DNA of 64,000 bases, taken from a virus (lineage: Duplodnaviria; Caudoviricetes). The notes below the pieces were generated by a model. It did no database searches and was not told the origin of the DNA. It worked only from the letters and a program-made list of their open reading frames with translations. A program made the position numbers and the translations under genes. Where the stretch lies: the IMG/VR virus record IMGVR_UViG_3300035498_000745, positions 1-64,000 of that record. One strand, 5' to 3'. Positions 1-64,000 of this stretch are shown piece after piece; position 1 is the stretch's first letter, and each line of letters opens with the position of its first letter.

Positions 1-25
1 TAAATATTTCAGTAAGTGTTCTCAT
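1..25 (-). CDS. 5' end of a gene running off the left edge of the window
   Basis: ATG at 25-23 preceded by AAGGAGG RBS and an early-type TATATTAT motif at 75-85. Confidence 0.5.
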
Positions 26-155
26 TTATTTTTCCTCCTTAGATATAATATATTTAATCTACTACTACACCATTATAATATATAATTGATTCCATTATTA
101 ATACATTTGAAAAACAAATAAGTAAATCAATATATAAAGGGAGGTGGCTAATTAA

Positions 156-2215
156 ATGGCTAGTAATAAACATTTTGAAATTGATCAACTGGATCAGCCT
201 AGATTAATTAAAGAGAATGATTTGCAACAAATTACAAACTCAGCGTTATTTAATTCTAGTAATGGTCCAACTTCAGATGGTTTACTTAGTAATGAGATCT
301 TTGGTATTACTAAAGCTGAACGATCTGGCATATTTGCTTATGTAGATCTTGGTGAAAAATTTATCAATCCATACTATTATAAAATCTGGTTAAAGATAGA
401 TAAGAATCTTAGAGGTTGTATATATGAGACACAAAACTTTAAGATAGATTCTAATGGCTATTTAGTTCCAGATTATGATGGAGAGACAGGTATAAAATTC
501 ATTATCAAAAATATTGATAAAATTAATTTCAAGAACTCTAAAAAAGATCAATTCTTGTCAGCTTTACATTATGCTAAAAATAACAAAAAGTTATTTACTA
601 CTAAATTTATCATCATTCCTCCATTCTATAGAGATGTTAATACTAATGGTGGTAGAGTTGGAGTTGGTGAAATTAATAAATTGTATGTGCATCTTTTAAA
701 TAATATAAAAGCTCTTAAAGAAACAACAGAATATGGATTAGATTTAGCAGGAGGAGTTAGAGGAAAAATTCAAGATGGGATGCTTGAAATATTTAACTGG
801 TTTACTCTTGGTGAATCTGTTGTTGGTGGAGAACATACTGGAAGTGGTATATTTAAAAAGTTTGGTGTAATGAGACGTTCTGTAATGTCTGGAACTGTAG
901 ATAACTCTACTAGATTGGTTTTATCTTCTCAGAAAATTAACGTTAATAAAAAAGAAGATCTAATGGTAGATATGGATTATTCAGCTATACCATTACCAGC
1001 AGCTCTAGTTACAATGTATCCATTTGTTATATACCAACTAAGGCAGTTCTTTAATAATGAATTTGGAGGTAAAGCAACTTACCCATATATAGATAAGAAT
1101 GGCAAACAACAGGAAGTAGAATTAGATAATATCCAGATTGAATTTTCTGATGATAGATTAGATAAAGAATTGAATGAATTTGTGCATGGGTATTCTAATA
1201 GATTAAAACCTATAAAAGTTCCTAATAAACAGAATAAAGATATTAATCTACACTTTAAAGGATATTCAATCACTAAAGATGAATATGCGGCAGGCATAAG
1301 AGAGAAAGGCAATATAATGGAACGTGATATGACATGGGTGGATTTGTTCTATATTGCTGCATGTGCTGCTGCTGAAGATAAAGTTGCTATTATAAGCAGA
1401 TACCCCATAAGTAAATTTGTGGCTTCATACTAGTAATAGTGTGTCGAAAATTGCTTTAACAGCTGGAAAATGCTAAAGCTCTCTTGCCTATATGGAATCG
1501 AAAGATAGAAACAAGTAGAGAGATGGGCTATGGTGAAATAAAAGCTTTGTATATTTTGAAGTAGGATATACAAGGTCCTAAGGTCTATTAACAATGTACG
1601 ATCAGCACATTAATAATTATTGATGTTCAACGACTATCCCCATATGGGCTGTGAAATTCAGCAACAGGAGTAGGGCTCAAGTGAGTAGGTGAGAACCCTT
1701 TAAATCAAAACAAGCAATATCCATTATAATGGATAGTGATATAGTCTCAACTCTTAGAGAAATACTAAGGAAGTTCATAAGAGAACTGCATAGATTAACG
1801 ACCTATGTGAAGACATTGAGATTCATACTTCAACCAACTGTATACTAAGATACATATTAATTCTATGACTAGAACAGAACCTATGATAGTGAATGGTGTA
1901 TTTTACCAATGGTATCCTAAAATACGTCAGCAGGATATAGGTTCTAATACTGCTAATAAATTTATTGATACTATGCAAGTTTGTAATCCATATTGCATAT
2001 TGATGGGAGCCGATTTTGATGGTGATCAGGTTACTTGTAAAGTTGCATATAGTGTAGAAGCAAATAAAGAACTTAATGAATATATGAACTCTAATGCTCA
2101 ATATATTACATTAGGCGGCGTCAATGGACGTAAAGCAGATAAAGAAGCAATACAAGCAATATATAGTCTTACAATGGTATTACCAGGAACTAAACTTACG
2201 GATCCACAATTTTAA
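156..2215 (+). CDS. rpoC: Multisubunit RNA polymerase beta'-like subunit, N-terminal half (spliced, ~549 aa; probably virion RNAP)
   Basis: Exons 156-1408 and 1819-2215 join in frame as SRYPI-DSYFNQ. N-terminal DGLLSNEIFG, IIPPFYR and catalytic GADFDGD motifs. Preceded by late-type promoter motif at 113-124, hence the virion RNAP inference. Confidence 0.9.
1409..1818 (+). mobile_element. Group I intron 1 (IA2-like, no ORF) in RNAP beta' gene
   Basis: P1 CCAU|AAG-UAAA-UUUGUGG with U.G at the splice site, core CAACGACTA...GATATAGTC (P7), terminal G in GAAGACATTG; removal restores frame. Confidence 0.93.
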
Positions 2216-2238
2216 AAAAAAAATGAAACAGAAGATTT

Positions 2239-2262
2239 CCCGTAGGCATAATAGCCTACGGG
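2239..2262. terminator. Intrinsic terminator between convergent genes
   Basis: CCCGTAGGC-ATAATA-GCCTACGGG hairpin with A/T-rich flanks. Confidence 0.8.
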
Positions 2263-2389
2263 TTATTCTTCCTATTCAGTTTTTATCGCACAATATCGTT
2301 TCTAAAAACGTTTCTATGATTTTGTTGTACTCTTCTTTGTACAACATCACATTTGACTGTACGATATCGCTATCTTCTCCAATAGTCAA

Positions 2390-2590
2390 CTAGGATAATA
2401 GTATGCCTGATGGCTTATAAAGAAGATAGCTATAGGCTTCAAACTGCCAGAATTTGAACCATCTGTTTTCATAGTTATGGTTCAGCCCATGATCATCAAG
2501 ATAATCTAATAATCTAGCTATAGAGTATTTAAATATTCCATACTTGATTCCATATTCTGGTAGCTCTGATAATAAGCTTTGGCGTATCAT
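2390..2590 (-). CDS. Small hypothetical protein
   Basis: 66 aa ORF with AGGAGGTG RBS; early-type motif at 2714-2724. Confidence 0.6.
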   Translation of the reverse strand: MIRQSLLSELPEYGIKYGIFKYSIARLLDYLDDHGLNHNYENRWFKFWQFEAYSYLLYKPSGILLS

Positions 2591-2752
2591 TCAAACACCT
2601 CCTCATGGTTATTGCTCAACTCTCAACGCCGATGCAGCTTTCATCTTCTATACCTATACCTCCTTTCTGAAGATATAGTATGGAGATAGCTTATAGCTAT
2701 CTCCATCAAGTATATAATATGCAATTTAATTATTATAATATTACTTCTTCTC

Positions 2753-3271
2753 TTACTGTTCAGTAGTATTCTCAGACTTATTGTCTTCAATATTATTTGT
2801 CTTAACAGTTTCTGCTTCTTTCTTCTTAGCAGCTTCCTCAGCAGCTTTCTTTTTAGTTTCCTCAATAGCTTTACGCTCAGCAGCAGCTCTCTGCTCTTCA
2901 GCAGCTTTCTTCTTAGCAGCTTCCTCAGCAGCTTTCTTTTTAGTTTCCTCAATAGCAGCAGCTCTCTGCTCTTCAGCTTTCTTCTTAGCAGCATCAATAG
3001 CAGCCTGCTTTGTGCTCAATCTATTATCACTTGCATAATTAGAGAAATCAAGTACTAAAACTGATCCATCTTCAAGAATCTCCTGAACCACTGCGCGACT
3101 AATCATACACTGTCTGATTTCATCTAAAGTTTTATATACTCTACGTACAGCACTTCTAATTGGCGGGTTAACTGAAGTGATAGGTCTAGAAGGAATAATA
3201 TTTACCTTCTTTACATTTGGATAGTTATTATTTGGCATTGTTCTAATCCTCCTTTTAATATTCATCATCAT
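2753..3271 (-). CDS. Hypothetical protein with K/A/E-rich tandem repeats (likely start near 3238)
   Basis: Repeats KKKAAEE/AIEETKKKAAEEAAKKK, charged helix; AGGAGG RBS before MPNNN. Confidence 0.7.
   Translation of the reverse strand: MMMNIKRRIRTMPNNNYPNVKKVNIIPSRPITSVNPPIRSAVRRVYKTLDEIRQCMISRAVVQEILEDGSVLVLDFSNYASDNRLSTKQAAIDAAKKKAEEQRAAAIEETKKKAAEEAAKKKAAEEQRAAAERKAIEETKKKAAEEAAKKKEAETVKTNNIEDNKSENTTEQ
2812..3003. repeat. Coding tandem repeats
   Basis: Repeated GCTTTCTTCTTAGCAGCTTCCTCAGCA-type units; these also produce shadow ORFs in other frames. Confidence 0.8.
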
Positions 3272-3569
3272 CTAATAATGCATTATTAATATCTTCGATA
3301 TCATAATTCTCATCATCTTCTTCGTCATCTAGTTCATAATCAATAGTACCATCTGGACCAACATCATTGGTATCAATATCTTCATAATATTGAGATTCTG
3401 CGTCAATATCATAATCAAAATTATCGACATCTTCATCTGTGATTTCTGCAATATCATCAATATCACTTCCATCATCTTCTAAGACATCATCCATAGCTGC
3501 CTGTATTTCATCTGTTTCATCATCCAAGTAGTTAGCTATAGCACTATCTTCTCTGATTAACTCATCCAT
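3255..3569 (-). CDS. Highly acidic small protein
   Basis: 104 aa, D/E-rich, AGGAGG RBS. Confidence 0.7.
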   Translation of the reverse strand: MDELIREDSAIANYLDDETDEIQAAMDDVLEDDGSDIDDIAEITDEDVDNFDYDIDAESQYYEDIDTNDVGPDGTIDYELDDEEDDENYDIEDINNALLDDDEY

Positions 3570-3583
3570 GATTTTACCTCCTG

Positions 3584-3799
3584 TTAGAATAAATAATCGG
3601 CATCTTCTAAATCATCAATATGCTCTAATCCATCACCAGATATAGTATTATTAAATAATCCTTTATCTGTAGATGAATCTATAATAGCATCAATTTCAGA
3701 TTCTTCTCTCATTATTGAGTTCATGTCATCTTCTTCCATTTCATTTAGAAGTAATTGTTCTATAGGAGTGCGTACCACTCCCTCTTTAGCAATTATCAT
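3584..3799 (-). CDS. Acidic small protein
   Basis: 71 aa, GGAGGTG RBS, same operon. Confidence 0.65.
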   Translation of the reverse strand: MIIAKEGVVRTPIEQLLLNEMEEDDMNSIMREESEIDAIIDSSTDKGLFNNTISGDGLEHIDDLEDADYLF

Positions 3800-3812
3800 A
3801 TATACACCTCCA

Positions 3813-5102
3813 TTAACTAGATGTTTCTGACATTAGACCTTCTACAGTCTTATCAATGCAGAAAATAACCATCGGTATAAGATAGAATAATTCTTTATTC
3901 TGTGCATAATCAATATGCTTAAGATTTTTTAAATAATCTAAAGTAATTTCTTCATCATTAAAATATTTGATAATAATATTCCTCATAACCCAACTATCAT
4001 CATCTACTTGAGAATTAGATTTGATAATATTGGTAAAATCAGGATCATCAAATATATTAATAGTATAAAAAGCTCTACTTAGATTTCTATACTCCATATA
4101 ATAATAATCAAATGGATAAGCATATAATAATGATAAACGCTGATCACATCTATGAAGATTTCCTATATATGTACCATGATGATTAGTTATATCATGTCTT
4201 TCTAAAGATGCAAAAAACGTTCTATCATAGTCTATAGGAAATGAATTTGGTAATATCATTTGATGCTGAACAGCAATATAGTTGGTCGATCCTTTAACAA
4301 TCTTATTCCTGATAAGGAATTCAATTAAATAAGGATCATAGACTTTAAACCCCATAAATTCATTATAGCCATATTGGTTACGCATTGCTCCTCCAACTGT
4401 ACCATTATTACTATAATTGAATGAAAAAGATTGAATCTTTGCATCATAAAATAATGATATATAATAATCCTTCATTAGAGTGGATAATTCTTCCATCTCT
4501 GAAGCATCATTATAAGTTTCTTCATCTATAAAACTAGCAAAATTAGTTCCGATATTCTTAATCATGAACTTAAGCTTATTTATAACTTGAGATTCAAGAT
4601 TCTCTATACCATCTGATGAGGATAATGTATAAGTAACTTTATACATCACAGCTCCAGTATCTAAAGTATTAGGATCCACTCCTGTAACTTTAAATAAAAG
4701 AGGACCATCTATCTGATCAAGATAAAAGAAATCTCCAGGATACGGAACCAATGTATATGGTAATATAATAGCATCTCCACTAATATCATTAGCCTCTAAT
4801 CCATATTCTCCTACATCAAGATTAGGTTCAATTTTAGTCATTCCATAAATATAAAAGTCTGAAACTTTATTATATCTAAGAGGACTATCAGTGCTTATCT
4901 CTCCAAAATTTCCTCTGGTTGCTTCATCAAATGTAGTCATAGTACTATTAAGATTATAATATGCGCATTTAGAAGCTCTCTTATCAGAGAACAAATAATA
5001 TGGATTATTTAATATATTTTTTACAGTAGTTTGAATGCTATTCGATATGGAGTGTTGAGTCAATACTCCAGTTCTATCAGTATTAGTGAATCTTCCAGCC
5101 AT
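3813..5102 (-). CDS. Hypothetical late protein, probably virion structural
   Basis: 429 aa, strong RBS, late promoter motif 5133-5144. Confidence 0.6.
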   Translation of the reverse strand: MAGRFTNTDRTGVLTQHSISNSIQTTVKNILNNPYYLFSDKRASKCAYYNLNSTMTTFDEATRGNFGEISTDSPLRYNKVSDFYIYGMTKIEPNLDVGEYGLEANDISGDAIILPYTLVPYPGDFFYLDQIDGPLLFKVTGVDPNTLDTGAVMYKVTYTLSSSDGIENLESQVINKLKFMIKNIGTNFASFIDEETYNDASEMEELSTLMKDYYISLFYDAKIQSFSFNYSNNGTVGGAMRNQYGYNEFMGFKVYDPYLIEFLIRNKIVKGSTNYIAVQHQMILPNSFPIDYDRTFFASLERHDITNHHGTYIGNLHRCDQRLSLLYAYPFDYYYMEYRNLSRAFYTINIFDDPDFTNIIKSNSQVDDDSWVMRNIIIKYFNDEEITLDYLKNLKHIDYAQNKELFYLIPMVIFCIDKTVEGLMSETSS

Positions 5103-5175
5103 TAATCTACCTCCTTTCTAGAGATAATAATTTATTAAAATGTTCAATTTAAGCCATATTACACAAAAATAATAG

Positions 5176-5205
5176 TATAGGGCAGGGAATTAACCCTACC
5201 CTATA
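5176..5205. terminator. Intrinsic terminator
   Basis: TATAGGGCAGGG-AATTAA-CCCTACCCTATA hairpin, T-rich on minus strand. Confidence 0.75.
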
Positions 5206-5211
5206 AATAAT

Positions 5212-6144
5212 TTATCTAAGTTTATTTACAACAAATATTTCTATATATTTATATAAATCATCAATATAAATCCCTCCTTGTATATAACTTATTGGGGCTT
5301 CAGAATCTATGTATAATTTACTTAATACATCGGTTGAACCTGATGGTGTGGATTCTTCAATTCTCCACCATTTAAGAAGTTTATTATCAAAATCAAAATA
5401 ATTAGATACATCATTACAAAACAAAATATATGGTTGAACAAACCCAGTTGCATTTAAATGGCTTTCGCATGAATATTTAGTTTCTATTCCAAGTTGATTA
5501 AGTAATTGAATAACTTTGCCAATATTGTAATCTAAGACTATATGTTTTGTAGGAGTATCAGGTGAACAATTTTGACATTCAATCATAAAATTTTCAAACA
5601 TTGGTACGGGTGGTATAATAGTATCTAATTTTTCACTTGAAATATTCTTAGATTGTACCTTTGCAAAATAAGCTTGCTTAAATTCTATATCACCTAATTT
5701 ATGGAAGCATTTAGAACAATAACAGGACGCATGTCTAGTATCATTATTAAAGAATTCTTGAACAAATTCCTCTTTATGCAATTTTGATGTATAATCATAA
5801 AATTGTGCACTATTATTGTTTTTTCTTTCATTCTTTGTGATTATATCTAATGGTTGAGCTAAATAGCAATTATTAGGTAATTGTATGAAATAGAAATTAA
5901 AATAATCATTATAATAGAATTCGCCATTTTCTTTAACTATAATATTATCTTTATTAAAATCACTGTATGCTATTTCTTCGTACAATTCTTTTGCCTTTTC
6001 AAAATAATCTGTAACTACTTCTAATGGTGTTGTTCCTGAACATAAGGCATAATCTTCATAATGACCATACCCTTCAGAACCTTGTGTTGGTTCTACAAAT
6101 AAATACCCTAAATAATAATACCTTTTATAATATTTTTCTTCCAT
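5212..6144 (-). CDS. Cys-rich putative Zn-binding protein, paralog of 6162-6785 with extra N-terminal domain
   Basis: CYCSKC, CQNC and TKYSCESH motifs; clear similarity to the neighbouring gene. Confidence 0.7.
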   Translation of the reverse strand: MEEKYYKRYYYLGYLFVEPTQGSEGYGHYEDYALCSGTTPLEVVTDYFEKAKELYEEIAYSDFNKDNIIVKENGEFYYNDYFNFYFIQLPNNCYLAQPLDIITKNERKNNNSAQFYDYTSKLHKEEFVQEFFNNDTRHASCYCSKCFHKLGDIEFKQAYFAKVQSKNISSEKLDTIIPPVPMFENFMIECQNCSPDTPTKHIVLDYNIGKVIQLLNQLGIETKYSCESHLNATGFVQPYILFCNDVSNYFDFDNKLLKWWRIEESTPSGSTDVLSKLYIDSEAPISYIQGGIYIDDLYKYIEIFVVNKLR

Positions 6145-6161
6145 ATTTTGCCTGCCTTCCC

Positions 6162-6785
6162 TTATTTGCTTTCCTTAATATACTTCTTAATATATTTATA
6201 TAAGTCATCTATATGAGATCCGTTTACAACATAACTCATTGGAGCATCAAAGGTTATACATAATCTGCTTCTAGTCGCAGGAGTTTCAGTAATGAAGTTC
6301 TCAATCCTCCACCATTTAAGTAATTCATTATCCATATCAAAATATCTGGATACATTGTCATAGAATAATATATACGGTTGCTCAAATCCTGTGTTCGTTA
6401 TATGCCCTTCACAACAGAACATAGTTCTAAGGTTAAGTCTATTAAGTAATTGAATAACCTTACCAATATTGTAATCTAATATTACATGATTTGTAGGTCT
6501 ATCAGGTGAGCACTTTGGGCATTCTGTCATAAACTCTTCAAGACGTGGTACATTAGGCATCATCTGATCTAATTTGCTAGTTGGGATATTTTTAGATACT
6601 ATCTTTACAAAATAAGTCTGTTTGAATTCTATATCTCCTAGCTTATGAAAACAATTCTCACAATAACAAGATGCGAATCTATTATCATTATGAGAAAATG
6701 CCTGTGCAAATTTCTCTGAATTAGATTTGGTTGTATAGTCCCAAATAGACATGGTGTTATTATTTTTCTTCTTTTTCTTTCCCAT
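6162..6785 (-). CDS. Cys-rich putative Zn-binding protein
   Basis: CYCENC, CPKC and TMFCCEGH motifs. Confidence 0.7.
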   Translation of the reverse strand: MGKKKKKNNNTMSIWDYTTKSNSEKFAQAFSHNDNRFASCYCENCFHKLGDIEFKQTYFVKIVSKNIPTSKLDQMMPNVPRLEEFMTECPKCSPDRPTNHVILDYNIGKVIQLLNRLNLRTMFCCEGHITNTGFEQPYILFYDNVSRYFDMDNELLKWWRIENFITETPATRSRLCITFDAPMSYVVNGSHIDDLYKYIKKYIKESK

Positions 6786-6794
6786 TTTATCCTC

Positions 6795-7187
6795 CTAATA
6801 ATAATGCTTCTTTTTATTATTTACTATTCTTACCATATCTTCTCTTCTCATCTGAGATCTGCATTCTTGTTCTAAGAATGGATAAGCTTCTGCTATCTTG
6901 AGAAGTACATTGTTCTTATAAAGAGTATAATTTCTTTGTCTATTATATTTATCCATTTTACTTATAGCTTTTATTGTCTGTGTATAACCTGACTCTATTT
7001 TGTGTCTAGCATCATTAACCATTATTCTTCTTATATTATGCTCTCTTAATTCCATAGGAACTTTATCGTTGTATCTAAATGCTATAGAATCTTCATACAA
7101 TTCTCTAGGACTTCTTAGATCTATTTTAATAGAATCAATACACTCTTTAAAGAATTTATTCTTTTCCATATTATTCATATACGTCAC
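6795..7187 (-). CDS. Hypothetical basic protein
   Basis: 130 aa, overlaps primase stop; C-terminal MVRIVN motif. Confidence 0.65.
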   Translation of the reverse strand: MTYMNNMEKNKFFKECIDSIKIDLRSPRELYEDSIAFRYNDKVPMELREHNIRRIMVNDARHKIESGYTQTIKAISKMDKYNRQRNYTLYKNNVLLKIAEAYPFLEQECRSQMRREDMVRIVNNKKKHYY

Positions 7188-8235
7188 TAATCATATTAAC
7201 TGAATCTATTATCCTTTCTTTTGGAACACCATAATCCTTTTCTCCATCCATCATATTTCTATGAATAAATATATTACTTGGAAGCATCTGAATACCTAAA
7301 ATTATAAGTCTATATAATTCATAGTCATTTACATCTTTATCTGGATATATATGAATTTCATAATTCATTATACCAGTCTCATGTAATACAAACTGTAATG
7401 CCTGTTTATATGATTTCCCTCCACTAGCAATATAAATACATTGATCTATACAACAGTTATTCAAATTATAAAATACTGATAGTAGATCAAATGCTCCCTC
7501 AGTAATATGAATCTTTACTTTATTAGGATTCATTGTATCTATCTTTGTAGGTATAATATAGAAATTTTTGTTATCATCTATCTTATCTATAAGATTATAA
7601 TTTATATATCTCTTATCAATAGATTTATCTAAATTTCTAGTAAATAATACTCTTCTAAGAGTAGCAAATGAATTATCATATGAAATAAACCCAATAAAAC
7701 TATTATTGAGTTGATTACATATTCTTTGATCTCTATTAAGTTGTAATTTATTATAATTTATCACATCATATAGATTAATAAATATCTTTAGAGATAAGAT
7801 ATCATTATAACTAAAGTTTGATCCAATACGTTCATTTATATATTTCAGTTTCATCTGACTGAATTTATTATCTGTAATCATAGAGTTCTTTAGCGGATAT
7901 ATATTTATATTTTTTAATGTCTTATATTTAGGAAGTTTCATAATATCAGCATTGTGTTTAGATATTGCTACTAATGTATTACTATTATAGCATCCTAATT
8001 TTCTTAACACATCATCATTAAATATCCCATGTGCAGAACATAACTTACAATGATATTGTGATAAATCTTCAACAGTTCTTGGAACTGATATATACATATG
8101 AGCATGATTTGGATTTTTAGAATCTTGACAAAATGGGCATCTTACAACTACCTCTGATCTACCTGATGCTGGTTTAGCATTTGGGTAAAATGATTTGATC
8201 ATATCTATAAAATTATTTCCTAAAAGATCATACAT
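7171..8235 (-). CDS. DNA primase (Zn finger + TOPRIM)
   Basis: CPFC...H...CKLC Zn finger, ITEGAFD, YPDKD and terminal KDYG motifs. Confidence 0.85.
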   Translation of the reverse strand: MYDLLGNNFIDMIKSFYPNAKPASGRSEVVVRCPFCQDSKNPNHAHMYISVPRTVEDLSQYHCKLCSAHGIFNDDVLRKLGCYNSNTLVAISKHNADIMKLPKYKTLKNINIYPLKNSMITDNKFSQMKLKYINERIGSNFSYNDILSLKIFINLYDVINYNKLQLNRDQRICNQLNNSFIGFISYDNSFATLRRVLFTRNLDKSIDKRYINYNLIDKIDDNKNFYIIPTKIDTMNPNKVKIHITEGAFDLLSVFYNLNNCCIDQCIYIASGGKSYKQALQFVLHETGIMNYEIHIYPDKDVNDYELYRLIILGIQMLPSNIFIHRNMMDGEKDYGVPKERIIDSVNMISDVYE

Positions 8236-8367
8236 ATTTCATCACCTTTCTTAATTGCATGTATTAGAAAAAATAATATCGCACAAAATATTCCAGGTTG
8301 TCATAAAGACAACCTGAATATATTTTGACAGAGAAAGATACCGATTAATAAGTTACACACTTTATAA

Positions 8368-8610
8368 TTATGTTGGTTCATTTGTAATATCAAATCCAAC
8401 ATAAAATTCTATGCCAACAGCATTAGCATATCTAATAAGACTCCTTAATGTAGGAGATGAATCACTACCAGACTCTATATTAGATACGCATGATTCAGAT
8501 AAACCACTTTCTAAGGCAACCTCTTTTTGAGTTAACTTCTTTGCCTTTCTAGCATTAGTTAATTGCATACGGAAAGTTTTATCTTTAATCATAGCTTCTG
8601 TATTATTCAT
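8368..8610 (-). CDS. XRE-family helix-turn-helix regulator
   Basis: ARKAKKLTQKEVALESGLSESCVSNIESG..PTL pattern. Confidence 0.9.
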   Translation of the reverse strand: MNNTEAMIKDKTFRMQLTNARKAKKLTQKEVALESGLSESCVSNIESGSDSSPTLRSLIRYANAVGIEFYVGFDITNEPT

Positions 8611-8621
8611 AACAATCCCCC

Positions 8622-11418
8622 TTATATATAAAGTGAAAACATTAGTAATTCATCATCAAGATTATCACTAATCATAGGTACAAGTTCACCATCCCTTTTA
8701 CCAGGACAATTATTCTCTCTATTCCAATCAATAATTTCAAATTGGGAAGATTTAATAGTACCAATAAGTTCAAATAGTGTATTCAATACTTTTGGGTTCT
8801 GATATTTATTTTGAATCTCGTTATAAAGTTCTGCATTTCTAATCTCTGTAGCATTGTTTTTAGTGATAGCTTTTTTGCTTGATTGACGTACAACCTTAGA
8901 AGAGATTATCCAAGGCAATAATATCATGCCCATTCCTAACAACATATTTTTAGCAGCTATAATAAGCTTGATATAATCAATAGAGCTAGGAATGCTCTTC
9001 CATGTCTCAGGATCACCCAAATCTTTATAAAATACATATCCAACTAATGTACTAGTTGTCTTATTTATAATTTGAGATCCCCCTCTGGTTAATGCTTTTC
9101 TATAATGCTCAATCTCTTCATCAGAAAATGGCCCATACGCATTTTCAATTATTTTTACTGCTTGTTCACTAGATACTTTATTCTGTAGGAACAATGCTTC
9201 ATCCTTCTTGTTTAACCTTGCCTCATACCTCCAAATCTTCACGAAGGTCGTTAATCTTCGCAGTTCTCTTATGAACTTCTCTAGTAATTAGCTAGAAGAG
9301 GAGACTATATCACTATCCTTTGCAGGATATGCTTCCATTTCGACTTACCTGGACTTATTGAGCGTGCCAGACCCACTTGGGTGCTACATATATAGTCGTT
9401 GAACGTTACTAATAATTATACAAATTGCATATTTCTTTAAAAGTCTTCTTGTGTTTAATATTTGATATACAGGTAAAATAATTAGATAATTCTTTATCTG
9501 TAAGAATATCTGTATTTATACCTATTAATTTCAAAATGCTATTTGCTGTTATAATATCTTTACCATAAGTTTGATAGTAGTGACAAATAAAATGTATTTG
9601 ATCATTAGTAAATAAATATTTATTTTTATATGCTGAACTAAAATCATATAAAGACGATATTGATTTCCAACTTAATCCTGCTTTTATATTACATATTATT
9701 CTTCTGAGATCGCAATTATCATAATTTAATATGTTACAAATATCTTTAGTAGAATATCCTAATTCTATTAGCTTACATATTTCATGAACTTGATTATTGG
9801 TAAGCACAGAACTAATTCTATCTTCACCTAAAGATATTAAATTATTAGAAAAAGCATGATGTACATTTTCTTCACGAGTAACCCATTCTAAATTCCATAT
9901 CCAATTATGATATTTTATACCATCTTTATGATTTACATCTAAATACTCACATCCATCAATGTATAAAAACGTCATTAATATTATTCTATGCAATGATGTA
10001 CTAAGTATACTTCCATCGTGTCTTTTTAAATGTACTGACACGTATTCGTTACTATCAAAACTTGTTGCTTTTGGTAAGTAATTTCCAGTTGCCAAATTAT
10101 GAATATAACCATATGAGCTAACTGAATAGTATCTCATAACGTCTGGAAATACCCATTCTGGTAACATCCTTTTACATTCGTATTCTTGTTTGTATTCCGG
10201 AAGAATCATATATAAATCACCTCCATGAATGCAACCAATGTATAATTATTAGTCTTCGCTGCTGATCATGAATTGTTAATAAGTTTTAGGACCTTGTATA
10301 TTAGGCGTATATACAAAGCTTGTATTTCACCATGACTCATCTCTGTACTTTGTTTCTATCTTTCGATTCTCTTATAATAAGAGCTCCAGAGCTTTACCAT
10401 TTTTCAGCATTTAGAAAGCTTTTCCACACAATATTACTATTATATGGCGACCGTATTTTTGATCGTACTCTGAGTTCTGATCTTCATCTCTTTCAGATGA
10501 TGATAATCTATTTAATTGATACTCATATGCAATATCAGTAATTTTATATTGAAGAGATTTTCTATTAGAATAATAGTTGAAATTAATGATATTATTATCA
10601 TATGAATATTTAGGCATGATCTGTAAAATCACGTCATTTACAGAATCCTTAGTATGAGTTGTAGGATTATTACCTCTAATGAAGTTCTTATCCCATAACT
10701 TCTTATCAGGATTCTTAGATTTATTCACTACAGATAATGCAGTTTCATAAATCTTATCATAAATGTATATACCCCTCTCCTCTTCATACTTTACCATACA
10801 CATATCAAATAATTCAAGCATAAAGTCTTGTACTTCTGCTGAACTTCTTATCATATGCATATACATATAGTGTGTAGCAAGTGGTATGTACATATCCATC
10901 ATTAATGAAATTTCATATAATATCTTAGCATGACCGTCTGTAAACTGTAAATTTGGAGTTCTGCCTCCATTATTTGACAATTTCATACTGTAGTTATCTT
11001 CTACAAAATGAACGATCTTTCTAGATATAGAGTTATTCCTAATAATATAACGATTTATATCATTCATGAAAGCATCTTTTGTATAAAGACGTTCATAATC
11101 TATAATGGTCTTCATATTATAGGTTAACATAAGAAGCTCTTTGTCATAATCATAAAACCTTTCAAAATAGTTCATGTACTGACATATATGATCTCGCATC
11201 TTATCTGAATTATAAGAACGCTTACTATTCATAGCAAAGTAGTCTAACTGTCTTGCTTCATCAGACTGATCGACTGAAAAGAACTCTGCTATAGGAAGTA
11301 TAATCTCCCCTTTAATATTTTTGAATATAACATCTTTTGGGTCTACTGGATACTTTTCTGAACCCCATTCATCGACAGGTATAAAATTACTCCTGTCTAT
11401 AATATGACACATAATCAT
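8622..11418 (-). CDS. Probable non-virion RNAP promoter-specificity (sigma-like) subunit, AR9 gp226-type (spliced, ~521 aa)
   Basis: Exons 11418-10462 and 9230-8622 join in frame as NSEYD-RYEARL. Function inferred from size and from lying two genes downstream of the chaperonin, as gp226 does relative to gp228 in AR9. Confidence 0.55.
9231..10461 (-). mobile_element. Group I intron 2 carrying HNH homing endonuclease
   Basis: P1 CGAU|C...GGUCG with U.G, core CAACGACTA...GATATAGTC, shared 3' P9 region, terminal G in GAAGATTTGG. Confidence 0.9.
9409..10209 (-). CDS. HNH homing endonuclease (NUMOD4-like N-terminus, HNH, C-terminal HTH-like repeats)
   Basis: YSVSSYG, HRIILMTF, VNHKDGIKYHNWIWNLEWVTREEN. 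Confidence 0.9.
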   Translation of the reverse strand: MILPEYKQEYECKRMLPEWVFPDVMRYYSVSSYGYIHNLATGNYLPKATSFDSNEYVSVHLKRHDGSILSTSLHRIILMTFLYIDGCEYLDVNHKDGIKYHNWIWNLEWVTREENVHHAFSNNLISLGEDRISSVLTNNQVHEICKLIELGYSTKDICNILNYDNCDLRRIICNIKAGLSWKSISSLYDFSSAYKNKYLFTNDQIHFICHYYQTYGKDIITANSILKLIGINTDILTDKELSNYFTCISNIKHKKTFKEICNLYNY

Positions 11419-11476
11419 GGTTTATAAACACCTCCCACCATATTGCTAATTATATAGTATACAACGAAAATATACA

Positions 11477-12280
11477 TTAAGACTTCCTTTTCATACCAAC
11501 AATCTTTGTGGTCTTACTAGATTTTGTTGTAGGTGTCTTTTTTATAATTTTAGAAACCTTAGATGTATTTGTAATATTTGATTGCTTTGACTTTACATCT
11601 TGGTTTCTTTTATCGTTATATTTTTTTATATCATTAGCTTTACTATCTTGCTTACCTTTTTTTGCCTTCTCCTTGGCATCATTGATCTCTACTAACTTAT
11701 CTTCTGAATGCATTATGTCCCTACGCATAACGCCTCTAGAATATTTTTCAGCACGATCATCTAAAGTTTTTCTATCAAATAGATTATATCTATCCATAGC
11801 TAAATAAGCAAAATATAATGATTTTACATAGAAAATATCATCTTTAGGATTTCTTACTTTAGCAACATCTCTTAATGCTTGTCTGCTCATCTTATCTTTT
11901 AAGTCTTGAATGAATAATCCATTCTTATTGAAAGCATGAGCAAATGAATAAACAAATGCTGGATCATTGGAATAGAATTTAATATTATAGCCTCTAAGAT
12001 TAGCACTAGACTTAGCCTCTTTAGATGTTGTACTAAGTTGGATTACTGTGTCATAATATATTCCACTACAAGTTTCAGATGGCATTTTAAAATGGATATA
12101 ATGAGTATCGTTAAAATCTTTTGCCTTATAAACTTTAAACTTTAACTCTCCATTCTCCCTCACCATCAAAATATCAAATTTCTCAGTATATAAGTTTTTA
12201 TACATCTTTCTATTGGTTATAGCAGATGTACCCCCAGTTGGATTACCTATATACTTATTAAAAGTCATCTCCATTACCAT
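11477..12280 (-). CDS. Hypothetical protein with basic C-terminal tail
   Basis: 267 aa ORF; K/T/S-rich tail. Confidence 0.65.
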   Translation of the reverse strand: MVMEMTFNKYIGNPTGGTSAITNRKMYKNLYTEKFDILMVRENGELKFKVYKAKDFNDTHYIHFKMPSETCSGIYYDTVIQLSTTSKEAKSSANLRGYNIKFYSNDPAFVYSFAHAFNKNGLFIQDLKDKMSRQALRDVAKVRNPKDDIFYVKSLYFAYLAMDRYNLFDRKTLDDRAEKYSRGVMRRDIMHSEDKLVEINDAKEKAKKGKQDSKANDIKKYNDKRNQDVKSKQSNITNTSKVSKIIKKTPTTKSSKTTKIVGMKRKS

Positions 12281-12347
12281 TCACCTCACAACTACTATTC
12301 TTCTTATTACTTTTTAGGGACTGGAGCCATCCAGTCCCATTGTTGAT

Positions 12348-14090
12348 TTAATCATCAGCACTATACACATTGTGAGCAGGTGTTTGAACGAGATATTGAT
12401 TAGTTGTAAACATAAGCATTAGAACTTTATTAATAGTATCAAGAATAACAACATCCGACTTTATGGATGATTTTACATCGTAATTATACATATTGGTACG
12501 AATATTAAGAGGGCATTCATTATAAAACAGATCTGAAATAAGTCCATTTTGTTCAACAGAACCATCTTCTACATTGTATAGGATGGATATGAGGTTTGTA
12601 TATGCTTCATATAAAATATGTATATAAACATAGCGTCTACTTTTAAAATCAATACATTCTCTAAGCATATCATGTAATACATCAAATGCCATAAAATTAG
12701 CACCATATCCTACACCATATTTAGCAGCAGATCTACAGTTAAATATAGCATCTTCTACAGAAGCTTTAAGATTATTACGATCAGCAAGAGTCATTCCACC
12801 AATTAAGAAGTCTACCATATTGCCCTTAAAGTTGTTTAACCTTCTCTTAGCATGTTGTACTTCTGTTACTCCTGCATTATCATTCTTAGCTTTCTCTACT
12901 TGAGTCTCTAAGTAATTAACCATCATATTGTATGTATCTGAATATACACGATTACCATTCTCATCAACAGTAAACATTTCAGATGGATTAATAACCTTAG
13001 TTTTAAGCTGATCTGAAACTACAAGTTCTGCACTTCCACAGAAATCTAATATTGTTTCAGGTGTAGGAGCCAATCCAGCTTCTATATCAGCCTTTTGAAT
13101 ATCAGGATTAATATACTTCTTAATCCATGGAGCACCACACATCTTAGCAATATCCTCATACATATATTCCTGATGAATATCACTTACAATAAGAAGTGGT
13201 ACGTTAGGTACACTATTCATAAGCCTAATTACAGTCTCAAAGTAAGAACTTGTATCTGGAGATATAGATTTGCAGAATATTACTGTTGGTACTGGTTCAT
13301 ATACACTGCCCTGACGATAGCACCTAATAATATTATTCTCAATAATAGCATCTAACCACCCAAGCATCTCTGGTGTATCAATGGGATCATTAAAGCAATA
13401 AATCTTAGGGTTATTAATATTTGCTGTATTATTAGTATGATTATTAACCATGCATGTATTTGCAAATCCAGTATCAATAGTCATACCATCATACTTCTTA
13501 ACCAGATTATTTACTTCATTAGAAATTCCTACGTCAATATATACATCCATACCAAACTCTTCATAGATAGCTTTAATAGTTCCAGCTATCTCTTCATTAT
13601 TATTGGTAGATATAAGAGCTATATCATAAATATCATTAATGCTGCATTCCCAACCATTCTTTAAGATTCTAGATTTTGCTTCCTCTACAATCTCTCCAAA
13701 ATCATGTAATATGTCTGATGGTGCATCATTGGATATGATTGTATTGTCACAAAGAGCATCAAATACAGTCTTACAAAGAATAATTGCTGATGTTGTACCA
13801 TCACCAACCTCCTTTACGATATACCCAGTAAGATCACTAAGCAAATTCTGAACTGATCGTTCAATTGGATTAAGAAATCTTATATTATTTATAATCGTAT
13901 GACCATCTTTAGTATGCTCTACAGATATATTATAACTATTCTTATCCATATCTCTAACAAATGCAGTGGTTGAACCTTTTGGACCAAATGACTTTTTTAA
14001 TGCATCTGCTATAATTGTGAGTGTTTCTCTCTGAACTTCCCGCACTTTCTGTTCTGGAACAATATTAGAGTAAATCTTCATCTGTTGCAT
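12348..14090 (-). CDS. groEL: Phage chaperonin, GroEL-like
   Basis: SFGPKG, TKDG, EVGDGTTS and VEDA motifs; 580 aa; no GroES-like gene seen in window. Confidence 0.93.
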   Translation of the reverse strand: MQQMKIYSNIVPEQKVREVQRETLTIIADALKKSFGPKGSTTAFVRDMDKNSYNISVEHTKDGHTIINNIRFLNPIERSVQNLLSDLTGYIVKEVGDGTTSAIILCKTVFDALCDNTIISNDAPSDILHDFGEIVEEAKSRILKNGWECSINDIYDIALISTNNNEEIAGTIKAIYEEFGMDVYIDVGISNEVNNLVKKYDGMTIDTGFANTCMVNNHTNNTANINNPKIYCFNDPIDTPEMLGWLDAIIENNIIRCYRQGSVYEPVPTVIFCKSISPDTSSYFETVIRLMNSVPNVPLLIVSDIHQEYMYEDIAKMCGAPWIKKYINPDIQKADIEAGLAPTPETILDFCGSAELVVSDQLKTKVINPSEMFTVDENGNRVYSDTYNMMVNYLETQVEKAKNDNAGVTEVQHAKRRLNNFKGNMVDFLIGGMTLADRNNLKASVEDAIFNCRSAAKYGVGYGANFMAFDVLHDMLRECIDFKSRRYVYIHILYEAYTNLISILYNVEDGSVEQNGLISDLFYNECPLNIRTNMYNYDVKSSIKSDVVILDTINKVLMLMFTTNQYLVQTPAHNVYSADD

Positions 14091-14739
14091 CCTCCTCCGT
14101 TTTCTTAAATCTAAATTTTACATACCTATATAAATCCATTAAATGAATTATATTTACATCACCAAATAATATGGCTAGAGAACCATTAATCATGTCTCTA
14201 TCAGGCTCCATATTAAATTTAGCAGCAGCAATATAAATATGCTTTACAGCAAGATTATTATATTCTATAAGATTAGCAAAATATTTTTCATATATTACAG
14301 TATAATCTTTAAGATCTATTTCATGTCTTGTAGGTATAATCTTAGCATTAATTCTTGGATTTAGATTGTTTATAAACTCCTTTTCCAACTTATTCTTACA
14401 CCGCACTACTATATCTAATGATGAAGCATTATTCAATAGAGTAATTAGTAAGGGGAATGTATCATATGCTGTTGCATATGATAACAATTCCTCATAGTTC
14501 TCGTCTAATAATTCATAATACAAACTAGTTGTATCTGCCTCTGGCATTATGATTTCTAATGGGTTTATATGAATTCTATTAAGAAGTTTATAGATAACTT
14601 TATCTTCATTAGGTTCATTTATAAATTCCTGATCTACATACTTAGAATTAGAGAACTTATCTTTTATAAACCTATACATTGCCAAATCAAGATCAACCAA
14701 AAACTCAAAATTAGCTAAGATTACATTATCTTTCTTCAT
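14065..14739 (-). CDS. Hypothetical protein
   Basis: 224 aa ORF in operon with chaperonin. Confidence 0.65.
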   Translation of the reverse strand: MKKDNVILANFEFLVDLDLAMYRFIKDKFSNSKYVDQEFINEPNEDKVIYKLLNRIHINPLEIIMPEADTTSLYYELLDENYEELLSYATAYDTFPLLITLLNNASSLDIVVRCKNKLEKEFINNLNPRINAKIIPTRHEIDLKDYTVIYEKYFANLIEYNNLAVKHIYIAAAKFNMEPDRDMINGSLAILFGDVNIIHLMDLYRYVKFRFKKTEEDATDEDLL

Positions 14740-14754
14740 GTAACATCACCTTAT

Positions 14755-15579
14755 TTATGAAACCATAGAATTGGCAATATCATCAAATGTTGCTGATTCA
14801 TAACCACTTGATGATCCTGTCATATTACCATCTCCAGCTAAAAATGTCTTACTGTTATAATTACCAGACTTAGTATTATTGGTAACAACTCCTACTTTAT
14901 CGGCAATAGACTTAGTAAGACTATAATGACCTTCACGTTTATACATACTTGCTTCCATTATAGATGAAGCTATAGCATAAGATGATGATTTATAATACTC
15001 TTCAAGAACCATCATGAATGTACTCAACTCCATATCATCAAATTTCATAGTAGAATACTTGCCATCACTGTAATTATAGGCTCCTGTATAGAAATCATTC
15101 TTGCACTGATATACTGTCTCTGTTACATTGCCAGAAGCATCTGCTGAACTTATAGAAATACATGGCATTGTAGATCCAAACTCTACACCATCAGATACTT
15201 TAAATAAACCCTGCTTTGTTTCAATACATACATTATGAACATCATCATCAGCAAGTAATTTATTCTTGATCAAATCAAGAAGAATCTTAGCTTTAGTAAA
15301 TGAGATATAAACAGATGCCTGATTATCATTATCGTATGAAGCATACTGATCATTAGATCCTCCAGAAAGTTTATTAGCTATAGAAATCTTCATTAATCTA
15401 TTAAAGTAACTAATGGAGATTCTTGTCTGACTAACTTCTGATTCTGGATTAGAAAATGAAATAGGTGTATAAGTTGTATTAGTGGGCTGATTATCGTTAT
15501 TATTATTGCTATAGCTTTTAAATGACATAGTTAAATCCTCCTTAGATAATATTATTAAGTTATTTTTATTTAATTCCAT
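14755..15579 (-). CDS. Hypothetical early protein, possibly ssDNA-binding (likely start 15528)
   Basis: AGGAGG before MSFKSY; flexible tail with acidic/aromatic end TFDDI; function speculative. Confidence 0.5.
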   Translation of the reverse strand: MELNKNNLIILSKEDLTMSFKSYSNNNNDNQPTNTTYTPISFSNPESEVSQTRISISYFNRLMKISIANKLSGGSNDQYASYDNDNQASVYISFTKAKILLDLIKNKLLADDDVHNVCIETKQGLFKVSDGVEFGSTMPCISISSADASGNVTETVYQCKNDFYTGAYNYSDGKYSTMKFDDMELSTFMMVLEEYYKSSSYAIASSIMEASMYKREGHYSLTKSIADKVGVVTNNTKSGNYNSKTFLAGDGNMTGSSSGYESATFDDIANSMVS

Positions 15580-15692
15580 GTAATATACAATGTAAAATAA
15601 TACAAATAATAATGAACAAGATCTAAAGTATTATAAAGTTATATAAAGTGACTATAAATAGGGAAGCAATTAATGCTTCCCTATATAATTTA

Positions 15693-16835
15693 TCAATCTG
15701 GGTATATAACTGTAAGCATTGAATTGGTTAAATCTTTAACACTTTTCTCTTTAGCAGCCTTTTGTCTTACATCATAAAGCTCCTGCAATGTATCCACAAC
15801 CGACTGTCGTTCTTCATTTGATAAATCTTCAGATAAATAATCCTGTAGGATAGCAATATCAGAATTAATTGTTCTAATTATATATAAAAGATCCTCTTCT
15901 GTTTGTGCACATCTTAATCTTAAATTAAGTTCATACACATCATTCTTAATTGATCTGATTCCTTTAATTTTAAATTCATTAAACTTCTTTGAGAATCTGC
16001 TTGCTACTGCATCAATAACACCTTCAGAAATAGGATCATCCATATTATTAAGTAATCTTAAAGCATAATCAATTTCTCTCTTCTCTAACTGAGATGACGT
16101 AAGCTGTTTAGCTTTATTAAGAGTATGAATTGCAGGGAGTCTTCTTACTCCAAATTCTGTTCTTAATCTTAATACCCAACTAAGAGTAATAAAACGATCA
16201 TCTATATCTTTATTCATATATACAGAAGAATGCATGATCTTTCTCATAGCCGTTTCAAGATATGGTCCATACCCACAACTAGTAACGAATGCATCAGCAA
16301 TTAATTCATCATTATTATATCTTGTAAATAAAGAACCAGCTTTCATTACTGCATCCTTTAATGCATAACCAAGTAATTCTTTATACCCCTTGGATGCTCT
16401 AAGATCAGCATAATCTCCAGTAGCAGCAAAATATAAATCGACTTGTTTACGTACTTCATCAATAGTTTCAGTATCATATACAATATGACCAATCTCATGT
16501 AATAATATTGCTGTAAGCTCTTTTTCATCCAAAGCAAGCATTGGATCAAATAACTTGGAATCTAATTCAAGATAGTATTGCTCAATAGGTTTTGTTTTTT
16601 CATTACCAATCATCTCTAAAGCATCATCACCATTAAATAATGGGTATACTCTCATACCGAAAAACATCTTATCTGTATTTACAGTATACAGAATATCTCT
16701 ACATTTTGCTTTAGAAAAGAATCTGTTTATTTCATTTTTTAATTTAGATAATGTACTACCAGAATGATCTGCATCCAGATTAGACAATAACTTTTCCATT
16801 ATAGAAAAATTAAAATTACTTGCTGTCTTTTCCAT
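15693..16835 (-). CDS. Zincin-motif (HExxH) protein, probably head-associated
   Basis: AILLHEIGH; start reassigned to MEKTAS after AGGAGG; downstream of capsid gene. Confidence 0.65.
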   Translation of the reverse strand: MEKTASNFNFSIMEKLLSNLDADHSGSTLSKLKNEINRFFSKAKCRDILYTVNTDKMFFGMRVYPLFNGDDALEMIGNEKTKPIEQYYLELDSKLFDPMLALDEKELTAILLHEIGHIVYDTETIDEVRKQVDLYFAATGDYADLRASKGYKELLGYALKDAVMKAGSLFTRYNNDELIADAFVTSCGYGPYLETAMRKIMHSSVYMNKDIDDRFITLSWVLRLRTEFGVRRLPAIHTLNKAKQLTSSQLEKREIDYALRLLNNMDDPISEGVIDAVASRFSKKFNEFKIKGIRSIKNDVYELNLRLRCAQTEEDLLYIIRTINSDIAILQDYLSEDLSNEERQSVVDTLQELYDVRQKAAKEKSVKDLTNSMLTVIYPD

Positions 16836-17007
16836 TATTAATATCCTCCTTAGACGATAATGTATTTGGTGTCGTAACATTCTTATGCAACACAGGATCA
16901 TAATGAGTATATACAGATCCTAAATCATTCATAGGGTAGTTATTCTTTGGTTTCTCTAATGAATAATCCATATTTACAACAGAACGTTTATCTATTATAT
17001 TAGACAA
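16816..17007 (-). CDS. Small protein containing a copy of the major capsid C-terminal peptide
   Basis: GAGGAGGTG RBS then TTG; NDLGSVYTHYD...KNV.TPN.L shared with capsid; own late promoter 17037-17048. Confidence 0.7.
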   Translation of the reverse strand: MSNIIDKRSVVNMDYSLEKPKNNYPMNDLGSVYTHYDPVLHKNVTTPNTLSSKEDINNGKDSK

Positions 17008-17072
17008 TTTTAACACCTCCTCAAACAAATAAGTTTTATTTATTTGTTCAATCTATGCTCTTGGTATAAAAT

Positions 17073-17104
17073 ATATCCAGGTAGGATAATACCTACCTGG
17101 ATAT
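17073..17104 (-). terminator. Terminator after major capsid gene
   Basis: 13-bp perfect stem ATATCCAGGTAGG/CCTACCTGGATAT. Confidence 0.85.
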
Positions 17105-17117
17105 CTAAATCTAAAAA

Positions 17118-18968
17118 CTAATCTGTTGTAGGAAGCTCATTCGGAGTAGCTACATTCTTTCCTGTTGCTGCATCATAATGTGTATATACAGAACCAAGAT
17201 CGTTGTTAGCATACTGCGGTCCAATCGGATCAATTGCAGGAAGATGCTCACGTAATCCACTCGGATTAGCAACAAACAATCTACCCTGTACCGGCTGATA
17301 ACTAAAGAATTTATATCTCTGGAATGCTGTCAGTGCCGGAAGCGCCGGATTCTCAGCATCACGGATCTCATTACTGATATACATCTGATAATCATACAGA
17401 CGATATACGATACGATCAGTATTCTTCGGAATCAAAAGTACAATAAGGTTATCATTTGTAAATAACTTATCTGATGACAGGAAGTTGTAAACTCTATGAT
17501 CAGAGCTTACTACAGTCTTCTTAAAGTCAAGCTCAATCGGTCCTACACTTGTAGGAGTACTATAACTATACTCTACAGGAGTAATCTGACGGATAATTGC
17601 AGGACGACCAATAATGCAAATCTGCATATTCGGGTCACGAAGAACAGTAAGTAAGCCAGTAATATACTGCTCAAGAGTGTTCATGAATGTACGCTGTAAC
17701 CACTCAAGATGATCAGAGTAATATCCCTCTCTCGGAGCGAAATCAATTGTCTTAGCAAGCTTATGCTCATCATCCAATCTCATGAATGACTCATCGAGCT
17801 GCTCATGAATATCATCATCCTTAACATTCTCAAGAATATCCTTGATCATGCTCATGTACTTAGTAACCTGATTAATTCCATAAGAAGCTCCGATATCCTT
17901 TACCTCCTCAGGAGTGATCGGAATGGTAATTCCATCATTCTCAGGAATCTGTACGAACGTTGTACGCTCTGACCACTCTACGCGGTTAGTCTTAAGCATA
18001 CGAGAAGATGCATCATAACGAGCCCAAAGCTTAACAGCCTTGATCTTTCCACCAGAGTTGATCTCAAACATATTATCCATCTGAGTAGCAAAGATAGAGT
18101 CATGGAATGCCTCCTGCTCTCCATCAGCATTTGTTACCAGAATATCTACAGGCTTGGTGATAATTCTGTTGTACTCACCATATCCCGGATTGAACTCGGC
18201 GATCCATGGCTTCCAAACAAGAGCCACACCATCTTCAGATGCCTCACTCTCAGTGATCTCACCGGTAGAGGAATCAATGGTAATAACCTCAGTTCCAGCC
18301 TCAACATAATCCTCAATAGCAACAGCAGAAATATGAGTTGCTACAGACAAATTGTGACTATGACGATCTACATGGAAATACTCATTCAGAATATCAATTG
18401 TCTGCATCTCAGGAAGAGCAATCTCAACCTCGATCGGCTTATTAGCTGACTTCCAAGCTGCAAAGATCTGATTCTGTTGGTTAGCAATATCAATCTTCTT
18501 TCCTTCTGGAGTAACCATAAATCTGGTCTCCATTGTCTCTGTCCATGACGGACTCTTAGCAACAAAACGCGGTACTGCCTGAGCAAATACACAATTCAGC
18601 ATAAGATACTTATGCATCGGAAGTGACAGACCTACCAACGGGTTATAACTAGCCATACCAATATTTCCGTTCTCCTGTACAGCCTGCATATCTGAGGCGA
18701 ACGCTTCATTCATCATCTTCTGATGATCTTCATATTCCTCAGTACTCATCTGTTCTTTACAAATTGCAGAATTCTCTACGAAGAATCTCTGCAAAGCGTC
18801 GCGATTACCAGGAATGGACAGTGCACGAACTGGCTCAAATCCATAATCTACGCGATTTTCACGAAGCATGTTCTGCTGCGTATCCATAAATGAAGCAGCA
18901 TATGCATACATGGGATCTTTCGACATATTACCCATGTTAGGATTTTTTCTTTCTCCTACAACTGGCAT
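17118..18968 (-). CDS. Major capsid protein
   Basis: 616 aa; distinct high-expression codon bias, own late promoter and terminator, adjacent to prohead protease cluster. Confidence 0.75.
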   Translation of the reverse strand: MPVVGERKNPNMGNMSKDPMYAYAASFMDTQQNMLRENRVDYGFEPVRALSIPGNRDALQRFFVENSAICKEQMSTEEYEDHQKMMNEAFASDMQAVQENGNIGMASYNPLVGLSLPMHKYLMLNCVFAQAVPRFVAKSPSWTETMETRFMVTPEGKKIDIANQQNQIFAAWKSANKPIEVEIALPEMQTIDILNEYFHVDRHSHNLSVATHISAVAIEDYVEAGTEVITIDSSTGEITESEASEDGVALVWKPWIAEFNPGYGEYNRIITKPVDILVTNADGEQEAFHDSIFATQMDNMFEINSGGKIKAVKLWARYDASSRMLKTNRVEWSERTTFVQIPENDGITIPITPEEVKDIGASYGINQVTKYMSMIKDILENVKDDDIHEQLDESFMRLDDEHKLAKTIDFAPREGYYSDHLEWLQRTFMNTLEQYITGLLTVLRDPNMQICIIGRPAIIRQITPVEYSYSTPTSVGPIELDFKKTVVSSDHRVYNFLSSDKLFTNDNLIVLLIPKNTDRIVYRLYDYQMYISNEIRDAENPALPALTAFQRYKFFSYQPVQGRLFVANPSGLREHLPAIDPIGPQYANNDLGSVYTHYDAATGKNVATPNELPTTD

Positions 18969-19047
18969 AATTAAATTTACCTCCTTGTAATTATTGAATA
19001 AAGTTAATTATTTATATAAATAATTAGGTTATTCTTGCCTAAATATT

Positions 19048-19059
19048 TACTATATTGTT
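19048..19059 (-). promoter_or_regulatory. Late promoter AACA-N6-TA (capsid gene; representative copy)
   Basis: Matches the AR9 late consensus. Also at 113-124(+), 5133-5144(-), 17037-17048(-), 23007-23018(+), 25398-25409(+), 32278-32289(-), 33417-33428(-), 34400-34411(-), 35047-35058(-), 47640-47651(+), 53057-53068(-), 56354-56365(+). Confidence 0.75.
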
Positions 19060-19064
19060 AGAAT

Positions 19065-20333
19065 TTACTGTTCTGGATTTGTTTGTTTTACTGGTTTTTG
19101 TATCAATCCTTTTAGCATTGAATTAACTTGCTGGAGCATTAATAAACACTGTTTATAGTTGGATAAATTTTCTACATAAGTTCTAGCAACATAAGTTGTG
19201 GTAATTGTATAATTTACAATATCCTTAAGCTCTGTTAACTTTTCCTCTATAAAATCAATAATCCTTATATTATCAAATGTCTTATTAATCTTTTCTACAT
19301 CCTGAATTATAGTGTCTACAGTTCTATATAGATCAATATAGTTTCTTAAGAGTTCAGCATTCTTAATAGCCATCTGTTGTGGGGTTAAATCAGAGAATAG
19401 ATTCTTTTCCATTGATGCTAAATCTTTAGGATTGTCGTCATCTTCGGCATTATCCCCTTCAGAATCATCATTGTTCTCATCATCGCCATTATCAGCATTA
19501 TCGTCATCGCCAGTGTCGTCTCCACCATCATCATCAGTCTCGGCAGTATAGTCGGTAGTTTCTCCACCTCCTCCACCACCACCGGTAGTTCCACCACCAC
19601 CAGCATCGTCAGTACCTTCATCCCCCCCAGTGTCATCTCCATCATCTTCTGTTTCTGCTGTATAGTCAGTGGTCTCTCCATCATCTCCTCCACCTTCATC
19701 GTTAGTGCCTTCATCTCCGCCTGTATCATCACCACCAGCATCGTCAGTACCTTCATCCCCTCCTGCTTCAGTATCATCGTCATCTATATCTTCGGCAGTA
19801 TAATCAGTTAGATCATCTTCATCTCCTCCAGTACCACCACCTGTATCATCATCTGTTGCTGGAGCATCATCGGTTGATTCATCATCTTCTCCTGTATCAT
19901 CAGTATCTTCTGTGGGTTCTGTATCATCTCCACCTTCATCGGTACCAGTATCATCATCTGGAGTATCTAAATCATCATCAGTTTCGTCAGTATAATCTGT
20001 GGTATCATCTCCACTATCTTCATCTGTACCAGTGTCATCTTCAGTATCTGCTGGAACATCATCGGTTGATTCATCATCTTCTCCTGTATCATCAGTATCG
20101 TCATCATCCATGTCTTCAGCAGTATAATCATTTAAATCATCCTCATCATCTTCAGGAGATTCATCTTCTGCTGGATCTGTATCTTGCGTATCGTCAGTTG
20201 TTTCTTCACCATTGTCATCATTCTGATCTGCTGTATAATCAGTCTGATCATCATCGTCTACATTTTGACCATTAATCTCTAACTCATTAAAGAAAGTTCG
20301 AGATTCGTCTAATCCACTAAAATTTAATAACAT
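19065..20333 (-). CDS. Very acidic low-complexity protein, possible scaffold/core protein
   Basis: ~300 aa D/T/G/E-rich region with six DYT(A/D)(E/D) repeats and a helical C-terminus; directly upstream of capsid gene. Confidence 0.65.
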   Translation of the reverse strand: MLLNFSGLDESRTFFNELEINGQNVDDDDQTDYTADQNDDNGEETTDDTQDTDPAEDESPEDDEDDLNDYTAEDMDDDDTDDTGEDDESTDDVPADTEDDTGTDEDSGDDTTDYTDETDDDLDTPDDDTGTDEGGDDTEPTEDTDDTGEDDESTDDAPATDDDTGGGTGGDEDDLTDYTAEDIDDDDTEAGGDEGTDDAGGDDTGGDEGTNDEGGGDDGETTDYTAETEDDGDDTGGDEGTDDAGGGGTTGGGGGGGETTDYTAETDDDGGDDTGDDDNADNGDDENNDDSEGDNAEDDDNPKDLASMEKNLFSDLTPQQMAIKNAELLRNYIDLYRTVDTIIQDVEKINKTFDNIRIIDFIEEKLTELKDIVNYTITTTYVARTYVENLSNYKQCLLMLQQVNSMLKGLIQKPVKQTNPEQ

Positions 20334-20348
20334 AATCGAACCTCCTTA

Positions 20349-22961
20349 TCAATCATTAGCACCATTAGGTTTATCAGTAGAATTAGGAACTCTCATGTCA
20401 TGCTCTACATTCATCTTATACTTAATTCTCTGATGCTGTCTTTCTAGATTTCTCTGAATCTTTTCTAAGTCTCTTACTTTCTTGAGATCATTATTGTTTT
20501 CTGCCTGAGAAATGTATCTCTCGCACATCTTAAGCTCAATTTCAATATCATCAAGAACTAACTGCCTCTCTTTATTCTGCATCTTTTTCATACAGATAAA
20601 TGTACCAAGAGCTCCAATAACAGCAACAGCTGGATTAATAGCCCAAGCCGCACCTGTAGCTAAAGCAAGTTTAATACATTTAGAAGCAGATGGAATAATA
20701 CGACCTTTAATAACTGCTTCTCTATTACCATTCATTACAGCTTGTTCCATACCCTTAGATACATTATTTACTGAAACATCTATTTCGTTAGATATTTTCT
20801 TTTCTTTATCAGATAATTTAAGAGCTGTTCGTTTAAGATTATTGATTGCTAATTTTAATGTATTAGTAAACTCCATTTCTGTTACATAAGTTTCTTCTCC
20901 ATTAATATTAGCCAACTCTTGTAATGACTTGATATATATCATATTTTCTTTCATGGTCTTAGGTTCATGAGTAGATCCAATATTAGAGAATTTATAGATA
21001 TTCTCATTAAGACAATCTATTCTCTTAGATTCCTCTACAGAACGATTATTTAATCTACGAAGATTATCTCTTTCTACAGTAAGAGCTTCGCATAACTTTT
21101 TACGCTCATGTAATACAGGAACAGTGATAACAAAATCTGTTGCTACATCAATATCATCATTTGATAACTTGAGAATATTATCACAAACCATACCATCTAA
21201 GTTATCATCTATAAGTGTTTCTGAAAGTGTAGTCATAAGATTAGCCATTACACAAATAGATGCTCCTGTAGTATATGATGCTTCATCCATCTTTTCATCA
21301 TCAAAATCAGTATCCCAATCATCATCATCAAAGTCCCAATCATCGTCATCTAAATTATAATCGCTATCGTCAAAATCATCATCGTAATCATAAGCTCCAC
21401 GCTCATCATTTTCTTCTTCTGAGAAATTATTACGATCATATTCTCTTAACTTCTCAAGATCTTTCTTTAATTCATCTCTATATTTTGTATAGCGATCCTT
21501 ATCATCATCATTCTTAGCTTTATCAATCTTACCCTTAACAGTCTCTAATTCTTTTGTATAAGCATTAATAATCTTTTCCATCTGTTTACGTTCAAGAGTA
21601 AGTTTAATAATCTGATCTGTAATTAATGTAACTACTCCCAAGATAGGATTAATTGCTACAGTACTTATGATGAATGAAGCTCTAATAATACTAAAGATAG
21701 ATGGAAGTTCATTAATAATCTGAAATGGAGTTCTAGTAAAGATCTTATTAACTAATCCTTTCAAACTAATAATATTCTTATTACCATCCTTTTCTTTAGC
21801 ACAATTATCTCTGAACTCATCTACCATCTGTTTAACTTCTTCATCACGCTTCTCTTCTGGATTACCATGCTTAGCATTATATTTAAGCATTTTATTAACT
21901 TCTTTAACATCTTTCTTAACCTGCTTCTTAGCATGTTTGATATCATTCTTCTTCTGATTTAGAGTCTTTTCCAAACTCTCAGTAAACATATTTAAATCAT
22001 TTCCAAATCTATCAGGATCTATAAAATCTATACTAGTATCTTCATCACTTACAGGAATTTGCCACATATACGCAGAATCATTAAAATCACATTCTTCAAA
22101 TAATACAGATGATGTAGAAAGTGATTTAATATCAGAGATATCATGCTCACTTAATCCTTTACGGAAAATAAAATAATCTGTAACAGATTCAATTATCTTC
22201 TCAGGTTCAGTATAGATATGATTCTTAGCAAGACTATAATATGAAGTCTCTAATGCGGCACTATATCTTGCTTTAAATGAAGAATTATATTGATCGACAC
22301 ATTCTGCTATATCATAGCATGTCTGATAAATATCTCCCTCATTAGATTCTACTATGTAATCAATATCAAAATTCTTAGAAATCTTAGAGTAATTCTCTAA
22401 TACTCTATCACATTGTTTAGCTTTAGATGCTGCTTCATATAGCATATTAAAATACTTATCTACTACTTGCTCATTAGCAACTCCTGTAGAACCACCACCA
22501 GAAGCTATTCCAGCTTTAGTAATGGTATTAGTAATATTTCCTATAGCAGATGTAATAGCATTGTTTACATTACCAAGCTTATTATTAATCTTAGTAGTTA
22601 TTTTAGTTTTTAATCTTGAATTCTTATACTTAATAGAATTCATTAACTGTGTAGCATCTCTAACTTTATCTACATTTTCTAACAAAAAATAACACTGAGT
22701 CCTAATTACAGACTCATTAGAATTAAGGAATAACTCTGAAAATACATCTAACGCTTTATTAAATGCAGCATTAGAATTCTCTGAAAGATTTTCTAAATTC
22801 TGAATGGTATTTATTGCATTATTCTCACAAAATACTCCATTCTCAGTATAGATTCTAGACTCACCAATTACAGAACCTTTGGCTTTAAATTTATCGGTTC
22901 TCATACTCTGACGTCTATTGATATCATCAATAGTAATCTTCATATCATAACCTCCTTTCAC
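20349..22961 (-). CDS. Large probable internal head protein
   Basis: 870 aa, coiled-coil segments, acidic linker, two hydrophobic AINP-containing hairpins. Confidence 0.55.
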   Translation of the reverse strand: MKGGYDMKITIDDINRRQSMRTDKFKAKGSVIGESRIYTENGVFCENNAINTIQNLENLSENSNAAFNKALDVFSELFLNSNESVIRTQCYFLLENVDKVRDATQLMNSIKYKNSRLKTKITTKINNKLGNVNNAITSAIGNITNTITKAGIASGGGSTGVANEQVVDKYFNMLYEAASKAKQCDRVLENYSKISKNFDIDYIVESNEGDIYQTCYDIAECVDQYNSSFKARYSAALETSYYSLAKNHIYTEPEKIIESVTDYFIFRKGLSEHDISDIKSLSTSSVLFEECDFNDSAYMWQIPVSDEDTSIDFIDPDRFGNDLNMFTESLEKTLNQKKNDIKHAKKQVKKDVKEVNKMLKYNAKHGNPEEKRDEEVKQMVDEFRDNCAKEKDGNKNIISLKGLVNKIFTRTPFQIINELPSIFSIIRASFIISTVAINPILGVVTLITDQIIKLTLERKQMEKIINAYTKELETVKGKIDKAKNDDDKDRYTKYRDELKKDLEKLREYDRNNFSEEENDERGAYDYDDDFDDSDYNLDDDDWDFDDDDWDTDFDDEKMDEASYTTGASICVMANLMTTLSETLIDDNLDGMVCDNILKLSNDDIDVATDFVITVPVLHERKKLCEALTVERDNLRRLNNRSVEESKRIDCLNENIYKFSNIGSTHEPKTMKENMIYIKSLQELANINGEETYVTEMEFTNTLKLAINNLKRTALKLSDKEKKISNEIDVSVNNVSKGMEQAVMNGNREAVIKGRIIPSASKCIKLALATGAAWAINPAVAVIGALGTFICMKKMQNKERQLVLDDIEIELKMCERYISQAENNNDLKKVRDLEKIQRNLERQHQRIKYKMNVEHDMRVPNSTDKPNGAND

Positions 22962-23050
22962 CGGTTAGTATTACTATAAAGTTAACAGATTTGGTACCCA
23001 CTCTAGAACATAAATATAAGTATCGATACATATAAAAATCCTAGGAGGTA

Positions 23051-23887
23051 ATGAATATGAATGATAGAGCTATTGGCAATATTATTCTGGAAGGAGCCAG
23101 CACCGCTGAAGATGCAGTGATTACAGATTGCTCTAATAAAAGGGTAATTGCCGAAGGAACACTTCAAGATATGGATAAAGAGAATAGAAATAGAAGAATT
23201 TATGCCAAAGCTGATCTAGTACCTGAGATTAATGGTGATCGTATGAAGGAGCTTATTAAAGCTAAACAGTTCTGTGGAGAATATGGTCATCCATTATCTG
23301 ATGATTTAGTTAGACAGCAGACTATTGATCCTAAGCTTGTATGTGTTAGATTTATAAAAGTTTGGGTTGAAGGTAATTTGATTAAAGCCCAATTTAAGGG
23401 AACCAATAATGATTATGGTAGTTATTTTGATGCTGATCTGCGTGAGGGTTGTTTACCAGCATTCTCTTTAAGAGCTCTTGGCACTATAGATAATATACAG
23501 GGCAAAGCTTATGTTAAAGGAATCAAAATTATTACATGGGATAGTGTAATTTATCCTTCACATAGGGTAGCTTATACTGAAAAGATTGTTACTGAATCTG
23601 CTATAGATGGTAAACCATCATTTGAGAATCAGATAGTTGTACCTGAAAATGATCCCGGAACAATTATTACTATTACTAATAGCGATGCTATGGAAGTAAT
23701 TAATCGTCTTCAGAGAGAGTCTGCAAACTTAACAACGATTGTTGAAACATTTGATGGTATTTATGATAGAATTGATCTATTAAATGAGAATAGTTTACGC
23801 ATGACTTCAAGATATGGAGATAAGATTATTGTTAATTTAGAGCAACACGTTAGTAATCTTATTATGGATTATGTATTTAAGATGTAA
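23051..23887 (+). CDS. Prohead core protease (T4 gp21-like)
   Basis: NRNRRIY, GEYGHP (His), FSLRALG (Ser), TWDSVIYPS (Asp). Confidence 0.88.
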   Translation: MNMNDRAIGNIILEGASTAEDAVITDCSNKRVIAEGTLQDMDKENRNRRIYAKADLVPEINGDRMKELIKAKQFCGEYGHPLSDDLVRQQTIDPKLVCVRFIKVWVEGNLIKAQFKGTNNDYGSYFDADLREGCLPAFSLRALGTIDNIQGKAYVKGIKIITWDSVIYPSHRVAYTEKIVTESAIDGKPSFENQIVVPENDPGTIITITNSDAMEVINRLQRESANLTTIVETFDGIYDRIDLLNENSLRMTSRYGDKIIVNLEQHVSNLIMDYVFKM

Positions 23888-23904
23888 AAAATAATAAAAA
23901 AATT

Positions 23905-23933
23905 TAAGCCATAGGGTAATTCCCTATGGCTTA
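23905..23933. terminator. Bidirectional terminator
   Basis: TAAGCCATAGGG/CCCTATGGCTTA 12-bp stem between convergent genes. Confidence 0.85.
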
Positions 23934-23945
23934 TGTTTTGACTGT

Positions 23946-24326
23946 TTACTCATCATCATCAGGTGTTTCTTCGTATATATAACAAATTTTAAATGAGAGA
24001 AGTCTTAATGCAGCTTCACTCATATAGCAGCTCTCTACATGATCCATATATTTAGCATCCATATAAGATACAATGTAGCCATTTGCAATCCCATCAAGAG
24101 TACTGCATTTAACTCTTTCTATCATTATGATACAATCATCATTAATTTTGATAGTATAAAATTTAATATCTGGAGCATAGTGGTCGTAATCTCTCATTAA
24201 AACATTATAGTCACAAAGCCTAATCATATCAGTAGACCATTGGCTTATTGGTGTATTTTTGAACTCATTAATAATACATTTTGTTACATTTTTTATTGCC
24301 GTGTAGTTAATATTGGTAATAATCAT
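23946..24326 (-). CDS. Hypothetical protein
   Basis: 126 aa with AAGGAG RBS. Confidence 0.6.
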   Translation of the reverse strand: MIITNINYTAIKNVTKCIINEFKNTPISQWSTDMIRLCDYNVLMRDYDHYAPDIKFYTIKINDDCIIMIERVKCSTLDGIANGYIVSYMDAKYMDHVESCYMSEAALRLLSFKICYIYEETPDDDE

Positions 24327-24349
24327 GATCTTTCTCCTTTAAATAGTTT

Positions 24350-24538
24350 TTAATGGAAACTTAAACTTATTGCTCTACGTATTGATTCTAAAGCAGATCT
24401 GTTATACTCTAAATCCCTTTGTCCGTCTACTTTGACTACATCAACATTAGGTTTAGAGTTAGAAATATATTTATCATTGTCTGATAAATAATCTTTCTCT
24501 TTCTTGTTTTCTTCAAACTTTTCAGCCATCTTATTCAT
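24350..24538 (-). CDS. Small hypothetical protein
   Basis: 62 aa with AAGGAG RBS. Confidence 0.55.
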   Translation of the reverse strand: MNKMAEKFEENKKEKDYLSDNDKYISNSKPNVDVVKVDGQRDLEYNRSALESIRRAISLSFH

Positions 24539-24545
24539 CTCCTTT

Positions 24546-25340
24546 CTATATACACATTATATTTTTTTGACCACCATTTATAACTATAGAATATTCAGAA
24601 CCTTCATTGTTATACTCTATAGAATTATAATAATGTAGAGAATACTTATAAAAATTATCATAAGCCCATCTGTTAAATGACTCTATATCTATCCAGTACC
24701 AATTGTTAATGTCATATGAATTACGTATATATATCTTACTTCCATTTAAAGATATTGATATTCGTATTTTCTTTTTATCACTGGCAATGCTAAGTAAATC
24801 ATCCTCAATCTTAGAGAAAGTTTTAAAGTCATATACGATCTCTCTTATCACTATGAGATAATGCATAAATATGGATCTTCTTTTATATCCACGATTCACA
24901 GGATCATAGACAGATAAACGATTATTATATGATAATGCTATAAATTCTGCCATATCTATACCAAAATTATTCAGAATATCAATCTGATTATTGGCAAGAT
25001 ATATAACTGTTTCTACTTCAACTGCTGATTCTATATTTAATCTATATGAACGATTAGAAGCAATCAACACGTAATCAACTACTTGATCTTGATGATATAA
25101 TTCATGAATGATTGTCTCTATTATAGTACAATAATACTCATATTCAGAATTAACAAATCTGGATATTACTTGAGGATAGATCTCGACAATATTAGGACTG
25201 AACGATGATCCACCTATTTCAGATTCCGCTAAGCACAACCAGTTTATTTTTAGTACTGCTATATTGCATGTATTAATTTTGCCATTATAATAATTAAACA
25301 CCCTCCTTATAAAATTTTCAACATATTCTTTATTTATCAT
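24546..25340 (-). CDS. HExxH metallopeptidase-like protein
   Basis: TIIHELYH followed by a downstream E. Confidence 0.6.
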   Translation of the reverse strand: MINKEYVENFIRRVFNYYNGKINTCNIAVLKINWLCLAESEIGGSSFSPNIVEIYPQVISRFVNSEYEYYCTIIETIIHELYHQDQVVDYVLIASNRSYRLNIESAVEVETVIYLANNQIDILNNFGIDMAEFIALSYNNRLSVYDPVNRGYKRRSIFMHYLIVIREIVYDFKTFSKIEDDLLSIASDKKKIRISISLNGSKIYIRNSYDINNWYWIDIESFNRWAYDNFYKYSLHYYNSIEYNNEGSEYSIVINGGQKNIMCI

Positions 25341-25421
25341 TTTTTATCACCTCACTTTAATATATAATATATCCTTCAAAGTAATATTGCCAGATTAAAC
25401 ACTTTAATAATATTAAAGGAG

Positions 25422-26183
25422 GTGCTTAATATGTATAAAGATAGCAACGTTCCAGCAAATAGAATGTCTAAACTCTTAGATAAAATAGAACGTAGACTTG
25501 GTACAGTCTTGCTTAATCTTCCTGAGACTATAGGAAAAGATTATTGGGTGCGTATAATTGAAGATGATTCACTCCCAGTGTTTAGTAGATTCTTCCCATA
25601 TAAAGTTATTACAATTATAGACCATACTTGTGAAAAAGATGGATTCTATTTTATTGATAAAGACTTACCAGAAGGTAGTATAATCTTAGGTGTTAAAGAT
25701 GTAGATTGGAATGCTTATCGTTGTAATAATGGATATGATAGGTATAACTTCTTATCTACATATGGAGCTGATGAAGTAGCATTGACTCAGGTATCAGCAG
25801 ATTATATGTCTTTCTTTAATTTAGGAATCTATATAGAATTTTTACCTCCTAACAAGATTAAATTAGTTTCAGTAAATGGATCATCTGTTACTAGATTTAG
25901 ATCATTTCCACTAGGAGTATTTATTCAGCATCCATCTAATCTTATGACTATATCACCAACAATGATGAATATATTTGAAGATTTATGTACTGCTGATGTA
26001 GCAACTTTCTTATATGAACAGCTTAAACACTTTGATGATACTGAAACCTCATTCCTTACCCTTAGTCTTAAATTAGAGACTATTCAGGATTGGAAAAATA
26101 AAAGGGATGATATTATAAGTAGATTGGATGAAGCTCATACCACTACAGCAAATGAAGATCAGATATTAATTATGACAGTTTAA
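25422..26183 (+). CDS. Late protein, possible neck/head-completion protein
   Basis: 253 aa, late promoter 25398-25409; function tentative. Confidence 0.5.
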   Translation: MLNMYKDSNVPANRMSKLLDKIERRLGTVLLNLPETIGKDYWVRIIEDDSLPVFSRFFPYKVITIIDHTCEKDGFYFIDKDLPEGSIILGVKDVDWNAYRCNNGYDRYNFLSTYGADEVALTQVSADYMSFFNLGIYIEFLPPNKIKLVSVNGSSVTRFRSFPLGVFIQHPSNLMTISPTMMNIFEDLCTADVATFLYEQLKHFDDTETSFLTLSLKLETIQDWKNKRDDIISRLDEAHTTTANEDQILIMTV

Positions 26184-26185
26184 AA

Positions 26186-26211
26186 TTACAGGTGGGTAAA
26201 TCCCACCTGTA
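26186..26211. terminator. Bidirectional terminator
   Basis: TACAGGTGGG-TAAAT-CCCACCTGTA. Confidence 0.8.
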
Positions 26212-26961
26212 TTATCTTTCAGTTGCATTTACTTTGCTAAAGAAAGAACTATTATTTGAATTATTGTAATTATTTCTATTACCATTTTTAGGTAATGAAT
26301 TAAATGAAACATAATTAGTTCCATTTTCTGGTCTGCCTAAATATGATAATAATCCTTGAGCTGCAAGATACATATTGAAATTAGATATAAAGTAATTAAA
26401 CGATAAGAATTTATTCACATCAATAAAAAAATTTACTGCATCACTATTCATATAAAATCTAACTCCAGTTATATAATTACCATTATCATACTTTACCACC
26501 GCAGGTTCTATCTCAATATATTTACCAAATGATATATCTATTTTTTCACTATATGTTTTAGTTGGTACCATTGCTCCATTACTACTTTTGGCAAATATTG
26601 ATTTGGCTCCGGTAAACCATTTTGATGCTTTATTCAATTTAAATTGTAAAAAATATATGTCATTCTGTGTAATCTGAATTTGATCTTTGAATCCATTATT
26701 ATCTTTCCTTACTGATTCTATCTGTAAGAAATAATCAAAATCTCTGTTTATGCTTACAGCAAATCCATTCTTAGCAGAATATCCAAATTCTTTATGATAA
26801 TTTTCTTTACCTCTATTTTCTGTATATCTATTAAGTCTTACTACAAACTTAACTACCCAATCTTTGTTCAACCAAAATACTGTATCTGAAATACGGTCAT
26901 AATCATTATGAACTATAGTAACCATCTCAGCCATCATAACACCCTCTATCAATACTATCAT
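26212..26961 (-). CDS. Hypothetical protein (likely start near 26937)
   Basis: 249 aa ORF; N-terminal MVTIV motif. Confidence 0.65.
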   Translation of the reverse strand: MIVLIEGVMMAEMVTIVHNDYDRISDTVFWLNKDWVVKFVVRLNRYTENRGKENYHKEFGYSAKNGFAVSINRDFDYFLQIESVRKDNNGFKDQIQITQNDIYFLQFKLNKASKWFTGAKSIFAKSSNGAMVPTKTYSEKIDISFGKYIEIEPAVVKYDNGNYITGVRFYMNSDAVNFFIDVNKFLSFNYFISNFNMYLAAQGLLSYLGRPENGTNYVSFNSLPKNGNRNNYNNSNNSSFFSKVNATER

Positions 26962-27077
26962 TACTTAAAAGTTTTACACTATATAAAATCAAAAAAATAA
27001 TACTATAGTTAGATGGATTGATCGGGCAAGGATTAACCTTGCCCAAATCCATCAAAGTAGTAGTATGCCGAAAACTG

Positions 27078-28304
27078 TTAATCGTCCTCAAGAGTTACAA
27101 GAGTAAGATTAACGAAACTGTCAACTTCTTTAAGGTATTCGTCTTTGCTATTATACAATACACGAATATACTTCCCTTCAATGTTAGAGTCGATTCTGAA
27201 GCAGAAATCAAACTCTTCTTTCTGATCTTCAGGAATTTCGATCTCCGTCATAAATATATTCTTTTTTGTACATTTAGCATCCCATTCTTTTAACGCTTTA
27301 GATACGGCTCCATTTGTAAGTAACCAGAGAAGGCAATCTACCTGTTCTCTGGTTGTACCATTATGCCTTCCTTTGATAAACTTATAATGTTTATTCAATT
27401 TATTAACTCTCTTATCAAGAGTTGCTCCAGGCATTGGATCCTTCCTTTTTGCATTGGTAGGATTGTAGTTTGAATAATTAAGTTTACCAATATTTCCATA
27501 TTGTTGTGGTGCAAACTGCTTAATTGGTGCCGGATAATATGGATTACCGAATGCATCATACATAACCTGCTGCTGATACTGCTGTGGTACAGGCTGCTGC
27601 TGACATGAATTAGCATGTTCATGATGATGGTGTCCGCAGCATGGATTTACATGCGCAGACTGCTGTGGAGGATTATTATCTTCTCTAACAATGAAGTTAT
27701 TGATATTAAATCCTAATCCTCCTAAATCCTTGTTAGCACTGGAATTCTGATGTACCGTATTAATCACCTGATCAATACTAGGATTGCTTACAGGCTGTTC
27801 AACAACGGCTTCTTTTTCTTTAGATGGTTCCTGCTTGGACTGTTGCTTTTTAAGCGGCTCATCCTTCTTCTTAGAAGTTTCTGCCTTGTTAGTTTCATCC
27901 TTCTTAGGCTGATCCTTTGGAGCACTGTCAACAATCAATTTAACTGTTCCCTGATTATTTGTCCCCTCATTATACTGATTCTCTAAAGACTTATCAGTAA
28001 TCAATTTAACTGTTCCCTGATTATTAGATTCTTCTTCCATAAATGAAAGAACAGAATAAACAATGTTGCAAAATTCTGATAAGCTAATAACTCGTACATT
28101 CTCCAGTTGTTTATCAAGACATGCAAATGCATCAACGATATCAACACCATTCTTTAATGCATTATTGATACTGAAAGCTACAGAAGCAATATTTAATTTA
28201 CCTTCTCTATAACTATCCTGTACTTCATCTGCAAACTGGACATTTGCGTTGCTAAATCTTAATGTTGCACTCTTTGCAATATCTACTACATTTTCTTTTC
28301 TCAT
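27078..28304 (-). CDS. Hypothetical early protein with Q/P/H-rich disordered centre
   Basis: 408 aa, AAGGAGG RBS, duplicated NNQGTVKLI segment, CCGHHHHEH patch. Confidence 0.7.
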   Translation of the reverse strand: MRKENVVDIAKSATLRFSNANVQFADEVQDSYREGKLNIASVAFSINNALKNGVDIVDAFACLDKQLENVRVISLSEFCNIVYSVLSFMEEESNNQGTVKLITDKSLENQYNEGTNNQGTVKLIVDSAPKDQPKKDETNKAETSKKKDEPLKKQQSKQEPSKEKEAVVEQPVSNPSIDQVINTVHQNSSANKDLGGLGFNINNFIVREDNNPPQQSAHVNPCCGHHHHEHANSCQQQPVPQQYQQQVMYDAFGNPYYPAPIKQFAPQQYGNIGKLNYSNYNPTNAKRKDPMPGATLDKRVNKLNKHYKFIKGRHNGTTREQVDCLLWLLTNGAVSKALKEWDAKCTKKNIFMTEIEIPEDQKEEFDFCFRIDSNIEGKYIRVLYNSKDEYLKEVDSFVNLTLVTLEDD

Positions 28305-28380
28305 TTTATTTTCCTCCTTTTTAATAATGCATACTACTTTATTACTCCTATATTATACAATTAAAAATAATATTATTAAT

Positions 28381-29901
28381 TCATTTTTTAAACACTGGCA
28401 TACACATTACTTTCTTAACTTTGTACTTATCCCTTATAACAGCAGCTCTTTCTTGTATATCTATATCTGGCATTGCTACATCTCTACATGATTTAGCATA
28501 TGTAGAGAATACAGGTTTCTTAGCAGAATAGTATCTTTTAGTAAAATAGAATCCTTGATCTACTAAATCAAAATAGAAAGTATCATTAGCTCTACATCTA
28601 CCAAGAGTTTGTCTTGCTAATACAGAAGACTTAAATGGTTCAGCTAAATTTATAGTACAACACAAGTCTGCTATATCTTGAGCAGCACCGCAAGATTTAG
28701 TTGTAGATAATATGATCTTCTTATACAAATTTAACTCTTTAGTTTCTTTTTCAGATAAACTAGTATACACCCCCACGCTATTAACTAAAAATGGGAAATC
28801 TTGAATTATGTGATCTCTAACTCTCATAATGCCTGCGTTGGTGCCTATATAAATAAGAATCTTGCCATTCATCGGTAAAACCATTTCTATTAATATAGTT
28901 ACCATATCTAAAAACATAGGTCTATTTACTATATAATCAACATATCTATTTCTATCAAATCCATAAGCATTCTTACATTTATTTATATCCATAGGTGATG
29001 GGTGTGAATTAAAATGGAAAGCTACATAATTAACATGTGGATCAGTATCTTCATTAAATAAGACTATAGATGGAATATTTTTAAAATATAATTGATAGAT
29101 ACTATTCTCATCTTCATTAGATCTTTCTGGTGTAGCGGTAAGATATATAGTCTTCTTTGTATTTGAATGGTAATCAATTTTTGACATGTTATCGAAATAC
29201 AAATGAGCCTCATCAAATACTTTTAATGAGCATTTTAAATACTTAAAAAACTCATCTACTTTATCCCATCCATTCTTATCTCCATAAGATTTTATAGTAG
29301 AATGAGAAACTAAGAATATTTGATAATCTAATGGATTTCTACATTGTAATTTGGATATAGATCCTGCTCCAGAAACAGTAAATATCTGATTATCATTCAA
29401 TGGAGTATACTCTAATATTCTAGCTCTCCATTGATCTAACCAATTTAATGAGCTAGTAATAATTATAGCTCTAGCTCCAGTAAAACATATTGCTCCTACA
29501 GTGACAAATGTTTTACCAGATCCAGTTGATGAATTTACTGACAATTGGGATTTAGTTCTTGTATATATATATTTACCATCACCAATTAAGAACTTTAATA
29601 TCTCTACTTGTCTATCATCTTTAGTAAGATACTTTATAGGTATAGGTTCAGTATCCACATATGGATCACATTGTTTATCAACAATAGCATTGCAGCAAAA
29701 CATATTCTCCAAATAACCAATATCTAATCCTCTTGGAACTATAAGTTTTCTTTTTTCATCATCATATTCAATAAATCGTATAAATGATGTATGTCTTAAT
29801 TTATCATATACTGAAAAACAATATTCTAACCTTGGGCAATCTCCCATGTCATAATTATTTATTTCTATTCTAGAATGTTTTAATACTACTTTATTTTGCA
29901 T
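28381..29901 (-). CDS. Superfamily 2 DNA helicase (UvsW-like)
   Basis: TGSGKT, FDEAH, LTATP, QTLGRCR. Confidence 0.9.
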   Translation of the reverse strand: MQNKVVLKHSRIEINNYDMGDCPRLEYCFSVYDKLRHTSFIRFIEYDDEKRKLIVPRGLDIGYLENMFCCNAIVDKQCDPYVDTEPIPIKYLTKDDRQVEILKFLIGDGKYIYTRTKSQLSVNSSTGSGKTFVTVGAICFTGARAIIITSSLNWLDQWRARILEYTPLNDNQIFTVSGAGSISKLQCRNPLDYQIFLVSHSTIKSYGDKNGWDKVDEFFKYLKCSLKVFDEAHLYFDNMSKIDYHSNTKKTIYLTATPERSNEDENSIYQLYFKNIPSIVLFNEDTDPHVNYVAFHFNSHPSPMDINKCKNAYGFDRNRYVDYIVNRPMFLDMVTILIEMVLPMNGKILIYIGTNAGIMRVRDHIIQDFPFLVNSVGVYTSLSEKETKELNLYKKIILSTTKSCGAAQDIADLCCTINLAEPFKSSVLARQTLGRCRANDTFYFDLVDQGFYFTKRYYSAKKPVFSTYAKSCRDVAMPDIDIQERAAVIRDKYKVKKVMCMPVFKK

Positions 29902-30002
29902 TATACCTCACCTCTCAGTATTAGTCATTATTATTAAGTCTGTATAGTGATAAAAAATAATAAACTGTGGGAATTATATCCCACAGTTTATCATCTGTTA
30001 AA

Positions 30003-32192
30003 TTATTTTGCCTCGTTTTTATCTACAATTTTAACCATATCAATGGTTTTAGCGTAATCTCTAATATTAACATCTTCTTCATCTACTAAAATATCTTCCT
30101 GCATATATACCTGTGGCTGTTCATGGAAGAATAGATCGAAGAATGATGGTGCGTTCTTAGTAAATGTTAATGGGTTATACAATACTTTATTGAGATCTTT
30201 ATAAAGTAATGATACAATAACGCTAGGATTATTTGTAAGTGCTTGATTAAGTGTAAGAATCCTATACTGAGCATTAGGATCATTCCAATTTGGTTTCCTC
30301 AAAATGTCATCTTTGCTAACAATTTGATTAGCCAAAATAACCTCAAGATGAATAGCATCAACATCAAGATTTCCTTCAATTACTAAATCGACTATAGACT
30401 GTAATGCTTCATCTTTAGTCATATTCCCAGTAATATCAGATTTGTTAAGTATATTGATAATACCATCCATTGTCTTGGAGATCTCACTGTTATTGATTTT
30501 GATATAAAATAATGGTTCATCCTGTAAAGAATCTAAAGGAATATTTACTTTATTATCATCATTCTTAGCTTTTCTTCTAATAATAGAATTAAGCTCGTTA
30601 GAGATATATAAAGACTCATCAGATTCAGAACCAAATTTTACCATATTACCATTAGGATATTTGATATAGAAATGAGTTATATACTCATTATAAGTAATAC
30701 TGTCTTCAGCATCAATCTTATTTCCGTCATCATCATACTTAACAGTATCTTCTTCATCATTAACTAAGTTTACATCATCTGGATCTATAATCATTGTATA
30801 TTTTCTAAGATCTGGAATACTGTCTTCTAAGTCGCTTATAAGACTAATACTATTTATATCAATCTCAAATAACTGGTCGAATTCTTTATTCCACTTAGTA
30901 ACAATAATTTTAGTTTCCAAAAGATGCTTAGCTGATAACAAAGTTTGTGTAAGCATTGATGATAAGATCTCAGCTGCAATCTTGCCGACATTGATGTCTC
31001 TATTAGTCCAATATAGATCACCATAACATTTTCTACAAATACCATGACCAGAAGATAAACTGGCACATGTCATTGGAGAGTGTAAGAAGATAGTCTTCCC
31101 TATGAGAGAAGTATCTTTATCATCTAAGATATGATCCATTCCAAAAGGATTATATCTGAAATTACGATTCTTAACCATGCTAAGATGTTTAGCCGTCTTT
31201 ATCTCAAATCTGATAAAGTGTCTAGACATACACTGATATGTTTCTATTGGATTAAGTATGGTGTCTGTATTATTTAATCCAAGTAATCTAGCAATGTCTC
31301 CAGAGTTTCCTACATTGATTTTCGATAACTTCTGAGCAGTTCTTGCAGTTGATGATTCAATATAGAAAGCTACAGGTTCATTAACACCTCCATTGCTAAA
31401 TGATTTATTTATAATATATGGGTATACAGTATCATATACTGATTTGGTTCCAATATTAATTCTAGACTCTTTATACTGTCTAGGATTGATTGCCTCGGAT
31501 GCTCTGAATGAATTCGTTAACCCATGCTCATAGCCAATATACTTTTTAGAATTCTTTATGATTTCAATAGTTCTATCTGCTATAGCCTGACCAGCATCCT
31601 TAACATCATTGATAGGTACATTTGCAAATGATGTATGCATAAGATCATAATACTCAGGACATGCTTCCATGAGAGCAATATCATCTTCATTATTAATAGT
31701 ATTTGCTAAATAATATGCAAACGGCTCTATCTGTGAGAAGTTCCAAGTTCCATCAGCAATAATATTATTAAGTTCATAATTGCCGATACTAATCTTGTTA
31801 TCTATTGTAAGCACATAATCATCTATAAACTGTTTGATATTTTTGCGCTTTAATTCAGGAGACCAAAATATATTACGTGGACTGATCTTGCCATTGGTTT
31901 TTAAGATCATACTCCACATGAATAAACAATACCAATAATCTATGAATGATAATTCGCACCAAACATCTCCTCCCCAAGATATAGTAATCTTGGTATCATG
32001 TACATAGTCTGTTTCGATACCATCTTTTAATATATTGCTTATACCAATAATATGGTCATCAATATTAGATGCAGTAATATCATTTGGCACCATAATTGCA
32101 ATGGCGCTATATTTACTTACAGCATCTCCGTAAATAAAATAGTTCTTATAATTTTGTAGTGGCTTATACTCCACTATATTAGTTTCTGCCAT
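30003..32192 (-). CDS. rpoC: Multisubunit RNA polymerase beta'-like subunit, C-terminal half (probably non-virion RNAP)
   Basis: SPMTC...GICRKCYG Zn site, NVGKIAAE...TQTLLSAKH trigger loop, IHLEVIL; early-type motif at 32238-32248. Confidence 0.9.
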   Translation of the reverse strand: MAETNIVEYKPLQNYKNYFIYGDAVSKYSAIAIMVPNDITASNIDDHIIGISNILKDGIETDYVHDTKITISWGGDVWCELSFIDYWYCLFMWSMILKTNGKISPRNIFWSPELKRKNIKQFIDDYVLTIDNKISIGNYELNNIIADGTWNFSQIEPFAYYLANTINNEDDIALMEACPEYYDLMHTSFANVPINDVKDAGQAIADRTIEIIKNSKKYIGYEHGLTNSFRASEAINPRQYKESRINIGTKSVYDTVYPYIINKSFSNGGVNEPVAFYIESSTARTAQKLSKINVGNSGDIARLLGLNNTDTILNPIETYQCMSRHFIRFEIKTAKHLSMVKNRNFRYNPFGMDHILDDKDTSLIGKTIFLHSPMTCASLSSGHGICRKCYGDLYWTNRDINVGKIAAEILSSMLTQTLLSAKHLLETKIIVTKWNKEFDQLFEIDINSISLISDLEDSIPDLRKYTMIIDPDDVNLVNDEEDTVKYDDDGNKIDAEDSITYNEYITHFYIKYPNGNMVKFGSESDESLYISNELNSIIRRKAKNDDNKVNIPLDSLQDEPLFYIKINNSEISKTMDGIINILNKSDITGNMTKDEALQSIVDLVIEGNLDVDAIHLEVILANQIVSKDDILRKPNWNDPNAQYRILTLNQALTNNPSVIVSLLYKDLNKVLYNPLTFTKNAPSFFDLFFHEQPQVYMQEDILVDEEDVNIRDYAKTIDMVKIVDKNEAK

Positions 32193-32237
32193 ATTAAATC
32201 ACTCCTTTACATATACTTTACTTACTTCTTCCATATA

Positions 32238-32248
32238 ATAATATACAA
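32238..32248 (-). promoter_or_regulatory. Early-type promoter TTGTATATTAT (representative copy)
   Basis: Variants at 75-85(-), 2714-2724(-), 11452-11464(-), 15580-15590(-), 25364-25373(-), 28350-28360(-), 35108-35117(+); resembles the phiKZ early TATATTAC element. Confidence 0.6.
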
Positions 32249-32317
32249 CAGAAATCAAATTTTGTCAGTATATATTATATTAAATTGTTTCAGCACATAT
32301 AAAAACGAAAAGATTTC

Positions 32318-32339
32318 CCGGTAGCATCTAGCTACCGGG
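32318..32339 (-). terminator. Terminator closing the non-coding transcript
   Basis: CCCGGTAGC/GCTACCGGG stem followed on minus strand by T-rich tract. Confidence 0.8.
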
Positions 32340-32756
32340 GTCAAGGAGATTTTTGGTAACAAAACTACTTATTAAATAAGTTGGGGAAATTTGTTAAACA
32401 AAAATAAAGAAAAACAAATTCTACTAGTTTACATCTGATCATTTTTGATGACAGCAACTTAACTTGTAGATATAATGTAGCCTCCTGCCTGCTACTTACC
32501 GGTAGCTATACTAACACCTCTTGAGATTCATTACTGACTACTGGGTCTATGACCTATCTCAATTAGCTACCCCATAATCGGTATCGTTATCCGATCAACG
32601 TCAATCCTTAATTAATTCGCTTGCTGTACGAAACTACTCGTCAGGAACATAGAAAAATTCTATGCTATTCCATTGATCATCCTAACTGTAGGCTGGATTC
32701 TCACCAGCAGCAGAAATGAAAACGGTATATTGTAAAGGCACGAAGTAAATATACCA

Positions 32757-32954
32757 AATCGTTACTACATTCACGTTCGGGGTTGGGGTTATGACCGCAA
32801 ATGCAGTAACGAAGTACTTGTAAACGCTGTAACACATCTACAAGTAAAGCAATAGCAAAAAGGTAATCGTTACTACATTCACACTCGGGTTGGGGGTTGA
32901 GCATAAATGCAGTAACGAAATACTTGTAAACGCTATGACACGCCTACAAGTAAA
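32757..32954 (-). repeat. Two ~90-nt direct repeats, each a pair of hairpins
   Basis: Copies 32757-32848 and 32865-32954; differences lie in loops or mostly preserve pairing. Confidence 0.9.
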
Positions 32955-33320
32955 AACTAGAATATTATCGCGATTTATCTAGATAGCTATGCGTTGCTAC
33001 ATCTCAGTTTTTAAATCCATAAACTTTAACCGGTTCACAATCTACAAACCATAGATAACAGGAGAAGCAAGCCATCAAAGAACACCCATTATCCATATTT
33101 TATGGATCATATTCTGAACGCCAGTCTTCTCGTAACTGACAACGCCTGTTCGATATATCAACAAGAAACTTCACCCTTAATTTACGCCGGTTACTGCACA
33201 GGTTGTTATTCCTTTTTATATTCCCTACATATGTAGGGATGAATCAATGAAAAAAGAGAGACTGCTCGCCCGCCCGCATGTCCGACATCACACATATAGT
33301 TTTGGGTTTCTATATGCGGA

Positions 33321-33390
33321 ATACTTAATTAGGATTCGAACCTAGAAACTAATATTTATTATTCCATGCATCCTTTAGCATGATTAAGTA
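33321..33390 (-). tRNA. tRNA-like element / pseudo-tRNA
   Basis: Acceptor TACTTAA/TTAAGTA, D-arm ATGC-TAAAGGAT-GCAT, T-arm TAGG-TTCGAAT-CCTA; anticodon arm short and non-canonical, no encoded CCA. Confidence 0.55.
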
Positions 33391-33447
33391 ATTTTAATTA
33401 GAATAATTATTTCCACTACATACTTGTTATAGTAGTGGTAAAAAAAT

Positions 33448-33474
33448 ATTACGGAGGATTTTACTCCTCCGTAA
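33448..33474. terminator. Terminator after endolysin
   Basis: TTACGGAGGA/TCCTCCGTAA stem. Confidence 0.75.
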
Positions 33475-33530
33475 ATACCTTAAAATAAAGTGGCTAGTTT
33501 ATTTCTTGGCTTCATTGAGTTATTGTTGCC

Positions 33531-34349
33531 CTACTTAGATGTTAGTAATGATTTTATCTTTTTATAACTTGCATTACCATAAATTCCATCCTGAGTAAGA
33601 CCATACTTTTTCTGGAATGCTTTTAATGCAGTCTCAGTCTTAGCTCCAAATGAACCATCCACACTAATACCAGAATTCATTACATAATTTAAATCATGCT
33701 GAAGTAATGTAACCTGTGCTCCACTAGAACCTTTCTTTAAAGTTGGTTTAGCTGCATCAGGAGCGATGCTCTTAGAAGAATTTGTTTTTGTATTTGATTC
33801 TAAAGTAGATGAAGAATCATACTTTGGTCTACCATAGCCAGCAATTCTACTATAAGTAAGAAGATACTGTTTCTTTGCAACACAACCGCCATTTGCTACA
33901 ACTCCAGCACCAGAAGATGTATTACCTTCAATAGTATATATAGATATAGAATCAACTTTATATACTAATCCTGTATGACAAATCTTTCCTGAAGAATTCT
34001 TAAAGAATACCTGATCACCAATCTTTGGATTACTAGTATACCAAGCATTTTTCTTCTTATACATATCAGCAGACGCTATAGTATAATCATTAAAATCTCC
34101 AGCAAGAAGTTTCTTAGCATTAGTAATACCATATGCTTTATAAAAACACCAATCAACAAAACAATCACACCAGAATGCTGGGTAATCCATTACTGAAGGA
34201 TAAATCTGATGCATCTCTTTTCCATATTTAGTATAATTCTTATCACCTGCATTGGCTGTCTTATCATATAGATCTTTGTCGCTTTCTTTTTCAAGATAAC
34301 CAACTTCTGCTTCAGCAATTTTTATAACTTTATTTACAGTATTAGCCAT
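33531..34349 (-). CDS. Endolysin: CHAP amidase plus C-terminal peptidoglycan-binding domain
   Basis: WCDCFV, HTGLV, TIEGNT; LKKGSSG.QV..LQ...DG.FG..T..A.K.FQ..YGL..DG. Confidence 0.9.
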   Translation of the reverse strand: MANTVNKVIKIAEAEVGYLEKESDKDLYDKTANAGDKNYTKYGKEMHQIYPSVMDYPAFWCDCFVDWCFYKAYGITNAKKLLAGDFNDYTIASADMYKKKNAWYTSNPKIGDQVFFKNSSGKICHTGLVYKVDSISIYTIEGNTSSGAGVVANGGCVAKKQYLLTYSRIAGYGRPKYDSSSTLESNTKTNSSKSIAPDAAKPTLKKGSSGAQVTLLQHDLNYVMNSGISVDGSFGAKTETALKAFQKKYGLTQDGIYGNASYKKIKSLLTSK

Positions 34350-34492
34350 ATTATTATACCTCCTTTAAAGATTAAATAAAAATATAGCGTTATTGCTATT
34401 AATTTAGTGTTGTTTATTTGAGCGAAGTATTTGCGGTAGGATAAACCCTACCGCTTTACTCCAGCAATTTATTAAAAGTAAATTAATTTATT

Positions 34493-34996
34493 TTACATCT
34501 TAATCATTGGAAGTGCAGGCATCTTACGCATTGCTTTAATGTGCTGCTTCTGGCTTCTCTTTGCTACAAGACCAGCCTTATTACCATACTTCTTAAAGAT
34601 TGCATTACGAAGCTTACGCTCCTTAACTCTATTAAGAGCTAACTGATGGAATAATGGATCATTCTTTTCCTTAGCAATTACGATAGATGCTAAGTGAGCT
34701 CTACGTGTCAAATCATCATCCTTATTAAGACGAACGTATGTCTTTTTACTCATCTTTCTAGCTTCATCTAATTTCTGTAACTGACCTGACTCCATGAAGT
34801 TATTTAATGCTTCCTCTCCGCCATCAAAGTATACCACAGATTCAAGAGCTGACTGCATCATAATATTCTCTACATCTGATGCGATAGCTTCGATACCTTC
34901 TGGGGTATCCGGATCTTTATTAAGTACTTTATCTAATTCATCTGAAACTGGGTTGGACATGCCAGCACCACACTCATCTTCTTTTAAAAAAATCAT
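34493..34996 (-). CDS. Late protein, acidic N-terminus and basic C-terminus (probable processed head protein)
   Basis: 167 aa, late promoter 35047-35058, own terminator. Confidence 0.6.
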   Translation of the reverse strand: MIFLKEDECGAGMSNPVSDELDKVLNKDPDTPEGIEAIASDVENIMMQSALESVVYFDGGEEALNNFMESGQLQKLDEARKMSKKTYVRLNKDDDLTRRAHLASIVIAKEKNDPLFHQLALNRVKERKLRNAIFKKYGNKAGLVAKRSQKQHIKAMRKMPALPMIKM

Positions 34997-35147
34997 ATTT
35001 AATTTTCCTCCTTATAATTTTATTTATAATTCTCAGCTGAATTATTTACTAAGATGTTGTTAGCTGAGGTTTATGATTTTTTATTCGAGCTTAAACTTTG
35101 AAGTAATCATATATTATAATTATGAATAAAAAGAAAGGAGATTTTAT

Positions 35148-38100
35148 ATGGAAATACAAACAGATAGTATTAACCTAAAACCAATCCAGGAGTATCGTCA
35201 AATAATGATTGATGGTTTAAGACATTCATTTCCGGGATTGAATGTGGAAGAATTATCTAAAGCAATTGATTGGTCTATTAGTAATAGATTATATAATGGG
35301 CCAGCAGTCTTAGATAATAATTACACTAAGCAAAAAGCAAATGGAACGGTTCTAGATATATTACGTTATATAGAAAGACTAGAACCAATAAAGACATCTA
35401 GTGGGGTATTATTTAAACAAAGCAAAGAAGCAGATAATCCATTTGATAGAATGATAGCTGGATTTCTAGAGAAGCGAGGTCAATATAAGGATAAAATGTT
35501 TAAATACCCCAAAGGTAGTTATGAATTCGCTAAGTATAATCTATTTCAAATACTTGAGAAAAAGAATGCTAATGCTTGTTATGGATGCTTAGGAGCTCCA
35601 TCATCAATGTATTATAATATATACGTAGCGGAAGCAGTAACAAGACAGGGAAGATCATATATATCTTGTAGTATTACTCTATTTGAATCATTGCTTGCTA
35701 ATAATGTGAAGTTTAATAACTTAGATGAAATTATCACATTCATTAATAATGTGGAGCATGAGAAACCAAATAGAAAGTGTTTAGATAGTGCTATACTTGA
35801 TATGGATATTACTGTAAATGAATGTTTCTATAAAGTAATGACTACTGTAGATCCTACAATATGGATTCCTACAGAAAAAGAGATGAGTCTTGTATATGAA
35901 TATATTAGAGGATTATCTCAAGAAGATATAAACAGAGTATATTATAAGAATAACTTATATACGTTCTGTGATCTACCAATTGTTTCAGATCTTATCATTA
36001 AGATTCTATCTAAACTTGGAGGACCAACTCAGTTTGAATCTGATGACCCTAATAGTAAGATAGTAAATAACTTATTCATGAATCCTAATAAACCACCAAA
36101 AGCAATTAAGGAAGATCTTGATATATTCGTAGATATGATTAAGGAGTATGTATATTATCCACACTTTTATATAGACAAATTAGATCGTATAGAATATATG
36201 CAAAGAGATGTAGTTTGTCTTACTGATACAGACTCAACAATAGTATCATTTGATGCTTGGTATAGATTTATACTTGAAAAGGTATATAATTTAGATATGC
36301 CTATAAAGCATGAAAAATTTGATATGGTGGAAATTATAAAAGCTGATGAATTTGGAGATCTTGATAAGAAGGTTATGTGTAAAATTGTAGATCCTAGGTT
36401 TGATTATGATTTCTATACAGATGAAGAAATAGAAACTCGAAGATATATAGAGCCTGCAAAAGTTGTGCCACAGGATATGCTTAAGTTTGGTATTATAAAT
36501 ATAATAGCATATGCATGTAGCGCATTAGTAGTAGATTATCTTAGTGAGTATTCTAAACTTTCTGGTACTTATGTTGAAGGTAGGAAGTGCGCACTTGTGA
36601 TAAATCTTTGTCACCTTATAGCAGTAATGCTGTGAGTAAAACTTTGTGAAATGCTGGAAAGTGCTAAAGCTCGAATGCCTATATGGAATCGAAAGATAGA
36701 AATAAGTTTCGAGATGGACTATGGTGAAATAAAAGCTTTGTATATTTTGAAGTAGGATATACAAGGTCCTAAGGTCTATTAACAATGTACGATCAGCAGA
36801 TTGGATTGGATTGATTAAATAAATTAATAAAGGTGGTGATATTTTGCCAAAAAAGAAAAGAAAGCCTAGAACAACGCCTAGAATAGAACTAGATTTTAAT
36901 AAAGTATACTCTTCAAAAAGGGATGGAGACTATATACTTTTAGAAGAGGTCAAAATAGAAAATGATAGTAATAGGCATATATTAATAAAATTTCTGGATA
37001 CAGGCAATGAACAATTAGTACACCCATCAGAAATATACCATTGTATGATAAGGGATAGAAAGAAACATGGTATAGATTATGATAAAGTTTATAGTAGTAA
37101 TAACTTTGGAGATTTTGTCATTATTAAAGACGCTGGAAGTAGAAAACAAGGGAATCATTCCCATAAATTAGTTAAAATAAAATTTCTTGACACCGGAAGT
37201 GTAAAAGTTGTAAGATTAGCTGATGCTTTGGTTGGTAATATAAGAGATGATTATAGACCAAATGTAGCCGGAGTAGGTTGTATAGGAAATGCTTCTAGTT
37301 ATCATCCAGCATATAATGTATGGAATAGCATGTTGCAGAGATGTTATTGTAAAACTGATGCTAATTATGTAAGATATGGTGCTAAGGGAATTACAGTATG
37401 CGAAAGATGGCATTGTTTTGAATATTTCTTAGAAGATTTACCATACATTGATGGTTATAATAATTGGTTAAATAATCCTGAATTATACCAATTAGATAAG
37501 GATTACAAACAACAAGGAATTCCTTATAATAAAAAAATATATTCTTTAAAAACTTGCTGTTTTATTGAAGACTATAATAATGTAGCATTAGCGACAAAAT
37601 CAAAAAATAAATATATTGGTGTTACTAAATTAATAAATGGGTATAATTCCAATATTACAGTTTGTGGAATAAATTATAATTTAGGTAGCTTCATTAATAA
37701 AGATGATGCAGCAGCTGCATATAATAATGCAGCAAATTACTTACGTAATAATAATTTAGTATTAAATGATGTACCATACGTTGATCCAGAAATTTTAGAT
37801 ACAAGAAAAATACGACACATAAATATGTGCAGAATAGTATAATAAACCCAAATAATCAATCCAATTTAATCCCAACGACTATCCCCATATGGGCTGTGAA
37901 ATTCAGCAACAGGAGTAGGGCCTATGAAATTTATAGGTTGGTGAAAATCCATTAAATCCAAGCGCAAAGCATCCTAATAGGTAAAGCTAAGGATGAAGAT
38001 ATAGTCTACGCTCTTAGAGAAATACTAAGGTAAATTCCTCAGCCTACACAAACTGTAAGCTGACGAATGTTCAGGGAAGAATGAATACTACTTCAGTAGA

Positions 38101-38793
38101 GCATTATTAACTTCACATAGAAGAAATTATGCCAGTTATCAAATTCTACAAGAAGGAAACATTATACCAGAAAGTGAAAGATTATCTATAGCAGGTTTAC
38201 CAATAGATAAATCTACATTACCAATAGATATTAAGGATGAGTTTAAAAGAATTATTTGTGAAGATATTATGAAGGCTGATAATATGGATCAGATAGGGAT
38301 AATGAAAAAACTTATACTTATGGAAAACAAAATCTATAAGAGTATTATGAATAAGGAAACTAAATATTATAAACCTGATAATGTAGCTCCAATTAATTCA
38401 TATGCTAAAAATCCATTAGAGGTGAATGGCGTAGTAGCATGTCTTATTTATAATGAAATGAAAGATGATGATATGCAAGCTATAAATCTTGAAGAGAGAA
38501 ATGCTATTATTAAAATCAAAATTGACGTTGATAAGAAAAACGTTGATAAAATTAAAGATTTATATCCTGATAAATATACTAAACTTGTTAATCTTCTTAA
38601 TCATCCAACACTTGGATCTAAGGTTAATATAATAGCATTACCATTAGATACAGCTGTACCAGATTGGGTATTAGAGTTTGTAAATTTTGGAGAAATTATT
38701 AGTGATTCTTTAAAGAATTTCCCTCTTGGATCTATTGGATTAAATCGTTTAGATAACGATAGCGTAAATGTATCAAATATTATTCAGTTATAA
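35148..38793 (+). CDS. Family B DNA polymerase, C-terminal subunit (spliced, ~723 aa)
   Basis: Exons 35148-36601 and 38076-38793 join as CALV-M-KNEYYF; motif B KKNANACYG, motif C TDTDS, RRNYA. Confidence 0.88.
36602..38075 (+). mobile_element. Group I intron 3 carrying homing endonuclease
   Basis: P1 GUGAU|AAA..UUUGUCAC with U.G, core CAACGACTA...AAGATATAGTC, terminal G; removal restores frame. Confidence 0.9.
36844..37842 (+). CDS. Intron-encoded HNH-type endonuclease with duplicated N-terminal domain and AP2-like C-terminus
   Basis: WNSMLQRCY, YGAKGITVCERW, LDKD, YSLKTC, YIGV...LGSF...AAAAYN. Confidence 0.8.
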   Translation: MPKKKRKPRTTPRIELDFNKVYSSKRDGDYILLEEVKIENDSNRHILIKFLDTGNEQLVHPSEIYHCMIRDRKKHGIDYDKVYSSNNFGDFVIIKDAGSRKQGNHSHKLVKIKFLDTGSVKVVRLADALVGNIRDDYRPNVAGVGCIGNASSYHPAYNVWNSMLQRCYCKTDANYVRYGAKGITVCERWHCFEYFLEDLPYIDGYNNWLNNPELYQLDKDYKQQGIPYNKKIYSLKTCCFIEDYNNVALATKSKNKYIGVTKLINGYNSNITVCGINYNLGSFINKDDAAAAYNNAANYLRNNNLVLNDVPYVDPEILDTRKIRHINMCRIV

Positions 38794-38924
38794 AACAAAA
38801 CATATCGGGGCTAGGCTATCAAGCCTAGTCCCAGGATGTTCTTCAACACTATTCTTTTTTATCCATCTGAGAATTATGAATTATAAAAAGGATAATATCT
38901 ACCTTAAGATATAAACTTCGTTCA

Positions 38925-39485
38925 TTAATATATTGTCAGTTTATTTTCTTCGTCAATATCAACTTTTAATCCAATAGTTAAAGCATGACGAGCAATCTGC
39001 ATATATTCAGCCGGAATAGATTCTTTATCATATATATTAGTATCAATCCCATCCTTTAATCCAGAGTATACTTCTGCAAGCTGATCTGGAGTATACTTTA
39101 AATATCTATCCTCTCTAAACTGATTGAATCCTTCTGCAACCCCAGCAAGTATATAATTCATTACAGCATATGGAGTATATGTATGGACAATAGTAAATAT
39201 ATCGTCTAACTTAAGACCCTTTTCAAGAGCTTTAAGAATAACCTGAAGCTGTGTCTCATTAAGTTCCATACATTCCTTATAGAAATCAATTACCCTTTTA
39301 GCATTTCCAAGATATTTTATAAAGTCATTTACCATTAATAATTTGCTTGAATTGATTTCTGCAAGCTCTTCAATAAGAATATCCGGATTTTCGTCTACTA
39401 ATGTAGTAGCTGTCTCGATCCAATCTGATGTAAGATACGGATTTTGTAATAATTCTGATATAAGTTGCTGTTTTGATTTGTTCAT
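38925..39485 (-). CDS. Hypothetical helical-repeat protein
   Basis: 186 aa, repeats of type QL.EV..GL..G.D. Confidence 0.6.
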   Translation of the reverse strand: MNKSKQQLISELLQNPYLTSDWIETATTLVDENPDILIEELAEINSSKLLMVNDFIKYLGNAKRVIDFYKECMELNETQLQVILKALEKGLKLDDIFTIVHTYTPYAVMNYILAGVAEGFNQFREDRYLKYTPDQLAEVYSGLKDGIDTNIYDKESIPAEYMQIARHALTIGLKVDIDEENKLTIY

Positions 39486-39632
39486 ATAAACCTCCTTATA
39501 ATTTTTTATTTAGTGTCGGTTAAGCTTATAGCTTACTACAAAGTTTTACGATTTTTATTTTTATATAGATCAGTATAAAACGCCTAGTCTGGACATTGAT
39601 TTAAAATATTTAGTAATGAAAGGAGGATAAAT

Positions 39633-42600
39633 ATGGCTTATGGTAATGTAATAACACCATCATATGTAGTTAATTATCATCAAGGTCAAATGGTACAGCA
39701 AAGAGCAGCTCCCAAACAAAGACCTCAGCCACAACCTATAAGGACTGTATATAGTCAAAAGACAACTAAGAACAAAAGCTTCTTAGATATGCATCATTAT
39801 CTTAAATCCATTGGTGTAAATAATAATGAATTTATGCTTGCCTTATTAGATCCTGACTTAGATGGAATTGACCCTTATGATCCAAATTTAAATGCCTATT
39901 ACAAACAGAAAATATTAAGAGAATGCATATGCAATTATTGGTATTTCCTCAGAGAGATAGTCAAATTACCATCATCAGGTGCTAAACCTATGCGTTTTAA
40001 ACTAGATCGTGGTAATTTAGCTTATAATTTTTGTGCATCTCTTAATATGAATATATTTCTTGAAGAGCCTCGGCTAATAAAATAACCCATCTTATATAGA
40101 AATATATAGGATGAATCTCTTTTAATTTGCTGGGAAGTGCTAAAGCCATTTAGCCTATTAATAGGAGACGAAAGTCAGAAATAAGTAAATGGATGAGCTA
40201 TGCTGAGAAAAAGCTAATTTATAATTGGTGCTAAGGCTTGATAACAATGTGCAATCAGCGTCTAAGATTTATTAATTATACTATATAATTTTAATCTTGA
40301 TAAAGATTATCTTCAACAAGATCTTTATATTGGAGATAGAGTATATTCAAAAGAAACATGTGTTTGGTTAGATAGATCTACAAATGGTAAACTTGCAACA
40401 AAAACATTTAATGATGAATTAGATTATGTAGATAAATCTGGGAATTTAAAGAAAGTGACTATGGTTAGTATAATTAATAAATAAAGTTCAACGACTATCC
40501 CTCGGATGCGGCTCTTAAAATAATGCATCAATAGGAGTAGGGCTCAAGTGAGCGGGTGAGATCCCCTTAAATCGAAATGGAGAGTTACCTTAAATGGTAA
40601 AGATATAGTCTCGACACTTGGAGAAAGACCAAGGAAGTTCATAAGAGAACTGCATAGATTAACGACCTATGTGAAGACACCGAGAGAGGTAAGACAACAT
40701 CTGTTGCTATAAGGCATTTATATTTATATAATTTTGGTACTACTAATTCTAAAATGGCTTTCCTCCATAAGAATATGGATGGTTCTAAGGATAACTTAGC
40801 AACAATGAAAACTATTAGAGATTTATTACCTCAATATTTGGTTCTTAAAGAAAGGATTACACCAGATGGCAAAGTAGATAAAGGTAAAGATAATACTACA
40901 GAAATTGTAAATCCATTTAACAATAACCATATTAAAGCATTTGCTTCTGCTACAAATAAAGCAAAAGCAGCATCATTATTACGTGGTAAAGATTTGCCCT
41001 ATACTATGGTGACATAGTGTAGAATGGCTATTAACGCTGGGAAGTGCTAAGGCTCTCTTGCCTATTATATAGGAGACGAAAGTCAGAAATAAATAGAGAG
41101 ATGGGCTATGCTGAAATAAAAGCCAATTATTTATAATTGGTGCTAAGGTCTATTAACAATGTGTAATCAGCATCTAATCTTAATATATTTAACCAAATAC
41201 AAGTAATTAAATATTTTTTATAATAAAGGAGGATATTTAATATGGTGGTAGAAGTAGGGGGAATTTATAAATCTAAAAAATGTGGAGAATATGAAATTTT
41301 ATGTAGAAACGATCAAGAATCATATAACAAATTTAGAACATGCTATGATATAAAATTCTTAAAGACTAAATATGTTACTACAGTAAGAGTCGATCAAATA
41401 AATACTGGCAGTATTAAGGATCCATATTTTCCATCAGTATGTGGAATTGGTTATTTGGGTGAGCCTAAAAATGAGTATAGAGATCCATATATTTATAATA
41501 GATGGAATAATATGATAAATAACTGTTATAATGATAAATATCGTAATTATAGTTTACATGGAGCTTTAGGAATTACAGTATGCAAAAGATGGCATTGTTA
41601 TGCTAATTTTGCAGAAGATATAGAATCATTACCTGGGTATGATGATATGATAAATAATCCTAAAAAAAGATATAGACTAGTAATAGTACAACAAAATACT
41701 CCTGAAAATCAAAAAATATATTCTCCAGAAACATGTATTCTTATTAATCAATAATGCTTGGTTAAAAATATTTGATTAGTTCAACGACTATCCCCATATG
41801 GGCTGTGAAATTCAGCAACAGGAGTAGGGCTCAAGTGAGTAGGTGAGAACCCTTTAAATCAAAAAATAGCCTACCTCTTATATAAGAGGTAAAGATATAG
41901 TCTCAACTCTTAGAGAAATACTAAGGAAGTTCATAAGAGAACTGCGGGAATTAACGACTCTCGTGAAGACAATTGAAATCATTGACTTTGATGTGGTTTG
42001 ATGAGTATGGATTCCTACCATATAATGATATTATCTACATGAATGGTGCTCCTGCATATAAAACAGCATCTTCAATAGCTAAAGCAAATGGAGCTCCTTA
42101 TGGTATAACTATAACAACGACTCCGGGCTTCCTCAGCACAGATGAAGGTAAGGAGGCATATGCCATGAAAGAGAGTGCTACTAAATTCTCTGAAACATGG
42201 TATGATAAATCATATACTGAATTAATGGATATTATTAACGCTAATACTAAATCAGATTATGTATATATTAGATATACATATCAGCAGCTTGGATGTTCAG
42301 AAGAATGGTTTAGAGATGTATGTAGATTACTTAAGAACTCATGGCCTGATATTAGACGTGAGATCTTATTAGAGTGGGCTACAGGTGTTGAAAATTCTCC
42401 ATTTAAAGAAGAAGACCTAGATACTATAGCAGGCTTAATAAGACAACCTATATCAGAGGTATACTTGTTAGGCAAATACAGATTTGAAACTTATCTTCAA
42501 GCAGATACTAGAACTTATCCTGCAATTATAGGTGTCGATGTTGCAGGTGGTTATAAGCAGGATAGTTCTACCATAACAGTTGTAGATTCACAAACAACTA

Positions 42601-43577
42601 AAACTTTAGGTTGTATGAATTGTAACTATATTTCAACTTTGGATTTAGCACGATGCATTGAATTCATTGTAAAGAATTGGATGCCAAATGCTGTAGTTTC
42701 TGTTGAACGCAATGGTGGATTTGGTTCTACAGTAATATCTAAGTTGAAGAAGATGGGATTAACAAAGAATCTGTATTATGAAATTAAAGAGAAGACAGTA
42801 GAAGAAAGACAGGATGGAGTTCATGCTTATAAGCAAAAGATAAGAGTGAAAGAATATGGTCTTAATTCTACAATGCAAGTTAGAAAACTTCTTATTGATA
42901 TCTTAATAGAACGAGTGGAAAATCATAAAGATAAGATTATTTCACCAATCATATATAATGAGTTATTAGGAATGGAAATTAAGAGAAACGGTAAAGTAGA
43001 ACATTCAGCGTCTACACATGATGATCAGATATTCTCTATGCTTATGGCTCTTTATGTATGGTATGAAGGAACCAATCTTGCAGAACGTTATGGAATTCGT
43101 AAAGCTTCAATTAAAACAGATGATGATATTGATGAACAATACGATTATTATAATGATGATACTGTAGAGATTGTAGATTCTTTCAATGTAGAATCTGAAT
43201 TAAATACAGAAATTGAAAGAGATCTTGATGCTGCTATAAGAGCAGGTGGAACACCAATGCAAGAATTCTTAGATAAACGTAGGGAAGAAGAGAAAGCTCA
43301 ATATGAAGCTCTTATTAATACTCCTCTTGGAGAAAGAGCTTATAGACAGAAATATAGTATTCCTCCTAACGTACCGATCTCTAATTATATTGGGGATCAA
43401 AGTTCATTTAATGTACCAGACTCAATATTCTTAGGATTCTATGATAATACTCCTGGTAATTTAAGTGATTATTACGATGAAGATAAACCACTTGCTAGAG
43501 TGGGTGCTGTTCCTGAAGCTCAACGAGGACAGTTAGAAGGAGAAGATTATAGATATTACAATCATTTTAATTTCTAA
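39633..43577 (+). CDS. terL: Terminase large subunit (three exons, ~782 aa)
   Basis: Exons 39633-40074, 40683-40987, 41976-43577 give Walker A PRQRGKT, LRG-KSLTLMWFDE Walker B, TTTPG, GVDVAGG..QDSS and HDD nuclease motifs. Confidence 0.92.
40075..40682 (+). mobile_element. Group I intron 4 (endonuclease remnant; apparent C.A 5' splice pair)
   Basis: Same core and 3' end (GAAGACACCG) as sibling introns; these boundaries restore PRQRGKT. Confidence 0.85.
40296..40484 (+). pseudogene. C-terminal remnant of homing endonuclease
   Basis: LDKDYLQQDLYIGDRVYSKETC aligns with LDKDYKQQGIPYNKKIYSLKTC of 36844-37842; no start codon or RBS. Confidence 0.8.
40988..41975 (+). mobile_element. Group I intron 5 carrying endonuclease-like ORF
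   Basis: P1 GGU|AAA..UUUGCC with U.G, conserved core, terminal GAAGACAATTG. Confidence 0.9.
41242..41754 (+). CDS. Intron-encoded endonuclease-family protein, possibly degenerate
   Basis: Homologous to 36844-37842 (WNNMINNCY, GITVCKRW, YSPETC) but lacks LDKD and the C-terminal domain. Confidence 0.7.
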   Translation: MVVEVGGIYKSKKCGEYEILCRNDQESYNKFRTCYDIKFLKTKYVTTVRVDQINTGSIKDPYFPSVCGIGYLGEPKNEYRDPYIYNRWNNMINNCYNDKYRNYSLHGALGITVCKRWHCYANFAEDIESLPGYDDMINNPKKRYRLVIVQQNTPENQKIYSPETCILINQ

Positions 43578-43673
43578 TATATAGGAGAGGTTTTATACCT
43601 CTCCTAATATTTTTATTTTTATTTATAATTAGACAACTGTGTAAAAATTTATATAGAAAGAGAGGATAAGAAA

Positions 43674-44462
43674 ATGTCTGATAATATGCAGCCTTATCTC
43701 ATTAGTAATGAATACGATATTTCAGAAATATTGGCTCATTTTGATTCTAATTATATATTTTCAGTTATCAACGATAAGCTTGAAAATATAAGTTATTCTT
43801 CATCATTACCAGAACCTAATATTGTACAAGCATTTGAAGAAAATTTCAAAATGATGAATGAAAGATATCCTGGAGATAGCCAAAATATAAGAAATATTAG
43901 AGAGCAAGTTTATAGAGAAATTATTAAAATATTAACAGAAAGATTTAATTTAGGATTTAATACAGTAGATGAAAATATTGATATCTTCGTTGCTGCTTCA
44001 TATTTATATGAGTTTCTGGTTAGTAGGCGTAATGAAATTATAACCAATTTCTTTACTGCATTTATTGTAAATAATAAGGATTCTTTATATAATCATCTTG
44101 TTGCTGATGGTTTAAAGAAGGGCAGAGATAGTTCTTATAATTATGGTAAAGTAGTTTATGATGATCAGAAATTTGCAATTATAAGTGCAAATATGGTTAA
44201 AGTAATTAATTATATATCTGAGATGGATGTAACTCTACTTAATATATTCCAAAGTACATACATCGATCAGAATGTAGTTATGTTCTTGGATAATGCCTTT
44301 GCTGATAGAGGTAATTTCTTTAGAGATTTTTATTGTTCAATTGCAAGAAATCCAGAGATTGCTCCTATAATGATTACTAATATTAAATTATCATTACAAC
44401 GTTTAGTTGGTAATCCATCAAATGCAGATATCATGTCTTTATTGTCAGCAAATGAAGAATAA
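43674..44462 (+). CDS. Hypothetical late protein
   Basis: 262 aa, RBS, GACA-N6-TA upstream. Confidence 0.65.
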   Translation: MSDNMQPYLISNEYDISEILAHFDSNYIFSVINDKLENISYSSSLPEPNIVQAFEENFKMMNERYPGDSQNIRNIREQVYREIIKILTERFNLGFNTVDENIDIFVAASYLYEFLVSRRNEIITNFFTAFIVNNKDSLYNHLVADGLKKGRDSSYNYGKVVYDDQKFAIISANMVKVINYISEMDVTLLNIFQSTYIDQNVVMFLDNAFADRGNFFRDFYCSIARNPEIAPIMITNIKLSLQRLVGNPSNADIMSLLSANEE

Positions 44463-44473
44463 AAATAAATTGT

Positions 44474-45541
44474 ATGGAGGATTTTATTATGTCATTAGAA
44501 AACGAAAATGTAAATGAAAACACCATTACAGAAGAGCAGGTTCATGAAGTTTATACTAAACTTGAAGAAGAAAATACAGATGCTGAAAAATTGGCTAAAG
44601 CTGAAGAAGAAACAGAAGAAAATGAATATTCTGAAATCGAAGAGATTGATAATTATGTGAATCTTGGCGGTGCAAGTGTAGAAGATGTTGATGAGGGCGA
44701 TGAGGATTATATTGAGGCATTTTCTCCATATAATCTTAGTGATGATGATGCTAAGAAGTTTATTGAAGTCATTGCAGATTATAAGATTGGTAGAAACAAG
44801 AATAATGTATACAATAGACTTCCTGACAAAATTAAAGATATTGCTGATGGATTTGCTAACTCTCCAGATTCTCATGGAATAAAAGTATCTAAAGAATGGG
44901 CAGCCGAATATGTAGTAAAGAGTTTCATTAATGATGCTAAGGTTAATAAAGCTGTAGATACATTTAATGATGAACTTAATAATACTATGGCTGATATAAA
45001 TAAACAGTATGATCTTATTTTCAATGAATCAATTGAAAACGTTTTCTCTAAAATTGATGAGATTAGAGCAGAAGATCCTGTTAAGGCTGATAGAGTGGAA
45101 GCTGTTAAAGCAGCGTTTGATGATGCATCTACATTCCAGCGTCAGTTAGACTACTTAGATCATATCGGTGCTAAAAAACTAAACAAACTTCATGGTGGTA
45201 AGAGGATTATTAGTGACGCATTCTACTTTAACACTAAAGTAAATGTTACTGAAATTAGAGTGCCAGATATTGGCGAATTACCGGCAATTATTAAAATGGA
45301 ATTACCAGATTATGATATTGATGATATAAATAAATTTGTATCTATCATTGTTAAAACTACAGCAACTTTACCACTTGAAGGTCCTGATAATATTGGTAAT
45401 ATCGCTTATGTATATAAAGTAGTTTCTAATATTTATAATTATAAATATTGGGATTCTGAGATTGATGTAGCCTCTGAAACTCATGATACTATTTTCGGTA
45501 ACATTACTAAAGTATTAGATAAAATTAAGAATATATCGTAA
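44474..45541 (+). CDS. Hypothetical acidic protein (likely start 44489)
   Basis: GGAGG before MSLENE. Confidence 0.65.
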   Translation: MEDFIMSLENENVNENTITEEQVHEVYTKLEEENTDAEKLAKAEEETEENEYSEIEEIDNYVNLGGASVEDVDEGDEDYIEAFSPYNLSDDDAKKFIEVIADYKIGRNKNNVYNRLPDKIKDIADGFANSPDSHGIKVSKEWAAEYVVKSFINDAKVNKAVDTFNDELNNTMADINKQYDLIFNESIENVFSKIDEIRAEDPVKADRVEAVKAAFDDASTFQRQLDYLDHIGAKKLNKLHGGKRIISDAFYFNTKVNVTEIRVPDIGELPAIIKMELPDYDIDDINKFVSIIVKTTATLPLEGPDNIGNIAYVYKVVSNIYNYKYWDSEIDVASETHDTIFGNITKVLDKIKNIS

Positions 45542-45556
45542 GGAGGTAATGTTACC

Positions 45557-46306
45557 ATGGAAGGTCCATATATTCCAAGAAAAGCTTATATGTATGGGAA
45601 CACTTTTTTCGATGAAGAAGTTCCAAAGTATAATTCCACAAAGCATCATAAACTTCCTAGAGTAAGAGGATTAGAAGCTCATAAAGTATTTGATGATGGA
45701 ACAGCTTATAAATTTGATACTGTTGATGAGGATGGTTCAATTATTAGAGGTAAAGTTCCTAGCATTGTAAATATAGAAACAATGATGGTTAAAACTTTAA
45801 GAGTATACTTATATGGAGTTACAGAATTAGATGATCAAATGTTTACTCTTGAAGTTGGAAAGAGGTATGCTATTACTTACTTATCTGAACAGGGTTGTAG
45901 AGTAGCAGATGGATATTTAAGATACCTTGATACTAGCATTCCTGAAGATTGTACTAAGTATATTGGAGATTACTCTAGCACAGCAGCTCAAGCATTTATT
46001 GGTATGGATTGCTCTTCCAAAGGAGTTTCTGATAAGAGGAAAATCTATATTGCTTCTATACGTGGAATAGAAGTATTAGATGATGATGATGATTACACCG
46101 CACCAGCAGAAGATGATGATACAAAGAAATATACACTCTTAGATAGATTGGATAATATCATTGCCGAGCTTGAAAATGGAGAGGGATGTGATTATTGTGA
46201 TGAAGTATCTGAAAAGATTGACTTAATCAGTACTAAAGTAGATGAGCTTAAAGATAATAGAGATATTTACCTTGGCACTATTACTACTGGAGATACGACT
46301 GTATAA
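45557..46306 (+). CDS. Hypothetical protein
   Basis: 249 aa, AAGGAGG RBS, followed by terminator hairpin 46324-46348. Confidence 0.65.
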   Translation: MEGPYIPRKAYMYGNTFFDEEVPKYNSTKHHKLPRVRGLEAHKVFDDGTAYKFDTVDEDGSIIRGKVPSIVNIETMMVKTLRVYLYGVTELDDQMFTLEVGKRYAITYLSEQGCRVADGYLRYLDTSIPEDCTKYIGDYSSTAAQAFIGMDCSSKGVSDKRKIYIASIRGIEVLDDDDDYTAPAEDDDTKKYTLLDRLDNIIAELENGEGCDYCDEVSEKIDLISTKVDELKDNRDIYLGTITTGDTTV

Positions 46307-46397
46307 ATTATTATTATTAATTACCCCTAGGTTATAATGCCTAGGGGGAACTTTATGCTTTGAACTTTCTAATAATATAAAGAGAGGAGATGATTAT

Positions 46398-47147
46398 ATG
46401 TTTTATAAGACTGTAGGTGATAAAGTTGTAGTAGCAGAAGATGTTGAAGTTATATACTATGTGCCAGAAAAATATTTTGATACTAAAGTAGCTATTACCA
46501 TTGGTGAGCGTATAGATGTAATGGGCGTATTCATGTATGGATTATATAATAAGAGTGGTAAACAATTATCATTAAAACTATTTAATTGTCCTACAATGAT
46601 TACATGTAAACCTAGTGTTGTTACTAAGGAATCTAAGTTCCATCTTGAAGGGACCAGTGAACCATCAGCATACCGTTTATTACATTTTTCTAAGGGAGAT
46701 GAATTGATATGCTCTATTAATATTCCACAAGATGTAGATAATGTAGAGAAATTTACTAATCTACTTATGAGATCTAATTTACCGGAAACTATACCATATG
46801 ATAAACTTCATGAGATCATGTTAAAGAATGCAGAATTAAATGGATTCAATTATAAAATATCTCCACAGATTATTGGAATAGTGGTGTCTGAATTATGTAG
46901 AGATCCAAAAGATTTATCTCATCCATTTAGATTCTCTTCAATGGAAGATATGTGTGGATATAAAGCAATATCTATTCTTCAAATACCAAAATACACTTCA
47001 GCTTATACTGCTATTACATCAGAAAATGCTGATGAAGCTATAGCAGCAGCAATGACAGTTAAATCTAATACTGTATCGCCACTTGAGAAAATGATGATGG
47101 AATCAGTCGAAGATATAAAACACGACGATCCTGAAGAATATGAATAA
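46398..47147 (+). CDS. Possible extreme C-terminal piece of virion RNAP beta'
   Basis: QIIGIVVSELCRD..D...PF...ISI.Q....TS..TAI..E......SPLE parallels the end of 30003-32192. Confidence 0.45.
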   Translation: MFYKTVGDKVVVAEDVEVIYYVPEKYFDTKVAITIGERIDVMGVFMYGLYNKSGKQLSLKLFNCPTMITCKPSVVTKESKFHLEGTSEPSAYRLLHFSKGDELICSINIPQDVDNVEKFTNLLMRSNLPETIPYDKLHEIMLKNAELNGFNYKISPQIIGIVVSELCRDPKDLSHPFRFSSMEDMCGYKAISILQIPKYTSAYTAITSENADEAIAAAMTVKSNTVSPLEKMMMESVEDIKHDDPEEYE

Positions 47148-47164
47148 TAGGAGGTTGTAATATT

Positions 47165-47614
47165 ATGGGTCCATATGATGGTCATATCTATAAGCAAGCT
47201 ATGTCTCTCAAACAATTAAAAGAAAGATATAGTATAATAAAACCGTATGATTCTAAAGTAGCGTATCTTAAATATGAAAGAAAAATATATGAAAAGAAGA
47301 TGAAAGAAGCAAAAGAAAAACAAGCTAAATATTCTCACAGTGAATATAAAAATGATAAGATTAAAGATCTAAACCAAAGGCGAGCGTATTATTTTAGTAT
47401 AGCTATGCTTGGTAGTACTGGAGCAGCAGATGTAGCGCGCCTAGATACAATAGCTTTTACTAAGAAAGATTGGGATGATCGTATTATAAATCCAATGCAA
47501 GAATGCATAGATTGGATTGATAAAGAGCTTGATTCTTTAAATAAATCGGCTGCTAAAAATGAAGCATACGTGCGATCTGAGATTGATGAAATATTTGATT
47601 TTACCTTAAAATAG
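47165..47614 (+). CDS. Hypothetical protein
   Basis: 149 aa, AGGAGG RBS. Confidence 0.6.
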   Translation: MGPYDGHIYKQAMSLKQLKERYSIIKPYDSKVAYLKYERKIYEKKMKEAKEKQAKYSHSEYKNDKIKDLNQRRAYYFSIAMLGSTGAADVARLDTIAFTKKDWDDRIINPMQECIDWIDKELDSLNKSAAKNEAYVRSEIDEIFDFTLK

Positions 47615-47716
47615 CATGAGCGACCATATGGCTTTAATAAACATATGAGTAAAGCTTACCGCTTTAATTTATTTATAAATAAATTAATACAATACTATTT
47701 AAAGGAGGTAAAATAA

Positions 47717-49576
47717 ATGAAGGGATATCCTAAATTTAAAGCAGAGATCGTTGATCAGTCTCAAATTCAGGAAATCGATACTTCTACAGTGTCAGGCCCT
47801 ATTACAGTCATCATGCAGACATATACATCTGATAAAGGAACTGAAAAATGGGAAGTAATGAGTGGCTTTGATGGATTCACAGACATTAAAGGTGCCATTA
47901 GCTTTTCTAGGCATGGACAGTCATTACTTACAGTTGCAGAAATTCTCAGAGCTGGTGGTGTAGTTTTCGGTAAGCGTCTTGTATCAGAAGATGCTGCTTT
48001 GGCTAATATTACTGTTAGAGCTAGATTGATTAAAATTGATGGTGCTACATACGTATATTATTATACAACATCATCTGAGGATGTAAAAAATTTTAAAACT
48101 GCATATACAGATGGATATAATGACTTTGATGCAGATAATGCTGTTGCCGATGACGGCAGCGTTGATGTTCCTCTTTTTACAGTATCACCTATGGGAAGAG
48201 GAGCAAGTAATTTATTTGTAAGAATTAATCCTGAGTATTCAACTAACAGGAGTTTTGCAAATTATGCTAGATACTCTTTTGAGGTATACGAGTCTACTAC
48301 AGAGTTAGAGAGTATTTTATTCTCTATGAATCCGAATATTATTGTGGATGGAGTAGCTCAGGCTATGAATCCTAAGATTAAGGCTAATTCTGATCATGTT
48401 CAGGTAAGATTATTTGAGGATGGACTTAGTACTTTTATTAATACCCTTGCAGAAACAGCTACTGATACTAATGGAGATGCCATGTCTGTATCTGACCTGT
48501 TACTGTTAGATTTCGTATTTGGTACTGATCTTAAGGGTAAAAATAAAATTGGTAATATCTTTACTATTTCAGATTCAACAGATGATGGTAGTGATCTTTG
48601 GAGTGAAAATATTCCGTCAGATATTGCCGATGCTATTGTTGATCTTTCTGATGCAAATGGTATTAAACTTGTTAATGGCTCATATGGAGAAATGGGAACT
48701 AGCCCTATAAATAATCCTGATGAGTATGAGAAGATGTTACTTGCTGCATGGGGCGGAAATACAGATTCTATCATCTATGATCCGATGATCTATGATATGG
48801 ATGCATTTAAGGTTGATGCTACATTTGACTGTGCATATCCGTTATCTGTTAAGAAGCAGATTCTTAATGTTGCTGATTGGAGAGGAGATTTTATGTTCTT
48901 CTCTGATCTTGGTATGGAATTTGAGGATGTTGATAGCATGATCAATTATGCTGAAGGAATTCCTAATTCAAGATATATTGCTATGTATCATAACTTCTTT
49001 AATGTATATGATCCATATACAAAGAAGGAGATTACTGTTACAATGCCGTACCTGTTAGCTATTAAGATGGTTGATCATATTGCATCTGGAGTTATTAGAC
49101 CATTCGCTGGTTATGCAAATAAGATGACCTTCCCAGAGATCATTGATGATACAATTAACTTCCTTCCGTATGATACTCCTGGAATTAATCAGAAGCAGAT
49201 GTTGGTTGATGCTAATATTAATTACATTAATTACTATGATGGTGTTCCAACAATGGATACCATGTATACTAATAATGCAGAGCATTCTCAGCTTAGCTAT
49301 ATTAGTCAGGTAATGGGAGTACAGGAAATCATTAAGAGACTTCGTAGTGAGATGCCAAAATCAAGATTTACATTTATTGATGGTGACGATCTTGAAGAGT
49401 ATCTTGATACAGCTAAGTCTATCATTAATGAGTATTCATCATATTACAAGAGTCTTGATGTTGTATATATGGCTGATGAAAAGTATGAAGCTAACAAGAT
49501 CTTTTATGCTACATTAACAGTTCAGTTTAAAGACTTCTTCCAGGAGGAGTACTTTAAGATTGTTGCTATTAATTAA
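47717..49576 (+). CDS. Contractile tail sheath protein
   Basis: 619 aa, late promoter 47640-47651, sheath-like C-terminus (PFAG, INYI, SQLSYI), followed by tube-sized gene. Confidence 0.8.
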   Translation: MKGYPKFKAEIVDQSQIQEIDTSTVSGPITVIMQTYTSDKGTEKWEVMSGFDGFTDIKGAISFSRHGQSLLTVAEILRAGGVVFGKRLVSEDAALANITVRARLIKIDGATYVYYYTTSSEDVKNFKTAYTDGYNDFDADNAVADDGSVDVPLFTVSPMGRGASNLFVRINPEYSTNRSFANYARYSFEVYESTTELESILFSMNPNIIVDGVAQAMNPKIKANSDHVQVRLFEDGLSTFINTLAETATDTNGDAMSVSDLLLLDFVFGTDLKGKNKIGNIFTISDSTDDGSDLWSENIPSDIADAIVDLSDANGIKLVNGSYGEMGTSPINNPDEYEKMLLAAWGGNTDSIIYDPMIYDMDAFKVDATFDCAYPLSVKKQILNVADWRGDFMFFSDLGMEFEDVDSMINYAEGIPNSRYIAMYHNFFNVYDPYTKKEITVTMPYLLAIKMVDHIASGVIRPFAGYANKMTFPEIIDDTINFLPYDTPGINQKQMLVDANINYINYYDGVPTMDTMYTNNAEHSQLSYISQVMGVQEIIKRLRSEMPKSRFTFIDGDDLEEYLDTAKSIINEYSSYYKSLDVVYMADEKYEANKIFYATLTVQFKDFFQEEYFKIVAIN

Positions 49577-49595
49577 GGAAAGGAGGGCATAAATT

Positions 49596-50552
49596 ATGAT
49601 TTTAGCAGGTGAAAATAATTTTACAACTAAAAAGGATGTTGGGGCAGAGACAGATCCTAATAAGCAGATAATCAACATGTTTGCTAATACTAAAGATTTT
49701 AAAGATATATCTAGTTATCGTCTTATGCGTGGTGTTCCTGATTTTGGCTCTCTTGTACAGTTCAATCCTTATGAAACTGGATATGCAGCTTTCATTATCT
49801 GTCAGATGCCTAAATTCATTCAGGAATTAGCAAAGTATAATTCTGATTATTATAAATTAATGGTAAACTGGGCCCACATTGTTGAGTACGAGTTTAAATC
49901 ATTTGATGGCCTTCAGGATTTGAGTGCAGATACCTACCAGTTAGGTGATGATATGAATAACATCAACGTAATTAGCAAGGTAAATATGCAGAGTGCATCA
50001 GAGTTCTCATTAGTATATGAGGAAAAGTCTGGTTCTCCGCTTACCAAGTTTGCTAAGTTATATCTTACTGGTATCAAGGATCCACGTACACAGGTTAAAA
50101 CTTATCATGGATTAATCCATTCTAATAAGATGAATCCTGGATTTGAAAATGAGGTATTTACATTCTTATATATCAATACTGATAATACCATGAGGTATGT
50201 AGAGGCTGCATATTTGCTGATTGCTTGCCAGCTTAATAGTGCAGATACAGATATGTATAACTTTACTAAGGGCGATATTGGAAAGCGTGATACAACTGTC
50301 AAATTCAGTGGCTATCCAATTCAGTCTCCGAAGATTGATGCAGCAGCTCAGGATATGCTTACATATCTGCTTAGCTCTGATGCCAAGGCTCGCCAGATTA
50401 TTATCAATAGTAACAACTATGATTATAGTGGAACTGAGGTTATTGGAAAGACTCTTGCTAAGTACGGAGCTGGAAATTCTTATGCATCTGTAAAAGAAGC
50501 TAATAGTAGTGGAACTACTTACACAGCTTCAGACTTTTATGTAGAGTCATAG
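49596..50552 (+). CDS. Tail tube protein
   Basis: Directly after sheath; EKSGSP...YLTGIKDP pattern; high-expression codon bias. Confidence 0.7.
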   Translation: MILAGENNFTTKKDVGAETDPNKQIINMFANTKDFKDISSYRLMRGVPDFGSLVQFNPYETGYAAFIICQMPKFIQELAKYNSDYYKLMVNWAHIVEYEFKSFDGLQDLSADTYQLGDDMNNINVISKVNMQSASEFSLVYEEKSGSPLTKFAKLYLTGIKDPRTQVKTYHGLIHSNKMNPGFENEVFTFLYINTDNTMRYVEAAYLLIACQLNSADTDMYNFTKGDIGKRDTTVKFSGYPIQSPKIDAAAQDMLTYLLSSDAKARQIIINSNNYDYSGTEVIGKTLAKYGAGNSYASVKEANSSGTTYTASDFYVES

Positions 50553-50595
50553 ATATGGCACCCCCTATTTTTAAATATATTTTACAATAGAAGAT

Positions 50596-50619
50596 CCAGG
50601 TACCTTAATTGGTACCTGG
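50596..50619. terminator. Bidirectional terminator
   Basis: CCAGGTACC-TTAATT-GGTACCTGG between convergent genes. Confidence 0.85.
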
Positions 50620-50631
50620 TATTCTACTGGT

Positions 50632-53034
50632 TTAGCCTTCATCATTACCCTGTATAGATTCAGGATTACTAACTACATCATTTGTATATTCCTGTCTAGC
50701 CTCATTCTCAAGATTCTTAATAATATCCATTTTCAGATATGATCCTAAATGATATATCTTAAGCTTCTTGATAAATGATGCTTTTATGGCATCATTAGGC
50801 TCATCAGCCATAATAATATTTGCTACATTCTCACAATAATCATTAGTATTAACAATCAACTGGTTTGTATTGGTAACGTTAATGAATAATGGAGGAGGCA
50901 ATACAACTTTAATCTGATCACTTGAAGAGAATTCCATATCATATATCTTAGTCAATAATGGTTGAATTGCAGTTTCAAATTTAGATTGACGACCATATAC
51001 AAATCTTAAGAATTTTGAATTACTCATTGTAAGCTGCATTGCATACTCTGGAGATTGTCTATTCTGAATAATCTCAATTGGTACTCCGGTTACATTGATA
51101 GCTGACTCTTCAAGAATATTAAGAAGTTCAGTTTTAATCTCTATCTGCTGACCCTGCATCACTTCAAATTCTATTGGAGATTGACCATCTGCTCCTCTAG
51201 GAATAATATAATCATTAAATCTTCCTGTAACGTTAAGTACTGAATTAATATTCTCTACCTGACGAATACCAAAGTTAGATTTCTTAATCTCATTAATAGT
51301 CTTAAGCAATGTCTTAGATATATTAGTATCAACAGATTGCCTTACATAATATACTCTCTTATCATTGCCTCTAGTCATAATAGCTAAACAGTTTGTAATA
51401 TAAATTGCTACCCACAATTTAGCAGGAATTAATGAAAGACTAAGATCTGAAATCCCTCTGCCAGTATCTTCATCAAGTTTGAAATAAATATGATGGATAT
51501 CTTCTGGTGGGATATATGATACTCTAATACTATTATGCATTGCTGCTGCCTGATTAAAATCATCATTATATTTTAAGATATAATAGATCTCTTTCTTAAG
51601 ATCTTGATTAGCATTAATAAACTGATGATCAATCTTATCAGCTAACTGAGTGGCAATACTTCTAAGAAGTTCTTCTCTTCTTTGCATTGTATCAAAATTC
51701 TCATCTCTGTTAGTATTCATCAATCCAGTAATAGTATTAACCATTCCAGTAGTAGTATATCTTTCATCAAATATACCCTGATTATTATCAAATTCAAAAT
51801 AATAATAGCCTAAACAAATATCATTTAAAACTATAGGAGTTACTCTCTCGCGCTTTAATTTCTTAACTATACACCCGTTGATGTTGGCAATCTTCTTTTT
51901 TTGTTTCTGTGAATTTACAAGTCCATCAGCTGACGGATCAGAAGTGTTAGGGAGCTCCAAATTATCATCAAGTGTATGATCAAAATTATGATGCACTGGT
52001 AATCTACCATTATATTCAGCATCATGATCAATAGTATCATTAAACTTATATGGTCTTCCATCATTTCTAATATCTATAGTCTCAGCTTCAGATAATGGAA
52101 TTCTTCCTTCATCCAATGCTGTTTCTGCAAAATATTGTTCTGTTAAAGATTCTTTAGCAACCTGAGTACGCTTTTCTCTAACCATCTTTTCAGTTTCTAC
52201 AATAGAAGATATAATTCCATTTTCAAATGTTACATCTAGATTATACCCATTATTACTAGACTCAGATAAATTATATCCATTTGGTAAATTGATTCTTTCT
52301 GTACCATTATCTGACTCCATAATTATACAGTTTTCTCTATAATTAGTATTAAAACTAACTCCCTGAGAAGAGTACTTAGTGTCCATAAGTTTCTGTATAG
52401 CTTTGGTATATGGAACACAATATACAAAAACTTCACCATATTTTGAAGTCTCATAATATATATCATTAACGAATTCCAATAAATCATATCTCTCTTTAAG
52501 CTCATCCACATTACGAGAGAATTGTGCAGAATCTCTATCAGAGATACTGAATGATGATTCTATATTAAGATAATCTTTTGAGAAACTATCGGACGATAAT
52601 ACATTATCTCTTATAGTTTGTAATGCTTCTTCAAGCTTAGGCATATACTTAAGCACTTCATCAATTTCTTGATCTATAGCTCTTACCCATCTATTATCCA
52701 GATAGGAATTAGCAATATTATTTACAAAATCATTATCTCCAAAGATTTTCTCAAACTCACTTACAGTTCCAGGATCATTCTGTGTTTTTAATAACAATCT
52801 CTCATATAGTTTAGATATATTAGGCTCACCTATATTATCAGAATTAGTATCCATTATTGATTTAATAGAACTAGAAATATCTGACTTAAGTGATTGTAAT
52901 TGCTGTTTATTTGTAGGATCTGAATAGTATGTGGATCTATATAAGCTACTTATATTATCTTGAGATCTATTTGCAAGTCTATTGATTAAACCAAATTGAA
53001 TTGGTTTTTTATCTTGCTTATTATTCTTAGCCAT
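50632..53034 (-). CDS. Portal protein (T4 gp20-like)
   Basis: TRG.DKRVYYV, DYIIPRG, IEFEVMQGQ, TGVP; late promoter 53057-53068. Confidence 0.75.
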   Translation of the reverse strand: MAKNNKQDKKPIQFGLINRLANRSQDNISSLYRSTYYSDPTNKQQLQSLKSDISSSIKSIMDTNSDNIGEPNISKLYERLLLKTQNDPGTVSEFEKIFGDNDFVNNIANSYLDNRWVRAIDQEIDEVLKYMPKLEEALQTIRDNVLSSDSFSKDYLNIESSFSISDRDSAQFSRNVDELKERYDLLEFVNDIYYETSKYGEVFVYCVPYTKAIQKLMDTKYSSQGVSFNTNYRENCIIMESDNGTERINLPNGYNLSESSNNGYNLDVTFENGIISSIVETEKMVREKRTQVAKESLTEQYFAETALDEGRIPLSEAETIDIRNDGRPYKFNDTIDHDAEYNGRLPVHHNFDHTLDDNLELPNTSDPSADGLVNSQKQKKKIANINGCIVKKLKRERVTPIVLNDICLGYYYFEFDNNQGIFDERYTTTGMVNTITGLMNTNRDENFDTMQRREELLRSIATQLADKIDHQFINANQDLKKEIYYILKYNDDFNQAAAMHNSIRVSYIPPEDIHHIYFKLDEDTGRGISDLSLSLIPAKLWVAIYITNCLAIMTRGNDKRVYYVRQSVDTNISKTLLKTINEIKKSNFGIRQVENINSVLNVTGRFNDYIIPRGADGQSPIEFEVMQGQQIEIKTELLNILEESAINVTGVPIEIIQNRQSPEYAMQLTMSNSKFLRFVYGRQSKFETAIQPLLTKIYDMEFSSSDQIKVVLPPPLFINVTNTNQLIVNTNDYCENVANIIMADEPNDAIKASFIKKLKIYHLGSYLKMDIIKNLENEARQEYTNDVVSNPESIQGNDEG

Positions 53035-53116
53035 GATCTTACCTCCTTTAATAATTTATTTTGATGTTTTTGCATATAGAATAAAGTGATGGAGGCCAAT
53101 AAGACCTCCATCATAA

Positions 53117-53758
53117 TTAGAAAACGTTTAAATACGGTATATAAATAGACACTAAAAATTTAGGTTTTTTAACTTTAAAATTGGCTATAAATGTATGTGG
53201 CATTTGCCCATCACATACTCTAAGATAAATCTTATCATTCTTATTAAGTGGTAATAATCCACTAAATAAAGTCATATAATATCTGTTTTTAAATCTATAA
53301 TGAATAGTTCCATCTGTCTTTCTCATAGAATATAATTGTAATAAATCCGATGTTACTTCCTCTTCTACTTTAGAAAACATATTCATCTTATGCTCTATTT
53401 CTTCTATATAGTTTAATCTAGAATATATATTCTTATTTAGCATAGCATCTATATTAATATTCAATTCTACAGCTCCTACAGTAGTATGAAATACATTATT
53501 TGGATTCATTGTATCAACTACAAATTTAGATTCTGTAGTTATAGATTTTATAAATTTAGATAACTCTCTTTGATCAAATACTAGCGGTACTAAACAAACA
53601 TTAGACATCTTTGTTGGGTCTAATTTTGTTTTTATTGCGTATATGTCCATGTTATCTAATCCTATGATAGTGTTATCAATAAGAGCAAAGTGCCTATTTT
53701 TAAGACACTTTGCTGCTTCATTTATATAAACCAAATCGCTAATTGTTAGTTCTATCAT
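53117..53758 (-). CDS. Hypothetical protein translationally coupled to the DNA polymerase N-subunit
   Basis: 213 aa, overlaps polymerase stop by 20 nt. Confidence 0.65.
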   Translation of the reverse strand: MIELTISDLVYINEAAKCLKNRHFALIDNTIIGLDNMDIYAIKTKLDPTKMSNVCLVPLVFDQRELSKFIKSITTESKFVVDTMNPNNVFHTTVGAVELNINIDAMLNKNIYSRLNYIEEIEHKMNMFSKVEEEVTSDLLQLYSMRKTDGTIHYRFKNRYYMTLFSGLLPLNKNDKIYLRVCDGQMPHTFIANFKVKKPKFLVSIYIPYLNVF

Positions 53759-56278
53759 TCCAAATCTCCTTTAAATTAATCTTAGGCATAATATCTACTC
53801 TTACACACATATTTCTATTAACACTATTATCTACAATAGAACACATTACTCTATTTTGAGTATTAATAACAGTATGATACATAAATCTATTACCTGTAAG
53901 AGTATCAGCATATCTAAATCTAGATAATGGATTTTCTATTGTTGAGAAATATTTGATTATATCATCATACATTTCTTCATAATTGGCAAGATGTAGATAT
54001 CTATGGCAGAAATTCAATCTGTCACCACAAATAAGATCTTCCATAAACCAAACTGAACGATCAAAATATGGATTATTAAATCTATCTTCCTTATTATCTA
54101 ATTTTTCTGGTAATAAAACTTTACCTCTCATTGTATTTGGAGCTATATTATTCTCATTAATAATAGAAGGATAAAGAGCTTTATACATTGTCTTCACATA
54201 GGTCGTTAATCTATGCAGTTCTCTTATGAACTTCCTTAGTATTTCTCTAAGAGTTGAGACTATATCATCATCCTTAGCTTTACCTATTAGGATGCTCTTC
54301 CACTTTGATTTAAAGGGTTCTCACCTACCTACTTAGGCCCTACTCCTGTTGCTGAATTTCACAGCCCATAATGGGGATAGTCGTTGAACTTTATTCTAAA
54401 ATATATAATTAGATGAAATATTAGTATAGTATTTTCTTGTTATTTTATAATAATCATATATAGAGTCTACAACAGATTTATCTAAATCAATTATAATTTC
54501 ATCATGCATCAAATTTAAAGTTGTCACTATAACATTGTTTTTATATCTTTTAGCTATAAGAATCGCCTCCTTATAACTAATATTTCATCTTTTTTAGAAT
54601 CTTAGACGCTGATTGCACATTGTACAAATCCTTAGGACCAACTATTTCTAATTGGCTTTTATTTCACCTTAGATCATCTCTCTACTTGTTTCTGATTTTC
54701 ATCTCCATATAGGCAAGAGAGCTTTAGCACTTCCCAGCTATTCAAAAGAGTTACATCCTCAGTATTACTACTAAAAACGGACTATAATTAATCAAAATCG
54801 TCAAGATTATCACATATATTTATAGCTTTACCATTTACTTTATTCTTAGGTTTATCGCTTACTAATAATGGATCAGCTACATATGCTCCAGCAAATCCTT
54901 CTTTTTCATTAGATTTATTTACATTATTACCCATAATATAACCCATATTATAGAAATCCATAATTCCTCGATTTACTAAATAAGTTGTCTGCCTATGGAT
55001 TTTAGCATATCTAGTTCCTACATTTAGCGATTTACTGAATACAAAATCTATATCACCAACTATATGCTCAATACATAACTGAACTATTGTATCCATAACG
55101 TTATAAAATACAAATGTTTTATAATCTAAATATGGAAGTTCAGTAATATTTCTAGTAATATGAGAATAATCTAATTTTCTTACTTCAGCAATTGCATCAC
55201 CAACAAAATCAAGTTTATAGCTAGTAATTTTACCTTTCTTCTCACCTTTACGTCTAGAAGCAAATGTAATTAACTGATCCATATAAACTGTATATGATGA
55301 TACTAAAGCATAATCACCTCTAGCTTCAAACATTTGAGCTCTCTTATCTATGAAATAGTAACAATCTTTTACTTTAAAATCAGGATCACATACTATTTCA
55401 TTTGGATCATATCCTAATCTAGCAATACGAGCAATTATATATGGTAAGTCGAACGCTATATTCCATGCTAATGCAAAATCCGGTCTAGTTTTATTTATAT
55501 ACTTAAACATATCACGAATAAGCATTATCTCTTCATCATAAAATACAATACTATATTCAAATTCATCTAATCCATATAACTTTTCTTTCTTCCATCCTCC
55601 TACATTTTCTTTAACAAATTCTTTTAGATCTTTTGTTATATCTGGTATTCTGGAGAATTCTTCTATTAATGGATTATTATAATTTTTCAATAGAAGAGTA
55701 TATATCATTTTATTATATTCATCTACTAAAGTTATAGCATTTATCGGGCACTCTCCTGGCTCTGGAAAATCTCCTATCATATCTTTAGTATCAACCTCAA
55801 TATCGAAATATAATTTTGTTGGAGAATATGATTCATTCCTATAAGTTTTATTAAATTCTATCCTATAGAAATCTTCTATATTCATATCAGCATTAAATAT
55901 CTTAGGAATAGTATAAAGTTTTTCATTCTCTCTATAATTCCCATTACTAATATTATCATAAAAGAAATCCAGATTATCAGTTTTTTCAGCTATACTTTTT
56001 AATACATCTCTATATTTGCAAGTTACTGGATGCACACTATCTTTATCTATGAATAACATATTATGAGTTACCTGAACATCATCATTTGCAATATAGTAAG
56101 TATACGTCGGTTCTTCTATATGCTCAAATTTTTTCTCTCCAGTATCTAAATCTCTAAATACAATATCTATAGAATCTTTTCCATATTTGCCGGTTTCTGG
56201 ATCTTTTTTGCTTTTATGATATATTGTATTTATAATAGTTATATTACTGCCTGGTTCATATCCTTTAACCCTAAACAT
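53739..56278 (-). CDS. Family B DNA polymerase, N-terminal subunit: 3'-5' exonuclease plus motif A (spliced, ~644 aa)
   Basis: Exons 56278-54791 and 54185-53739 join as DDFD-YKALYPS; ExoI FDIEVD, ExoII AWNIAFDLPY, SYKLD, ExoIII YNVMD. Confidence 0.9.
54186..54790 (-). mobile_element. Group I intron 6 inserted in polymerase motif A
   Basis: P1 GAU|UA-AUUA-UAGUC with U.G, conserved core, terminal GAAGACAATG. Confidence 0.92.
54396..54557 (-). pseudogene. 53-codon ORF remnant in intron 6 loop
   Basis: AAGGAGG RBS followed by ATA instead of ATG; same loop position as the endonuclease ORFs of sibling introns. Confidence 0.5.
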
Positions 56279-56364
56279 AAACAACCTCCATTTCCATATA
56301 AATTTATTAATATTCTTCAATTAATTAGATGTGTTTTAAACTTTATATTTAGAAACATTTGATT

Positions 56365-56614
56365 AATAGCGAATATAATTATTGCCTGGATAAATTTATT
56401 CGCTATGCATACTGCTAATTTGTTGATTTTCGCATTTGCAAAACCTTTTGTGTCATTAGATAATTGCTAATTGTTCTGGACGAATCATTTGTTTAAGTTA
56501 AGTGACTCCGCACTTAACACTCCTTTCTAAAACTTACGTTTTTAGTTGAATTGAAATAGTTTCGCGCTACAAAATTACTCCTCATATTACCTAGGGCTAC
56601 AGGCGGCCCTAGGT
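56365..56614 (+). ncRNA. Candidate small RNA (~250 nt)
   Basis: Late promoter 56354-56365, several hairpins, CUCCU motifs, closing hairpin 56589-56614, no ORF with RBS. Confidence 0.45.
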
Positions 56615-56675
56615 TATATGCTCGTTTTGCAATCTATAAACATGGAATATAAATAATTAATATGGAGGTGGACTT

Positions 56676-57605
56676 ATGCCTAAGAAAGGTACTGATGTTG
56701 GATTTAATGTAAAATCATTTGTTACTGGTTCTGAAGAGTGTAAAGACCATACTATTAATGGGACTAATATGGTTGTTGTATCAGAGCAGTTACCAGCAGA
56801 AAAAAAGACTAGAAAAAAGAAAGAAACTACAGTAGTTGCAAATCCTGCTACTGCTGTTCCTCAAACTAGTATGTCATATATACAGGATAATATTCCTTAT
56901 GCTACAGCATACCAAGAGACAAATCAACAGCTTGATGAAGCTATTACTCAGCTTAATTATTTAGCCGGTGAATTGACTGCTGATTTGCAACAGGTAAGAT
57001 CATCTAAGACTCTTAGGAACAAATATAACTATATTAATGATATGACAGAAACTACAGCATCTATTATTAGTTCTAAGATTAATGCAATTAAAGAAAAAAA
57101 TAAGACAATAAATGATGTAAATCATCTTGAAATTGCACGTATGAAGGAGCTTAAATCTATTGCTAATGAGGAAGATGATAACTCTAGAATTGCTAATATG
57201 TATGATGCATTTGTAAATACACCAATTGGTGCTGGACCTAACGTATTGGGACCATCTATGCAACAAATCATTATGCCAGACTATTCTGATTTGAATAGGG
57301 TTTCTTTGGGCAATGATCAGGCTGCATGGGAACAAAGTTTAAACCCTGCTGAGAATAGGATGGTTCTTGAAGCTAAGGGGACTATAGAAACAGTTGTAAT
57401 GTATGATGCTCAGACTGGCAATAGATGGTTTGAGGTTTTAGATAAGAATACTAGAGAACCAGTTCCTAATGTAGAAAAACCTAATGATGATTATATATAT
57501 GAATTAGATATTAATCAACGTGGAGGATTTGCTAAGGATTCTAATAGGAATACAATATACCCTCTTATAGTGATTAATAATGGACCAGACATGTCAGAAT
57601 ATTAA
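56676..57605 (+). CDS. Hypothetical protein with coiled-coil centre
   Basis: 309 aa, GGAGGTG RBS, terminator 57616-57641. Confidence 0.7.
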   Translation: MPKKGTDVGFNVKSFVTGSEECKDHTINGTNMVVVSEQLPAEKKTRKKKETTVVANPATAVPQTSMSYIQDNIPYATAYQETNQQLDEAITQLNYLAGELTADLQQVRSSKTLRNKYNYINDMTETTASIISSKINAIKEKNKTINDVNHLEIARMKELKSIANEEDDNSRIANMYDAFVNTPIGAGPNVLGPSMQQIIMPDYSDLNRVSLGNDQAAWEQSLNPAENRMVLEAKGTIETVVMYDAQTGNRWFEVLDKNTREPVPNVEKPNDDYIYELDINQRGGFAKDSNRNTIYPLIVINNGPDMSEY

Positions 57606-57645
57606 AATAAATTTAATAGGCTACCATTTCTGGTAGCCTATATAA

Positions 57646-58626
57646 TTATTCTTTTTGAGAAATTATAACATCAATTATCTTATTGATGGTTTCTTTTGTT
57701 AATGATGCTCCAGCAGCTTTATCATGACCTCCGCCACCAAATCTATAAGCTATATCTGTACCGAGATGTATACTATCTTTAATAGTTCTAAATTCTAATG
57801 TAAATCTTTTCATGTTTATGCATATCACATAATCAAGATTTCTATTCTCTTCACAGATTCTTGAACATACAACAGATACATATGAATTGCCAAAATAGAT
57901 ACCTACATTTAACCCGTCAATTTTCTTACAAATCATGTTGTATATGGCATCATTATAAGCCCTATCTTCTGCATCAAATGCTGCTTTTATAATTTTTGTA
58001 TGCTCTAAAGTAAATAACGGAAATAAAGTTGAATCGTCTGCTAAGTAATCTGTTTCCATCTGATACATAAATTCTTCTCTATCCATATTCATGAATAAAT
58101 AATTAAGAGCTTTTGCAGCATACTTATAATTATTATCATCTGTAAGTTTTTTGAATTCAAATGTATCCCATAACCTTACAGTACTTACAAATCTTTTTAC
58201 AGCATCTGGTGCCCAATTTGTATTTACATACAATTTTTCTGCAAGTAATGATGCTCCACATGTTAAATATTCAGCTCCCTTAGTATTATGATCTATACAA
58301 ACATCAGCCCAATTATATTTATTAAGATATAAAGCAGTCTTATGATGATCTAAAAGATGAAGATCAATATTATGATCATAATGATAGTTATCTAAGGTAA
58401 TTGCAGTTTCTTTGCTTACAGAAATATCAGTGATATACATTATAGATCCATCTTCTACATTATTACAGTTTATAAGATCTAATACTTTTTTATCTATATC
58501 ATTGTAGTTGCAAAACTGTGTGTTCAAGATATAATCATTTCTGTAATTACTAATAAATTTATGTAACAGTATAGCACACGCTACACCATCAAGATCAGTA
58601 TGGGTAAAAAGATAAATCTGTTTCAT
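57646..58626 (-). CDS. DHH/DHHA1 phosphoesterase
   Basis: HTDLDG, ITD, LLDHH, GGGGH..AAG. Confidence 0.9.
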   Translation of the reverse strand: MKQIYLFTHTDLDGVACAILLHKFISNYRNDYILNTQFCNYNDIDKKVLDLINCNNVEDGSIMYITDISVSKETAITLDNYHYDHNIDLHLLDHHKTALYLNKYNWADVCIDHNTKGAEYLTCGASLLAEKLYVNTNWAPDAVKRFVSTVRLWDTFEFKKLTDDNNYKYAAKALNYLFMNMDREEFMYQMETDYLADDSTLFPLFTLEHTKIIKAAFDAEDRAYNDAIYNMICKKIDGLNVGIYFGNSYVSVVCSRICEENRNLDYVICINMKRFTLEFRTIKDSIHLGTDIAYRFGGGGHDKAAGASLTKETINKIIDVIISQKE

Positions 58627-58655
58627 ATATAGTCCTCCATTATAATTTTAAGTTA

Positions 58656-59366
58656 TTAATTATTTTTAGTGTCACTTACTTCATTTTCATCAGTAGTCTC
58701 AGTCTCACTAGAATAATTTCTAGCAATATAGTCCTTAAGGAACATCAAATATTCTTCTGATAATGTCTGGAACTTGATGACATGTCTAAGATTGAGCTTA
58801 TCAATATGATCATTAATAAATTGCTCAGAGATTACTTGATGAACTGAGATTGCATTCCAATCCAATTCTACATTTTCAGATGCTAATAGAGATATAAATC
58901 CTTCAGTTAACTTCTGTTCTCTACATACAAGTCCCCAATCAATATCATCAATGTGTTCAAGCATAAATGTTTCACTTACATGCTGATTCTTAATTATCTG
59001 ATTCCAGTCCATATTGTCACAATATTTTTTAATAAATTCTTCAGACAATGTGTTATTGCTATTAGCAATAACAAAAAGATCTACCTTATCAATATTATCC
59101 ATAATAAAATCCTCAGATAATTTCTGGAATCTGGATATCTTGTTCCAGTCTACAGTATTTGCATTTTTAGAGATAAACGATTCACTTAAAGTTTGATACT
59201 GGCATACTTTGGAAATATTAATATTACTATAGAAGTTAGCAATAATTTCTTCTGGGATTTCATAATTTTCTATTAATGAATCCCAATTAAGTGTGTCAGA
59301 TATCGCCATAAAAAATTTGTAATATGGGTAATATCTACTCTGATTATCACCACTGAAACAATTCAT
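58656..59366 (-). CDS. Tryptophan-repeat protein
   Basis: ~22-aa repeats W..IS..Q.LSE.FI....D. Confidence 0.8.
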   Translation of the reverse strand: MNCFSGDNQSRYYPYYKFFMAISDTLNWDSLIENYEIPEEIIANFYSNINISKVCQYQTLSESFISKNANTVDWNKISRFQKLSEDFIMDNIDKVDLFVIANSNNTLSEEFIKKYCDNMDWNQIIKNQHVSETFMLEHIDDIDWGLVCREQKLTEGFISLLASENVELDWNAISVHQVISEQFINDHIDKLNLRHVIKFQTLSEEYLMFLKDYIARNYSSETETTDENEVSDTKNN

Positions 59367-59407
59367 AATATTTACCTCCTTAATTGTTTTTACTTGACTG
59401 TTTCATT

Positions 59408-62104
59408 TTAATAGTGCCATATTATATTTCCATTGTATACGTCTCCAGGATCTGATTTTAGAACAATAACATCAGCCATAGACATGTCTAATTCTGAGTT
59501 ATGACTGACAATAAAACATTGTTCACACTGTAGCATCATCATTAATCTATCTAATAATGTAATAAAGTAAGCTCTATTTCCAGTATCTAGACCACCATCA
59601 ATTTCATCAACAAATACTATATTATATTTTGTAGATGATTGTCTTAATAATGAGAATGATAATATCATTGATATCATAGACTTTTGGGCTGTTGACATGC
59701 TGCTGATATCATCATGTAATAATCCATTCCCCAAACAAGGAATCTTAAATTCATTCTCATTAATAATAAATGGTTGCAAAATAAACTCTCCATCAAATAG
59801 AAGAGACAATAAATCATTAGCTGTAGTGATAATCTTATTCATATACAGCTGCATGAATAAAGTTTGTATCCCTGTGGATGGAGATGAATAATATCTTATT
59901 TTATCTATCTTAGAATATTTGTCATTATATTCAGCTAATTCATTCTTATAATCAGCGACCAATGATAAATTATGTCTAAGCTTATCTCTCTCTACATATA
60001 GATTCTTAATATCACTAGAAATTGAACCAATATTATTATCAGAAATAGAAAGATTAGCATGAAGTTCATCTAGCGCTGATGTATTTGAATCTAATGATTT
60101 TTTCAGTATAAGTAATTCATTCTGCCTCTCAACTGATGGTTTGTAAGACTGATTGATGCTGATAGATAAAGCTTCAACCTTAGATTTAAGAATCTTTAAT
60201 TTTTCTAAATTCATTTCTCTCTCAGATATTTGAGAATTTAGATAATCAATCTGTTGAGCTAATTCATCAGTCTTTTTAGTTATATCATTTATAGATTCAA
60301 TTAATGATTCTATAATACTATTCTTAGACTCGTATAACTTATGTTCAACCTCATATGTATGAAGTTGCTCTTTAGCAATCTTATATTCATCTAAAATATT
60401 ACTATACTCAACGTATTTATAGCATTCTCTTATATCATCAAATGGATCTAATTCTGCTAATCTATACAGAAAAGTTTCTTTAAAATCTTTTCTTAGAGGA
60501 AACTTAGAAATAAATTTCATTTTAGAATTTAGCTCTCTTACGATAGAATTAATATGAGTAAGTATAACAGAATAAGTTTCATATTTATCTATCTTAGCAG
60601 TAATATCCGCTATAGAAGAATTAAGTATTTCTAATCTATCAGACATTGCTTTTAATTCACTTTCAGGATATTGATTGTTTGCATCTACAGCACTCTTTAT
60701 ATAAGGACAATCATCAATCTTACATCCTGTTGGTCGATTATTTAACTCATTAGCAATTTCTCTTTTTGATTGAAATATTGCTATTTGTTTATCCAGTTCT
60801 GATCTCTCATTTTTGTACTGATCTAATTGATCTTTAAGAAATTTAATATCGGATGATTGTAATGCAATCTCTTGATTATGATAAATTACGTATTTTATAT
60901 CATCAATCTGATACATTGAAGTCAATGTATTAGATGAAGTTAGAAGATAATTTAATGACTCCATAGCTGAATCATACTCATCTCTTGTAATAAGATCTGT
61001 ATGTTCCAAACCCATATTCTCAAAGACCGTATTGTATTCGTTTACTATAGCTCTTGCACTTTCCATCGCTTTCTTTATATCTAAATAATTATACTCACTC
61101 TGTAATGAATTGAGTTTCTCTGTCTTATTTTGAAGATCTTTAGATTCTGCTTCCCTCTCAGCAAGCTTCTCTGGGATTATCTGTTTATATAAATCAACTT
61201 CATTCTGAATACTTGTAATCTGAGTGTTGATATAATTAAGAAAATCATCGACCTTAGATATATCGGTTATTCCATAAGATTGCAACTGCTTTTGAATATT
61301 ATTACTCAATGATTTTATATCTTTATCTAAAGCCCTTAACTCAGATAAAATAGAATCATAATTATTCTCTTTCAATATTGCTTCATAATCAGCAATCTTC
61401 ACTTTGATTGCTGCTGATGCTTCTATAGCTTTAGATTTATCTTCTTCTAAAGAATTTATTCTAGCTTCAATATTAGCAAGATTACCTCTAACCATATTTT
61501 CATCACCAATATGATCAATCTTATATACTAAAGAATTGATTATCTGTTTATAAGCACTAGATTTCTTAGAAAGATTCTTATATATTCCATTGTAAGTATC
61601 AAGAATATTTATAATACCATTAATCAACTTCTTTCTTTCTGCTGGTTTGCTATCGACTAAACCTCTATTCTCAGATGATAATTTGGATAAAGAAATATAA
61701 TTAGAATCCAATCCAAATTCTTCATATAAGATATCATTACATGAGCTAATATTTCCATTAGGATTTAACTCTACTAACTGACCATTTATAGTCTTAGATA
61801 CATACCCTTTAGTTGTCATTCTATTACCATTTCCATTTACAGGATGAATATATCTAATAATATATTCTACTCCATTACATAATAAACTCATTGTTTTTCT
61901 TGCTTCTGTATTTGGTATGAAGCAACTATTAGAATCTGGATTTGGATTAATTGCGTTCATTATGGTAGATTTACCAGAACCATTCTTTCCTCTAATAATA
62001 ATCTTATTATATCTACATTTCGTAAAATCTATTTTTATCTGATTTAATCCCAACCCATTATATATACCTCCATAACCAACCAATTCTATCCATTTATATC
62101 TCAT
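59408..62104 (-). CDS. sbcC: SbcC/Rad50-like SMC ATPase
   Basis: GKNGSGKS, long coiled coil with central CKIDDCP, signature MSTAQ, VFVDE, SH. Confidence 0.9.
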   Translation of the reverse strand: MRYKWIELVGYGGIYNGLGLNQIKIDFTKCRYNKIIIRGKNGSGKSTIMNAINPNPDSNSCFIPNTEARKTMSLLCNGVEYIIRYIHPVNGNGNRMTTKGYVSKTINGQLVELNPNGNISSCNDILYEEFGLDSNYISLSKLSSENRGLVDSKPAERKKLINGIINILDTYNGIYKNLSKKSSAYKQIINSLVYKIDHIGDENMVRGNLANIEARINSLEEDKSKAIEASAAIKVKIADYEAILKENNYDSILSELRALDKDIKSLSNNIQKQLQSYGITDISKVDDFLNYINTQITSIQNEVDLYKQIIPEKLAEREAESKDLQNKTEKLNSLQSEYNYLDIKKAMESARAIVNEYNTVFENMGLEHTDLITRDEYDSAMESLNYLLTSSNTLTSMYQIDDIKYVIYHNQEIALQSSDIKFLKDQLDQYKNERSELDKQIAIFQSKREIANELNNRPTGCKIDDCPYIKSAVDANNQYPESELKAMSDRLEILNSSIADITAKIDKYETYSVILTHINSIVRELNSKMKFISKFPLRKDFKETFLYRLAELDPFDDIRECYKYVEYSNILDEYKIAKEQLHTYEVEHKLYESKNSIIESLIESINDITKKTDELAQQIDYLNSQISEREMNLEKLKILKSKVEALSISINQSYKPSVERQNELLILKKSLDSNTSALDELHANLSISDNNIGSISSDIKNLYVERDKLRHNLSLVADYKNELAEYNDKYSKIDKIRYYSSPSTGIQTLFMQLYMNKIITTANDLLSLLFDGEFILQPFIINENEFKIPCLGNGLLHDDISSMSTAQKSMISMILSFSLLRQSSTKYNIVFVDEIDGGLDTGNRAYFITLLDRLMMMLQCEQCFIVSHNSELDMSMADVIVLKSDPGDVYNGNIIWHY

Positions 62105-62171
62105 ATAATCACCTCTTAATTAGATGTGTATACTCCTATATTATCATAAAATAGAGGGTGTGAGAACTAAC

Positions 62172-62456
62172 TCACACCCCAAATTTGTTAAGAGTTTTTC
62201 TATCGATTAATTGCTTAGGGAATTTCTCACTCCAATCTATCAAATAACACTTATTACATACTAAGCATTTGATAAATCTAACATTGACTTTCTGTAGTTC
62301 TCTATATATTTTAGGAGATGTTGCTCCATTAGAAAATAGTCTAGAATAATCTATCAACGTGTTTCTATCTGTTAAAAAGAATAACATATTATTTCCACAC
62401 TCTTTACATGTGCATGGATTATTAAGCTTACACATTTCTATATTATTATTCAACAT
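62172..62456 (-). CDS. Small Zn-ribbon protein
   Basis: CKECG and CLVC. Confidence 0.65.
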   Translation of the reverse strand: MLNNNIEMCKLNNPCTCKECGNNMLFFLTDRNTLIDYSRLFSNGATSPKIYRELQKVNVRFIKCLVCNKCYLIDWSEKFPKQLIDRKTLNKFGV

Positions 62457-63156
62457 TATTTTTCATCCTTATACCAATTAGTTTTTCTCCTATAGATATA
62501 TTTTCATCCTGAATAATATCCATTAAGAAATTATAATCAATACCACATCCTTCAACATCATCCTCTGTTAATCCATTGAAATAATTTATAATATATCCAG
62601 CAACCAACGATGGAGTATATCTAAAATTACTTCCTGCTATAGTACCGTTAAAATCAACGCTAGTAACTATAGGACTATAATATGTAACAAGGAATAATTC
62701 TGTTAATTTCTTAATTTGATAAAAAATTATACTATTATCAATAATATTATCAATACCATTCTCATCAACTTCAGGAACATGTCCTATATTAATACTTTTG
62801 AAATGGTCTAAAAAAATAATAAGATGCACATCTTGGCATTGATTCCCTCCGTAAAACATATCATAAAATACATTACGTTCATTACCAGTACAATTAAGCA
62901 TAAAATGTAACCGATAAGTCATAGATAAAGTATATCGTCCATTTTGTCTTGAATTACCTATAAGTGTACCCTTAGTTACATGAACTACTTTTTCTATAAT
63001 TGGCTTGTCAGAAGACATTCCACAAGAATTATTTAAGAGTAGATATTTTGTTTTATCTGATATTTCCGTATAATCATCAAATGTATTACCTTCTATCATT
63101 ACATCATTAATGGCATTTAATATAGCCATCATGAAAATTACGATTGGTTCCTCCAA
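62446..63156 (-). CDS. Hypothetical protein
   Basis: 236 aa ORF in operon; start uncertain. Confidence 0.55.
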   Translation of the reverse strand: MEEPIVIFMMAILNAINDVMIEGNTFDDYTEISDKTKYLLLNNSCGMSSDKPIIEKVVHVTKGTLIGNSRQNGRYTLSMTYRLHFMLNCTGNERNVFYDMFYGGNQCQDVHLIIFLDHFKSINIGHVPEVDENGIDNIIDNSIIFYQIKKLTELFLVTYYSPIVTSVDFNGTIAGSNFRYTPSLVAGYIINYFNGLTEDDVEGCGIDYNFLMDIIQDENISIGEKLIGIRMKNNVE

Positions 63157-63474
63157 TTAATTCACCCCCATAGGATTTTTTATATCAGCAGGCTTTTCTC
63201 TTTGAGCTAACTCATAATGATGAGTATTCTCATAAAGAAGTTTCCTTAAAGGAGTTAAAGGAATAAATCTTTCTGGTGTTGCAATCATTTCAAATACCCT
63301 CTTACAATTACAACACATTCCTTCACATTTATAATCCATAGTTTTAGAATCAGTAACATACCCATCCATATCAGTTAAGAATAGATTAAACTCTGATTCT
63401 GCTACTACAAATTGACTATGCCCACATGCAGGGCATGATCCTGCTGGTAATAATCTTACCATTACATTCTTCAT
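63157..63474 (-). CDS. Small Zn-ribbon protein
   Basis: CPACG and CCNC. Confidence 0.65.
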   Translation of the reverse strand: MKNVMVRLLPAGSCPACGHSQFVVAESEFNLFLTDMDGYVTDSKTMDYKCEGMCCNCKRVFEMIATPERFIPLTPLRKLLYENTHHYELAQREKPADIKNPMGVN

Positions 63475-63504
63475 ATCTTTTACCTCATTTAGCCAAAAAA
63501 ATAA

Positions 63505-63741
63505 TTACTTTGTTGGCTCTGAATATTTTATCTTTCTTATATCTCCCTTTGTTACTACAATAGCATCTGTACTCATTTTTGAAGGATCTGAAATTATAGA
63601 GGTGTAGGGTTTAGCCACACCTCTAACAATAACGGATCCAGGAGTATAATTACTACCATAAACGCTCTGCATACGTTTATTTTCTGTATCGGAATAGATA
63701 AAATACCTGTTGTACATAGATGGTACGTTTGTTGTAGCCAT
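63505..63741 (-). CDS. Small hypothetical protein
   Basis: 78 aa, AGGAGG RBS. Confidence 0.65.
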   Translation of the reverse strand: MATTNVPSMYNRYFIYSDTENKRMQSVYGSNYTPGSVIVRGVAKPYTSIISDPSKMSTDAIVVTKGDIRKIKYSEPTK

Positions 63742-63762
63742 AATAATTCCTCCTAAACTATA

Positions 63763-63984
63763 TTACTCGTTTAGATAGAACATAAGACCATCTCCAAAAA
63801 GATCGATTCCGTTAATATACTCTTCAGTTTCTACAACGTACTTTGGCATATCTAATAAAGATTTTGCTAATGATACGCACTCTCTTAATACATCATTTGT
63901 CTTCCTTGTAGTTGACAAATTATGATCATCTATGATTTTACACATAACTAATCGAGAATCAATAGCCTTATAAGTATCTATCAA
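63763..63984 (-). CDS. Hypothetical protein, start uncertain near the window edge
   Basis: 73 aa ORF containing MCKIID. Confidence 0.5.
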   Translation of the reverse strand: MIDTYKAIDSRLVMCKIIDDHNLSTTRKTNDVLRECVSLAKSLLDMPKYVVETEEYINGIDLFGDGLMFYLNE

Positions 63985-64000
63985 TTTAGTTATATCATCT

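Follow-up and report, generated by a model that had tools for sequence, protein, structure and literature searches.

Results

A short peptide shared by DNA- and RNA-acting proteins

The window, that is, the whole stretch of 64,000 nt analysed here, stems from a virus of the Caudoviricetes and encodes subunits of a non-virion RNA polymerase (nvRNAP), both parts of a split family B DNA polymerase, an SF2 helicase, an HNH endonuclease and several small or unassigned proteins, all of which carry variants of one short peptide (Table 1). The core of this tag is M-[C/V]-x-I-[V/I] in the phage of the window. Its usual context is K/R-K/R-[E/V/I] before the core and D/K/P, then K/N, after it; 38 aligned instances yielded the consensus [KR][KR][EVI]-M-[CV]-x-I-[VI]-[DKP]. 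The ten peptides listed in the initial annotation are all present, at the positions and on the strands given there, as are the looser variants MCMPV and MCI-stop. However, of these ten hits, all of which had been called strict, seven fit the full six-residue pattern with a final D/N, whereas MVTIVH, MVEIIK and MCRIV-stop match the core only.

Table 1. Tags and tag-like peptides in the window, with the readings at the same site in orthologues from related phage genomes (G001, G002, G003, G005 and G006)
Peptide	Position	Strand	Location	Gene or ORF	Orthologues
MVRIVN	6819..6836	-	7 aa from C-terminus of 130-aa protein, no family assigned	6795-7187	Ends: DMVKIV-stop (G003), DMVKKVSK-stop (G001), VAAIVVK-stop (G002), PMMRIVKP-stop (G005)
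MCHIID	11395..11412	-	Residues 3-8 of phrog_25005 RNA polymerase subunit (sigma-like in the initial annotation)	10411-11418	
MCI-stop	24549..24557	-	Shortened tag, C-terminus of 264-aa protein, no family assigned	24546-25340	LMCKKV-stop, RMCSIIDN-stop, NRLYRLIDK-stop
MVTIVH	26908..26925	-	Near N-terminus of 249-aa protein, no family assigned	26212-26961	EMCTLVH (G003), LAITLAH (G002), KLIHQID (G006)
MCMPV	28393..28407	-	Degenerate tag, 3 aa from C-terminus of SF2 DNA helicase	28381-29901	By dialect: VMCMQVY, VMCTTVY, KVVVCNRV, RMLYLPV, KLFHKIE-stop
MVKIVD	30021..30038	-	6 aa from C-terminus of nvRNAP beta' C-half (beta'C)	30003-32192	
MVEIIK	36324..36341	+	Second, weaker tag-like copy in the insertion of DNA polymerase B C-part	35148-36635	
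MCKIVD	36375..36392	+	Insertion after motif C, DNA polymerase B C-part	35148-36635	VMCEIVE (G001), EMVTYVE (G003), KMMDILE (G005)
MCRIV-stop	37825..37842	+	C-terminus of HNH endonuclease (phrog_2081, E 1e-46)	36844-37842	
MVSIIN	40461..40478	+	End of 72-aa stop-to-stop ORF fragment	40266-40484	
MCVRVD	53793..53810	-	Degenerate second copy, DNA polymerase B N-part tail		
MCSIVD	53829..53846	-	C-terminal tail of DNA polymerase B N-part, last exon	53739-54197	
MCKLN	62421..62435	-	Tag-like N-terminus, second small zinc-ribbon protein	62172-62456	KEMCRIVHP (G003); candidate counterpart in G006, a 100-aa zinc-ribbon protein, begins MKRLFHKIRED
MVRLL	63448..63462	-	Tag-like N-terminus, then CPxCG zinc ribbon	63157-63474	EMVRLVP, EMVNIVP, LAIKRID
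MCKIID	63928..63945	-	55 aa from C-terminus of 600-aa protein (phrog_2943 'polymerase'), extends beyond window	63763-65565	VMCKIID (G001), IEVCRIV (G002), EMCRIVG (G003), EMIRLLD (G005); PLFHKIE close to C-terminus (G006)

Names were assigned to the tagged proteins from Pfam and PHROGs matches. They comprise the beta'C, beta and phrog_25005 subunits of nvRNAP, the two halves of the DNA polymerase, helicases (DnaB-like and SF2), the 600-aa 'polymerase', an NAD-dependent ligase, HNH endonucleases, a DNA methyltransferase and small DNA-binding proteins of the HTH and zinc-ribbon types. The naming of beta'C rests on the orthologue in G003, which matches phrog_3015, and on the AR9 homologue, which is annotated as the non-virion RNAP beta' C-terminal subunit. 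The HNH endonuclease is located between pieces of the DNA polymerase, and the ORF fragment 40266-40484 is possibly an endonuclease remnant. With Rfam, no group I intron was found in the window at the gathering score, and none at E<=1 over positions 36300-41300. The initial annotation had also stated that virion and lysis proteins are free of tags, and indeed, none of the eight nameable head, tail and lysis proteins encoded on the contig of this phage (G000) bears one. The virion RNA polymerase-like and structural proteins that were examined carry no tag, and no terminal tag is present on the topoisomerase II (two subunits), SbcC and RecA-like proteins of G000.

Frequency and location of the tag

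The number of copies was compared with shuffled sequences of the 65 called proteins of the window (19,301 aa). The core was matched nine times, compared to a shuffle mean of 0.52 (maximum 5), and six strict, six-residue matches were observed, compared to 0.082 (maximum 2); none of the 3000 shuffles reached either number. MVSIIN at 40461 lies outside the called set and is thus absent from these counts. The signal is real and stronger than originally claimed. The part of the contig beyond the window (64-89.8 kb) contributes two core matches (0.30 in shuffles; 117/3000 reach two) and no strict match; both are extreme C-termini, MCKIIE-stop and MCKIVKK followed by two stops. Per genome, core matches and the means of 300 shuffles were 11 versus 0.80 for G000, 14 versus 1.88 for G001, and 18 versus 2.01 for G003. 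When all exact 4-of-5-residue patterns were scanned without bias, MC.IV and MCKI ranked among the top patterns in these three genomes, for example with 12 occurrences versus 0.13 expected in G003. A six-frame search added four core matches outside of genes (37451, 49246, 62742 and 63642). An EM motif finder applied to the terminal segments returned only uninformative profiles, and orthology-anchored regular expressions were used instead. A search of the literature found no description of the motif.

Most of the tags are terminal, as had been noted at the outset: 7 of the 11 core matches in G000, 10 of 14 in G001 and 15 of 18 in G003 lie within 25 aa of a protein end, a region that accounts for 16-17% of all residues. 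Of 47 C-terminal tags, 38 stop at a distance of 0-9 aa from the protein end, and the 20 aa upstream are richer in K/R (0.17 versus 0.11). The tags are found at termini or in presumably flexible or extended regions, and the linkers that precede them vary among homologues. Some tags are internal, namely those in the DNA polymerase C-part, the ligase and a 209-aa protein termed A2 (G000 65567-66196).

Dialects of the tag in related phages

At the same sites, related phages carry other dialects of the tag: [AV][IAC][KR][RVI]V, M-Y-D-L-V and L-F-x-K-I. Regex B was matched 15 times near protein ends in G002 (0.7 in shuffles) and never in four other genomes, and 8 of its 18 matches were outside the sequences used to write it. 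Regex D was enriched near protein ends in G006 only (11 versus 1.5, maximum 5), and the loose dialect-C regex was weakly enriched in G005 (17 versus 6.6, shuffle maximum 16). Conservation of the tag was followed in large sets of homologues for two nvRNAP subunits. For beta'C, M[CV].[IVL][VI] was present in 65 of 119 long homologues, the remainder having other dialects; the tail itself is an extension that is absent from the AR9 and LPJP1 homologues. In 120 homologues of the phrog_25005 subunit the tag occupies residues ~3-9, ahead of the conserved HIPVDEWDTE; 47 match the type-A regex, and the others read MIVIKRV, KMYDLVNK, QLYRLID or MIIMATRVKK. Orthologues of the DNA polymerase N-part contain two to three tandem tags, for example IMCTIVP, EMCIIVD and EMCY in G003, PMIELVD and EMIVIQE in G005, and LFHKID and LFHKIT in G006. 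In line with the claim that homing endonucleases carry the tag, HNH endonucleases bear the local dialect in each genome, related HNH proteins of G001, G002 and G003 terminating in it, and the internal tag of A2 also co-varies with the dialect.

Altogether, in 12 families the dialect matches share one alignment column across at least three genomes and at least two dialects, and same-column switching was likewise observed for four proteins across 24 loci. The dialects are clade-bound on a tree that was built with FastTree, leaving out the tail: 16 changes were required, compared to 49.6 after shuffling (reached in 0/200 shuffles). Between close relatives the tag sequences of the beta'C and phrog_25005 homologues drift gradually. 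Thus, orthologous sites keep the tag within variable flanks, and unrelated proteins switch its sequence together. Such a common change of the tags of many proteins is expected for a single common receptor, and, as far as sequences can tell, the switching of the whole set between lineages implies one co-evolving receptor.

The tag is a peptide-level motif

The synonymous codons at the motif positions follow genome-wide usage, with the exception of one Ile position (ATA in 7/7), and C (TGY) and V (GTN) interchange among beta'C orthologues; therefore, the tag is a peptide and not a DNA signal. In addition, the tag DNA matched neither the early nor the late promoter consensus of AR9, and sigma-70-like sites were not enriched (54 versus 63.4). 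On these four observations, a DNA-level element such as a promoter, a terminator or an intron boundary was rejected. The consensus tag DNA has stop codons in both other same-strand frames, and thus frame-locking by itself is no proof of a peptide signal. These stops and the many copies near gene ends would fit a chance pattern, or a DNA- or RNA-level element that merely reads as a peptide, but the core counts, of the window set as of G000, G001 and G003, were never reached by shuffles, and the dialects differ in protein sequence yet hold their position; together with the unconstrained codons, the C/V swaps and the missing AR9 promoter match, this makes such an explanation extremely improbable. 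Taken together, the results support the proposal of the initial annotation of a mostly terminal short linear motif on unrelated DNA-acting proteins; the motif is one of the peptide level, is conserved in orthologues and is found on RNA-acting proteins as well.

Search for the partner

Pfam models for sliding clamps (PF09116, PF02768 and PF00705) found nothing at E<=1 in five genomes, and PF02916 nothing in seven genomes; divergent phage proteins may escape such models. A clamp loader (PF13177) was not recognised, apart from one sub-threshold match of 13 bits in G005, and the SSB and gp32 Pfam models found nothing. A search with the single sequence of phiKZ chimallin (gp054), which is a weak test, found nothing at E<=1 in five genomes. 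A2 was considered as a hub and rejected, being itself a tag bearer with a co-varying internal tag. The favoured candidate was A3 (G000 66271-66999; 242 aa, pI 4.7), which is encoded between A2 and the ligase gene and belongs to a family of 326 representative clusters. Alignment of its N-half with its C-half by hhalign (probability 40-46%, E 2e-4, 73 columns) suggests an internal duplication. A3 has no likeness to Pfam, PHROG or NCBIfam families, PDB chains or T4 gp45 and no match in cultured phages, and its Atlas model is of low confidence only. A rough tally of dialect-discriminating columns, made for 78 families, singled out neither protein: A3 ranked 71 and A2 33.

Discussion

The tag is proposed to act as a short linear docking peptide, which the DNA- and RNA-handling proteins of the phage carry on tails at either terminus or on surface insertions. 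Judged from the sequences, a single common partner very probably reads all tags of one genome; one partner reading all copies would make the whole set change dialect together between lineages. By analogy to T4 gp45, this partner may be a phage-encoded, DNA-associated hub of the sliding-clamp tool-belt type, for which the chances are somewhat below even. It would gather the tagged enzymes on the phage DNA and would couple transcription by nvRNAP to replication. The original suggestion that the motif binds one hub protein is supported in part by the concerted change, which a single receptor predicts, but the searches recognised no homologue of a clamp, a loader, SSB or chimallin. Further points against a DNA-bound hub are the lack of a terminal tag on topoisomerase II, SbcC and the RecA-like protein in G000, and the low rank of A3 together with its lack of likeness to T4 gp45 or any PDB chain.

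In T4, the DNA polymerase gp43, the late sigma gp55 and the co-activator gp33 bind the gp45 clamp through C-termini that resemble each other; these peptides are described as linking late transcription to replication (PMC2988020; PMC7892883). As in T4, a short hydrophobic peptide is common to DNA polymerase and transcription proteins (PMC2988020), and the terminal peptide is placed on divergent flexible linkers, T4 peptides being reported as interchangeable between proteins (PMC2988020; PMC7892883). The tag differs in sequence from the hydrophobic-acidic T4 termini, and it is borne by a multisubunit RNA polymerase that the phage itself encodes. Here, the bearers are far more numerous, including ligase, helicases, HNH, methyltransferase and HTH/zinc-ribbon proteins, N-termini and internal loops are also used, and no clamp or loader was recognised by Pfam models. 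To our knowledge, lineage-specific dialects are not a described feature of the gp45 system. The PIP-box and APIM of PCNA partners are further short motifs at protein ends; their bearers, among them polymerases, ligase, nucleases and DNA methyltransferase, resemble those of the tag, and APIM has, like the tag, a five-residue hydrophobic core with basic ends. However, the consensus is different, and a PCNA-like protein was not recognised here (PF00705). Short terminal address labels for protein compartments are represented by the encapsulin cargo-loading and bacterial microcompartment encapsulation peptides, which load metabolic enzymes into shells, whereas the cargo here would be DNA and RNA enzymes, and no shell is known.

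The bacterial beta-clamp motifs (Q-phi-x-L-F and Q-phi-x-L-x-L) are likewise penta- or hexapeptides; numerous proteins of replication and repair carry them, frequently within extended regions (PMC6511837; bioRxiv 10.64898/2026.05.27.728225). The tag shares the layout of the pentapeptide, two residues, a spacer and two hydrophobic residues, which in the clamp motif is described as fitting two subsites (bioRxiv 10.64898/2026.05.27.728225), but it differs in its residues, lacking Q and L-F and having the core M-C/V-x-I-V with basic flanks. Furthermore, the clamp motif is nearly universal in bacteria, whereas the tag diverges between related phages. Chimallivirus import (Imp1/PicA) is similar in that DNA- and RNA-acting proteins are handled selectively by giant phages with their own RNA polymerases. 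The account of this import in PMC13282480 names surface patches, not terminal signals, whereas the shared feature here is a linear, mostly terminal peptide, and a chimallin homologue was not found by the single-sequence search.

Instead of a hub on the DNA, the receptor could reside in a phage-built replication/transcription compartment or condensate, the tag being an address label that admits each separately translated polypeptide; we regard this, the main alternative, as somewhat less likely than the hub. It would explain that subunits of one complex are tagged singly (nvRNAP beta'C, beta and the phrog_25005 subunit; both DNA polymerase halves) and that homing endonucleases, the methyltransferase and small HTH/zinc-ribbon proteins, which need access to DNA rather than processivity, bear the local dialect. 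In view of the separately tagged subunits, the 70-105-aa HTH/zinc-ribbon proteins and the homing endonucleases, an address label fits at least as well as a tool-belt. The basic residues flanking the core, the untagged head, tail and lysis proteins, and a tubulin/FtsZ-family gene in the replication module (Pfam PF00091, E 5e-11) are also consistent with it; tubulins are reported to position the chimallivirus nucleus (PMC13282480). However, a homologue of the phiKZ shell protein was not found in five genomes by single-sequence search, no candidate shell or receptor was found, and topoisomerase II, SbcC and the RecA-like protein, which would have to enter as well, have no terminal tag in G000. 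In its full form, a linear address label, the first known in a phage, would serve the import or recruitment of replication, repair and non-virion transcription proteins, in the dialect of the lineage, to a non-chimallin compartment, and selfish homing endonucleases would have to gain the local dialect; this is unlikely. If it were true, the dialects would be a barrier that shuts out enzymes as well as mobile elements when relatives co-infect the cell.

The tag might instead dock onto a host protein, for instance the beta sliding clamp of the host or some other hub, in which case the dialects would track hosts; this is improbable. The layout of the tag resembles the pentapeptide clamp-binding motif, an atypical QEMIVP is given for B. 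subtilis MutL (bioRxiv 10.64898/2026.05.27.728225), phage Mu is reported to recruit the host clamp for late transcription (PMC12867686), and a phage clamp was not recognised by Pfam models. Yet both the pocket of the clamp and the motif that it binds are described as strongly conserved among bacteria (bioRxiv 10.64898/2026.05.27.728225), and the tags have neither Q nor L-F. The gradual drift between close relatives fits a freely co-evolving phage partner better than a host protein. Even less probable is a signal for delivery to the GroEL-like chaperonin of the phage (gene 12348-14090; phrog_5725, E 3e-62) or a terminal degron for timed turnover. Hydrophobic cores with basic flanks do resemble generic chaperone-binding sites, and degrons are typically terminal, but beta'C of AR9 and LPJP1 has no tail, 70-aa HTH proteins scarcely require a chaperonin, and the sharp lineage-specific dialects with a strong preference for M-C argue for a specific pocket. 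Lastly, the tags might pair with each other as short beta-strands, gluing the DNA-acting proteins into one assembly with no separate receptor. The core is rich in beta-branched residues, the tag-like strand of A2 appears to lie in a hairpin, as judged from the sequence pattern alone, and concerted change would also be expected if tags must stay mutually compatible. However, five residues are a very short interface and we know of no precedent, so that strand pairing is very improbable.

For a common docking partner, the dialects offer built-in specificity controls in the search for the receptor, because the true partner must prefer the tag of its own genome. If the receptor is a DNA-bound hub, a coupling of transcription to replication as in T4 would have evolved once more, here with a multisubunit polymerase encoded by the phage. 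If the receptor belongs to a compartment, phage cell biology would gain its first terminal targeting signal. Mobile endonucleases adapt to the dialect of the resident phage, and about ten proteins without an assigned family are marked by the tag as probable DNA-acting proteins. The tags would define, by sequence alone, a protein-interaction network in which replication and repair are tied to DNA modification, to homing endonucleases and to the late RNA polymerase of the phage itself. This network spans a very large uncultivated clade of phages of roughly 250 kb; the beta' search found at least 1193 homologues among the 8000 candidates scored.

Results

The initial annotation had listed ten strict copies and two looser ones of a short peptide tag on unrelated DNA-acting proteins, and all of these peptides were present where it had placed them. 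Seven of the ten fit the full pattern, that is, the five-residue core M-[C/V]-x-I-[V/I] followed by D or N, and the other three fit the core alone; non-gene frames of the window hold four more core matches. The predicted enrichment was borne out by comparison with within-protein shuffles. Among the 65 called proteins of the window, there were 9 core matches (shuffle mean 0.52, maximum 5) and 6 strict matches (mean 0.082, maximum 2), numbers that were reached in none of 3000 shuffles. The remaining 25.8 kb of the contig, which had not been available for the initial annotation, contained no strict matches and 2 core matches versus 0.30 (117 of 3000 shuffles), both of them protein ends (MCKIIE-stop and MCKIVKK-stop).

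The window is the opening 64 kb of an IMG/VR viral contig with a length of 89,798 bp (G000; CheckV completeness 37%, GC 31%). Its beta'-like RNA polymerase gene has only 26-27% identity to those of Listeria phage LPJP1 and the Bacillus phages vB_BpuM-BpSp, PBS1, and AR9. Close relatives are numerous among uncultivated phages with ~250-kb contigs: of 8000 candidates scored, 1193 were beta' homologues, the best 120 of them being 59-100% identical. Five related records were compared whole: G001 (238.8 kb), G002 (265.7 kb), G003 (259.0 kb), G005 (313.3 kb), and G006 (248.1 kb). Start codons are approximate because ORFs were called with a simple greedy caller. For whole proteomes and 300 shuffles, the core was enriched in G000 (11 versus 0.80), G001 (14 versus 1.88), and G003 (18 versus 2.01), but not in G005 (2 versus 2.11) or G002 (1 versus 2.09). 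An exact scan for patterns of four of five residues, blind to the proposed motif, placed MC.IV or MCKI near the top in the same three enriched genomes; the remaining near-top patterns either came from tandem repeats within one protein or were the zinc-ribbon signature CP.CG. As initially noted, the tags are mostly terminal: 7 of the 11, 10 of the 14, and 15 of the 18 matches lie at most 25 aa from a protein end, versus 16-17% of all residues. Of 47 C-terminal tags, 38 have at most 9 aa between the motif and the C-terminus, and the fraction of K/R in the 20 aa upstream is 0.17 versus 0.11. The consensus of this version of the tag (type A), from 38 aligned instances, is [KR][KR][EVI]-M-[CV]-[KTR]-I-[VI]-[DKP]-[KN].

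The consensus DNA of the tag is ATGTGTAAAATTGTAGAT, and the other two same-strand frames contain TAA and TAG. An element of the DNA itself, if located in genes, would share this frame lock, and the DNA-level reading therefore called for tests. Synonymous codons for C, V, and I in the tag track genome-wide usage, the sole exception being ATA in 7 of 7 cases at one Ile position. In the orthologues of the C-half of the non-virion RNA polymerase beta' subunit (beta'C), position 2 swaps between Cys and Val, which requires at least two base changes. The tag DNA is unlike the early (AAATATATATTAT-N6-G) and late (AACA-N6-TA/G) promoters of AR9 (PMC5312081), and sigma-70-like sites are not enriched in the 28-38 kb region (54 versus 63.4). 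All four observations oppose a DNA element; judged from the sequences, the tag is a peptide-level signal.

The motif M-[C/V]-x-I-V of G000, G001, and G003 is replaced at the same termini of the remaining genomes by other sequences. These are VLAIKRVD, VIAIKRV, LVAAKVVE, LVAKVVKK, VLACRVVRK, and MIVIKRVKK in G002, KMYDLVNK, KMYDVVS, PMMRIVKP, and TMIELV-stop in G005, and PLFYKIE-stop, RLFQKIS-stop, LFHKID...LFHKIT, PLFHKIEH, and MKRLFHKIRED in G006, in the clade of which beta'C is only 38% identical. Dialect patterns were counted within 25 aa of protein ends and compared with the mean of 200 shuffles. Pattern B ([AV][IAC][KR][RVI][VI]) gave 15 versus 0.7 in G002 and 0 in each of the other four genomes, and pattern D (L[FMI].KI) gave 11 versus 1.5 (shuffle maximum 5) in G006 and no excess in the other five, scores that are partly built in because the patterns were written from orthologous sites; 8 of 18 matches to pattern B in G002 fell outside the sequences used to write it. 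The loose pattern C (M[YIM].[LVI][VIL]) was weakly enriched in G005 (17 versus 6.6, shuffle maximum 16).

In 12 families, dialect matches from three or more genomes, representing two or more dialects, fall into one shared alignment column. Internal sites are among these, namely in the ligase (VMCTVV, VMCSIV, or RLFEKI) and in the C-part of the DNA polymerase (VMCKIV or KMMDIL). In a comparison of 24 IMG/VR loci, two unknown proteins switch dialect at their ends jointly with the tails of beta'C and of the helicase, and two of the loci (L024 and L025) have a fifth dialect (QKVFSKI-stop, NTFNAFGYIL-stop, PAFSYIY). The tag of the phrog_25005 subunit, compared in 120 homologues, lies at residues ~3-9, upstream of the conserved HIPVDEWDTE; it is type A in 47 of them, and the rest have MIVIKRV, KMYDLVNK, QLYRLID, or MIIMATRVKK. 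In a FastTree tree of 119 beta'C homologues, from which the last 60 residues had been removed, dialect B forms a single clade (support 97), one clade holds all but one of the 18 rows with dialect C, and all dialect labels require 16 changes versus 49.6 when shuffled (0 of 200). That a short peptide stays in position in a set of unrelated proteins while its residues change jointly is best explained by one common, co-evolving reader.

The table lists the bearers identified by Pfam or PHROGs, together with other features; about six further bearers belong to unknown families. The beta'C proteins of AR9 and LPJP1 end before the tag-bearing tail. No core match occurred in the eight G000 proteins filed under head, tail, or lysis in PHROGs (major head protein, sheath, three virion structural proteins, protease, terminase, and endolysin), in line with the reported absence of the tag from virion and lysis proteins. 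The two topoisomerase II subunits, SbcC, and the RecA-like protein of G000 showed no terminal tag, and none was seen in the relatives on the 1437-1472-aa beta-like protein or the two beta'N-like proteins. The signature CP.CG, among the most overrepresented exact patterns, has 6-8 copies versus 0.02 expected in G001, G002, G003, and G005, and several small proteins with it carry the tag at the N-terminus.

Tag bearers and other features. Positions above 64,000 lie outside the window and are those of the contig G000.
Feature	Position (strand)	Tag	Remarks
beta'-N-like RNA polymerase gene	156-1433 and 1865-2215 (+)	none seen	two ORFs; weak PF00623 match at 1973-2089; one 547-549-aa ORF in G003 and G005
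phrog_25005 'RNA polymerase' subunit (initially called sigma-like)	10411-11418	N-terminal
GroEL-like chaperonin	12348-14090 (-)	no terminal tag seen	phrog_5725, E 3e-62; between phrog_25005 subunit gene and head genes
beta'C, non-virion RNA polymerase	30003-32192	C-terminal	AR9 homologue annotated non-virion
Family B DNA polymerase, C-part	35148-38793 (+): 35148-36635 and 38269-38793	within insertion after motif C	interrupted; distant from N-part gene
HNH endonucleases	36844-37842	C-terminal	this ORF lies between the C-part pieces
Terminase large subunit	39633-43577 (+)		looks split; 41973-43577 matches phrog_2; single 784-aa ORF in G003
ORF between terminase pieces	41242-41754		37% identity to part of HNH endonuclease 36844-37842
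Family B DNA polymerase, N-part	53739-56320 (-): 54788-56320 and 53739-54197	C-terminal tail, 2-3 tandem copies	interrupted, gap ~590 nt; one 637-643-aa ORF in G001, G003, G005
A2	65567-66196		209 aa
A3	66271-66999 (-)		242 aa
RNA polymerase beta piece	69380-71635	C-terminal	VMCKEVKK in G000 and G001; two copies in G002
304-aa protein adjoining tubulin/FtsZ gene	74155-75069	tag-like MVKIL ~20 residues from N-terminus
Tubulin/FtsZ-family protein	75091-76266 (-)	no terminal tag seen	replication module; PF00091, E 5e-11, above cut-off
DnaB-like helicase		C-terminal (G003)
SF2 helicase		C-terminal, degenerate copy
600-aa phrog_2943 'polymerase'		55 aa from C-terminus
NAD-dependent DNA ligase		internal, near residue 116	upstream of adenylation domain
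DNA methyltransferase		C-terminal (G003)
Xis-like HTH protein		C-terminal
Two small zinc-ribbon proteins		N-terminal

One peptide (40461), initially placed in an 'intron 4' remnant, lies within the terminase large subunit region and not in the polymerase. A search with Rfam was negative for group I introns, both in the whole window at the gathering score and in 36300-41300 at E<=1. A strong Shine-Dalgarno motif, AAAGGAGG, was the dominant overrepresented 9-mer in the stretches preceding ORFs of G000 and G003, and no conserved promoter word emerged from this count.

No Pfam match above threshold was obtained in 5-7 genomes for gp45, DnaN, PCNA, DNA_PPF, the clamp-loader delta2 domain, gp32, or SSB, and phiKZ chimallin as query found no homologue in a single-sequence search of five genomes. 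Two conserved acidic proteins, A2 and A3, are encoded between the genes for the 600-aa polymerase and the ligase. A2, examined as a candidate receptor, is itself a bearer (internal GMVxxIIKP, which is GDLFHKISMP in G006). Members of the A3 family are acidic, ~200-240 aa long, and widespread (326 representative clusters at E<=1e-3), and A3 has no match in Pfam, PHROG, NCBIfam, or PDB. Alignment of its N-half with its C-half by hhalign (probability 40-46%, E 2e-4) points to a probable internal duplication, which would be compatible with a clamp protomer of two domains. A crude covariation count places A3 low, and apart from the putative duplication no support for it as the hub was found.

Discussion

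The tag very probably serves as a docking peptide, as initially proposed, with a single phage-encoded receptor. The leading candidate for this receptor, tentatively, would be a DNA-associated tool-belt hub, because the clients are the classic clamp clientele (polymerase, ligase, helicases, nucleases, methyltransferase) plus transcription. Similarly, a common clamp-binding C-terminus, carried on variable linkers, is found in T4 gp43, gp55, and gp33 (PMC2988020), and the bacterial clamp motif Q-phi-x-L-F has the same two-spacer-two layout as the tag (bioRxiv 10.64898/2026.05.27.728225).

The main rival, in which the tag would address proteins to a compartment or condensate, appears somewhat less likely, although it would fit the separate tags on several subunits of one complex, the tags on homing endonucleases and very small DNA-binding proteins, and the tubulin-family gene within the module. 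However, no shell candidate was found, and topoisomerase, SbcC, and the RecA-like protein show no terminal tag in G000. A 2026 jumbo phage review states that terminal signals are not used in chimallivirus import and sets AR9 outside the chimallivirus family (PMC13282480), and no paper joining phage nucleus, import, and short linear motif was found in open-access text. A host partner, a chaperone or degron function, or tag-tag pairing are possible at low odds.

A docking peptide of this type belongs with the hub-docking short linear motifs, a known kind. No earlier account of the motif was found in open-access text; among the papers listed, MVKIVD, MCRIVD, and MCKIID did not occur, and MCKIV occurred only, apparently, within surnames. 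What is unusual are the sharp lineage dialects, the presence on the phage's own multisubunit RNA polymerase, and the uptake by homing endonucleases.

A separate contact site may exist at the C-terminus of the DNA polymerase C-part, which in G000, G001, G002, G003, and G005 has the conserved ending ...NDSVNVSNIIQL-stop and is more diverged in G006 (...NTINYTNIISL-stop). Unlike the tag, this end shows no sharp dialect change.

Follow-up and report, generated by a model that had tools for sequence, protein, structure and literature searches.

The 64,000-nt stretch of DNA analysed here, referred to as the window, is part of a virus fragment of 89.8 kb with an estimated completeness of 37%, and the uncultured jumbo phage from which it comes is a distant relative of AR9 and PBS1. 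The longest gap of the window without an ORF of at least 80 aa (32193-33530, 1338 nt) lies between two complete genes: an endolysin gene (CHAP, PG_binding) on its upstream side and, downstream, a gene (30003-32192) for a beta'-like subunit of RNA polymerase (26-27% identity by tblastn to AR9, PBS1 and others), the product of which also matched PHROG 3015 (E 5e-40). This gap, which the first-pass annotation had described as the largest ORF-free stretch and as richer in GC than its surroundings, remains the longest at a 100-aa cut-off, and G+C is indeed 0.36-0.40 in the stretch vs 0.27-0.33 in the flanks. At a 60-aa cut-off a 67-aa frame (32701-32904, minus strand) interrupts the gap; it coincides with duplicated hairpins, and L003, a related jumbo phage, lacks it. 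That the stretch conceals a protein-coding gene, owing to a non-standard genetic code or to frameshifts, has next to no probability. The suppressor tRNA (anticodon tta) encoded by L082, a record of the same collection, would speak for it; against it, the gap stays closed when stop codons are reassigned one at a time (the longest frames then reach 92-157 codons in 1338 nt), the small frames of the stretch are not conserved, indels relative to L003 do not come in threes, and the neighbouring genes translate normally in code 11.

The unit recurs in L003 and in the near-identical fragment L002 (98.9% identity), where the genes are arranged as in the window: endolysin, 1.17 kb without ORFs and a beta' gene 77% identical to that of the window. 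The features of the locus, in the direction of the unit, are the following.

33474-33449, minus strand: second terminator-like hairpin, closing the upstream endolysin gene
33431-33417, minus strand: late-promoter-like motif TATAACAAGTATGTA, fitting A(-11)ACA-N6-T-A(+1) at 33428-33417, with the predicted start at 33417
33393-33322, minus strand: degenerate tRNA-like element with a 7-bp acceptor-like stem, a D-like hairpin and a T-arm, without a normal anticodon loop
33318-33291, minus strand: hairpin CGCATATAG...CTATATGTG, a local fold directly after the tRNA-like element
33290-32984, minus strand: variable 5' domain, aligning poorly with L003
32983-32955, minus strand: block A, the most conserved stretch, with 28 of 29 bases identical to L003
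32952-32867, minus strand: module copy a, with HP1a (32952-32921, loop TGTCATAG) and the long HP2a (32918-32867, C-rich loop)
32846-32759, minus strand: module copy b, with HP1b (32846-32815) and HP2b (32812-32759)
32755-32724, minus strand: HP3 GGTATATT...AATATACC, a local fold
32713-32501, minus strand: conserved 3' core with nine consensus helices
32707-32693, minus strand: 'T-loop-like' hairpin CTGG-TGAGAAT-CCAG
32675-32661 and 32654-32644, minus strand: conserved blocks CAATGGAATAGCATA and TTCTATGTTCC of the 3' core
32610-32602 and 32539-32526, minus strand: conserved blocks TAAGGATTG and AGTCAGTAATGAAT of the 3' core
32499-32472, minus strand: hairpin GTAGC-AGGCAGGAG-GCTAC with an extended stem, a local fold
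32471-32340, minus strand: A+T-rich 3' tail, in which ARAGORN found no tRNA in the window
32339-32300, minus strand: intrinsic terminator (hairpin and T run 32339-32317), predicted from a 9-bp stem with 7 G-C pairs and the T-rich tail AAATCTTTTC

Both boundaries proposed in the first-pass annotation, an AACA-N6-TA motif and an intrinsic terminator, were found on the minus strand, the former as a motif match only. The late promoter consensus of AR9 is given in PMC7598289 as A(-11)ACA-N6-T-A/G(+1), with recognition on uracil-containing template DNA. By its match to this consensus, the motif at 33417 is a candidate AR9-type late promoter. A motif of the AACA-N6-TA type with an upstream TTTAC is kept in L003, L114 and L115; in the form TATAACAA-N5-TA preceded by TTTTAC it stands 5' of the homologous L003 unit and of the tRNA unit of L114 (E 0.001). 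Since the bare motif occurs 133 times in the window on both strands, including 35 occurrences within 9954 intergenic bases, the motif alone proves little. At the opposite end, 32339-32317 has the features of an intrinsic terminator: on the presumed transcribed strand, a hairpin rich in G+C with a T run behind it stands where the unit ends. In L003 the stem at this position is of other sequence (CCCGGTAGC/GCTACCGGG vs GCCCAGTGG/CCACTGGGC) and still pairs.

A degenerate tRNA heads the unit in both phages. The element of the window, which the first-pass annotation had omitted together with its T-arm (TAGG-TTCGAAT-CCTA, 33344-33330), has neither the 7-nt anticodon loop of a tRNA nor a default call by ARAGORN or Rfam: ARAGORN finds it only at a 70% threshold and with a two-base 'anticodon', and no Rfam tRNA model matches it at E <= 10. 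Its counterpart in L003 has a 6-nt anticodon loop and scores 29.2 bits at a cut-off of 29. The acceptor stems differ in sequence between the window and L003, and pairing is found in both. Calls of a 'permuted tmRNA', given by ARAGORN at 70-80% thresholds, were taken as noise, since they fall on either strand and carry implausible tags. At the site matching 33291-33318, L003 has a hairpin of other sequence (TTTGCCGT...ACGGCAAA). The 5' domain measures 307 nt in the window vs about 208 nt in L003, with a weak consensus fold (-8.9 kcal/mol), and the 5' third of the unit is not conserved between the two. The position of the 3' tail is occupied in L003 by a 96-nt hairpin region and a tRNA-Lys(ttt), which forms the 3' end of the L003 unit. 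The whole 238.8-kb record of L003 contains two tRNA-model matches only, both at this unit, and these are the only credible matches of the L003 unit in Rfam.

Block A, which occurs once in the window, forms a hairpin of 5 bp (CTAGA/TCTAG, 32982-32978 with 32961-32957) with a 16-nt loop containing the palindrome TCGCGA, and directly precedes a tRNA in L082, the record of an unrelated phage. A sigma-70 promoter was rejected as an explanation of block A, which is without a conserved -35 element, and so was a repeated phage promoter, the block being unique in the window. The module next to it is duplicated in tandem in the window's phage only, whereas L003 has one module; the direct repeats are 81-88% identical at a spacing of 106-108 nt, and this 107-nt internal duplication was another omission of the first-pass annotation. 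The stem of HP1 is wholly recoded in L003 and its loop is kept, while a hairpin of different sequence (8149-8184) stands in L003 at the place of HP3. The T-loop-like hairpin was present where it had been reported, but its conservation was not borne out, L003 having no hairpin at the aligned place. In the consensus fold, remote segments of the 3' core come together (32713-32709 pairing with 32638-32634), and block AGTCAGTAATGAAT includes a small hairpin, TCA-GTAA-TGA. The hairpin at 32472-32499 corresponds to L003 8430-8458, a hairpin with a similar loop AAGCCGAGAG that in L003 competes with core helix 6. An 11-nt tetraloop receptor (UATGG / CCTAAG) was considered and rejected, its second half being present in L003 only. 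Pairing of the C-rich loops of HP2 with the conserved TATGGGGT, possible on paper, was also rejected, as those G residues are engaged in consensus helices 5 and 6.

Between the window and L003, identity amounts to 130 of 218 aligned bases for the 3' core and 86 of 130 for the module, or to about 60% overall, with perfectly conserved blocks of 14-29 nt in the unit and, in these two parts, exact blocks of 9-19 nt in the same order. In consensus structures built from the very sequences scored, by which pair counts are inflated, the 3' core has 58 pairs (98.3% of cells paired), with 16 pairs changed on both sides, compared with 5.7 +/- 2.0 in shuffled controls (0 of 500 reaching 16) and 0-2 with slid partners. 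The module has 33 pairs with 7 changed on both sides (shuffles 2.3 +/- 1.2, 0 of 500; slid partners 0-1), and in both parts together 23 of the 91 predicted pairs stay paired despite changes on both sides. With MAFFT and RNAalifold, the 3' core gave 17 double-changed pairs and an energy of -40.0. Ten control segments of coding sequence (270 nt each), taken through the same steps, had 2-7 double-changed pairs and energies between -14.8 and -28.9; these controls are less diverged (71-77% identity vs 59% for the 3' core) and therefore had fewer chances for double changes. L002 has 6 differences from L003 in the 3' core. Three L002-L003 differences on predicted pairs preserve pairing (U-G to C-G, U-G to U-A and A-U to G-U), and a fourth falls in an unpaired consensus column. 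As L002 and L003 are so close, the comparison comprises two independent lineages only, which precludes a covariation statistic of the R-scape type. Judged from these alignments, the conservation pattern is typical of a structured RNA, and the homologous units, which keep the motif, the terminator and a folded core with compensatory changes, thus speak for the initial annotation.

The wealth of hairpins and the assignment to the minus strand on the basis of G.U pairs, both claimed earlier, agree with the folding calculations. The minus strand of 32499-33207 reached -212.3 kcal/mol (z = -5.75, 0 of 20 shuffles equal), compared with -155.9 kcal/mol (z = -2.99) for the plus strand. It is chiefly the duplicated hairpins that account for the thermodynamic excess; in 400-nt windows (12 shuffles each) it lies mainly at 32600-33199, and both ends, as in the windows 32400-32799 (z -2.5) and 33000-33399 (z -1.0), resemble the neighbouring genes. 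G-U pairs account for 6 of the 58 pairs of the conserved 3' part in the window, 14 in L003 and 12 in L002. On the other strand they would become A-C mismatches, hence the reading as a minus-strand RNA.

Contigs with 0 differences from the window were found on 32499-32883 and 32944-33207 in all four metatranscriptome runs, which had been chosen for holding the stretch; the runs belong to four coded studies, all of 2025 gut samples, and may represent one campaign. Being assembled, the contigs give no strand, ends or level. Those of 195-282 nt extend over more than one domain (for example, 32499-32780), and no single contig covers the unit from end to end. No RNA contig was found on 33208-33417 or 32318-32498, although uncovered parts prove nothing, and the flanking genes are almost without RNA contigs, the exceptions being two pieces of 151 nt in run X4 (depth 2).

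The first-pass annotation had been unable to match the RNA by eye to ROOL or GOLLD and had thought a new class possible, and a search of Rfam 15 gave no family either: the whole window gave 0 matches at gathering score, and the region 32100-33650 at E <= 10 with lax filters gave 8 chance-level matches only, with a best E of 1.7. Among the families left unmatched are ROOL, GOLLD, OLE, HEARO, raiA, tmRNA, RNase P, 6S and group I/II introns, and by this test the stretch is thus neither ROOL nor GOLLD. A group I intron was rejected on the grounds that the flanking genes are complete, that a terminator and a promoter lie between them, and that no Rfam intron model matched. The Rfam intron model also missed a likely intron in the DNA polymerase gene, so that a negative from the model only is weak.

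Further relatives of the RNA were scarce. The region had no match by blastn in distant mode among 50,697 phage records, and scans of IMG/VR with beta', as a single protein or as a two-protein alignment, yielded nothing or the L003 contig only. Three RNA patterns searched in IMG/VR found L002 and L003 only, plus block A in L082. A metagenome scan gave one chance match (L085, a copia-type retroelement gag-pol frame), and a set of genome contigs held neither a beta' relative nor block A. In five whole relatives, block A with up to 3 mismatches had no more matches than a reversed control pattern. Covariance model R1, representing the 3' core, found the window, L002 and L093 (in the L003 record) only among 77 sources (800 kb); in five whole jumbo-phage records its best E was no lower than 0.44. 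Model R2, representing the module, was run against 10 records and matched only those of the window and of L003, besides block A in L082; in 8 (R1) and 5 (R2) further records the two models found nothing, barring block A in L082. In all 17 relatives with a beta' of 57-66% identity, the gap upstream of this gene measures 0-290 nt and has no similarity to the stretch.

The clade itself is large, with 1191 beta' homologues at E <= 1e-20, and several members have ORF-free tRNA islands of 0.9-1.3 kb. Four of the beta' proteins (P0001, P0007, P0008 and P0009), with 75-78% identity to that of the window and encoded on contigs of up to 249 kb, point to additional members of the subclade. The islands of G001, G002 and G004 share with the stretch the promoter type, the ORF-free layout and the terminator at the end; in G001 and G004 they are located behind a TTTAC...ATAACAA-N5-T motif, and in G004 a folded spacer of 705 nt (z -4.22) lies between two tRNAs. 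There is no sequence similarity to the stretch beyond promoter and tRNAs. Unlike in these islands, in the stretch tRNAs are gone or degraded and the conserved part is the non-tRNA part. As the unit of the window is without any usable tRNA, the non-tRNA part would be what the unit is kept for.

With moderate confidence, we regard the stretch as a transcription unit for a large structured non-coding RNA of no described family, situated at the tRNA-island locus of jumbo phages. The central proposal of the first-pass annotation, a non-coding, structured RNA unit on the minus strand, survived all tests run. Another possible explanation might be an operon of several small stable RNAs, in which the tRNA-like piece, the HP1-HP2 modules and the 3' core are cut apart and act or decay singly, as in phage tRNA clusters with small stable RNAs; we consider it unlikely. 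It would account for the modular build, with a duplication in one phage only and linkers between domains, it suits a tRNA-island locus, where precursors as a rule yield several products, and the RNA contigs do come in separate pieces, although their breaks coincide with the internal repeat and assembly alone would also break there. The helix that joins distant parts of the 3' core argues against such cutting, as does the lack of evident processing signals besides the tRNA-like ends, and the longer RNA contigs exceed typical small RNAs and cross the borders at which the pieces would be separated.

An unconstrained spacer would not keep exact blocks of 14-29 nt beside about 60% identity, nor 23 pairs through changes on both sides, nor an acceptor-like stem of a pseudo-tRNA that is recoded and still paired. 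The stretch is therefore quite unlikely to be a decaying tRNA island, with tRNAs lost or degraded, promoter and terminator remaining and the rest a functionless spacer, even though the window's phage has only a degraded tRNA-like element here, the two tRNAs of L003 include a degraded one beside the good one, conservation is absent from the 5' domain, the family is narrow and relatives do have ORF-free tRNA islands of 0.9-1.3 kb. Very unlikely is an element acting as DNA through its repeats and palindromes, such as a replication origin, a packaging site or a protein-binding array. Two 107-nt direct repeats are present, and the palindromic block A, found also in an unrelated phage, could be a protein site; but the helices rely on G-U pairs that form on one strand only, the repeats are hairpin modules of which L003 has just one, and the promoter motif and terminator bracket the stretch on one strand, with RNA libraries holding it. 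A replication origin was also rejected by its features, as the stretch is G+C-richer than the flanks, its only repeats are the hairpin modules and the G-C skew changes sign near 35000, outside the stretch.

If the stretch is a unit for one large structured RNA, the phage's own multisubunit RNA polymerase would start at the 33417 motif and stop at the 32339-32317 hairpin, as the conservation of these motifs in relatives suggests. Maturation probably involves tRNA-processing enzymes: RNase P of the host and enzymes that process tRNA 3' ends might recognise the degenerate tRNA at the start of the unit (and, in the sister phage, also the tRNA-Lys at the 3' end), and processing at the tRNA-like ends would release a core of about 0.7-0.9 kb. 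In this core, where conservation and compensatory change were observed and the fold is predicted, four parts may be distinguished: a fast-evolving 5' domain, the invariant hairpin of block A, one or two HP1-HP2 modules and a multi-helix 3' domain. The block A loop UCGCGA is self-complementary, and a speculative role of block A would be that of a loop-loop pairing site between molecules. In the DIS type of HIV-1, loop-loop dimerisation proceeds through a hairpin with a six-base palindrome, and block A is alike in its hairpin loop with an A-flanked self-complementary UCGCGA, the dimer being putative; unlike the HIV-1 element, block A precedes a tRNA in L082, and a processing or protein-binding signal fits equally. 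The RNA may act as RNA late in infection, and a scaffold or assembly function of the ROOL/GOLLD kind is our speculative guess.

According to a preprint on these RNAs (bioRxiv 10.1101/2024.12.08.627333), ROOL and GOLLD build cage-like particles, the function of which it leaves open; multimer formation has been shown for GOLLD, a large ornate RNA of phages and prophages, and ROOL (rumen-originating ornate large RNA) occurs in phages and prophages, often near tRNA islands. On that account, GOLLD, ROOL and the stretch have in common a phage origin, a location beside tRNAs, large size and a conserved 3' part with a variable 5' part, which is an analogy and not membership. ROOL and the stretch are both phage-borne near a tRNA locus, and the source of the stretch is likewise animal gut by the run records; they share neither an Rfam match nor visible sequence blocks. 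From GOLLD, too, the stretch is separated by the absence of an Rfam match even at E <= 10 with lax filters; it also differs in belonging to a jumbo phage that brings an RNA polymerase and a promoter type of its own, in having a degenerate tRNA at the 5' end and in being known from two lineages. Another parallel might be the long mammalian RNAs MALAT1 and NEAT1, described in PMC12941219 as matured through a tRNA-like element, in that a tRNA-like fold at the end of a long non-coding RNA could be a handle for tRNA-processing enzymes; these RNAs are eukaryotic and carry the fold at the 3' side, whereas in the stretch it is located 5' and cleavage is presumed.

It is speculative, and we think improbable, that the stretch represents a new class of large phage RNA that has displaced the tRNAs of a jumbo phage's tRNA island, being made by the phage polymerase, trimmed at a vestigial tRNA by tRNA-processing enzymes of the host and forming an RNA-only multimer through UCGCGA and the C-rich loops of the modules. 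If true, this would be a third independent invention of a particle of the ROOL/GOLLD type and would offer a handle on the dealings of such particles with tRNAs. For the present, the finding is of limited value, as the family is narrow and no host has been cultured. If an unrelated RNA shares the genomic habits of ROOL and GOLLD, the niche would have been filled more than once, and the window's phage separates the RNA from the tRNAs, since here the RNA is kept without a working tRNA. A systematic look at the long spacers of tRNA islands thus seems warranted across this widespread clade of jumbo phages from the gut.

The stretch 32193-33530 (1338 nt) is the longest in the window without an ORF of at least 80 aa, and its G+C content is 0.36-0.40 versus 0.27-0.33 outside it. 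On the minus strand, the endolysin terminator is followed by a promoter-like motif, the ORF-free body and an intrinsic terminator. The first-pass annotation, which had described the largest ORF-free stretch of the window, richer in G+C than its surroundings and bounded by an AACA-N6-TA motif and a terminator, was right on these points; the tRNA-like element that heads the unit was absent from it.

33531-34349, minus strand: CHAP + PG_binding_1 endolysin, upstream of the unit
33474-33449, minus strand: terminator of the endolysin gene
33431-33417, minus strand: promoter-like motif TATAACAAGTATGTA
33393-33322, minus strand: tRNA-like element, called at the 70% threshold only
32339-32317, minus strand: intrinsic terminator of the unit
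30003-32192, minus strand: beta'-like subunit of a multisubunit phage RNA polymerase, downstream of the unit

The motif TATAACAAGTATGTA agrees with the late-promoter consensus of AR9, A(-11)ACA-N6-T-A/G(+1), as given in an excerpt of PMC7598289. Since the bare motif is common (133 occurrences over the two strands of the window, including 35 in 9954 intergenic bases), TATAACAAGTATGTA draws its weight from conservation.

The virus record containing the window is 89.8 kb long and estimated to be 37% complete. By tblastn, the beta'-like gene is 26-27% identical to its counterparts in jumbo phages including AR9 and PBS1, its product matches PHROG 3015 (E 5e-40), and 1191 homologues were found in a large protein collection at E <= 1e-20, many of them on contigs of about 250 kb. 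By these similarities, the phage belongs to a large uncultured jumbo-phage clade, distantly related to AR9 and PBS1. Of 80 IMG/VR loci encoding a related endolysin, two were similar to the stretch: L003, from a 238.8-kb contig, and L002, an 8-kb fragment that shares 98.9% identity with L003 across the unit. A metagenome scan yielded a single chance match. L003 has the gene order of the window, with the endolysin, 1170 nt without ORFs and a beta' gene of 77% identity. In all 17 relatives whose beta' is 57-66% identical, no long gap lies upstream of this gene, and the place of the unit beside beta' is thus special to the window/L003 subclade.

Several other features of these loci were recorded. 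The L003 endolysin (L003 6001-7635) is twice as long as that of the window (544 vs 272 aa), with an additional central part and two PG_binding-like repeats (tblastn). Upstream of beta', GAAACAATTTAATATA, an AACA-N6-TA match, is retained in the two phages (window 32240-32300 and L003 8720-8790) ahead of an A+T-rich run like TATATTAT, which presumably resembles the AR9 early promoter; the two may form a late/early promoter pair. The gene for a family B DNA polymerase is split (35148-36635 and 38269-38793) around an HNH endonuclease ORF (36844-37842, PHROG 2081, E 1e-46), which looks like an intron or the insertion of a free-standing homing endonuclease; no intron was matched there in Rfam at E <= 1. 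A 150-aa ORF (39633-40085) corresponds to no more than a portion of a terminase large subunit (PHROG 32359). Next to it lies another long gap, 40086-41241 (1156 nt without a 100-aa ORF; 668 nt with the cut-off lowered to 60 aa). The terminase gene may likewise be split.

The window and L003 share block A, a 29-nt hairpin block (32955-32983) composed of TCTAGATAA and TCGCGATAATATTCTAGTT and identical at 28 of 29 bases, and further exact blocks in the same order: CAATGGAATAGCATA, TTCTATGTTCC, TAAGGATTG and AGTCAGTAATGAAT. Identity is 130/218 aligned bases in the 3' core (32501-32713) and 86/130 in the two-hairpin module HP1-HP2, while the 5' third of the unit is scarcely alignable. A promoter motif, TATAACAATCTGGTA, and a terminator with a re-coded stem and intact pairing occupy the corresponding positions in L003.

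The structure of the 3' core was derived with RNAalifold from a MAFFT alignment (window 32713-32501) and has 58 pairs in nine helices, with 98.3% of cells paired. Sixteen pairs are preserved despite changes on both sides, versus 5.7 +/- 2.0 when the 3' partners were shuffled (0/500 reached 16) and 0-2 when partners were slid by 1-3 columns. Block A and the module have 33 pairs and 7 double changes, versus 2.3 +/- 1.2 in shuffles (0/500) and 0-1 after sliding; in HP1, the stem is re-coded and the loop retained (TGTCAYAG with two closing pairs). As structures and pair counts come from the same sequences, ten coding windows of 270 nt from both flanking genes were passed through the same pipeline. 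They had 2-7 double changes, with energies of the consensus between -14.8 and -28.9, compared with 17 and -40.0 for the 3' core, although at 71-77% identity they are less diverged than the core (59%). L002 and L003 differ at six positions in the core, some on predicted pairs: three changes preserve pairing (U-G to C-G, U-G to U-A and A-U to G-U) and one falls in an unpaired consensus column. The structured RNA of the first-pass annotation is thus supported by compensatory change beyond the controls, in a comparison of two independent lineages only (the window; L003 with L002).

Rfam 15 gave no match at the gathering score in the whole window and only chance-level noise in the region at E <= 10, and ARAGORN at default settings found no tRNA or tmRNA across the window. 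These searches indicate that the putative RNA is not ROOL, GOLLD, OLE, HEARO, tmRNA, RNase P RNA or a recognisable intron, in line with the earlier suggestion that it may be a new class. No prior account was found in literature searches on ROOL/GOLLD, jumbo-phage ncRNA and large ornate phage RNAs.

Block A is predicted to fold into a 5-bp hairpin with a 16-nt loop displaying the self-complementary UCGCGA. It occurs once in the window and is absent from five whole relatives and the genome collection; in an unrelated phage locus, L082, four bases separate it from the following tRNA, of anticodon tta. It may act in loop-loop pairing, as a signal for processing or as a site for a protein. The L082 region (1-2700 of the locus, 76-kb record) carries an array of 12 tRNAs and a tmRNA, and its anticodon-tta tRNA is a suppressor that would read the stop codon TAA.

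Rival readings of the stretch are several small RNAs instead of one large RNA, a decaying tRNA island, a DNA element and a hidden gene, the last two very unlikely. The sole frame above 60 aa overlaps the hairpin repeats and lacks conservation, and reassigning any single stop codon fails to open 32193-33530. The minus strand of 32499-33207 folds at -212.3 kcal/mol (z -5.75, equalled by 0/20 shuffles) and the plus strand at -155.9 kcal/mol (z -2.99). Among the 58 pairs of the 3' core, 6 are G-U in the window, 14 in L003 and 12 in L002, which fixes the minus strand as the one that folds, in agreement with the earlier argument from G.U pairs. The sequence also occurs in RNA libraries: four metatranscriptome runs (X1-X4, filed under four coded studies, all of 2025, labelled gut metagenome and possibly one campaign), picked for containing the stretch, include 13-32% of its sampled words as assembled contigs without strand, ends or level. 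Their contigs, placed on 29000-37000, match the unit as follows.

X1: 32536-32792 and 32944-33170, 0 differences from the window
X2: 32499-32780 and 32969-33163, 0 differences
X3: 32738-32883 and 32968-33207, 0 differences
X4: 32572-32779, 0 differences

Elsewhere, further X3 and X4 contigs match only the 49 bases 36688-36736, between the first DNA polymerase piece and the HNH ORF, with 2-4 differences, and continue into unlike sequence (both sides in X4, one recorded side in X3); this is a short element that also occurs in transcripts of other organisms.

In 400-nt windows (12 shuffles each, giving noisy z), the folding excess resides in 32600-33199, both ends of the unit being no better than the adjoining genes, and a tandem duplication (32757-32848 / 32865-32954, 81-88% identity) yields two copies of the two-hairpin module. 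The tRNA-like element of L003 (7729-7799) scores 29.2 bits with the Rfam tRNA model (cut-off 29) and forms a cloverleaf with a six-base anticodon loop, read by ARAGORN as Lys-like with a two-base anticodon. That of the window is more degraded, keeping an acceptor-like stem, a D-like hairpin and the T arm TAGG-TTCGAAT-CCTA; the acceptor stems are unlike in sequence and paired in both. Close to the 3' end of the unit, L003 has a good tRNA-Lys(ttt) where the window has an A+T-rich tail. As these two are the only tRNA-model matches in the whole 238.8-kb record, the locus is the tRNA island of the L003 phage. Support comes from three more distant relatives (G001, G002, G004), with ordinary tRNA islands in ORF-free stretches (3-6 tRNA-model matches per record), preceded in G004 and G001 by the extended motif of the window unit, TTTAC...ATAACAA-N5-T; the promoter segment is the sole significant similarity of the islands to the window unit (E 0.001). 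The G004 island is arranged as follows.

L114 1740-2760 (313-kb record), minus strand: TTTTAC...TATAACAATATTGTA motif, tRNA-Gln, 705-nt spacer, tRNA-Leu, terminator

The ORF-free spacer folds with z -4.22 and may be another unrecognised RNA; its island resembles the window unit in layout, with no sequence homology detected beyond the promoter. Since the window phage keeps the unit without a usable tRNA, the non-tRNA RNA is argued to be its selected product.

A large structured RNA of a new family, with a transcription unit in the tRNA island of the phage, would account for these findings most economically. The conserved motifs suggest that it would be transcribed from a phage-polymerase promoter and end at the intrinsic terminator, the tRNA and tRNA-like elements probably being handles for maturation. 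Its retained parts are block A, the HP1-HP2 module and the nine-helix 3' domain, while the 5' domain varies freely, similar to the variable 5' and kept 3' pattern reported for GOLLD in an excerpt of bioRxiv 10.1101/2024.12.08.627333. By analogy, the leading guess for the role of this RNA would be an assembly like those of ROOL and GOLLD.
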